A stretch of DNA of 64,000 nt from Bugula neritina (GCA_964035545.1 OZ037769.1:2294001-2358000), one strand, 5' to 3'. Shown: positions 1 through 64,000, counted from the first letter of the stretch. Notes: generated by a model not told the origin, from the letters alone. A program made the numbers and translations.

Positions 1-166
1 GAGTAAATTTATAAGAGTAGTAGTGAGTTTTCTAGCAACTGCTGTGATAATCTGATTATCAAACCACATTGGAAATTTTCCTAACAATACAGTTATGTAG
101 GCAATATTTATTATGAATGCTTTTTAACTAAGCTAGCTGTACATGCACTAACTACCGGACACTAAC

Positions 167-3100
167 TTGGTAGGAGGCCCCAATACTTCTGTAGGGAGAG
201 TCCCAATTAAATGAAACACAGTCTGTGGTTACACTGGTTATCTGTAAGTTGGTTGGTTTAAATTCTGCTGGAGCTGTAAATTAATTAAGAAGTACATGCT
301 TAATACATGGAACGCAGTAACTGAATCATTTTAATAAAAAATTGCTTCAGTTACTGCAATTTAAAGTTGTCTTCTTTTGTTTTAGATCGTGGACCTTTGA
401 TGGCATGTTGAGCCTGCTGATATGGCAGGTATCACAGTTTGGTGAGTGGTACTTATCAAACATTTACTTGTAGCAGTTTGGTTATCTGTGGAAATATCAC
501 ACACATTGAACTGAATATTAGCATCTATTATAGTAATACATTATTTGAATGTCTGCAATGCTAGTCGGTTTAATAAATTATTTTACATGTTTTTGAAGGC
601 TGCAAAAATTTCGCTATTTGTATTTTTGGCTATACAAATGTTGATAAAAACTAAATTAAGCAAAAATATGATGAAAGACAAATTAATTTTAACATTTTAT
701 TGTTGATTTGAGCAGTTTAAGTAGAAATTTATTATCTTCATAACTAGCGTGTATACTTTGCTGCGAGAAAGAGCTATAAGCAGCCTACAGTATTTATTAG
801 GCTAATGCTGGAGTAGGCCTATACATACAAGTTTAGATTTAAACTATATTAAGCAGAATATTTTCATGATCTAAGCAATTAGTTTGCAAAGAAAATAACA
901 ATATTTCATACATTAAGCTCAAGTTACTTATTTATCTGTAACATGTTTTTTGTTTTCTCTGAAATCCATCAGCTAAAATTCAAAAAGCAAATTTCTACTC
1001 ACTAAATCCATAGACTTCAACCTCTGTAAGGACTAAGCTCTGTCCGTACTCAGGATACAGAGGATTTTTCTTCTCCATAACAGCTACATACTGTGCATAG
1101 ACAGCAGTTGGTAAAAGATATTCATATGTTGAGACTAGTGTAGATACACTCTGAATCACATTCCACTGACTATAGTCATCAGCTGGGTTCAAGTTACCAG
1201 AAGTTTCTTTAGATAATATCTCAAATGGACCAATTTTATTAGCAGCAGACCCTACAGCATATCAATCAACATGCCTCTGTCTGTATAATCTGGTAAATAT
1301 ATGTTGTGAGTGTAATTGAATTATGTTTAAACAGAAATGCCTATATAGTTTGTGAAGTATTAAAATAAATTACGTTATATTTTTTTATTATCAACTGCAA
1401 ACACTTAAGCCCCAACAAAGACTTATCATCTGTGTGTCAAATTATTATGTCTACAAGTACATTTAACTTACCTATGTTATGTAACTTACCAGTGTATATA
1501 TTTATATTTGCAATGAAGAATTGTCCACCCAAGTCTACTCTCCACCATGGATTATCACTTAGAGTAGACAGGAAGCACTGAGTGCAGAACTTTGCTGAAT
1601 TCCATGAGTTGAATGAACCTGATTGGTCTCCATCCACCACTACACTTGGTGAACTACTCCTAGGGTTTTGTCCTGAGGAGGAGGTAGCTTTGTTTAAAGC
1701 TACATTTGATGGTGTGGGAGAAGCTAAAAATATACATCATAGATATTTGAGAATACAAAGTAAAATATAAGATAATGTTTGCACAATACACAATTTTTAC
1801 ACTTTCAATGCAAAAACTCATGATTTAAACAGGTTACTTAAACTTACAGAACTCTAATTTCTTTCATAAAAAATGCTTCATGAACAATATTTTTCAAGCA
1901 TATACCTATAGGATTCTTATGCAGCAGCTAAATATACCATAGTCACCTTAAATTTTAGTATTAGTATAAAACTTAGTATTTTCTTTTTTACAAACATTAT
2001 AAAATGTTTTGAAAAAAATTTTGTGGTACAAAAAGATAATTTTTTCCAACTATAAAATAAAACTCATTATGTTTCACTTGATGTAGAGTAGCACTACTAG
2101 TTAAAGACCAACTGAAACTCAGGCCTAAGCTAGTTTCAGATTTTGTTAACAATGGAAATTAGTGCATTATATATTATGTGGAAAAAGATACATGTCCAGT
2201 AAAAATGGCACAGGTAAAAATGGCACAGGTAAGAATGGCACAGGTAAAAATGGTACTGATAAAAATGGCACAGGTAAAAAAGGTACTGGTAAAAATGGCA
2301 CAGGTAATAATGGCACAGGTAAAAATGGCACATTTTTACATACTCTGCCAATTGTACCATTTTTACCTGTGCTACTTTTACCTAAATTTGTAGAGTAAAT
2401 ACTAAAACTACACTTTAATCAAGTATAATATTTACAAACTAAAATATTGTCCTATTATTTAGACATTGGCTTTACATTTAAACAGAATATATATATATTA
2501 TATATCACTTATATTTTATCAGGTGCTATAATTGTAAAGTTAGCACTGAACATAATTAATTCAAGCAGTAAAAGTAATGTAGTGTAATGAATACATAATA
2601 GTTAATCTAGCATTCAGCGTTGCGTTTAGCACAATGTTCCACTCAAATAGGTTATCGCATCACGTGATTCTCGCCTACGCAACGACTGCTAGTTGTAAAT
2701 TCATTAATTAGATATCAGCACGCTCTCACTCATTGGCTGTGGCGTTACGCTTAGGCAGCCCGGATGTTTGAGTGCAGACGTTGACCCTACAGTTAGTGGA
2801 ATAGTAGCGCGCTAGCGATGCAAGCTTATTACATCAATAACATCAGTTTTAAATGATATAATTAATAAAATACAAGTGAATTTAAATTGGAATTAACTTA
2901 AAGAGGCACAGTAGACCTGTAATACCGTTTCATAGAAACAAACTTAACCTAGCTAGCCACTAAAAGAAGGCAAGAGTTTCTTACTGTACATCAAACACCT
3001 AATGATAATCACCAAAATAGGGAAAGCCAGTCAGAATCAGATGATTCTTGTAGTAAAAAAAAGAAAGAAACAACCACATGTAGAAGTGCTCAGTCTACCA

Positions 3101-6100
3101 ATTCAGGTTTGACCTCGATGGTGATGCCTGTGTGGCTCTTTAGTGCGACCTATCCAGAACACGAAATTTTAGTATATGCACTACTCGACACAATGTCGGA
3201 TGCCACATTTGTAGCTGAACCTGCAGTTAATCAGTTAGAAACACATGGTGAGCCCACCACACTGAGCATCACAACAATAGCTACAGAAGATGAAGAAATT
3301 GATTGTGTGCAATACTCAAACCTGTGTGTGAGAGGCTACAATTCAAATGAAAAGATAAAAATTAAACGGGCCTACTCTAAAAAAGAAATTCCACTTGACA
3401 AGTCTCAAATACCTACACAGGGTATGACTGAAGGATGGTCTCACCTCAGGTCAATTGTAGCAGAAATACCACCTGTCCAGGATTGTATCGTAGGGTTGCT
3501 GCTGGGTTTTGACACAGCTAGAGCATTACTGCCACTGCGGTCAATAGCCGGCAAATTTCCAGATGATCCTTTTGCTGTCCAGACACCTCTTGGTTGGAGT
3601 ATTGTAGGTCAAGTAAATAAGAGAAAACAAAAACAGAACACCCTGCAAACTAACTCTAAATTTAAAAATGAGTCTCTACCTTGTGCCATCATACGTGCTC
3701 TTGAACAAGACTTTAAAGGTACTGAAGACGCCACACACAATGCTCTTTCCCAGGACGACAACCAATTTCTGGATATTATTCAGAAGGGCATCAAGCAACA
3801 AAAAAATGGGTTCTACACAATGCCTTTACTCTTCAAGCAAAAACCAAACATGCCTAACACTAGAAAGATGGCAGAAAAAAGGCTCCACTTGTTACAACAA
3901 AAATTTTCCAAAAACCCAGAATTTAAACAGGAGTATAAAGTCTTCATGAATGACATTATACGTAAAGGACACGCTGAGCCAGTCCCAAATGAAGAGTTTA
4001 ATGTTCTGCCACGGGACACAAGCTACATACCCCACTTTGGTGTACGGCATCCAAAGAAACAGAAATTGCGCGTTGTTTTTGACTGCAGTGCTAAAAGTAA
4101 TGGTATTAGCCTGAATGACCACCTACTTCAAGGACCAGATCAAATGAACCAACTAACCGGAGTACTACTTCGCCTTAGACAAGAAAAGATCGCACTAATG
4201 TGTGACATAGAACAGATGTTTCATAGTTTTAAAGTGAATCAAGCAGATAGAAACTACCTCCGTTTTTTGTGGTATGAAGATGAGGCTCTGACCACAGTGA
4301 GAGAATACCGGATGACAGTGCATCTTTTTGGTGCAACAAGCAGCCCAGGGTGTGCAGCTTTCGGTCTACGTCAGGCGGCAAAGGATCATGTAGAACCGAA
4401 TTGTCGAATCAGTCTCAGAGCTGCAAATTTTATAAGAGAAAACTTTTACGTCGACGATGGCATCCTGAGTGTTCCCACATCAGAAGAGGTCATTGCCGTT
4501 ATTAAAGAAGCACAGCGAATCTGTTCTAAAGCGAACATTCGACTACACAAGGTTGTCAGCAATGACAAAGAAGTGATGAAACACATCCCACAATCAGAAC
4601 TATCAAAGGCTGCTCAAGAGCTGGATTTTACAAAAGAAGCCTTACCAGTAGAACGGGCGCTAGGAGTAGAATGGTGCCTAGAAAGTGATTGCTTTCAGTT
4701 TCAGGTAACCCTGCCCGTTAAGCCAGTAACCAGAAGAGGAATTCTGTCAACTATCGCCTCTGTATTTGACCCCTTTGGTTTTCTGGCTCCTTTTGTACTG
4801 ATTGGAAAAAACATACTGCACGAAATGTGTCGTGATGGAGCTGGGTGGGATGATGAGCTTAAAGAAGAACTGCATGGACAGTGGTCGAAATGGATTGCAG
4901 ATCTCCAAGGCCTTGCCAAAGTAAAGGTTCAACGCTGTGTACTGCCCGAGGATTTTGAAGAGGTGCAAGAACAATCAGTTCACCATTTTTTAGACGCAAG
5001 TACTACTGGATATGGACAATGCTCATACATCAGACTAAAAGACAGCAAGGGAAGAGTACACTGCAGCCTCCTACTTGGCAAAGCACGTGTAGCTCCTCTC
5101 AAAACCACCACTATCCCTAGGATGGAGCTACAAGCTGCCGTGACCTCAGTGAGTGTTGCACAGTACTTGACAAAAGAACTCAGATTAGAAACTGTGGAAC
5201 AACATTATTGGACAGATTCGAAAATCATTTTAGGCTATGTCAACAACGAAACAAAACGATTCCACGTATATGTTGCCAACAGAGTACAGAAGATTACACA
5301 GGATAATTAAGGGCATCCTCAATTAGAATATCATAAATTTCTCTCAAAATGTAGTTTAGGTTCTTGAATAATATGGCTTTGTGGGTTGCATGCGTGTTGC
5401 CTACTTGCAATTGTTTAGCCTAAGATCAAACTACAACCAATGAGCAGCAACCTTCATTAGGGCTGCGTTATCTATCAACATTCCATTATGGGTGCTACAT
5501 AAACAAAGTACAAAGCAAGCTATTCATTATAGCCTGCCAGCTAGCAAGCCTGTAATTAGTATGTAAGCGCCAATATCTTCTCATCCCTACGCGCTCATTG
5601 AAGCGTGAAGTACTGCGCGCTGCTAATTTTCTATGAAAAAATATAGCATTTTCAGTGTATAAATCACCAATTTATGGGCAATCTAGAAGAGTTATTGGAA
5701 AAAGAAAAAAAGTTGCACTGGAGAAATATCTCAGGATTCCAGCAGTGCAATTTTTATTCAGATATCATGTTTTCCTGCTGAGATATTTTACTGGTACTGA
5801 AAAGTCAGCTTTTCAGGCAAAATTGGCCAAAATTGGGCAGTTTTCTGTCTATAACTTTGCAAAAAAAATGAAAATTCAAATTTCCAAAAAACTTACACTG
5901 GGGAAAAAGAAGATCTACAACATAGTTTTTAAATTTTGACTCTAGCACATTTAGGTGAGATTTTATTTTACTGGTACTGAATTCTTATATGATTACAATG
6001 CAAACCTCAGCAAGGCAGTTGCAGCTAAAAGGTTGCCCTTAACTATCCTGTGTAGAGAGACTACAAATCCTAAACAATGGCACTACATCAATACTATGGA

Positions 6101-9100
6101 AAATCCAGCAGACTTGCCATCAAGGGGCACCTCAGCCTCTAAGTTATCAGATTCTAAATGGCTAAAAGAACCAGACTTCCTTTGGAGTGAAAACCTGCCT
6201 GATTTTTCAGCGTGTCAAGAGAGTTTTCTTACAAGAGACAGTGATCCAGAAATAAAAACCTGTCATCGAACGCAAACTTCTAACTCCACCAGTAGCTGGG
6301 TTGACAGGCTATCGAAGTTCTCAGATCTGAATACAGCTATACGAGCAGTAACAACACTCCGCAAAGCCTGCCAAAACAAAAGTTTCATGAAAGCCCCCCA
6401 GGCAACCGTACAAGATAACGAAGAGACAAAGTTTTTATTTTTCAAATGGGCCCAACAAGAAGGTTTACCTGACTACAACAAAGTCAAAAACGGCACATTA
6501 GACAAAAAGAGTTCATTAAGAAAACTGGATCCGATTATAGATAAGTTTGGATTAGTGAGAGTTGGTGGACGACTGCAATCTACTGAGCTTCCATATAAAG
6601 AGACGAATCCAATAATTCTGCCTCGCCAATCACACATCACTCAATTACTAGTAAGACACTGTCATGAAAGAACAGCCCATCAGAGCAAAAATGCTACAAT
6701 AGCAGAAATTAGGGCATCGGGCTATTGGATAATAGGCTGCACTCATCTCATCTCATCTCATCTCATCTACTTAATCTCACTCGGAGCGCTTTGGCTCCTT
6801 TATCGAGATGCAGTGGTGTATGAACAATTGTTTAAATTATCAGTAGTAAGGAAGAAAACCATTTTGTCTACGAGATAAGAATATAGTTAATTATGCTTTG
6901 ATTCAAAGCTCAATAGCTAGCTACTGCCAGGAGAGAAAAAAAGAAAAAAAAAAAAAAAAAAAGTAAATAAATAAATAAATATACACCGCACAGCTCCAGA
7001 TGATATAAAGCAGAGTCGGTGTAAAGTGCTTATAATCAGTTAGGCAAAGCAGCTAGAATCATTAGAAAAGTTTATGGATGCGTGTTACTCATTTGGTAAA
7101 CACATGCATTCACCACTGTGTAAAATGTAGACGACAGAGACGACCTACAGAGACGCAAAAGATGGCTAGCCTCCCTGTAGAACGAACAACACCTGGTCCA
7201 CCATTTACGTATGTTGGCTGTGACTGCTTTGGCCCATTCTATGTGAAAGAAGGCCGAAAAGAGCAAAAACGATATGACCTTATATTCTGTGTATGGCATC
7301 AAGAGCCGTGCACCTCGAACTATTAGATGATATGAGTACTGACGTATTTATAAACTCATTAAGATGCTTCATAGCTATGCGAGGACCAATAAGGCAGCTA
7401 AGATCAGACAGAGGAACAAATTTTATAGGGGCAGCAAACGAATTTCACAAAGCTTTGACAGAAAGCGCTAGAAAGCTGGACAACTTTGCACTGCGGAACA
7501 ACTTTGATTTTGTGTTTAATCCACCTAACTCAAGCCACATGGGTGGCGTCTGGGAGCGCCAGATCTGTTCAGTACGCAACATCTTGAATTCTATGCTTGC
7601 ACAGCACAAGATGAGATTTAACACTAGCACTCTTCGGACCCTCCTGTTTGAGGTTATGGCAATAGTAAATTCTAGGCCTCTGGCTGTAAATGATGACTGC
7701 ACACCATTGACACCAAACCAGTTGCTGACAATGAAAACAAAGGTTGTGCAACCTCCACCAGGAGAATTTGATGACCACGATGTTTATTCCAGAAAACGAT
7801 GGCCAACACATTTTGGCCACAATGGCGATTTGAATACCTGCAATCTCTACAGGTTAGACAGAAATGGGAAGGCTCACAGCCTAATGTAAAAAAAGACGAT
7901 ATAGTTGTGGTGAAGGATGACCAGTCGGTACGCAACAGTTGGTCGCTGGCTCGGGTAGTGGAAGCTATACCAAGCAGCGATGGCAAGGTCCGCAAGGTAA
8001 AACTATTCTTAGCTGATAGCAGTCTTGATAGAAATGGGAAACGGAGATCTGACTTTAGCTACCTAGAGAGGCTGATTCACTCCATAGTAGTAATTCAGAG
8101 AGCGCAGTATTAAGTTTTGATTTGGCAATCTAAATCTAATCAAAGGGGGGAGTGTAAAGTTAGCACTGAACATAATTAATTCAAGCAGTAAAAGTAATGT
8201 AGTGTAATGAATACATAATAGTTAATCTAGCATTCAGCGTTGAGTTTAGCACAACGTTCCACTCAAATAGGTTATCGCATCACGTGATTCTCGCCTACGC
8301 AACGACTGCTAGTTGTAAATTCATTAATTAGATAACAGCACGCTCTCACTCATTGGCTGTGGCGTTACGCTTAGGCAGCCCGGATGTTTGAGTGCAGACG
8401 TTGACCCTACAGTTAGTGGAATAGTAGCGCGCTAGCGATGCAAGCTTATTACATCAATAACATCAGTTTTAAATGATACAATTAATAAAATACAAGTGAA
8501 TTTAAATTGGAATTAACTTAAAGAGGCACAGTAGACCTGTAATACCGTTTCATAAAAACAAACTTAACCTAGCTAGCCACTAAAAGAAGGCAAGAGTTTC
8601 TTACTGTAGCGTCGCCACTAACTATAGATGAGTTGTACTGGCAGTTGGAATACGTAAAAATAAAGTTACGAAAACCAACACCAGTACAACTCATCTATAG
8701 TTAGGGGCGACGCTACAATAATCATGACATAGCACTTGGCAGCTAATAAATTAACATCTAAATTTATATATTAATAGAAAGCTTCACTACATAACCGAGT
8801 AAAATAATTGCAAAAACGTTTTTAAGACAATTTTGATTTCAAATAAGCTCTTGAGATGTTTGGCGAAACATAGAGAATGCACATGCTTAATATTTAACTG
8901 AATAATTTGACACGTGCAATTATATTGCAGCTGCCAAAGTTGAAAGCTGCAACTTATTAGCAAATAAGTTTCAGCTTGCTGCTAAAAGCAGCCATAAAAC
9001 AAACGGAATATTTATAAAATGTATAAGTTAAACCAACCACAACAGTTTTTTAGTGTTTAGACTCTGTGTACCTGTGTATGTAACTATGTGTGTGCAAAAT

Positions 9101-10136
9101 CACACTGCTAGCACAAAAAAAAACATAATATATTCATTGTTGAAGTGAATTCAAAGAAAGTAAATTTTTACCCAGCATTTTTATAATCTGAATGTTAAGT
9201 TGCCAAATAAACCTTTTACAAACTGTTGCAATGTATAACTTTATTATATACAAATATTTTTTTTCTGGTGGAGTGAATGCAGGGTGTTAGTTGCTTTATT
9301 AGTTTTTGCTTTTATTTAAACCCTAAAAATCTCTTCTACTATAATAAACTGAAATTCCTTCCAACTAGTTACTATAGCAACTGTGCTATGATTATTCTAT
9401 GCCTTTCCTAACATCTGCTTCACTCTAGCTGTTTAAATTTTGTAAAATACAGGTTTTGGTCTTTACACCAGCAAAACAGTTTGCAGAGTTTATATGAAAT
9501 GCAAGCTGAAAGCTCAACAACAAACCTACTTCTAAATGTTTATTGCATAGCTCTATGTTCAAGCCTATTCAATTTTTTTCATGAAGAAGTTTAATATATA
9601 AATGAGATAATATTATAGAGTGTCAAACCAACAAGACATACTGATGGGTTTAATAATAGAGGAGCTAGTGGAGGCCAGGTGCTTAATATGCTTGTGCTTG
9701 TAAATAATAGACTGTTTTAAATAAAGGGGTTTATCCTAATATTAGTACTTATACACGACAGGGTCAGAAAACTTCAATAGTTCAGCAACTTTCAGTATCA
9801 CCTAAGTTTAGCTTTAAAACATGAGTTAAAAATCTCTGAAGTACAAAGCGCTTTTAGCGTAATAAATATAAACTAGAACGCAGGCTATAATTTCTCCTAT
9901 GTTATGCCTGGATGGCCAGCAGTTGTGGTGAGTGGGTCTACAGCTTACAGGCTAAACATTATGTTATGTCATCATGTCATTATGTCTCTACTCTAATTTA
10001 GCAAGAGCAAGATTATATCATATAATAAGTAAAATATTTTACCTGCAAGATCAAGATTATATTCTAATATAAGTAATGTTTTACCTGCAGACAAAGACAG
10101 CAGCATCAGCAGTAACACAGCTCTCTGCTCATCCAT
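167..10136 (-). CDS. Receptor-type PTP-like gene, paralog A, 5' part only (signal peptide + F-type-lectin-like domain + start of FN3); continues beyond the left edge
   Basis: Hand-spliced exons, all GT-AG and phase-consistent: 10085-10136 (MDEQRAVLLLMLLSLSA, phase 1), 1490-1723 (NVALNKA...VVDGD...CTQC...NPWWRVDL), 1003-1251 (...YVAVM...LVLTEVEVYG), 167-273 (PAEFKPTNLQITSVTTDCVSFNWDSPY...YQ). Exon 4 has the same 107-nt length as exon 4 of paralog B and 17/36 identical residues. PTP identity is inferred from paralogy; the catalytic exons are outside the window. The exon-1 assignment across the 8.4-kb intron is the least certain part. Confidence 0.8.
2197..2380. repeat. 15-bp minisatellite (AAAAATGGCACAGGT, about 9 units) followed by inverted degenerate copies; foldback-like
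   Basis: Direct units at about 2200-2332, then CCATTTTTACCTGTGC-type reverse-complement units at about 2345-2382. Explains the KNGTG, VKMAQ and YLCHF pseudo-ORFs. Confidence 0.85.
2533..2990 (+). repeat. 5' LTR of the BEL/Pao element
   Basis: Starts TGTAAAGTTAGC and ends CTGTACA; matches 8153-8608 at offset 5620 with 5 substitutions and no indels by eye. Confidence 0.95.
5297..6052. mobile_element. Non-autonomous TIR DNA transposon (756 bp, TA TSD, Tc1/mariner-type) nested in BEL RNase H
   Basis: TIR CACAGGATA(A/G)TTAAGGGCA(T/A)CCT at both ends; TA at 5295-5296 and 6053-6054. Removing it restores NRVQKI-RETTNPKQWHYINTMENPAD in frame. Confidence 0.93.
6747..7086 (-). mobile_element. 5'-truncated non-LTR retroelement 3' end with (ATGAG)n tail (CR1/L2-like), nested in the BEL integrase zinc finger
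   Basis: TSD ACTCAT at 6741-6746 and 7087-7092; (CTCAT)n run at the left end; small stem GGAGC...GCTCC next to the tail. Removal restores GYWIIGCTH-LVNTCIHHCVKC. Family assignment is inferred from tail type only. Confidence 0.8.
8153..8717 (+). repeat. 3' LTR of the BEL/Pao element including the terminal 113-bp hairpin
   Basis: Follows the PPT; matches the 5' LTR up to 8608, then the inverted repeat 8605-8717 ending TACA, then TSD ATAAT. Confidence 0.93.
8605..8717. repeat. Near-perfect hairpin (about 52-bp arms, AATAAA in the loop): either a MITE in a TA site or the native LTR 3' end
   Basis: TGTAGCGTCGCCACTAACTATAGATGAGTTGTACTGG... pairs with ...CCAGTACAACTCATCTATAGTTAGGGGCGACGCTACA; loop AAATAAAG. 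Confidence 0.9.
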
Positions 10137-10467
10137 ATTTATGTTGAGACACGAGGGTTAGTTGTAAGCCTGACCTACATTGAGAAAGGCTAACAGCCTT
10201 ATGACTATAGCTTTACTTTTTACTCACAGCTTACAAAACACCTTTTGTATTCATGTGTTATTCTTAGTCTGAGAACTGAATGGCAGTTCCATTCAATAGT
10301 TTTATTGTGAAAAGGTCAGGGTATGCCGTTTTAAGTAACTTCCTTGTTAATAGAATTCTGTAGGTGTAATAGAGGTGGCTGCTGTTATTAAACTGCACTC
10401 TATAATGCAGATTGTTCAACTATGTATACATGCTCAAAAATATGAGGTGACTTTCTGTCAAACTTAC

Positions 10468-10800
10468 CAACTGCTTAAATACACTCTCAGCTTCTTTTCC
10501 CAATAAATCTATTAAGTTGTCTACCTGCACTTTCTCCTCCCTTTCACTCAGCTGTGAGGTTCTCCTGTATCAACTGCATCTCCTGATCCAGTTACTTCAC
10601 ACTTCTCTAGCTTTACTGAAATCCAAGCCATCTGGTGGCGTATACCTGTAACTCCAGTAGCCATTTTACTTCTACTTCTTTCAGATTATTTGTAAACTCC
10701 TGACACCATGTAATCTATTCATTTACCACACAAGAACTTTTTCTTGTAGTTCTAGTCCTTTTTTATTTTAACTGTAGAACTCTAATCATATCATAGGTTG
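10468..10800 (-). mobile_element. Decayed Ty3/Gypsy relic: LTR 3' end + tRNA-Leu PBS + gag N-terminus
   Basis: Minus strand reads AATAAA...TTACA|TGGTGTCAGGAGT (PBS from 10708, complementary to the tRNA-Leu(CAG) 3' end ACTCCTGACACCA). ATG at 10664, then degraded MATG...PPDGLDFSKARE...NWIRR...YRRTSQLSEREEKVQVDNLIDLLGKEAESVFKQL, resembling Gypsy gag starts (PPxxFDFxKxxEW...VQVxTL...GxEAExI). Upstream LTR boundary not resolved. Confidence 0.75.
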
Positions 10801-12429
10801 TCCAGGAAAGCACTGCATGCTTCTATAAAACTGTGAAAGTGGTATTTATTTGTGTATTGATAAATGATGCAACTATTTTAGATAGGCATAAACATAATGA
10901 TTGATTTACTAGCATCAGGAAAAGCCGCATAAAAATATTGTAAATAATGATGAATCAAAAACTGACAGCACAAGGGTAAATATAAACACAGTTACTTATT
11001 AGCTAACACAAAACAGAAGTTGGAAAGTACTGCATAATAATAGCTATAAGATTAACTCCCTGACTATTGTTCATGCTGAGGAAGTAGTGACAGCTATAAG
11101 GAGTTCATCTGCTTTAGATTAGAGGTTATGGACTTTCAATAGAAGAATAATTTAATCATTAATATTACTAAGACACTGTTCAATGTCCAATAGTAATTGT
11201 ATTAGAGTATGTGTATTATTGGAGAAGTTACATCATGCCGTGACAGAGAAAAGTAAAGGAACTAATGCATATTATCTGAGGTGGTTGTATTGGTTGCAGA
11301 AATTACTTAGCCTTGCAAGCTTCTAAGTTATTAGAAAAGCTATAAATACATTTAATGTATCTATAGCTTAGCTAATATATATGTAAGCAATACAAAATTC
11401 AATGCAGCCTAAACCTATTCATAAAGCTGTAGAGTATATGGCAGGTTTGCAGTAAGACAACTTCAACTTATTAGCAAAATGTGAAATAAGCTATGGGGCT
11501 GAAATAGTAGTGAATGTATAGAAAGGGTTAACGTTTACACTAGATGTATAGGGTTGTGCTAGTGTTTAGTGTATCACAAAAGAAGATTGAAAGGATGAAA
11601 GCGAGTTATATGCTAAAGCAAACATTCTTTAGCAGAAAAGAGCTTTTATATTGAGGTTTTCAAGTTAGCTATAAAATCTATTTAAACTGTTTTTTTAAAT
11701 AATGGAGCTATGTTTGTGTTGTATAACTGAGTAAAAAAAATATAATAATGAACTATAAAAAGATGGAAAGATTAATGCTGAATTCTCAAGCAAATATTTA
11801 TTTTAGGATTGAAAATAAATATATTTATTGACGACTGCAGAACATGTTATACAGTGGAGTAATAGATAGTAATTTCAGTATTACAATTTAAACATAAGCT
11901 ATTTAACCTAAATATTTCTATAGCTTTTTCTCTTTGAAAGCTCTTATTATAGCAACAATGTTATAATGCAATACCTTCTGCATAAAAAGAATTACTCTTT
12001 TGTGGTTCATAAGCTAACTTATATACCAAAGTAAGTTTAGAAATAAAAACAGAAAAAACATTATAACAGAAACAATAGACATAATTATTTGCATATGCTT
12101 ATTAGACAAAATGTAATAATCTATTCAAATTAATTTAATCTGCCAAAGATTGATAATCCAGTGGCTTGTTTGTAAAATAACTTTTCTTTCAAAGCTCACA
12201 AGTAGCGTAGGTTTATGCAGTATGATTACAACAAATATGATGTAATAATTATATTATATCATATAATATATTATATACTGATTATAATATCATAACTATG
12301 TATATTATTATATATTATATATATTATATTACATTTTGTAATTACTTTGCTGTCCTATATTATAAATAATTTAAACATAAAGTATAATAGCACGGACACT
12401 GTTTCTTAAACTTTGCTTTCAAATCAACC

Positions 12430-15400
12430 TCACACTTCTTTATCTGTCTCAGTTACAATCTGGGGTTCTGTAGAACCTTTAAGAAAGTCTGCCAAAAGCT
12501 CATACAGCTTCACATAACTTGCCTGTAACATAAAAATGCTGCATAAATTTTACCTTGGAAGATTCTTTTCCCAGCCCATTAGATTATATTATAGTCACTA
12601 CATAATATTAGATGGAGAAAATTTAGATTTTTATCTTTATTTTCTTAACTCATTGGTTTATATTTCAATTACTATATTATAATATTATATAAGAAAAGTT
12701 TTAACAAAATGCTGTAATACAAGCATGTCACATATTACATATACATATATATACAAAATAACATATTGCTTACCAGTGTGGTGACAAACTGAGGGCGTCT
12801 GAGTCTGGCCATCAGAACTGTATTGTACAGATCAACTTCCTGTTCAGCTTTCATCTTCTCAATTGCATTGTGGGAACAGATGAACATTCCACACTTGGCA
12901 CCTCCATCACTACAAGTTACTTATCAGCTTACAAAAGTAATCGTACATGGTATGCATCAATTGTTTTAAGATACGAAAAAACAATAAAGGTTTGACCATG
13001 GTGGGAAACTTCTAATTTAGTGAAAATTGTCAAAAGGAAGTCAAATGGATTTAGGATTTTGAATAATAGTAAAAAGCATTTGGGCACACTTACCAGCTAA
13101 TTATGCAAGTTTTGTGTTTTGTTTGCTGCTGTCCTTCTGTTTGCTGCTGTACTGCTGTTTGTTGCTGTCCTTCTGTTTGCTGATGTACTCCCTCAAGCAT
13201 TGTCATACATTTCAACAATGCTTTATTAGGAAGAAAATCTGCCTCTTTCCAATTTGTTATTAGAAACACTTGAACTGTTTTGACCTGAAAGAAAACAAAA
13301 CTGTAAACTAAAACTTTATATAATAATCAATGAGCGTTATGAATAAGTAAAGCTGTTGTATAACAACTTGTGTACAGATAAAAGTATAACATATTTCACT
13401 TTTCAAGATGCTATTGTAGTTTAGCACTCTAACTTTAATGTAATACTTATACCACTTCACTTTTCTTCAATTGTAGATCTATGAGGATTGTCTGCTCATT
13501 AGATTTGGTACAGAGTCTTTCAATGACAAAGTCTCCCAGGGTTAGAGAAGATTCACTGTCAGAGGCTGGATAAAATCGTTCTCTGCTCTGAAAATATCAG
13601 CAAAAAAGTAAACAATATTTTTATTCTCTTTATCCAACTGCTATTGCAAAAAATAAATAACATTAAATGTTGATAAGTTGTTATTTTTAGATCTAATGTA
13701 GTTTGAATTCTTATTATTTACCATAAATTAAACTGCTTTGAAGTCAACTGGGTAGAGAATTTGCTCAACGAATTACACAGGTTTACCATATATTTAGATC
13801 CTATAATCTGGAACATGCCAGTTACCAAATGAAATGCTAAGTATGCTAACAAATACCATGTTATCAAATTGAATATGCCAAAATAGATATATAAGCTGTT
13901 TTTGAGTAAAAGCTATTGCACAACATGCACAACATGTAATGTAGCAATGACTTTGTTTCTGAAGTTATTAAGATTAGCCGCAACATAGTTTATTTAAAAA
14001 GTGTTGCCAACTACAGTTCATAGCGAGTTGGTCTATCTCACTTTCCATAAATATCTAGAATTCAGCACCTTTTAATTAAGTTGTTATTGTTTCCAAATGT
14101 TATAAATGCAATTTCAACTTATTATAGATGTATGTCTCTTAATAAATGGGTATTTAGAACAAAATAACTTTAATAAATTTATGAAGAATAAACATCATAG
14201 TGCATTAGCAGTCATATAAATGTCACTTTATGTTTTTAACTAATCAGTACATACACCAGAGAGATCTAGCTGTACAATCACAGATACTCCATGTTCATCT
14301 ATCATTCGCCAGAAGTCAGTCCTGGCGTTCACCAGAGGTAGCTGAGTGGCAATAAACTGATTCTTCTTTCTGTAACTCTGTAAAATTTTATAATGATAAA
14401 TGATGTAAAGAATTGAATGAGGAGCATGTGATGTGTTTTCTGAAGTATAAAGAAAAATAGATTACTGCACGTGAATGAAAAGATGCATATAAAGCATATA
14501 CATGTAAAAGGAAAAGCAATATTGATAAATAATAGCTGCTGTAACTATTCTGCTATATCATTCATGCTGACAACTATTATAAAAAAGGCATACAAAGCAT
14601 AAAAACAAATAATTGGAAACACATTTAAGCTGCAATATTCTTTTCTATTTCACTCAAATTATTTTTTGTTATTTATATAATGTTTATTGGATGCACACGT
14701 TACATATAAATGGGATAAATTGACACAATGTTTTCAGTTGAATCAACTACCTACGTTTACAAACACAGCATTGATGTAACCACTGCCTGAAGATATCAAT
14801 GGTCTCAATGATCTCCCAGTTGTGCCTGAAACAAAACAATAAGATACTAGACGCTATAGCTGAGGTTGTTCAAATTACAAACTTAAATATTATAATCCAA
14901 ATATTAGCTGGGCGATACCAGTTATAACAGTTATGTTACTCAAATGCTGTTTTGCTCAAATTACTTTGTTGTTTCTGCCAATGCTGCAAAACTAGATGCT
15001 ATAGTTTTGAAGCATGAAATAAAATATTGTTTTCAAATCTGCATCAACAACTTGGGACATTACAGTACCCAACAGAACCATTTGGTTCTTTTTGTTCTTG
15101 TTAGATGATAAACTTTTGAAAATCATAAATTATGATACCGAAGTATAGTATAATTTAATTTACCAACAGAAAAAATCAACAAAATAACAAATTATAACTT
15201 AAAGTACATAGTTTTAACAAAAGCATTTTTATTAAAATTCAAGTGCTGCACACGTAATACAAACGTTACTAAGCGCTAGACTGGCTGATGGTGGTAGTAA
15301 GTCAGTACCCTTACCTTTATCCATGTCTTCTTTCATTTCTCCTTTATCTGCATCCAACGTATGCTTCTTCACAAGTTCCTCAATTTGCTAAGAATAGTTA

Positions 15401-17941
15401 AAACACATTTGAAATCGGTTCTATGCAGTTTATTTTAAACACCGCACATTATAATAATGCAAAGGAATAAGAATTAAAACTCTTACCTGAAACTCTTCCA
15501 CAACCTTCCCAGCCATGCTAAGATACTCTGTGTTGTCTGGTGAGGTGAGACCTGCCACTTTTCTGTCTAGCTCAATAGGAGTGCAGATGTATTTAGACGT
15601 TGTCAGGACTTCATTGACAACATGATGAAGAAATATATATTCCTCCTAAAACACCCACTCTTTTTTATATTATGTTCATAAGCAATACATTCACCTCAGA
15701 TAATTACTATTGTAGAATCAATGTACCGGATAATAACTGTGTATTTTGTCAATTTAATTTTTTTGGCTTGCATCGCTGTTTTTAATATCAAATGAGAGTT
15801 CGAGTTTAATATATTTCTTGATTAAAGTTTTTTAATAAAGCTGATGATTGCTTTTATTATAGGTACGCTATTACTTCTATTTAGCTATTATATCTTACAG
15901 TATAATTAATTACCTCTGTCTGAATTATATGTAGCCGGCATTCTTTCATCAATGTTACACATTTGTAGAAATCAATGTGTTGATGGAAGTGTGCTTGATC
16001 TAGTAGATTACTCATGGCTATAAATATGCCTGTTCTCCCAACACCTGTGCTGCAATACAGACACATGTGTATAATGGTGACAAAATATTTGGTAATAAAA
16101 GTTCATAAATCCTACGTTTTTTTTTCTAAGCTTTACCTGCAGTGAACGAGAAGGGGTCCATCTATTCTGTAAGTCTCAGTCTTGATCTTCTTGTAGAAGG
16201 AGATGAAAGGACTCATAGTATCTGGTACACCGTGATCTGGCCAGGCCGTGTAGTGGTACTGTCTAACTCTTCTCTTCTCACCATTCTGAAGTAAATTCAA
16301 TGTAGAGAGAAAATTTTTAAATTATTACAATTACAAATAAAAGCGCATTGTGTATAATCATATGATCTGTTTTTAAACATTTTTTATTTATTCAAACAAA
16401 AATTGCAAAGAAATTGTTATTTATTTATTTTTCATTTGTTTAACTTTTCTAACTTTTTAAATTTTTTTTTTGAACGAAAAATCTGGGTACCCAGACTACT
16501 CAAGGGGTGGAGGGTTATGAAAGAAATTGTTAATTGAAGTTTCACTGCAAGCATGGCATACTTGCACATGAAGTGCAACATTTTTTCAAAAGTCTGCATA
16601 CTGATGAGAAAATCAACTGTCACAGTTTACCTTTGTTACTTCAAACACTCTAACCACGTAGTCAGTCCACTCTTCATAGGATACGTAGCATACTGTGATG
16701 TCATCATAACTAGACTCTGCTGTGAGGTTCTGTGGCCAATACTGCTCACATTTCACCTGTAAGTTGGTAAGCAATTCTTTCAAGTCAATACTTTATAATG
16801 CTTTTTGAATTTGTATCAGATAATCAGCCATCTAGACAAGCAGATGTATAAAATGTTTTATTTTAATAATTGCATGTACATAATTTTCTCACATGTGTTT
16901 TATAGTCACTATCTATATGTGAGAAATTCTTAACAATCATATTACTCTAAATTGGACTGAGGACTAATTATTTCTCAAGTAAGCCTAGGGCCACAGGGTG
17001 TGTATTTTCGCATGCGAAAATTGAAATCACAAGTAGCAAAGATGTCCACTGTACGCGTTGAGAAGACATTCGCACTTGTCGATCAGCATTCCCAACGCAA
17101 GTGCAAATCGTCTCTGTCGTCGTCACCTGGTAGTTATTCAGCAAGCCCAATTTCTTCATTTTAGTGCTACATGCCAGTAAATTGCGTTTTATTGAAAGCG
17201 AGTGCGATTTAAAAATGAAAGCTTTATTTATCATGCATCACTGACGCTACAGTGGACACCTTTGCTACTTGTGATTTCAATTTTCGCATGTGAAAATACG
17301 CACCGTGTGGCCCTAGGCTAACAAAGGGGTAGTTATAATGACTGAATGCTCTTCTTTACATCACTCCAGTGTTTGAACTCCAGCTACTGTCCTCGTGTTT
17401 ACTGGGCCAGTGCTCTAACCTCTAGACCACAGCTGCTCCTTTGTAAATTGAACATACATATGTACTATTTTAGAATTTAGATAAATGAATAAATAATAAT
17501 ATTCACCTTTCCTCTTTCAATGATATTTGTTATCATAACAATAGCCTCAACTCCCTGCTGCCAAATCATCAGCCAAAAGTCATCTACAGTATTCTCCATT
17601 GGACCTGTAATATATTTATATGTTTAGAACAAAACTTTAACGTTTCATGATTTGTAAAAAAAATTTTTTGCTGTCTTTATTGCATTTTCTTGTCAAATTT
17701 TACAAAAGAAAAGTATAAAGCTAATCCACACGCAGACACACTCGCAGACACACGTATATACATGTGTTTATTTATGTGTGCGTGTATAAAATTGTGTATA
17801 ATTTACCAGTAAAAAAGTTCAATGCAGTGCAGAGCAAAATGAATAAAAGTGATGAGCGATAAAATTTGATTTAAAAGACCTCATTACTATTCGTTTCATG
17901 TGCATTATACATACGCAATATAAAAGCAAGATGAAATGTTA

Positions 17942-18008
<67 letters not shown>

Positions 18009-21000
18009 CTGAATTTTAATACAATGTATTATCTACCATAAACCTACCTTGTGTTGCAATAAACAGGCTGGTCGTTTTGAGAAAGAATTTCTGAAAAAAG
18101 AAAATAAATGTTAGACAAATTATTGTTGCAATTTTTTTTATTTTAAGCAACAGATCAGTGATACTGGTTTATATTTTTTATAAAAGTTACAATTTTATAA
18201 TGTTTTGCCTAACTTTCAATATTATACTAACTTCAATATTATACTAACTTCAATATTATACTAACTTCAATATCACATTTACTTCAATATTACACTTACT
18301 TTAATATATCATACTTACTTCAATGTATGTAGCATTAATGTAGTCAGAGTGCTCAGAAGTTTGTCTTTGAAGTTTTACTCTCGTCTCATTAGCTGAAAAT
18401 AGTTAATAATTAGAGGTGTGTGTAATGACTCATAAACCATACAGAGGCAGCAGACAAAACTTCAAGAGAAACAACCTGTGTCTTACGCACCTCAAAGTTT
18501 TCCACATAATTTTGAAATTTTACCTGATATAATTTAAACTACCAAAACCAGTACTATAAAGTGTGTTTTAATGGTAGCATCATAAATTTGTTTTCATTAG
18601 CATTTTGAAAGTTAACAACTATTAATTAGCTATCCGGATTGTTTTAATTATCAATAAAACTGAAGTGAAACAACACAAACTACTGAAAAACACTGCATTT
18701 ACCTGGATAAACACCTCTGTATCTGTTCTTGCTTTTATTAGAAGGAAGTTCAGCAACTGACATCACCGGCTGAGGCAGGTTACCAAAACTCTAAAACTCA
18801 GACATAATTTTACTGAAAGCATCTAGTCTTATCTGTATATTGCATATTGTATATTGTATATTGTACATTGTATATTGCATATTGTATATTGTATATTGCA
18901 TATTGTATATATTGTATATTGTATATTGTATATATTGTATATTGCTGTATATTGGGAATTGTAATGAGATGACATGATTTGTTAAACTAATCTTTAAAAA
19001 TTTATTTTAATCTAATGCAGTCTTTGAGTACCTCAAATTGTTTCCTGATAAACTTGTCATCCTTTATGTACTCTTGTAGTTTGATAGTAGGAATTGAGGT
19101 CAGCTCCACTTCATCATAGGATGTTTTATTTTTAGCTGCTTCAGTAGAGCATTCTGGGATAGTGGCATACGCTGCTTCTAAATAATAAAAAAACATTTTG
19201 TTAGTTTTAAGCTTTAATTAATTTTTGCTTTTAATTATTACTTCAAAGATTTCATACAACTTTTTACATTACATATAAGATTTATACTAAAATTATTAGG
19301 TAATTTTCATTATAAGTTACAAAGGTGTTAAATGTATAATTTAAGCAAATATTTTGCTTTATAGATATAAACTGCTTGTCTGACTTTTTTCTCTTCAAAT
19401 GTTAAGCCAGATAAATAGCCGTGTAAACTTGTGCAAACAATTGTATTCTATTAAACTTTTGTGAAGTATTGTGAATAAACATTTATATAAGAGAAAAGTA
19501 TGCTTTCAGCCAGTTGTTTCTATGAATTCATTAAATCATGCAACAGCAATTTGCTGACAGTTGTTCCATCAGAAAACATTGAATAAGCTGAATAAAATTA
19601 TGAAAAATTCTATTTTATAAGTATACATGCATCATGCAAGGATGGTGTAAACTATAAAGGTTTTATACTTTGTTTTGAACTTAATACAAATTTTGATACG
19701 CAACAGTTCAAAATAGTACCATACCATTTAGCTGTTTAGATCTTTCAGAAAGTTCCAGAGCTTGGTATTCATTTGGTCTATTTGCAGACGCAGACTCCTT
19801 TTTAGTTTTGTTTGCAGAAATGTTTCTAAAAAAAAGAATATTAACAAAATTATTTCAATTCCTATATAGGATAACTATAAACAAATGTATAAAAACAATA
19901 CCTACGCTCTGTAATAAAATAGCTGCAATAGATCATGATGCTTAAGATATATAAATAGTTATGACTTGTACATGAATAGGGCAGTTTCAAAAAGGAAAAC
20001 CGTCAACTAAGCCTTTATAAACTAATCTAAGTCAGCCATTATACATTTGCATACTTTAAAAAACCTGTTTTAAAACTTAAAAATTCTGACGCAGAATGTC
20101 CCAATATTATATGATCTACTATTTTCTCAGAGCTAATTCTATTAAACCAACTGCTATATATATCCACTGTTTTAATAAATATATTATATTTTTTTCTTTT
20201 TAATCTCTTCTGATTTTTTGCTCAAAATTAGTTTAAAAGAGTTAGAAGTTTTAATAAAAGATAGTGAAGAACTTTGCTTTATAGTGAAAATGTTATACGA
20301 ACATTATTAGCACACCTATATTAAAATTAATTTCAAGAAAAGAAAACTGAAAACAGTATATATTAAAACAGTAATTTAGATTTCTTTTTATTAATAGAAT
20401 TATAATAAGTTTACCTACCGCCTTCTCTTAATCAGCACCACAAGAAGTACAACTCCAACTAACAGGACAAAAGCAGAGACAGCTATAGCAACTATACAAC
20501 TTAGACCACATACTGGATCTGTAAGTAAATAGTATAAACATTATATTTAAATTATATTTTGAGCAATAAAATATCAACAACTTGTACTTTTTCAACCCAT
20601 AAATGTTGATGTTTATTGAAGTATTTGTGAATATTACGTTGTATTACTCATACATCACATTACATTACAGCTTTCAGAATGTTGACATTAAAAAGATAAC
20701 GCTGTTCTTACCTAAACGAACTGTGATTGCATCGTTATAATACTCAACCAGTACAAAGCCATCCTGTGGTAATTCAAAATAAGATTAACTAGCGGCAGAT
20801 CAAAAAACAACGGTAACAGTTTTTATCAGTTCTATTACTCAAAAAAACTGATTTTGAACACCATATAAGGAAGTCATAGCATTATTTTAAGAGAAATATT
20901 TTTTCAAATGCAATTATTGTTTTGTGTCGAAATGCAGCAGCTTTCATCTAAAAAAGACATTGCTCTTTTTTATCAAAAGCTAGTTATGAAATAAAGGTTA

Positions 21001-24000
21001 ATTTTTTGACAATTTAATAATAATTTTATGACTCTGTTCAAACTGTAATCAACCAACCTTTAGGTTTGATGCATTGAATAATTAAGTTACATATCTACTA
21101 TAATTAGTAATACTATAGCTGGTGGAAAGATATGATAAAATGACATGAAACAATGTTTATAATGCATTTAGTAGCATAACCAACTAGATAAATATCTCAG
21201 TACCTCCATCTGTACTGTAACAGCCTGGTATATCTTATAGTCTTGGTTTGGTTCCAGTGGTGCATTATAATAGTCTTGATATGTCTTTCCATCTCCAACT
21301 CTGAAGTCATACCCATCACTATCTACTAGAGAACTGTCAATCTCTGCTGTTATGTAACAATCTGGGTCAAGGTCACATTCTGGTGGTAGTTGGACAGATG
21401 ATCTTTTCTTTCTCTTACTTGTTGATGTCTCTTTTTGGACAACAAACACGTAGGAACTGGAATAATGAAGTAGAGGTAATAAGCAGCTGTGCATTATATA
21501 TACCAACAAACAGGTACAAGCTGAAATAACAATATAATAATATATGCCTGCATGTTTGTGTGCATAATATATTATATTGATAAAGCATTGATTAACTCAC
21601 TCTGGTTTCCTGTTGTCCAGTGTAACTTGAGGGACAGTAATTATAAAAGACTTTCCCTTATTCTTAGAATGCTTTAGCTCTGCTTTGTCTCTCTGTCTCA
21701 CTAAAGTTTAGTACAGATTTTATAGTTGACACTGAATATGTTACATCACTATATTCAGCTGTTTATTTGTAACTTGTTAGGAGTAAGTTAATTTATAGCT
21801 GATCTACTTAATACTTGAAACATACCTGCTATTTTAGTGTATCCTGTTTGTGAAGTCACTGGACTCTCTCCAGCACTGTTTATAGCCTTAGCACTGCAAT
21901 TCACTTTCTCAGCTGATCTGAATTCACACAGGCTAACTGGTTGTTTATCTGTTGCTAGGATACTTTGATAGATTCCTTCTTCTGTGTTGGCATAGTAACA
22001 AATGTACTAAAACATAAGTTTGGAAAATCGCAACAAAAGATTAAGTTTACAATAAAGCTGGTACTTTTATAAGTGACAACCATTTATTTCTCAAAGGCAA
22101 CTTTAATCTAAAGTAAATATAATTTTGTGTTTGTCCTACTCAACTTCCTACTCAACTTTTTCTGAACAGCAAATTATACATATGTAATAAAAGTTGACAC
22201 GTAGCATTAAGACCTAAAGTAGATATGATTTGATAGTTCAAGGTAGTCACAACATGCACATACATAACAAATGTTACAATTATTTTTATTTGCACAACTT
22301 TAAAAGCAACAAATGAGTTATTTCACCTGATACTCAGTGATGATGCCATTGGGTTGAGTTGGATCTTGAATAGTCAGATGAGCACAGCTCGTGTTAAAGT
22401 CTATAGAGAGACTTGGTCCATCATCTGGAGCTGCAAGTATATTGCATTGTTTTTACTACCCTACATTTTATAATATTCATTATACTTTATTCTAGTCTTC
22501 AAAAATTAACTAGTTGATTAGCTTAAAAATGATGGAGCTCAAAAAATAAGCTGCCTATTGCAAAAAATACATGCATCTGTAAAAAGATTTCCTGCATTAT
22601 TCATTTAGTTCATACTAAATTTAAATTTAATAATTTTGAAAATTACTTTAAAATTTTTTCAAAAATGTACTCAATATTCACATACCCAGCTCAGGTGTGG
22701 TGATGTAGCGAGGTTCTGCAGAAGATTGATTGAGGGCGTTGTTCACAGCTATCAGTATAATAGTGTAGTTAGTGTATGGATCTAAGTCTTCTAGAACTTT
22801 CTCTCTGGTCTCCTCAACTGAATATCTCTTATAGAAGATCTGTTGGTCATTGAGTTTTATAGTCAGATCATAGTGGGAGATGGAAGCACAGGCTGGGTAT
22901 GATTCCTAAAATTACAAATAATTACACTGTTACATATTAATTACTAACCAGCACTGTACTTATAGTGCCACTAAATAGAATATTTTGAAAATATGGTAAA
23001 GCTAGTAATTGCAATTCTTTAATAGTTGTTAAAAATGTTTGATCATTTGCAAGAAACTCAAATGAGCAAGTTTAGTGCTGGTCCCTACATAGGAATTTAG
23101 GTTTCAAATTTAAAATAGCTTCAGAATTTTTCTCTGTAAGTTAATTTTTGTTAGAGTACTTTGGTGTACAATCAGCTTTGAGTCTCCTTGCAAGCATGTA
23201 GCTTGTTAACACTATGTTTCAATGGTTTTCAACATACTTCCCAGGTTATCTTTAGCCTTATTCGCTCTCTTTCTATAGGTGTATGGGAAGATTCTACTAC
23301 GGAATATTCTGGAATAGATGGATCTGTAAAAGTAATAATAATAATAATAACATTCAATTCAATTTTAAAAGCATTTTAGAAGCTGGCTTTCTCACTATAT
23401 CTATATAATACAGTGCTTTAACTCTTACAGCAAATAATGATTTTTTAAAATTGTAAACCTATAAACTGTTATATATGATTAAATTTATATTTAAACGCAA
23501 AAGGCGTTTTAAATACCAATTCAAGATAACCATTGTAATACAACAAATGGTAAATTTTTTTATATTATATGCCAATTTTTAATACATGCAGGCATCAGTT
23601 GTTTAGTATATCATGGAAGAAATAGAAATCTGACCTGAAGTGTAATATTTTATATTTAAAGTGATTAAGTTTCATGCAGGTTTGTTTCAATACACATTAA
23701 TTTTTTCTAAACAAGGTGTACCTATAGTCTTAGCTCTCAAATGCAACCGTTTAAGAAAAGTATGCACAAGTTGAGTTTTTTATTTTTTCATTTTAATAAT
23801 GTTACAGACAATGAATTGCTTCACTTAAGCCACAAAACCATATATTGAGTGTTTATTTATAAGTATTAGTTTTGTAAGTTTGGAGATTAAGATTTCGTCT
23901 TGCATGATAGTGCAGATCGTAAGATGTAATTCTTAAATGTAAATATAATAATAAAATAATTATAGTGAAAGCCCTTCATTAACATTGAACATGTTATGGT

Positions 24001-27000
24001 TTACTGTGGTATTCTTTATTTTAGATTGAAAAGTTAATAATTTATTAGGTATATTTTAGGACTGAAAAAATGATTTATTTACAATTTGAAATAACTAAAA
24101 TATATTCACTTTGCTTTTTTTAATAAAAAGCATATAATTCCCAAGTTTACTTTTTTGCAGCCAAACCTTTGATCAGATTAAGTTGAACTGTTTCATCATT
24201 TATTATTGTGCTAATGTATAATATGAATTTATTATGCTTCTTTCACTCAACTCACCAGCACAATCTGTTGTCACACTGTCTGTAGATATCTCACTATCTC
24301 TATTCCCTTGGGAGTTACTCTCTCTTCTAGCTCTAATATTACATATTACCAGTTCATGTGGCTTATATCCGCAGAGTTCCTTGTTGTCAGGAAAAGTCAT
24401 CCATATCTGGCTGTTGCACCTTACCTGACAATTGAACAAAGAAATGCATAATTAGTACATTTCATTGTGTGAAATATGAATGCATGTTATCAATTTGATT
24501 TACAATTCATATCCCCAACATCTACTGCTGACAGTTCTGAGTACCTGATATACTAGCCCACTTTCTGGTCCATTAGGATAGAGTACAGGATCATAACTCA
24601 GACTAACACAGTATGGAGATACAGCTGTTAGTTTAAAGTTTCCTGGTGCTACTTGAGGAGCTGTTGATATAATATACATAGAAGTACAAAGTCAACCCTA
24701 AATTAAGAAATACTCACAGGGCATGTAATAGAAATTTTTATAAATGTTATATATAGAGAATAGATATACTGATTTTTTAATAAAAGGGTTTTTTATAAAC
24801 ACAGATTTCCTTTTACCTAATTACAAGTAAACTGATTTTACATCATTCAATAATTTTTAAAATATTTAACTTGATATATCACTTTCAATCAACCATCTGT
24901 TTATTTTTAAAAAGCTAAATAGGCTACTTATTCTTACGTAATCCAATTGATACTTCCAGAGATTTGGTTACAGGTGAAGACAAGTCTCCATCTTTGTTTT
25001 TGATTTGTACTTTAACTGTGATTGTATCTTCACTGTCTCCATATACAGTGTAACTCTCTTGATTATAATTATTAACTACTTTTGATTCTGTGGTTGAGTC
25101 TATTTCTACTCTGTATGGATTTGAAGGATGAACACAGGATGTGTAAGTTGAAGGAACCTACAATCAACATATAAAACTCAAGAAGTTATTAACACCTAAT
25201 AGTAATTATAACTGCGACTTCCATTATTACAACAAACAGCTAACTAGTTGCACAAAACCTTACTGTCCTACAAAGTAAACAATCTAAAATAACAACTAGA
25301 CGAAGATCTTGAAATCAAGTGTTATTTTGTATCTTTTTTATGTTTAAGAAACAACTTAATTTACCTATTTCTTTCAAAACAGTATGATAAAAGCAATTCT
25401 TATAATAATTCATTGGCTATATAGCATGCATACATAAAAGCTGTTATTTTCAATTGACTAAAAGGTTTTGCTACTCTATTGAGTTATGTGCAACATTTAG
25501 ACTCTTCAGCAATAATACTTTTTTACCTTCCAAGAGACAGAGTACTGGTAGCGCCATCTTCCTCCATTTTGTACTTTACTTCCTGTACTGAATGTGACAT
25601 CAACAGGTTGAGCCACAAAAAGGTCTAGAAAAATATTAATTTTTTTGAAATAATAACCAAGTAAAATAACTAGCAGTAAGACAGGTTTATACTGAGATTC
25701 AAATATAGTTATTGCAAAATAAAAACACTGCACCTTAAACTTGCTTCAGTATTTATTTGACTCTTTCATCAAGATTATTTCACTGTCCAAAATTTCATGT
25801 TTCATTATTAATTGCAAAGTTGAATAAAAAGCTCTGCATGGTATACAATTTTTTAAAGGATGTTGCTTCTGTTTAAAAAGCAGATATAAACTAATCAACT
25901 TGCACTAAATAACAACTGCAATAACGAAACGTAAAAGACTTACCTAGGCACTCATGTACTTCAGTTTCAATGACATCATCAACTCTGACACTACACTGTA
26001 GACCTTCAGCTGGTGTCAGACCACACACAGTGACATAAGTATTACCTCCTGATGATCTCCAAGAAGAAGTTCCACATGAAAACTGAAAGTTAAAAGCAAC
26101 ATTTCAATTATAGTGATAATTTTTACGACAACAGTTCTATTGTGATAGAATTTTCAAGAGAATAAGTTTAGGACAAAAATACTTCAAAAATATATTTGTT
26201 GTAGTAGTAGCTGGTAATATTAATTCAATCATACAAATAATGACAAATAAACTCAAGATGATGATATAGATGATACTTCACAGCCAGCTTCCACACAAGA
26301 GTGAATATAATATTTAGCAAGTTATATAATCTGAAACTAATCAAATCAACACAACATAATATACTCATACCTGATAGTTAGCTTCTACATCTGTATATGG
26401 ATTATCCCAGTCAAGTCTCACACAATCAGATGATATCTGACTCAGTTTCAGGTTTCTTGGTTTAAAATCAGCTGGAGCTGTAAATAATTATAATTACTTT
26501 CAACATTAGCTTGAACTAACAATAAAGATAAATATAATTTATATAACTTTGAATATTAATTAGAATTAAATAAATATTAAGCAATGTTAAATATATTCAT
26601 AATAAGTAAAAATGTTTATTTTAAATGCTTAAGAATAATATTATATGTTGAAAGCAATAAATTATTTCTATTTTAGGTAGAATATATTTGAAAGTAAAAT
26701 AAGTGTTTGCATTCTGTGTGCAGATCAATGATAGCAACAAAAAATTGCCAATACAATTAGAGTTTATATAATTCTAAAAGTTTAATGATCCAACTTTCAA
26801 TTCATTTTTATATTCATTATACATTATAGCTTGATTAGATTTAATATAATTTTATTATATCCATTAAGTAATATGAATGTTTCAAATTATTTATATATGT
26901 GTTATATATATCTTTCTAGGGTAAAAGACTAAAATTGGTTGACTTTGTGTATCAACATACAATGGCTCTAATTAAAATGTTAGGCTATTGATAGTTTTTT

Positions 27001-30000
27001 GCTGTTTGGTATTTTATTCATTGGCGAAAATTTGAGATTAGCAAAAATGGAGATATCAATATTTTTGCTAGAAAAAAATTGTTATACTACACATTCAGAA
27101 TACCAATAGGATATAAATATAAATATAAAAAAACAAAAGTTGTTTTGAAAGTGTGTAAAGAATAAAGTGTAAGGTAACACTAGATTTTTTCTAAATCTTA
27201 GAAATGTGTTCGCCAATTTACATTTTACTGTTCAAAATTGATAAGTATATTTAGCTTTTAAAAGATGCATGTGAGAAAAGATGTGGGATAGAAAACATTG
27301 AAATTAAAGGAATTTATACTTCACACGCTATTACTTGTAAGGTTATTTTATTTAAGGAGAAAAATATTCCGTGAGAGTTTCTTAGCATAATTCCTACTTT
27401 TACCTTTTTAAGCACAATTTATATTCATTATTTTTGTCGAGTAAATTTAACGCTATGTGTTCACATTAAATGCATAATATTTTTTTATGCTCTATCACTT
27501 TGCCCAATAAGTACACATAACATGTCGTTGAGCTAATCTGTATTAAACTAATTTAATTTGTGAAGTCAGCAAATGAAATTAATTTTTAAACGGTTTGTCA
27601 AATATACGCTATACAAAAATTTTGCTTTTTGCCTCTCTATAACTGCTAATTTATAGTCACTCTCCCTGTGAGAAACTCTAAGAGTGAAGGTTCATATAAA
27701 GTGAGCTTATAAGGACTTTTTCTGATGTGGAACAAGGGCAATTATAAACGAATGTTCTTCCTAACATAACCTATAGCTTTTACTAAATATTGAACCCATG
27801 ACTTTGTGTTTACTAATCCAGTCTTTAACCGCTAGACCTTGACTGCTCTCCAAATCTGCTTTATATTTTGCACCAACCTTTATAACGCTACACTGTTGTT
27901 GTTTACCATTGATTTTTGTTCTAACAACCTAACTTATATTATATGTATATTTTATATAAATGTGTACCAGTACGTTATTCAACTCACCATATCCAAACAC
28001 CTCAACTTCTGAGAGAGTTAATCCACCAGAAGATTCTCTCATCACAGCAACATACAGAGAGTATGAAGCTGGTCTTATGTCAACTTTCCAATGATTTAAT
28101 CCACTTCCCTCATAATAAACACTGGTCCAGTAACTCTTGTGATTGACTGGATGCACATTGCCAGTGTCAGGTTTAGTAAGTATGTTTACTCCGATCATTC
28201 TAATAAAAGGATGACCTGCAGTGTGTACAAACACAAAACAATTATAAAATCTGCTCTACTACTTTAAAACTATAATTTAACAAGTTATTAGAACCTTTTT
28301 TTAGTTTTTAGTAAACTTCAACATAACTAGCTCTTAAGTTGTATGAAGACAGCCAATTTTTATTCAAAGTTTCACAGTAGGTTTCATCCTGGATAAATTC
28401 TTCCCAGTTAGACGATATTTTTAATTTTGTTACCTATATAATTGTTGTATTGATTGCTAAATATACCTTATGTACTTATAGCTATAATAATAGCTAATAT
28501 AAATTATTTAGAATAATAGCCCAATTTCCCCCCTCTAGATTTTTGTGAGACCAAAAAACGGTAATTAATTAATAATGAACATTATCTTTAACAAATACTT
28601 ATTAATGAAATACTTTTTCAAACACCGACAAGTATAGAAAATGCAAAATAATAAGTTAATGCAGATCAAAAGAATTTACTGTATATTTATTAAATAGCAA
28701 GCAGTTGATTCAAGTTTACTTAAACACACATATATTTCAATAACACTCAAATAAATTTCTTATAAGATATATATCGTATCAAAATAAATAAATAGTGTCT
28801 AAGTGGGAAGCATCTATCTGGGATGACATCGAATAGTATGAAACCATAGTGTTCGAAAAACACCAGTTTAGAAGACTAAGTCACTTTAACCACATTGCAA
28901 ACAATCAGATTCGTATTATATATACTAATGCTATTTGTTCTATAACTTTTACATGACATTTATACAGCCTATGTAATTTATAATTATAATTTTTTTATAA
29001 AGGTTTTTAAATGTTTAAATAAGTATCTGATTACTTGTTATAGAAGCTGGTTGTTGTTTAGTTTTCAGGAAAAATAATTCCACCAACATCACTATAATGC
29101 TAAATGTTCAATCATGTTCAACAAAAGATATGAAACTATCATAAGGATCCCAGTAAACCTTACTTAATGTTTTGCGAAATAACTTTATAATCTAACAAAT
29201 CTTCTAAACGTTTTATTATATAGCAAAAGGCTGCCCTTCTTCAACAATGTCTATATTCTGAATAGAATATAGAATATTTAAGGATATGCAAAATTTATGC
29301 TCCTACATTTCCAAAATATGAAGCCATGCAATTAAAATACGAATGTAAATAACACATGATAATTCGCTAACAACTCACCTGTAAATACATTGACTTCAGT
29401 AACAAAGTACTTGTTTACCAGATCTATTCTTATCCACATGTTGACATCAGTTGAAGTAGAAATGTAGCATGCATTACATTCTACCTCAGAGTTGGTTATA
29501 GCTGGTGCACTAGAACCCCATGAAGTTATCTCAGCATATCTGTCTCCATCCACTATCACACTGATGTCATTACTACCTCTGGTACTTGGTGGAGATGATT
29601 TGTATACTGATTTACTTCGGGCTAAATTTTGAAGCACTGCTAAAAGAATAAAACACATATAGATATATACGAAATGATAAAATAAATGTGTGCAGCATGT
29701 GTAGATCTATTTGCAGAAGCAAGTGTAGTAAACTGCAAGGTACCAAAAGATTTATGCAGTAATTATTTTGCAAACTTGATTTATTGATCGCTATAAACTA
29801 TTACATGCATTTTTCCTAACAGCTTATAGATGCGCTAAGATCACTGCAAATTATGTATGTAAAACATGTCATCTAAATTTATTAAAACACAGTTTTACCT
29901 TCCGCATTGAATTTACTTTATACTCACAATACTTCAAACACAGCAGCAATTTTTACTTCAAGCATTATAATTGAATTATAGTTAAGCAGCTTGGCTATAC

Positions 30001-30288
30001 CATTACAGGTTATAATCTAAAATTAGCCAATTTTATATTTCGAAGAGTTACTGCTACTTGATCACATTATAAGTAAAAGATTGTAGACAGTTCTGCTCTG
30101 AAGCTACCAAATGAGTCATGTTGAAAACACATCTTATACATTCCACTATTTAGTGAAATCAATTTAGTAATATTTAATTTATATAGACCAATGTAAATAA
30201 CAAACAAACCTTCAGCAACTGCAGCTATCTCTACAAGTAGTAAGAAAACCACAAGTTGTTTGCAGGTGATTAGCATCCCCCTCTTCAT
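12430..30288 (-). CDS. Receptor-type protein tyrosine phosphatase, paralog B (signal peptide, F-type-lectin-like domain, 5 FN3, juxtamembrane domain, TM, PTP D1 + D2); 34 exons, about 1484 aa
   Basis: Exons (all GT-AG, phase-consistent, total 4455 nt): 30210-30288, 29379-29639, 27988-28215, 26371-26477, 25944-26082, 25527-25624, 24938-25157, 24545-24660, 24256-24424, 23238-23323, 22686-22905, 22327-22430, 21826-22006, 21601-21700, 21204-21456, 20712-20763, 20419-20518 (TM), 19725-19825, 19032-19177, 18703-18790 (KNRY), 18319-18392 (DYINA), 18048-18090 (FIATQG), 17507-17604 (DFWLMIW), 16631-16756 (KCEQYWP), 16137-16285 (WPDHGVP, VHCS), 15914-16049 (TGVGRTG, IIQT), 15487-15645, 15315-15387, 14755-14825 (YINA), 14255-14377 (FIATQLP, DFWRMI), 13453-13587, 13094-13284, 12774-12909, 12430-12522 (TGA). 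Confidence 0.93.
16897..17440 (-). mobile_element. tRNA-derived SINE copy interrupted by a MITE
   Basis: Head AGGAGCAGCTGTGGTCTAGAGGTTAGAG on minus at about 17440-17410; tail TATAGTCACTATC...GTGAGAAA at about 16900-16926, matching other copies; MITE at 16983-17318 lies between them. Confidence 0.75.
16983..17318. mobile_element. MITE (336 bp, about 70-bp TIRs, TAA TSD; PIF/Harbinger-like)
   Basis: GCCTAGGGCCACAGGGTGTGTATTTTCGCATGCGAAAATTGAAATCACAAGTAGCAAAG... is mirrored at the right end; TAA at 16980-16982 and 17319-17321. Confidence 0.9.
17944..18005. repeat. (AT)n microsatellite
   Basis: Direct read. Confidence 0.95.
18210..18325. repeat. About 17-bp tandem repeat (ACTTCAATATTATACTA) derived from an exon/donor junction
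   Basis: Minus-strand units ATTGAAGTTAGTATAAT resemble the real junction ATTGAA|GTAAGTATGAT at 18319. Confidence 0.8.
18834..18954. repeat. Heptamer-like (TATATTG/CATATTG)n simple repeat
   Basis: Direct read. Confidence 0.9.
27650..27851 (-). mobile_element. tRNA-derived SINE copy (diverged)
   Basis: TATAGTCACTCTCCCTGTGAGAAAC tail and GAACCCATGAC...TTTACTA...TAACCGCTAGACC head match the copy at 60953. Confidence 0.8.
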
Positions 30289-32169
30289 GAAGGCAATTGT
30301 TGTTGGTTCTTAGGCTATATTGCTGCAAGTTAATTCAAGTTATACTAGCTTTAAGTAAATAGTTTACTCTGTTTTATACTAACTCTATAGCAGCAGTTTA
30401 TAAGACGATTTCTGACGCCCCTAAAGCTGCTATGCCTCTATATGAAATAGCTATAACTAAAACACTTAGTATTTTCAACAACTTCCTCCTTGCCTAGCTA
30501 ATATTAGTCTATTGAAAGGAAATCTCTGTGTTATAGTCTTTTTGATGAAGCCCTGTAGTATACAAATGGTACAATACTTAGGTTGCTATGTAAACATAGC
30601 TAGAACTATTAACTTATTGTTGTAGTTTTGTGGACTACTATAGGCGTGGTATTATTGTGTGCTAGATTGCTAAGTCATAATCTAACTACGAAAACCGTGG
30701 AGTTGTTGCGTTTATATGAACAATTGTATTTACAGATCTAATTACAAAAAGCAAAGTATAAACAATAAAAAAATGCATTTGAGATTCGAATACACAAGTA
30801 ATTAACGGAACTCTATATCTATCTTAGGGCTGGGCGCCTGAAGGTGCTGCTTATAAAGGGAAAGTATCATTTGATTGGCCGGTGAAGTGTGGCATTTTGA
30901 AATGCTAGCCTGATAGTAGCACGGAGAGTTATCACACCTTGAAAATATAATATAATATATAATATACGAGTGTCTGTATACCTAGTGGTTGTGGCTGTGG
31001 TTGTGGTAATGGCTGTGGAAAGCAACACTTCCCACAGCCATTACAATATTATACCCATTGACATAACATCTGCATCAAATAAGACGATAGTCCTCATTTT
31101 GTAAAAGCTTCAGTAGTTAAGAAATTATATTATGTAAGCATTTAAAGACTTGTTCAACAAATCAATGTTTTGACTTAAAACATAAAATATGATATTATAA
31201 TAGCTGTGAACCTTCTAAATATGAATAAAAAAGTAAAGGTAATGAAGCATGCAGCTAATTGCTTCGAAATAATTAAATTTAGATTTGCAGTTAATTCATT
31301 AACTGAAAGGAGTCAGTCAGCCAAAACCACTATGTCTGTAAGGCAATATATTAGAGCAATTTGTACTTAATAACTGAACCTTGTAGTTTTGTGAACCTGT
31401 CAAAATAAGCCTATTATTCAATGAAATAGGCTGCAGTATCAGTTAACTACACAAGGTCATGCATGAATGAAGTAGAGAGACAATATCACCACATCATGCT
31501 CATGCATCATTCAACAACTCAATTTTCCTTTACATATTATATCTTCAAATTAAAAAAACTGCAAGGTGGGGTAACTCTAATTTTGCACAAATTAATGGCT
31601 TTTTTTGTAGTCCGTAATATACTACCTTGAAATTCAAGCTAGCAATTTTTCAATAATTGCTTGAAGCTATAAACTAGAATCGTAATTTACTAAAGAAAAC
31701 TGCTTCTTACAAATCAAATTGATGTAAAATTTCCAAGTAAATCAGTAAGCTTACTTGTCTAAGTATAAAGTACGTCAAGTAATCAATTTAGTTCATGATT
31801 GTTCTTATACACACTCTGGTTGGAGTTGTCTCTACATGAAAATATATTATTCAAGGAATGAGTTCAAAGGCATGTACTTCATAGTTTTATAACTAATCAA
31901 ACATATATATCTACGCAACACTATTAAATGTAATAAATGTTACAAACGTGATTTGAGCCAAGTAAAGACATTGCTGCATCTCGGCATGTTACATGCCAAC
32001 TTATTTTCTCCGTATGATTATGTCAGCAAATATTTAGCCACAATAAACTAGAAACTCAGCACAACATTTGCATGTACAAAGTTACTACTTTCATGCTAAA
32101 CCAGGCATCCTTGAAAAATGAACTTTTTACAGAAAAATACTTTCAACTGATTTTTAAAAAAAGCCTGAG

Positions 32170-32361
32170 CAAGTTTATAGTCGCTATCCCTGTGAGACGA
32201 CCCTGATAGAAAGAGTTTTTTTTAGAATGAGTTAAGGATTTGTTTAGATAAGGCGCAATTAGAGCAATTATGACTGAATGCTCTTTCTAACATTACCAAT
32301 GGCCTTTGTTGGGGTTCGAACTCATGACTTAGTGTTCACAAAGCAAGACCATGGCTGATCC
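32170..32361 (-). mobile_element. tRNA-derived SINE copy
   Basis: TTTATAGTCGCTATCCCTGTGAGA...GAGCAATTATGACTG...TTCGAACTCATGAC matches the family. Confidence 0.85.
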
Positions 32362-34165
32362 CTCAACTGGTTTCAAAGAGTGATGAGGGGAGGGAAATGA
32401 TATTTATTATATTTCACATATAAATGTACATGGCAATTCAAAATTTAACTAAGATTCTTGTAAAAATGTTTCCCATAAGAAATTAATAAATCCCCAAAAT
32501 AGAGCTACCGGAACAGGACAAAGCTGGATAGGTGGGAATAGGTGAAAGTAAAGGTGAGAATAGAGTAAGCAAATAGGTATTTGGAGTTACGTCATAGTAT
32601 TATTGTGTTAGAATGTGTTAAGAATGATTTAATCATGTCACCTGGTGCATTTTATTCACCTTTCTTCATGTTTATTGTATTCTATGCTGGTAAAGGGGCA
32701 GACCTACAAACCCTGTTTGTGATATGCAGGAAGATTTCTTACCAGCTATGACTCATGGAGGAAATGTCTCAACAGATTGCAAGGCACTGAAATTCTTTTT
32801 CAATGAAAATGTGACTGCCAAAAATAGTTCTTTCTTTCTGACTGCACCGAGTAGCTGGTCAAAACTAATTGGGTAGATGAAAATTAGGAAACTAATAATG
32901 TTACTAGCATATGCCCAGATAACAAATTTGTTAGGCATTAAAAAACAAAATAAATTTTGCTGCAAAAGGAGTTGTCTGCACTATGACAATAGTTTAGGAA
33001 AAATATTCCATGGAACTTATACTGGCAGTAAGTAATTGTATAATATAAGAATTACACACTTGAGTGTACTTTGTTTCATTTAACATGTGCTTTTGACTAA
33101 ATGAAATTAATGATATTTATTTAAATTGCAAAGTGGAATGAAATTTAGCTTCTCTTTAAAATAAAGCCAGTTAGACTGCAAGGAAGGAGCGTATTTTGAC
33201 ATCGTGAAAATACAAAGAAATAGAGATTTTAAGTTTTTTACCAAAGTACTTCAATAAACCACAGTTTTCATGCTGAGCTACTTTTGCAAGTTAAATGTAA
33301 TAGCTACACAATTTTACAATAATTTCATTATAAGTTGAAAAATATTGTTGGTTTCTTTTAAAAGCCTTCAGTTTTCTATATTTCCTTAGTAAATAAACAC
33401 TGCTAACACTGCTGTACTTTGTAATTTTAGCAAAGAATAATATCAATATGCTATCAACTCAAAAACCATACCGTTAGGTATTACAGGTACAACAACTATG
33501 CATTGTGTAACAATATGTTTATGCAACGAGTTACTCAACTAATTAAGGAACTGTAAAACTATCCAACAGATTTATTGAGGAAAAAATTATTCAATCAGCT
33601 GATAGTCTACTATAATAATGTTGGCAAGGTTAATAAATAAAGTCAATATGCATGACCAATTCATCTATTTTCACTAAGCAAACTGGCTATTATAACTTAT
33701 TTTTAATGTTGTATTCAAAAATGATGTCATAGAAATCAGCTGGTTATGCAACATTATTCTTTGCCTCATGTTGCTTCCTAGCTTAGCACAGCTTAATCAC
33801 ACTGAGTGACCCTATTCCCCCCCTCCTCCCACTTCCAAGAAGATTCTGGCTATACTCTGCTATAGTAGTAAACATTCTACTGGTGTGATTTATACAGAGC
33901 ACTTATCTACTCTGCAACAAAGCATCTACAGGTACAGAAGCTCTTGAATGGGTCACAATATTGTTTGTAAGCAACAGTTTTCCTGCACTAAATAAGGAAA
34001 TATAAAACTGCTCAGGGTGTTTGTTGAAGAATAAGTCATTTAATCAAAGAAACTTTGCTAATTATGTTGATAATCAATGACTATGTTATGTAATTTTAGT
34101 GCACAAACCAACTACTAAATATGTTTTAATTTCCTATTTAAAAAGCATAATATTTTGCTTTCTAA

Positions 34166-34362
34166 ACAGCCATGGTTTAGGTGTTAGAGTGTTTGCCTAG
34201 TAAACACGAGGTCATGAATTCAAACCAACCTCCCCCCCACAAAAGCCATTAGTGTTGTTAGGAAGAGCATCCAGTCATAATTGCTCCTGTGCCTCATTTA
34301 AATAAGTCCTTAGCCAGCTTTAACAACAACCCTTACTATCGGGGATAGCAACTATAAACTTG
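34166..34362 (+). mobile_element. tRNA-derived SINE copy
   Basis: CAGCCATGGTTTAGGTGTTAGAG...CTAGTAAACACGAGGTCATG...CAGTCATAATTGCTCCTGTGCCTCA...AATAAGTCCTTAGCC...GGATAGCAACTATAAAC. Confidence 0.85.
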
Positions 34363-36430
34363 CTTGAGTTTTTTTATATTTTGCTTTGTTATAAACAGGA
34401 AATTAAATTTATTCACTAAAATTTCATAACATTGCCATGCGCATTAATTTTCGATCATTTGGCCAACATAATTAGCAAAGTTGCTTTGATTAAATGACTT
34501 ATTCTTTAACATACAAAGTTTTGTTCCATTCAAGAGCTTTTGTACCCCGCAGTACCTATAATGAGTTGATAACATGTTATTATCATAATAATGTTGAATA
34601 AAACTTCAACACACTATTGGCTCTGTGTAAAGGCTGTTGGTTGTGCTAGATATACCTATTTTTAACTTGTTTTCTAGTAATGCTAATGTTTGGGCTCACC
34701 AGTTGTAAATCAAGAAAAGAAAATTTCTTCTCTTGTATAACTACCAATTTATTTTTACTCTCATTTATTGCGGCTTTTGTCCTGTTCGGGTAGCAGGTGC
34801 AATACTTATGACTCAACAATTATTACGATGCTACAAATAGAATCAAGCCAAATCAGATTGAAGGCCCATTTATTTAGCAGAAGTTATATGACAATTCTAG
34901 TCCACACCATTTGTACAAGTAGAGATTACATATATCAATGTGGGATATTTTATGATGTATATTGCCAAATTGTACAAATAAACTGAGAAAATTCTTGGTG
35001 CACCCAGGTTATAGTAGGTGTGACAGCGCCCAATACAACATATACACTGCCAATATGATATACACACTCAACAAAAGTCTCTCAGGGCTGCCTAGTCAAA
35101 CTGTCATCCATTCATACAGTCAGTTTTGATATTGTATCCTTTTTGTGGTGAACAACTAGAAAATTATGGTAATTTATGTTAATTTTAAAGACAGCATCTT
35201 AGTAATATTTTGTTGTATATATAAAGCTCTGAGAAAAACAACATTTCAGAAAATACATCCCTTGCCTGCAGCCTCTTTTCCATAAGTATAGAGTAAGCAA
35301 AGTAAACAAAGTATATACAAAGTGGTAAAATTGTGTAGATTCACCAAGGTCAAAAACAGATGTGCCACGTTTTTTATTACCACTATTTTCCTTTGAAACC
35401 TGACCAGGTGTCAAAAAAGAGTGGTTGCAGTTAATATCACTATTTTAAATATTTCACCTGCCAAAATCTGAAATACTATCCTTGAGTGCATATATATATA
35501 TTATATTACACAACATCACAAAATCATTCAACCATGAAGGGAAGGGGAGACTTTTGTCTGCTCAACTTTACACCGACAACTGACCTCTACAAGGAAACCA
35601 ATGACTTGTATAGTGGCAAACAACAATATTATTCTGCTATGGCTCATTAATTTAGAGGCAAAAGTTGAAAGTCTAGCAACATTATTATGGTATAATTATA
35701 TTTATTTATATATATATATTTGATACATCTCTATGAATAAACTGCAATTACAGAATTTAATCCAACTTCATTTGAGTGAGTAAAACATAAAAGTTATGCA
35801 ATTTGCAAAAACTGTGAAGCTTGTACAAAACAAGGATTTATTTGTGGAAAAATGTTTTGCAGTATTATTTGAAGAAGATAAACCAATAGCTGAGTTTTTC
35901 AGTGAGACAGCCAATAGTTAGAGTCACAAAGTTATGCAAGTACTCAGGCCTGTAGGCTACTCTTTGCCCATAAGCACTTAATCATAATGGTAAACAATAA
36001 TGTAAAGTACTTAACTAATCTGGTTAGAATAATGTATCAATTTCAGTGTTGCATCATTGCCCAACTGCCAAATAACTCACTCCTCCATGTTATATCCTAT
36101 TGTCATTCGAATAACAAACCACCTACAAACCATTATTAAGTATTATATGCTATTCAGCAACATTTTTGAGGTAAAACTAGTTCAAAGTGTATTCACATAT
36201 ATTTAATTTTTAGTTGAAGCGTTCAAACGTTTATAAGAAATATTTATATATTTATAAAATATACTGGAGATCCATAATTCAAGATATAAAACTATTAATA
36301 AATACTAAAAAAAATATTCACTTTTTTGAGGTATTTATTTTGCAGTTAAACAGTTATAACACTGATTTAGAGTAGTTTGACAGAGCTCACACAATTAGCA
36401 TAATATGTTGGTCTCGATATATAACACTAT

Positions 36431-36594
36431 CACTGCGTTTCCATGACTGCGCATAATGCGAATGAATGCTTCGTACGGATTATTTGTGGTTTGTGGTTTG
36501 CATTACCTTATAGTTGCGGTTTCATCCGATGTAACTGTTTCCATTAGCCGAATGAAAAAATCCATTCGCATAATGCGATAATGGAAACGCAGTG
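36431..36594. mobile_element. MITE (164 bp, TIR CACTGCGTTTCCAT, 3-bp TSD TAT; Harbinger- or CACTA-like)
   Basis: CACTGCGTTTCCAT...ATGGAAACGCAGTG flanked by TAT on both sides; internal repeated CGCATAATGCGA. Confidence 0.85.
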
Positions 36595-37125
36595 TATAGC
36601 TGTTGATCATAACAGCAGTGGTTGGGGATTTGATAACTTTACTACTACTGACGTGCTATAAGTTAGCCAATAGGATAGGTTTACCCCAACTGTTTATTCC
36701 CAAACATCAAAGTAGGTTTCATTACTAAAAAAAATCTACAATTTTGTAACAGCCATGCAGTAAGCCAAGTATGAACATTATGCAATTTCGTAGAATTATA
36801 CAATTCTTTTTAAAAATCAGTGATTTTGTCATGGAATTTTTTTTGATATACTTTTAACAGAGATGAATCATTAGCTGATTTACCTAATGTACGGGCTGTA
36901 GAGTGATCATGCGAGCATGTTCAAATGTTGGTATCAGTTCATCACTACAGCCTTTAATCATGTGACAGTGATAAGATAGCATTGCTACATCATGATTCCA
37001 GTTAGCTAATAGGATCCTAGCTAGCCAATGAGAGAGCAGCGCCCGTGAGAGCAGGTGTAATAAAACAGCACGAAGCAATTATTGACCTGCTATTTCATCT
37101 ATTGGTTGCGGAAGTGCTAATAATC

Positions 37126-40100
37126 ATGCAAAGCACCAAGATGCTGCCTTTAGGACTATTATTTCTTTTTGATGTTGCAAATGGTAAGTTACAATTTCTT
37201 TGTTTTTTTATTTTCTAAGTACATACCTGCAGTACAATACCAGTACTATTATCTTAGCACATGCCAGCAGCACAATACCAGTACTATTATCTTCAAAGTT
37301 GATAAGCTTTGCTCAAGTTTGAAAAAAATAAGTCGTCTATTATTATATATATACTATAATGTTTGATTGATATCTATTGTTTTACTATGGACAATATTCT
37401 ATCTTAAAATACTAATAATTCAAATGGTATAAGATTTCTTTAGGTTAGTATAGTTTGAAAAGTATGAGCAATAAATCTAATATTATATTATATGTCATAA
37501 AAAATAATAATATAATATAATATGATAAAATATAACATAATATGATATAATATGATATAATATAATATATGATATAATATAATATAATGTACTATAATAT
37601 GATACAACATAATATATGATATAATATAATGTGATATAATATACCATAACATAGTATAATATAATAATATATTATGATATAATATAATAAATAGTGGATA
37701 TATATCATGTAGTACCATTTAGTAAAATATTACTATTGTTATCTACTGTTTCAGGTTACGCTGTCCACAACAGTAAAAGCTCAAGATATAGTTGGTATTC
37801 AGAAGCTATATCTGCTAACGTTACAGTAAGAGTTAACGAGGACCTTGTTTCACTTGACAAAGGTGCATATAACATCCAATATATTACATTTCTATACCTG
37901 AAAGTTATTTTTTGTAAGCAAATAGCATTTAATTCAAACTGGTTTAGCTCTAGACTTCACCTGTTTATAACGTATTAGCTAATTAGAACATAGCAATACC
38001 CTAGCTAGACTTCAGAATGCTTGTATACTATATAAGCTGCATTATATACTGTACTATGATATACACTGCATTATACACTGTACTATAATATACACTGCAT
38101 TATACACTGTACTATAATATACACTGCCTTATACACTGTACTATAATATACACTGCATTATACACTGTACTATAACATACACTGCCTTATACACTGTACT
38201 ATATAATATACACTGCAATATACACTGTACTATATAATATACACTGCATTATACACTGTACTATAATATACGCTGCCTTATACACTGTACTATATAATAT
38301 ACACTGCATTATACACTGTACTATAACATACACTGCCTTATACACTGTACTATATAATATACACTGCATTATACACTGTACTATAATATACGCTGCCTTA
38401 TACACTGTACTATATATAATATACGCTGCATTATACACTGTACCATAAGCACTGTAGACTGTACACATTACACTATATACATATTACAATATATATTATT
38501 TCTGTACTATACATTGTATTATACACTGTAATATACACTATACACACTGTACTATACACTGTACTATCAATGTATACTATACACACTGTACTATGTATTA
38601 TACTATACACCCTGTAATACACATTATACTGCAATACACACTTCACTATGCACTGTACTAAACATAGCTGTTACTGAAAACTGCACATAACTTTAAGCTG
38701 TAGCTAATTAATATTACAGGCAGGTAATTATTATTAAGCAAAGGAAGTTGCTTGCGTACATAAACCAGCATTTGCTAATCAATTGTTCAGGGAAACATTT
38801 ATATTATCTAAGAGAAAGTGGTAATTGGTCATTACAAATACTGTAACACAGTCTCAACACATGCAAGTGATGGTGCAAAATGTAAGACAGAATGACTATT
38901 CTAGAATAATAAAGCTATTTAGTGCTTCTATATATGATAAGTTGGGTATAAGATAAGTTTTAGCCAATTTCTAAAGACACCTTATCACTTTCTTCCTTGC
39001 TAGTTTGTCATAACATGTCAATTTAAAATATAGTACTTTAATCATAATTTCAAAATATATATTGGACTTTCTATACAGCTGTATGATACAGAAAGAGATT
39101 GCAAAATAATTAGAGATGAGAATGAAAAATCGCAACAGCTCAGTAATATCGAACAGTTTCCCTCAGTTTGGTGATGATGAAATTACACTTTTCAACAGTT
39201 CAAGACTAATCTGAAGTAATTATTTGCAGTCTTGTTTTTGATTACATAATTATTGACCATCAGTGCATAGCTTACATAAAATAGTTAGGTTGAATGTTTT
39301 CAACTCAAAAGTAGAAACTCAAAATAAACAGCAAAATATATGAAAAATATTCAGCTTAAAACTTTCAATGCTAAGCTGACATTTCTAAAATTATCAAATT
39401 TCAAATTATCAAGTATTTTAAATTTATCTGTATATATAGTTGTAGCCTTATAAATGCAATAACTAACTGCTGGCCTAGTTTGGAAATATCTATATTGAAA
39501 AATTTTGCAGCCATGAAGTTCATTGGATATTATAATATCCAATGAACTTCATACTAAGTTGAGATGGTATAATATTTTATTTTATTTATTAGATTTAAGA
39601 ATATGTTACTCTGATTTGCCTGAGACATTCCCTGATGGTAATACTACAGTAGTAGAGGTATTGGGTTACTTCGCTTGTCCGTTCAAAGACTCTGATGCGC
39701 CTACGTACACTTATTGCTGCGGTCCTGCAAACAGACAACAGTGCTGTGGATTCTGGGATGAGTAAGTTATAGCAACTACCTGCAGGCTAAGCCTAAGTGT
39801 GATAGTATGAATAGTACATCTTGTAGTTTGTATAGCCCATTATGTTATACATCCATGTTAAGTGAGGGAACAGCAGTGGTCTGGAGGTTAGATTGCTGGC
39901 TATGTTAGCTCAGGGTCAGTGGCTCATCTCCAGTAATGGTCATTGGTGATGTTAGCAAGGGCATTCAGTCATAATTCCTCCTTTGCTGCAATGGTTGAAA
40001 CTTCTTTGCTGGCCTAATAAAAACTCTTTTTATCAGAGATTCTCACAGAAATAGCGACTAAAACCTCCCGTGTAAATATATAAGACTTTCATCTTGTATC

Positions 40101-41529
40101 TATAGTTAATATATGCATTTTATGTGTTGCGATAGTATCGTTTTAGAATATAATTTATGCATGCCATTTCCTCTTGCCTATATAGCGCTAAGTGTAAATT
40201 AATTAAGTATGTAGAACAAAATTATCATACAAAAACCCATTTCAAGGAGGCGTAGGTTGCGGCATGTAATTTTTGAGGAAACCAAGAGGAACAGTGGTGC
40301 TGTATTGTTTTCCCTTTTGTTTCCTTGAAAGACCTTCACCACCTAGTACTTTCAGCATTACCAAATAACTTGTGAATAACTTAACCCTTAGCTGGCAGAT
40401 TTGAAATGAAAAAATTCCATTGTTTAGGAAAACAAAAGTGCCCCGTGAATCAATTACATAAATTGACCTTAAATTGGAACATTGCATCAACTTGCTACAT
40501 TATGTATTTCAACCCTCTTTTAGTTACAATGGCTTGCCGTGCATTACTTTTTATTTAAAGTTTATTTTTTGTTGCGTGTCCAATGTTTTTTATCCATACA
40601 GCATATCTTTATAATTGCTGAGATTGCATGGCTATTTTATTAACACATGTATGTATAGTATTAGCTAGGTAGAGTTCCATTTATAAGGTTCAGCAGTTTG
40701 ATTCACACATTCTCTTTATAATCAAAGCACTTTGAACATTTTTATTTTCTTCTCCATCTTTTACAGCACTAACCCGTTTGTGTTAGTTAGAATTAGTAAA
40801 ATTTACGTAATACAAAAATATCAGTTACTATTTTTGCAGCTTAATGCAGCACTAGTGATTTATTTTTGTGCCTATAGTGGTACGTCATTCCCTTTTTCAT
40901 TATAAACTGTGTTTAATGTGTGAACTTAATGTTCTAAATGCCTAATGTTCAAACTTGCTAAAGTATACAGTATTTAAATAAGTTACATAAAAATATCACT
41001 AAAACAGATGGGCTTCCTGGTTTGTAATATACATTATAGCTGCTATTTAAATTATAGCATTTTCTGCTTGAATGATGACACTTTTGATTTAATTTATTCT
41101 ATTTAGCCGTGCCTAGTTTTACTCACTCCTCAAATAGATAAACATATAAAATCTAAAGTTTAATGTGCTCAAAACTTTGCCAATTAACCCATCTGGCATT
41201 TCTAGCGCTTGAAAATAAATGAATCATTGTTAAATTTTAATAACATTTCAATTTCTGTTTCATAATCTGTAATAAAACTAAAAAATGTATATATCCATAG
41301 CTATATATTTAGTCATATATTTAATTATATATCTAGTTACATATTTAGTCATATAATATCTAGTTATATATATCTAGTTATGTATTTAGTCATATATCTA
41401 ACTATATATCTAGTTATATATATTTAGTCATATATCTAGCTATATATACATCTAGTTATATATATCTAGTTATATATTTAGTCATATATCTAACTATATA
41501 TCTAGTTATATATTTAGTCATATATCTAG

Positions 41530-41613
<84 letters not shown>

Positions 41614-42348
41614 AGTTATATATTTACTTATATATCAGGCTAAACCTTCCAATTATCTGCAGTATTTTGGTTTTAATCATTATAAATACACACAATGAAA
41701 AACTGAGATGCGATTGCACTATAATATATCTTTAAACTATAATTTTAGGTTAAATATGATGCAGCTGGAAAACCTATAGTTATACAATTTAATATAGCTG
41801 AGTATTGCAAATAAATTAGATATTCAGGACTAAGTTAATTATTCTCAGCAGCAGTGTTAAATATAATTTTATGTTTCAAATTTTTACAAGTTTGTACAAA
41901 ATATTTAACAGCTCTTACAATATATATGATAATGCTATTACAACATATGCTACAACTAGTACAGTAAGTTTATCAACTATTACAATCTATGTGACTTAAC
42001 TATTACAACATACGTAGCAGCTAGTGCAACTGTATTACATGTTGTTGTAGCTAGCACAACATATGTGAAAAGTAAGCGGGCCGATTATTTCAAATGAATA
42101 ATGTTTCCCATTCTTGACATGTTGCTTTTCTCTTACTTTGCTGCCACATTCTATGTTTATGTTTTAGTGCTACAAGATACACGGTTGCTGGATTGGGAAT
42201 TATGCTGGGTGCCGTAGTGGCACTTATTTTAATCAGCTGGATTCTTCATAAATGCTTTTCACACAAAACAGAAATAAAATGCTACTGCATTAAAGTATAT
42301 ACTAAAGGAAAAGAATTTACAAAACAGACTTTACATTCAATTTTGTAA
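37126..42348 (+). CDS. Shisa-like single-pass membrane protein, 4 exons, about 171 aa
   Basis: Exons 37126-37183 (MQSTKMLPLGLLFLFDVAN, signal-like), 37755-37862, 39593-39761 (IC...YFACP...TYCCG...QCC, Shisa Cys pattern) and 42168-42348 (TM VAGLGIMLGAVVALILISWIL, then C..CYC, ends LHSIL*). Phases 1,1,2 are consistent. The exon-2 donor (GTGCAT) is weak. Confidence 0.8.
37480..37692. repeat. Degenerate (ATAAT/ATGAT)n low-complexity repeat
   Basis: Direct read; source of a Y/I-rich pseudo-ORF. Confidence 0.85.
38035..38660. repeat. Minisatellite, 29-31-bp unit (ACACTGCATTATACACTGTACTATAATAT), decaying rightwards
   Basis: Direct read; alternating GCATT/GCCTT variants give a higher-order 60-bp period at about 38200-38420. 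Confidence 0.92.
39513..39552. repeat. Perfect 40-bp palindrome without spacer
   Basis: ATGAAGTTCATTGGATATTATAATATCCAATGAACTTCAT equals its own reverse complement (two ORFs in the track both start MDIIISNELH). Confidence 0.95.
39866..40065 (+). mobile_element. tRNA-derived SINE copy (diverged)
   Basis: GGGAACAGCAGTGGTCTGGAGGTTAG...GGTGATGTTAG...CAGTCATAATT...CTCACAGAAATAGCGACTAAAACC. Confidence 0.8.
41300..41635. repeat. Compound TATATCTAGT/TATTTAGTCA repeat with an embedded (AT)n run at about 41531-41611
   Basis: Direct read. Confidence 0.9.
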
Positions 42349-43759
42349 TAACTTGTTATATAAAACAATGCAGGCAGGCATTCATTGTATACGTTTTATT
42401 ATTTTCAGTAATTTTTGTTTCTACCTGACAACACATAGAGGTATATTATCTAATGCAGTGTGGGGCTAAGAATTTAATGGGGTTCTACTTAATAACGAGA
42501 TTATTTTATGTTTCCTTTTTATTTTATTAAAATATTTTTACATTCCAAGACAAAGAACTCAAGAAAGAAAGATAGAAATAGTGCTGGCTTTGTTATCCTT
42601 GTTCTTGATATGCTTTTTTAAAATGTATTATGGTTTTTATTATAAATCGTTTTTTTCATTTAGAGTTTTATAGGTGTGAACAATCTACTCTTTGAGTAAT
42701 TTGATAGTCAGATCATCTAAACTTTCAGTGCATTTTTGTTTTTCTCAACTAAATGAGACTTATTTGTATATATAAAAAAATTAAAACAATATTTTATCTT
42801 TCTTATAAATATTTTTAATAAAAATATAGTGTTCAAAAATTGAAAACAGCTACACCTATTTATGCAGCTACACTTCATATGTAGGCAGCTATACACCTAA
42901 TATTTGGAATTTTTATTTATTACAGATAGGCATTGACAATAATTAAAACATTTAACATGTCAATAACCATAGTGTAGTAGTTGCATGCAGCATCAATCTG
43001 TTATTCACTAGGTTATGGCTCAGATCTACAACAGGGCTATTAGCTACACCAAGACACTCTGTCACAATTTCGCTTTCAAATACTTTTTAGTCAGCTGGAA
43101 AAATGTAGAATATTCTCACAAAGATGAGAACTTAGGCAAACATAATCTGTATTTACATTATAACGAGCATGATTTTGCCTTTTGCTTATCATCAATTCCT
43201 GCACAAATATTGTGTACATGCAATCACCCACTGGTCACCTGCTTAGCTCCTGGGGTAATGCTGTGCCAGCTAGAAAATCTCTAGTCAAATAAATTTGATT
43301 TTGCAAACTACTATTTTCCTAAACAACCTGCAGTTTCTAAAAACTCGGCATAGTTAGATTTTAGTTAATCATAATTTTTGCAGTTGTTTTAAAATATTGT
43401 GAGTTGTTAAAACCAACGGGATATATTGTTGAGAAAATATGCAGCTGCTTATATTGAAAACAAATATAATGATAATATATTTATCTTATATAAAGGTAAA
43501 CAGCCCATAACTTCCTTTTAGGTGTATTGAAATAAGCTTCTTGATTGTTGAACTCTTATTATAACATTAGTGGAAGTCTGTTATTGTATTTAATACTATA
43601 TAGGTATATCTATATGAAGTTTGACAAAATATTATCCTTATTTATACAAATGAGATTGCGATAATCATATTAGATATATTGAAAAATACTTGCAAAGTCA
43701 ACCAGAATGTTTTTTAAAAATAGGTAACAATTGTATTGCAGTATATATTAGTTTTATCA

Positions 43760-44430
43760 AAAATCACCTTTCGATTCACATCTCAATAATAGGACTCAAG
43801 AAAGTCCAAATTGGAAAAGCATTTCCTGTTACATCCTTTACTTGATTCAAAAATTTGTTATCTACTATAACAATAGCTGCCTTCTCAACAAATATTTGAT
43901 TTAGTTTTGTCTGCTACTTCATGAATTGAAACAAGATGAGTGCAAATGTTGAGAGTTTACACAGCATATAAGACGCACCTACTTGTGCTGAGTAAAAGGA
44001 AACAAATGTAAAGGGATAAACACTCTATTGTAAGAGCTAACCACTCCTTATACACCTGATATGTTTATATTGGAATCGTCACTAAATATAGTCTATTCAT
44101 GTGGCATGTGAGAACTAAAGATGTGTCAATATTACAAACAAGACTGATAAACACATCAACATTTTTTTATCAACCATTGAAGGTTGGGCAATAGCTACCA
44201 GTGTTGTGCTCTATTTCAGTACTGCAAATATACCTTTTAGAATTTGTTTCTATATTAACGAAGAAGTTTACAAACTGCCTCCTCTTGCTGGAAAATATTA
44301 ACAAAGAGGAAAATTCCTACTCACCATGAAGAATTTCTAAGAACGTGTGTATAAGGAGCAATATTAGACATCATTATCCTCACTTGACATAGTTTTATCA
44401 GCGTGAAATGCTTAGCATGTTTTGAAGTAC
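43760..44430 (+). mobile_element. Possible highly decayed Mutator-like (MULE) transposase fragment
   Basis: Collinear broken-frame motifs KAFP...EF...RTYL...PYTPDM...MWHV.RT...IEGW...NIYLLEF resemble the MULE C-terminal pattern; many stops and frameshifts, no TIR found. Confidence 0.3.
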
Positions 44431-45723
44431 CGTCGTTGCCGTTTGTAGCTGAACACTTGAGCTTAAAACAAGAGGTAGTTGAGCTAAGCACTTTGAAATA
44501 CAGATTAATTACAAGTATCTTAGTTTATCTATGTAAGCCAAAGCTGTTGTTAATGGATATGCATACACAAGGTGCTAGAAAGTGGATAGTCAAGATAAAG
44601 TTTTAGCGAGAAAAAAATAAAAGCAATTGCATTATTTAAGGCTCAAAAACTTTGCAGCGAAAATAAATTGCTCCTTATGGTGAATTTTGTTTAAATAAAA
44701 TTGTTTACGTTATTATTATATGACAGCTATTATGTTGATTTTCTGCTTATTTTATAGTGGTAAAAAACTTGGCTTTATAAAGAGTCACTTAGTTGGTTCA
44801 TCAACTTACCAGAAGAGGCTCCAGCTATTCGTATATGTCTTTGCAGTTATTACAAAGTTTTTTCTCTGTACAAACAATCATGATGGCATAACTCCAATCA
44901 CGAACCTATACATTGATACACACTATTGCAGGTGTGTTAGCAAATATTATGTCGCAGTCTTTTTATATATAAACTAGAGCTTCATAGAGTTTTATTAAAT
45001 GCATAGGTTTGTCTTATTGGCTACATTTTGATGGCTGCAATAAGAGCTACTTTGGTAGTTTTGAATAGCAATATGGTGCCATAAAAATATTAGCTTCATT
45101 TCAGTGCTTCATAGCTTTATAGCTGATGTAACAAAACAAGATACCTAATAATTTTGTGTTAAATGGAAACCTAGTTAGATAGTAATTTTTACCAATTTTT
45201 TTATCCTTCCATGAACTTAATATTTCAGCATAATTATGTTTCACAACAAGAGTTTGGTTATATGTTTTTCAACAAACAATATATATGTATAGATCACATT
45301 GCACTATAGCAAACTATAAGTAAACATAAAAATGAAGTTTTAAAAACTTAACTTTACTATTACTTAGTAACGATACACTCCACGGGGTGTTTCTGCTTTT
45401 ATACACATAATTGTCACCTGCCATATAATTTTTTTCTGAATAAAAACTAGGAGAATAAATATGTCATACAGGAATTACATGGTTTAATATCATAATGCAA
45501 TCACGATTCGTATATTGTTAGGTCATATAATACTATAACCAAATGGTTACATAGATTCCTAATTAGTTTAACAACCTAGTTTTTCACAGTGCTCAGCAAA
45601 TAAAAATTTATATCATGACTGATAGATAAGTACATTCAATTTTATTCGTCTAAAACCTATTACAAGCACAGCCCCATATAATAGATAACACTTGTTTTAA
45701 AGAGTTCATCTGTTACAAGATCT

Positions 45724-56852
<11,129 letters not shown>

Positions 56853-59800
56853 AGTAACAGTTGGTTTTATTTCACTAAATCTTATAATTCAACAAAGATT
56901 TCAGTCTTTCTTAGCAGCTCATTGTTTGTACACTGGCTCATTGTAAAAGACTTCATATATAATCAATACTGTTAACTCTCTTAACTTTTCTCATTCAATA
57001 CCAATAGATTAATCTATATAGGAATATTTTTACTTAATATATAATTAATGATGTTCTTACGTAGTGCCCATACATATATTATACACTTATATACGAGCCT
57101 TTTTTTAATATTAGTTTGTTGTATTATTATATTTCACTATGTGTAGCAACATTTAGTAATTTTATGTTTGTCTAAATATTGGGAAACTCCAAACGTAAAC
57201 ATAATTTACAGCCGACAAAGGTGTTTAAATGTTGACTTTATATGACTGCAACAAAATTAATATCAAACAGTACAAAAGAATGAGAAAATATTTTTTCTGC
57301 AAATAATAAATATTATTTTCCCACAAGCAAGCAAAAGTGAGATGAAAAACTTTAAGCCAATGAAACTAGAAAATGTATTATTGCACCTGAACTTACTCTA
57401 ATCTGTGTGAAGATGTAACTACAAGCTTCTGGTTGCTGGACAGCAAAGCAAATGAAGCACGAGAGCTTATTTCACTCCCTTATGTATGAGTATTATGCTT
57501 TATTCAAGTGTAATCATATTGTAGAAATTGTATAGTCTCTAATTAGTGTGTTGTAAAATAGTATTGCGATACAGAGATTTAAATTTCTATTCATGTGGTA
57601 ATTAGATTGGAATAAATATTGAACAATTACTGCAACCAGCTATTGATTGGGTACAATTTGTCCTCTTGGGCATTTCTGTATTATTTACATTGAAAAATAT
57701 GTCCAGGTATGAGAGGAAGTGTGGTAACAAATTTCAAGTGTTATAATTCAAGTGTCACACTATACAGTTTCAAGAAGCAAAGCAGGCTACGAAATGCAAC
57801 TTTGTCAGGCAAAAATATCCAATGATCAAAAATCAAAAAATGAGATTAGCAAAGAATCATGAGCTTATAGTTTTTGCCATACTAAGGGCTAACAGAATGA
57901 AAAACAAAATTTAAAAAATAAATTAATAGTTCAAATAATAGTATTCTAAAGGCATTTAGAATAAAACTATCAAAAGAAAGCAACTACTACCAAACAGGGC
58001 ATTCAGCTCCCCCCTCCCAAGAGAACACTCATGCCCCTAGAGAGGCCACTCTACTACCATGCAGTAAGGACAAAAAAGAAACCAAATTTGTTGTATAATA
58101 TTGTACTATAAACAGTACATCACTTGACTAGTATATCTATATATTACACCTCATGCTCCTTATAATTGATTGACACCAAGATATATAGCGTAAGAGTATT
58201 GATTATAGAAAGTTATTTGCTGTTGCTCCAATGCCAGTCTGTCATGCTGTCATCTTCTAGACTCAGTAATATACGCAGCTGAGAAGGTATGAAGGTGTTT
58301 TATTTATAAACTTTAGTTCAGCATGTAACGACTAGATGCAATATTCAACAACAATCCCTTTGAACAGTAAAACTACCAAACTTCCAATAACAGTTACATT
58401 GCGACAAAAATATTCAATACTTATAAATTGGCTGCCACAAAAATACATTGTCATTAGCTAGTGGCATTTGCATGAACAAAGTTACTAAAGGTGATCATCA
58501 GGAGTAAAACTGTCTCTTGGTACTCAACCCTGATGTCATTAATAAGTCTCCTATTGTCTCCAATTATGATAAATTAACACCAGTTATTGTGTACAGCATG
58601 ATCACACACAGCACTCCCTAATAGATTGTGACTTCTATCTCATTAATTATTTATTTGTTCAATATTGACACTGGCTTTAGGGCAGCCAATAGTGGAAGTC
58701 AAAACATAGGACAGAGTGACAGTGATGTACGTAGGCGGCAATGCAGCTTTTGTCACTTGAAAACTCTGCTATGTAATGAAATCTCAAAGCTTACTGCTTT
58801 TTTTCCTGTACATAAAGATAATGTATTGAAATATGCTTCCATAAAAATCTGTAGTAATTAAATTTTATCCTATTTCTTGGATTTTTTAAAATGGACGCTT
58901 ACAGGATTGCGCAAGATTTTCAATTGTAACTGCTATTATTATACGCAGCCTATAAAATACAGTTTATTCATTCTGGAAGCCTGGGCTACTGCTAACTGGT
59001 CAATTTTCTGCATTTATTTTGTCAGGTTAATTTTGATCAGACGCTTAGAGCAACTGGTTTATTGTTTACTGTATTTACCAAAGTTTAATCCTCGTATAAC
59101 TTATATTATAGTATATTCAGCAAATTCTTATAATTTGTTAATTACTTTATTCTCGCAGCCCTGACTGTTCTAAATTCATAATAAAGCTCGTACCATAGCT
59201 TTAATATTTATGTTTGTATATGTTTATCAATGATGTTGGCATGCAGTTTAATTGTAAATCAATATCTATAATTCCAATCAAAGAAAGTAAGAGAATAAAA
59301 AGACGTAATAAGACCCAATATAGACTCGGAGGGATGGGGTATGAACGGTAAGAAAAACAAACAGTGATTAACTTTCATGTTTATTTGAGTAATGTTCTAT
59401 TTATAACAAAACTGTTGCATAATTTATGACAGGAAAATATTAGATAAAAGCTGAAAGATTAGAATAAACAGGTTGTGCACGTATAAAGTAATAATATGCT
59501 GTTATTTTAGTAACTTTGGATGAGCCATGGTTAAGTGCATATCGTTACTGAAAGTTGCAGAAAATAAACATTTCTTACATAGCTTTAAAAAGTGATAACT
59601 AAGAGAAAATATATTTCATGCTAAAACTACTGAGCAACAAACACTGAAAACAGACTAAAACTAAACCAGTGTGTAAAAAATAATGTTAACAGTTAAGTAG
59701 AGCCTTAAAAGTATCTAAATAAAATAAAGATAAGATAAACATACGGCAGCTGAAGTTAGATAGAGCATACGTTACATCTACTGGCACTTTATGAATTTCC

Positions 59801-59936
59801 TAACTTTGATTCGTTCAAGTCTCCAGACAAGCTGAGCAGTCTTTAAGCCTGCAAATAATGACATGCATAACATGGTAACTAAGATACTATCAGTAGAACA
59901 TATTTTTGGAGAAGGACTTCCATTTTAATTTTTTTT

Positions 59937-62900
59937 TTAAAATGACATCAAGACACATGACTGAAAAGTCGAAGATTTAATACTCGGCCAACCTCCATAC
60001 ATGGCAGAGAAAAACGTAAGTTTACATAACCAAGAAGCTGTAATAAGTTGTTCACACATCAAAAAAAAGATAGCCCAAGTTCTATTCCTCACCGTAGACA
60101 CCTGGGCTACACCGTCCCGCTGTTTCTCGGGATGGGCGGGTTTCCACACGGGAGCTGTGGACTGGGGCAGGGGAGATAATCCTCTGATTCTATCAGCACA
60201 CTTCTCGGCTATCATGGTGGTCGGGGCATTCAGGTTGCCGTTAGTGATGCTGGGCATGATGGAGGCATCGACTACACGCAGGTTGGAGGTATCGTGAACT
60301 CGTCCTGCAATAGAGATCAGTGGCAGCTGTATTAGAGCTCAATGTCATAGCAGTGCAAGAAAACATGGGAGTTGTATTTGCTTTACTTTAAAGACTATTA
60401 AAAGGAAATGAAAGATTCCAAAGGTTTGCAGTATTTTCTGGTAATATTAGTAAGTAACAATAAAGTTCAATGCTAAAGGATAAGACAAGAGGCAGCCATG
60501 TTTTCTGTGTGCTAAAGCTGCTGAAAGATAATGAAAAGTTTTCCAAAACAATGATGATAAAGCTCACGGTGTTTTGTGGTACTAAGCACTTACATTATGT
60601 TATTATAAAATATAATGGAAATATAAAACAGCTATATACAACAATAAGGAGTAGCAGATCTACCTTGGTTGTCCACTACAGACATATTATCAGTGCCCAT
60701 CTTACAGGTACAGGATGGGTGGTACGCCGTGTCACACATAGTCTTAATGAAGTGGGCTATTTTTTCATCGGTATCACAATTAGGGCCGGGCTGGATTTCA
60801 CCTGCATGTAGGAGGTATTGCATAATATAGATATATATTAGTTAACTTATTTCAATATACATTCACTAATTAGGCAGATTCAAACTTCAGATAAAAAAAT
60901 ATATTAAAAGAGAATACACATTTTAACTAATTGCATATATAGTTTATAAAAAGGGAGCAGCCGTGGTCTAGGGGTTAGAGTGCTAGTCTAGTAAGCACGA
61001 AGTCATGGGTTCAAACCCAATAAGGGCCTGGGGTGATGTTAGGAAAATCGTCCAGTCATAATTGCTCCTGTGCCTCATATGAATAAGTCCTTAGCCCGCT
61101 TCAACAAAAACTTTTCTGTCAGGGTTTCTCACAGGGATAGTGACTATAAACCATAAAAAATAACATAGCTCTGTTTTCATGGCATAGGCATAGCTTGATG
61201 ATCCTACCATCTGAATACTTGGCTAATGCGGGCTGGTGACAGATCTCCCGTGTTAACTTGATGCACTGCACCATGTCAATCATATCCTGAGGGTGACTGA
61301 AGTAGTTGGGGTCAATAAGTGGGTAGTCGTGAGGGTTGGCAGTCTTTAGCCTTATGGTGCCTCTACTGAGAGCCTGCTGCGCTCCTGTGTGAACCTGAAA
61401 CACACAGCAATACAGAAATAAACTGCTGAACAGCTGGCCTAAGGCTATCAAATCTGTTTAGGTATGATACAGACTGGAAGCCTCATAAGTTTAAAGATGA
61501 AACATTGCAGTCAAATTTCTAATTGAAAATTAAAATGTGTTTTCTGTGAAGTAACCTCTTCCTTTAGCATCAGCAGCTCACGTTGTTTAGCTCATTGTAT
61601 TGTCAATATTCAAATCAAGCAGAACCTCACTCAATCCAACCACTGATTCCATTTCATAGTAAAACATGATTACAGTTGCCGATAGAAACCCAATTTCATT
61701 TTTTATTCATTTGAACACAATTATATATCACTGCATTTAGTTATGTTATAAAATACATATTCAAGTTATAGGAACAATGTGATACTAAAAGGAATGCTGA
61801 AGTCACAAATCTGTGACACACCAGACCACCGACCTGGAAGGCGTGGTAAGGGGCAGGTTTTCTGCCGTGATCATAAAGAGCAGAGGGGAGGAAGTGCCAC
61901 TGTATGTCTGGCTGCTTCTTATTGGGGAAGGTTCTGGAATAAAATTATACATCTGACGTATAAGAATAAACTAAACCACTGATCTATAGTGGTTATTTAT
62001 AACTGTGTATCCTAAAAAAAATCTACTTTGAAATAGCTCATTGCCCGACAACAACAGTATGCTAAAAGTTTAGATACAGTGTCAAGGTCAAACTGTTGTT
62101 TCATCATATAATCACTTGAATCAATGAAAGAATTAGTAAAACTGTGAGGTAAAAACTCTGGACTTATTTTCTCTCATAAACAATCTCCAATAAACTGTAA
62201 GTGACTTGATTAACAGTTGAATTGCATATTTAGGCTAAAACCCCTTCCATGTTACAGCAGAGAACAAAGGCAACCCCACGATAGTTCCTGAAGAAGAGAT
62301 ATGGAGAGGTCATTGTGTTGAAGGTAAGACGTCAATGAACTGGAGAATAACATCCTCTGACAGAATCACGTAACGACGACAATTAGTGGAGTATCACCAT
62401 AACACACAAACATGTGATAGCGAGGCAATCACAGCTATTATGTATCGGATAACACAATTACATAAAATACAATAAGCTACTCAACCATTAACCTGACATT
62501 AGGACCTAGAAATGCTGCCAATATTATTATTGCTGCCATAAATCAATACTATCTACTTGACCAATAGCCAAACACCGGGGTCACCATGAAAACTTGGTAG
62601 CTTGGCATTCTTACTACAGGAAATGGTGATAAAAGTGTTTGGAGTGTACTTCATGTTGTCTGAAATATTTCGTGTCACAGATGTTAACCTCTGAAATGGT
62701 GAAACTACGCATGATTATATCGTTTATTTGCCATAAGTCAAAGCTTCACGTTCCACACCTCATAGTATATATATTTCATCACAAAATCTTCTAACAATGC
62801 CTAAGGCCTAAACCAATACTATCAAAATGTTGTTGTAATATAAAATTAGTTAAACTAAAGATAATTTTATAATTGATAATATTTTGGCTTTGCGCCAAGA

Positions 62901-63571
62901 AGGAGCACCAGTCATACCTGATAAAGCCGCCGGTATCCATGTGGCACCCGGCGCCCCAGCCTGTCTGGGTGAGGAACCACTTCAACCCGATACCCACCAT
63001 GATGTGAGGGAACTTCCACTGTGCCTTGTAGAGAGTTATGGGCTCCTTGCACTTGTGTTGCACTTGCAGCTGAGTACAACATAGACATAAGTTTATATGT
63101 GTACACGCAACTAGCTTGTGCACTTTACAGTACACTAATTAATGATAGACAAAGGAGATACCCATAAGTATTGAACACTAAAATTGCAACGACAAAATTA
63201 TAGATATAAAACTTGAACTATTAAATTTTCTATTTGCAGCAATTTGTCCCAATATCAAGAAAAATACGATAACACTTCATAATTATATAATTATTTTAAA
63301 ATGCCTTGTAATATTTCTTCAAATATAATTACCAAAAAAAAAATAAACTTCACAGATTTTCAAGGTCACTATTCAAATGTCAGAACTGAGACTAAATATC
63401 AGAACCCGGACTAAATATCAAACTTACTTCCAGATGGTCCTGTAAATTCTCGCCCACACCTGGCAGGTTGACTTGAGGCTCAATGCCAATACTTCTCAGG
63501 TGCTCCTCAGGTCCTATACCTGATAGTAGGAGAAGTTGGGGCGAATTGATAGCTCCCCCGCTAAGTATCAC
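59937..63571 (-). CDS. CHDH: Choline dehydrogenase (GMC oxidoreductase), 3' half; 5' exons lie beyond the right edge
   Basis: Exons 63428-63571 ([20 protein letters not shown]...[12 protein letters not shown]), 62918-63069, 61834-61933 ([10 protein letters not shown]...HAFQ), 61208-61394 (SRG...PLIDPNY), 60664-60801 ([12 protein letters not shown], catalytic His) and 60304 downward ([27 protein letters not shown]). The end is either the stop at 59937 or a donor at 60093. Confidence 0.93.
60953..61152 (+). mobile_element. tRNA-Thr(AGT)-derived SINE, best-preserved copy (about 200 bp)
   Basis: GCCGTGGTCTAGGGGTTAGAG (A box), GTCTAGTAA (AGT anticodon loop), TGGGTTCAAACCC (B box), then about 130 bp of non-tRNA body shared with the other copies. 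Confidence 0.9.
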
Positions 63572-64000
63572 CTGAAAAAGAAGATTCACAGTCTAAAGTG
63601 CCTAGAGAGTAAACTGGTATTTCTATACTCACTAAAAACATATCCAATGAAAAAAAGTTATATAGTAAATTTATGTGAGTATTTAAAATTAATCAGAAAA
63701 TATTATTTTAATGAACTAGATTCTAGAAGTTAATGTTAAAAACATTTATTTGAAAAATGTCAACAATTCTACGCCCTTAGCAGCTTTTATAAGGAGTGCT
63801 GATAATTAGAAACTGGTTAATTGTTCTGTTCAAAGAAAAGCACTTCAAAGACTGAACGTGCGAAAATCCAAATTGTAATTACATAACAAGTGTGCTGAAG
63901 TTTCCTATTACTTTATTGTCTAATAAATTATTAAATAACATGTATATTCATTATATGGGAATGCTATATATATCAAACTGAATTACTATCCTTAAAAACC

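Follow-up and report, generated by a model that had tools for sequence, protein, structure and literature searches.

A Tandem Array Predicted to Encode Receptors with F-Type-Lectin-like Heads and Phosphatase or Tyrosine-Motif Ends in the Bryozoan Bugula neritina

Two neighboring genes of Bugula neritina, A and B, probably encode type I membrane receptors of a family expanded in bryozoans, in which a lectin-like head and an FN3 stalk are joined to paired, opposed outputs. The window analyzed is a 64-kb stretch of DNA (64,000 nucleotides; GCA_964035545.1, OZ037769.1:2294001-2358000). When the flanks of the window were examined, A and B turned out to be two members of a six-gene tandem array. Clustered genes, related ectodomains and predicted opposed cytoplasmic ends, the features by which a paired receptor family is recognized, are all present, and the array looks like an undescribed family of paired sensors. 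A receptor phosphatase with an F-type-lectin-like head lies outside the classical RPTP subtypes. The array would be a clear case of receptor diversification through module swapping, and it provides a candidate gene set for expression, glycan-binding and polymorphism work.

Gene Layout and Shared Exon Structure

Genes A and B lie head-to-tail on the minus strand. The preliminary description held that their first four exons and the exon phases are common to both genes, in the order signal peptide, two-exon F-type-lectin-like domain and 107-nt FN3 exon, and the boundaries read from the DNA agree with this. Predicted exon ends were read off the DNA and then checked by a splice-chain model with paralog conservation; they are sequence-based throughout. 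Gene B lies entirely inside the window, and its features are as follows.

30210..30288, minus strand: exon 1, start ATG and signal peptide (MKRGMLITCKQLVVFLLLVEIAAVAE), read from the DNA, ending in phase 1
29379..29639, minus strand: exon 2, N-terminal half of the lectin-like head, entered and left in phase 1; conserved motif NMWIRIDL
27988..28215, minus strand: exon 3, C-terminal half of the lectin-like head, entered and left in phase 1; last residues LTLSEVEVFGY
26371..26477, minus strand: exon 4, first half of FN3-1, 107 nt, phase 1 to 0 (Pfam fn3, E 0.02)
21826..26082, minus strand: remainder of FN3-1 and FN3-2 to FN3-5, from the splice-chain model with paralog support; the first five predicted exons are 26082-25926, 25624-25527, 25157-24938, 24660-24545 and 24424-24256, and the last four 23323-23238, 22905-22686, 22430-22327 and 22006-21826
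20712..21700, minus strand: membrane-proximal FN3-6, exons 21700-21601, 21456-21204 and 20763-20712
20419..20518, minus strand: putative transmembrane (TM) exon, GLSCIVAIAVSAFVLLVGVVLLVVLI followed by KRRR (hydrophobic stretch and basic stop-transfer)
15487..19825, minus strand: juxtamembrane exon (19825-19725) and D1 (nine exons, 19177-15487)
12430..15387, minus strand: linker and D2 (about seven exons) with the stop codon; these exon ends are the least certain

The predicted donor of exon 1 is GAAG/gtttgt. An alternative donor at 30108 gives a longer exon, likewise in phase 1.

Gene A crosses the left edge of the window, and the following features fall inside it.

10085..10136, minus strand: exon 1, containing the start codon and encoding the signal peptide (MDEQRAVLLLMLLSLSA); its donor is in phase 1
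2533..8452, plus strand (antisense to gene A): BEL/Pao LTR retrotransposon in intron 1
1490..1723, minus strand: exon 2, N-terminal half of the lectin-like head, entered and left in phase 1; motif NPWWRVDL (PF22633, E 1.1e-5)
1003..1251, minus strand: exon 3, C-terminal half of the lectin-like head, entered and left in phase 1
167..273, minus strand: exon 4, first half of FN3-1, 107 nt, phase 1 to 0

For gene A, the best candidate for a signal-peptide exon is the one at 10136-10085; the paralog A2 also has this exon, and there it lies 2 kb upstream of the first lectin-like exon. An ATG at 1997 was considered for this role and rejected; no phase-1 donor accompanies it, and it is not kept in A2. 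Exon 1 sits upstream of the retrotransposon insertion. The element is young and 5.9 kb long, its LTRs (2533-2832 and 8153-8452) are 99% identical, and its pol region, with matches to Peptidase_A17 (E 6e-46), RVT_1 and rve, is broken into several ORFs. To the left of the window gene A extends for a further ~20 kb, with roughly 8-9 FN3 domains, an SRKKR/A site, a TM segment and D1 predicted there.

The exons of A and B are alike far beyond chance, because BLASTP between them gave E-values of 1e-8 to 1e-36. The acceptor context of the FN3 exon is identical in the two genes (tttacag/CTCCAGCAGA; exon 4 of gene B and the exon 273-167 of gene A). The identity of this FN3 half-domain, earlier put at 17/36, was measured as 17/35 over whole codons and as 18/36 when the shared split codon is counted. 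As had been claimed, the N-terminal lectin exons are more diverged than the FN3 exon, with 31-39% identity between A and B, and contain loop indels, seen as length differences of 27 nt and 21 nt. The intron between the lectin exons is ~1.1 kb in gene B and 0.24 kb in gene A.

The F-Type-Lectin-like Head

The head had been described as F-type-lectin-like, and the profiles of both half-domains find their best matches among solved structures in the F-type lectins FBP32 and eel agglutinin. The first-half profile, made from seven paralogs, matched FBP32 (3cqo) with E 2e-6 and eel agglutinin AAA (1k12) with E 9e-4. For the second half the top solved-structure match was FBP32 (E 0.004), in the C-terminal strand. 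Against PF22633 the first-half exon of gene A scored E 1.1e-5 with 26.4 bits, slightly below the cut-off of 27.8, and that of gene B E 0.07, both as half-domain queries. The family, structure-sequence and library searches were all run on single exons.

With the F-type lectins (AAA, FBP32, PF22633) the head shares the NPWWRVDL / NMWIRIDL strand and the C-terminal LTLxEVEVxG strand. F-type lectins are secreted, whereas the head is fused here to a predicted transmembrane signaling protein. They also have a fucose-binding His, which is missing from all seven copies of the head; at the canonical position Ile (B type) or Leu (A type) was observed in 7/7 aligned copies. Judged by eye, the triad appears to lack both its first Arg and its Asp at the junction of exons 2 and 3, and an Arg (B) or a Lys (A) might stand at its last position, where the alignment is uncertain. 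The complete fucose triad His...Arg-x-Asp-x4-Arg/Lys was not found in the seven head copies aligned. Sugar binding by the head is not assured, because the canonical His is absent and the first Arg probably is as well.

Stalk, Transmembrane Segment and Phosphatase Domains

The predicted product of gene B comprises the lectin-like head, a stalk of six FN3 domains that includes an RKKR furin site, one TM segment, and D1 followed by a D2 that is probably inactive. In the stalk, Pfam fn3 was matched at 22905-22681 (E 2e-4), and the remaining FN3 exons gave weak Pfam matches when scored exon by exon, because two exons share each domain. FN3-6 carries the furin-type site SKRKKR/SS. Its Pfam matches are Fn3_PTPRU at E 8.6e-9 and PTP_tm at E 7e-5, and it resembles the fourth FN3 of RPTP mu (8a16, E 1.3e-4). 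Its exon 21700-21601 was detected through paralog conservation. We infer that 20419..20518 encodes the transmembrane segment. Signal peptide, ectodomain, single TM and then PTP, the layout of receptor-type PTPs, are predicted in both B and A.

Three single D1 exons of gene B matched Pfam Y_phosphatase (E 1.8e-12, 1.8e-10 and 7e-7), all exceeding the cut-off of 20.9 bits, and the corresponding exons of gene A share 73-100% identity with those of gene B. The motifs NKSKNRY, YTAWPDHGVP, VHC/STGVGRTG and IIQTE (QTE) were observed in both genes. The classical catalytic motif set of receptor PTPs is complete in D1: the P-loop HC(X5)R, the WPD loop, the KNRY loop and the Q-loop Gln. D1 of gene B looks like a competent phosphatase, and its closest solved chains, with single exons scored, are PTP sigma and LAR. 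The P-loop of gene B D2 is VTCSDGGAKCG. This D2 is likely to be a pseudo-phosphatase, because the P-loop Arg is replaced by Lys and the WPD Asp is missing; it matches the D2-type domains of PTP epsilon, sigma and alpha.

Tandem PTP domains had been part of the supposed architecture. Gene B has D1 and D2, but gene A has D1 alone, its D2 having been lost through a 2.7-kb deletion. Gene A does retain TM and PTP D1 exons, which lie in the left flank. The placement of the architecture outside the classical RPTP subfamilies was upheld by Pfam scans. The scans of the ectodomain exons gave no Ig domain before FN3, which characterizes type IIa, and no MAM plus Ig head, which characterizes type IIb; lectin-like exons that match F-type lectins are found instead ahead of FN3, TM and PTP.

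The Tandem Array and Its Tyrosine-Tailed Members

The array consists of B (D1D2), A (D1), C, D and D' (each with Sushi, TM and tyrosine tail) and E (D1D2). Its design combines one lectin-like domain at the N-terminus with a stalk of six to nine FN3 domains and a LAR-like D1D2. The D1D2 end was found in B and E, and the Sushi-TM-tyrosine tail in C, D, D' and B2. The tail-type neighbors have a B-type head and stalk, followed by a Sushi domain (Pfam E 6e-9) and, beyond a TM segment, an 88-aa tail whose four conserved tyrosines sit in the motifs EYAEV, TYESM, NYEKV and LYQNM. The output of the family, proposed earlier to be inhibitory, is thus not solely a phosphatase, since these neighbors with B-type heads carry the Sushi-TM-tyrosine-motif tail instead. 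Neither the canonical ITIM, [ILVS]xYxx[ILV], nor ITAM spacing was found among the tail copies. The four tail copies are 64-96% identical and keep all four tyrosines and the C-terminal half of the tail. A single gene alternatively spliced to PTP and tyrosine-tail ends was considered and rejected; the tail exons are confined to C, D, D' and B2.

Compared with C, D or E, gene B shows 71-72% identity for the head, rising to 81-84% for FN1-5 and to 94-98% for FN6, a module that is nearly identical in six copies. The family is expanded, as the preliminary description anticipated: at least 14 lectin-head exons were found in four or five clusters. The clusters at C5 1.46-1.52 Mb, C5 0.48-0.53 Mb and C7 2.16 Mb are known from search matches alone. 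The lectin-head and D1 relatives at C5 0.48-0.52 Mb are weak, and the tail exon of gene D has about 16 weak relatives on C1 (27-45% identity).

Divergence, Selection and Mosaic Ancestry

The dN/dS values are 0.44-0.91 in the lectin head, ~0.4 in the FN3 stalk and 0.1-0.3 in FN6 and PTP. Every module is under purifying selection (dN/dS < 1), and the lectin head evolves fastest, with its variation concentrated in loop patches between invariant strands. In gene B the variable patches span residues 36-48 of the first lectin half (LEC1) and residues 1-8 and 34-46 of the second (LEC2). The variable lectin tip suggested earlier stands in that the head is the most diverged module, but the effect is modest: its dN/dS is set against ~0.4 in the stalk, and a replacement excess in the head reached p<0.05 in 1/10 pairwise contingency tests.

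Between A and B, dS is > 1 in the ectodomain and 0.15 in D1. The D1 domains of A and B were recently homogenised. A and B are thus a head-to-tail pair, as described, but not a recent one; they represent two old head types. Heads, stalks and tails have been reshuffled among array members, because the ectodomain dS exceeds 1 while that of D1 is only 0.15. The furin site is kept in A although the exon carrying it is just 36% identical to that of gene B. The array has grown by tandem duplication together with recombination or gene conversion, and these reassort its heads, stalks and cytoplasmic ends.

Some array copies may be pseudogenes, and all gene models are predicted. Gene C has an in-frame TAG immediately past the TM segment, D' is without lectin exons, and B3 is interrupted by stops. 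With the D2 deletion in gene A and the retrotransposon in its intron 1, these defects would suit an array that is mostly evolutionary debris, with one or two working genes amid decaying duplicates. The partial duplicates would have come from unequal crossing-over and transposon activity, the tails from pseudogenisation, and the pairing of tails with phosphatases would be accidental. Such an origin is quite improbable for the array as a whole. Every exon inspected in B, A, D, E and A2 has an open reading frame, and dN/dS is far below 1 in FN3, FN6, D1 and D2. The four tyrosines and the C-terminal half of the tail have been kept at just 64% overall identity, and the furin site has been kept across head types.

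Relatives Outside the Genome

In a library of 1.84 billion proteins, the nearest relatives of the lectin half-domain profile were exon-sized fragments from bryozoan-associated metagenomes. Other relatives of the head were PF22633 multi-lectin proteins, several of them with bacterial secretion domains. A PTP signature was seen in 0 of the best 150 of 160 head relatives, a weak piece of evidence because the library seems to cover this lineage's spliced eukaryotic proteins poorly. A scan of metagenome contigs returned a single weak, uninformative locus. In the literature on F-type lectin or fucolectin combined with receptor PTP, on Bugula lectins and on bryozoan allorecognition, no description of this architecture was found.

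Possible Functions

In the favored reading as paired receptors, the lectin-like tip would bind a glycan or another surface ligand via the loops that differ between copies. The PTP-ended copies would dephosphorylate nearby substrates, and the tyrosine-tail copies would become phosphorylated and recruit SH2 adaptors. Related heads with opposed outputs would follow the logic of paired receptors, with the phosphatase built in. Candidate targets are a microbe, a symbiont, conspecific tissue, a settlement cue or the matrix.

Bryozoa are colonial, and their colonies fuse or reject. Bugula carries a vertically transmitted symbiont. We know of no recognition or allorecognition receptors in Bryozoa. A more specific proposal, which should be regarded as speculative and rather unlikely, is that the array serves bryozoan self/non-self or symbiont/microbe recognition, that its phosphatase copies erase the phosphotyrosine of their tail siblings, and that exon recombination makes the repertoire. 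Interchangeable heads would then be wired to either a LAR-like phosphatase or a multi-tyrosine docking tail, and the sibling's tail signal would be erased when both copies engage the same surface. A non-immune role is equally compatible, because LAR-type RPTPs are mainly developmental adhesion or guidance receptors.

It is conceivable, though somewhat doubtful, that the phosphatases are ordinary LAR/R2-type adhesion or guidance proteins in which the Ig/MAM tip has been swapped for a lectin-like module, with no sensing of self, non-self or microbes. Their ligands would be matrix or cell-surface glycans, as for PTP sigma and proteoglycans, they would act in budding, neural or larval development, and the duplication would be incidental. 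D1 and D2 nearest to PTP sigma, LAR and PTP alpha/epsilon, the furin site in a membrane-proximal FN3 like that of RPTP mu, and the combination of purifying selection in all modules with a weak replacement excess in the head are consistent with such a role. However, developmental RPTPs are usually single-copy and conserved, and here at least 14 heads are clustered, their loops vary from copy to copy, and some copies are truncated or have exchanged cytoplasmic ends. The lack of a PTP-linked head relative among the best 150 of 160 in the library likewise speaks against it.

F-type-lectin-like heads with loop variation, in a lineage-specific and expanded family, also bring to mind oyster bindin, a diversifying F-lectin. 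By this analogy the array would act in gamete or larval recognition rather than immunity, as in sperm-egg recognition, self-incompatibility in a sperm-casting hermaphrodite, or the reading of a biofilm-glycan settlement cue. This seems very improbable; dN/dS is < 1 overall, and the strong diversifying signal typical of gamete recognition proteins was not observed in the array.

Comparison with Known Receptor Systems

The paired receptors proposed here can be compared with known systems. Like the type IIa RPTPs (LAR/PTPRF, PTP sigma and PTP delta), they have an FN3 stalk, a furin-type site near the membrane and a single TM segment, and gene B shares the tandem arrangement of D1 with active motifs and an inactive D2. 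Type IIa RPTPs bind glycans (proteoglycans). They begin with Ig domains, whereas in A and B an F-type-lectin-like exon comes right after the signal peptide. The present family is moreover multi-copy and clustered, and gene A is without D2.

The type IIb RPTPs (mu, kappa, T and U) resemble the family in having a non-Ig beta-sandwich head followed by FN3 repeats, a membrane-proximal FN3 with a basic cleavage site, and tandem PTP domains. Their head is MAM plus Ig, whereas the head here is neither MAM nor followed by Ig, and D1 of gene B is nearer to LAR/sigma than to mu/kappa.

Vertebrate paired receptors (KIR, LILR, SIRP, Siglec and Ly49) also form tandem clusters with related ectodomains and opposed ends, shaped by duplication, recombination and truncation. 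Their heads are of Ig or C-type lectin kind, whereas those of the array are lectin-like and joined to FN3, with an identity between PTP and tail copies of merely 71-82%. The "off" arm of the vertebrate receptors recruits SHP-1/2 via ITIM, while that of the array is predicted to have its own phosphatase, and in place of ITIM/ITAM the array tails have YxxV, YxxM and YxN. If the reading proposed here is true, the array would represent a paired-receptor design unlike the vertebrate ITIM/ITAM scheme.

Exon Structure of Genes A and B

Two head-to-tail receptor phosphatase genes, designated genes A and B, are located in the window (C5:2294001-2358000) of this 216-Mb, AT-rich (~31% GC) eukaryotic assembly. 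Their exons were assigned from a reading of the minus strand and from a splice-chain model in which conservation between paralogs served as the anchor. All gene models are predictions, and the exon ends of D2, the second PTP domain, are the least certain. The exon structure given in the preliminary description was borne out by this analysis.

Table. Corresponding first exons of genes A and B (window coordinates).
30288-30210, minus strand: gene B, signal peptide exon, ends in phase 1
10136-10085, minus strand: gene A, signal peptide exon, ends in phase 1 (best placement)
29639-29379, minus strand: gene B, lectin first half, phase 1 to 1
1723-1490, minus strand: gene A, lectin first half, phase 1 to 1
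28215-27988, minus strand: gene B, lectin second half, phase 1 to 1
1251-1003, minus strand: gene A, lectin second half, phase 1 to 1
26477-26371, minus strand: gene B, FN3 first half (107 nt), phase 1 to 0
273-167, minus strand: gene A, FN3 first half (107 nt), phase 1 to 0

Both genes have the same acceptor context at the FN3 exon, and 17 of the 35 full codons of the FN3 half-domain are identical. The lectin exons show 31-39% identity, with length differences of 27 and 21 nt. A2, a paralog in a second cluster, has the same signal-peptide exon as gene A, 2 kb upstream of its lectin exon. The extra signal-to-lectin distance in gene A is explained by a retrotransposon in intron 1:

2533-8452, plus strand: BEL/Pao LTR retrotransposon, 5.9 kb, antisense to gene A

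Its LTRs (2533-2832 and 8153-8452) are 300 nt long and 99% identical. Matches to Pao peptidase, RT, and integrase were found, and pol is divided among several ORFs. A 15-nt tandem repeat of ~9 copies (window 2199-2332) adjoins the left LTR and gives rise, in every frame, to unusual ORFs with GTGKN/FLPVP repeats.

Elsewhere in the window, the spike in GC skew at 48-50 kb is due to a perfect (AG)165 microsatellite (48972-49301). Tandem repeats with a 29- or 60-nt period (38030-38448; 7-14 copies, ~90% matches) form an array in a stretch that otherwise contains few genes. An exon-sized minus-strand ORF (61119-61451) matches GMC_oxred_C, the GMC oxidoreductase C-terminal domain (Pfam E 8e-11), and is part of an unrelated gene at the right end.

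Domain Organization

All searches with gene B were run on single exons, and the scores are exon-level scores. For the head, a profile of each half was built from seven paralogs and compared with solved structures. The best structures for the first half were FBP32 (3cqo; E 2e-6) and eel agglutinin (1k12; E 9e-4), and that for the second half was FBP32 (E 0.004). With Pfam, a lectin half-domain matched PF22633 slightly below threshold. Judged from these profiles, the head appears to be F-type-lectin-like. The canonical sugar site is not conserved, because the position of the fucose-binding His is Ile or Leu in every copy aligned.

The stalk of gene B consists of six FN3 domains, each encoded by two or three exons, with weak but consistent exon-wise Pfam matches. 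The sixth, membrane-proximal domain (FN6) matches Fn3_PTPRU (Pfam E 8.6e-9) and the fourth FN3 of RPTP mu. It contains SKRKKR|SS, and SRKKR|A is kept in gene A, though this exon is only 36% identical to its gene B counterpart. Furin may process the receptors at this RKKR-type site.

FN6 is followed by a TM exon, a juxtamembrane exon, the first PTP domain D1 (nine exons), and D2. D1 retains KNRY, WPD, VHCSTGVGRTG, and QTE, while the D2 P-loop, VTCSDGGAKCG, has lost the invariant Arg. Single D1 exons score highest against PTP sigma and LAR, and the D2 exon against PTP epsilon, sigma, and alpha. The exon structure, the domain order, and the catalytic-motif status of D1 and D2 are shown by the sequence.

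In the 110 kb examined to the left of the window, gene A extends ~20 kb; this part encodes about eight or nine FN3 domains and the furin site, followed by a TM and a complete D1. Gene A thus has the TM and PTP exons whose absence would have counted against the preliminary description. Compared with gene B, a 2.7-kb deletion takes nearly all of D2 from gene A and the linker exon reads into a stop, so that gene A is predicted to be a single-PTP receptor.

Gene Array and Second Cluster

The array includes six genes, all on the minus strand. Two head types, A and B, are distinguished, and the cytoplasmic end is either PTP or a tail of ~88 residues with four tyrosines (EYAEV, TYESM, NYEKV, and LYQNM).

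Table. Genes of the array.
Gene B, minus strand: B-type head; D1 + D2
Gene A, minus strand: A-type head; D1 only
Gene C, minus strand: B-type head; Sushi-TM-tail, in-frame TAG directly after TM
Gene D, minus strand: B-type head; Sushi-TM-tail, intact
Gene D', minus strand: no lectin exon found; Sushi-TM-tail
Gene E, minus strand: B-type head; D1 + D2

The TAG of gene C is at C5:2254696-2254698 (~-39300 in window coordinates; L005), where gene D has CAG. Because of this stop, the tail of gene C, otherwise 96% identical to that of gene D, would not be translated. All four tyrosines are kept in 4/4 tail copies, even in the one from the second cluster (C5 8.57 Mb), whose identity is only 64%. Both the map of the array and the conservation of its Tyr-motif tails are shown by these comparisons.

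D' (C5:2223966-2240500; L009-L011) has a signal-like exon, FN3 exons, an FN6 98% identical to that of gene B, Sushi, TM, and the Tyr tail. Lectin exons were not detected in this interval, so that D' is a variant without a head or else a copy in decay. The second cluster (C5 8.50-8.58 Mb) contains A2 (A-headed, D1D2), B2 (B-headed, tail), and B3 (C5:8578700-8580850; L020-L021). The lectin exon of B3 carries stop codons, and FN6, TM, PTP, and tail exons were not found downstream of it; B3 is probably a pseudogene fragment.

Evolution of the Modules

Codon comparisons were performed exon by exon with pooled counts. Among the B-type copies, dS is ~0.2-0.3.

Table. dN/dS among B-type copies.
Lectin head: 0.44-0.91
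FN1-5: 0.38-0.48
FN6: 0.10-0.34
D1 and D2: 0.18-0.35

Variation in the head is concentrated in patches between invariant strands, with local pN/pS up to 2-3 in one loop of the second lectin exon. The variable tip proposed in the preliminary description is thus real at the amino-acid level. Its accelerated evolution is weakly supported, since Fisher tests of replacement versus silent differences between head and stalk gave p<0.05 in only 1/10 pairs.

The ectodomains of genes A and B are saturated (dS above 1, 36-54% identity), whereas the two D1 regions share 90% identity across their exons (dS 0.15), with similarity continuing into the introns. A2 (C5:8506069-8533293; L013-L016) joins an A-type head, FN1, and FN2 to a B-like remainder; this remainder begins at the third FN3 domain, includes FN6, TM, D1, and D2, and shares 82-98% identity with gene B. 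Gene E combines a B-like ectodomain with a diverged PTP region (63% identity), inside which two exons are near-identical. This mosaic ancestry indicates that heads, stalks, and cytoplasmic ends have entered new combinations through recombination or gene conversion.

Family Size and Distribution

Genome searches revealed at least 14 lectin-head exons (C5 2.2-2.3, 8.5, 1.47-1.49, and 0.48-0.51 Mb, and C7), six FN6 copies 94-98% identical with many more distant ones on C3, C5, and C1, and at least 30 PTP D1-like exons. The family size, the purifying selection, and the mosaic ancestry are shown by these data. Since tail and D1 searches match only weakly on C1 (~2.8-3.5 Mb) and at C5 ~0.5 Mb, the families there are related to this array but distinct. 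The array has one lectin-like domain, at the N terminus, together with an FN6 module of its own and a LAR-like D1D2.

In the databases, the lectin exon is most closely related to exon-sized fragments on JGI metagenome contigs that carry the label AY690838, an accession for the mitochondrial genome of B. neritina (PMC2678162). A 6.3-kb contig so labelled (L026), from the bryozoan-associated metagenome 3300002729, carries a family member. Its identity to gene D, across exons and introns, reaches only 77-78%; it therefore represents another paralog or a sibling species within the B. neritina complex, not an allele. The metagenome scan revealed nothing further on the family distribution.

With the lectin half-domain profile, 1.84 billion representative proteins yielded 160 relatives, and no PTP signature was present in the best 150. 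The relatives sampled belong to PF22633 and have multiple lectin domains, and several of them also have bacterial secretion domains. As evidence against widespread orthologues this is weak, since the library seems to cover spliced proteins from this lineage poorly. In the literature searched, no account was found of an RPTP with an F-type lectin head or of recognition receptors in bryozoans.

Possible Function and Comparison with Known Receptor PTPs

The loops of the head may bind a ligand, perhaps a glycan, and the phosphatase and phosphotyrosine-docking outputs could act as a paired system. Immune, allorecognition, symbiont, or settlement roles are conceivable for it. The main alternative is a LAR-like receptor for adhesion or guidance in which the tip has been exchanged. 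The cytoplasmic part of gene B is LAR-like, and its membrane-proximal FN3 resembles that of RPTP mu, but the Ig or MAM head that defines these subtypes is absent from gene B.
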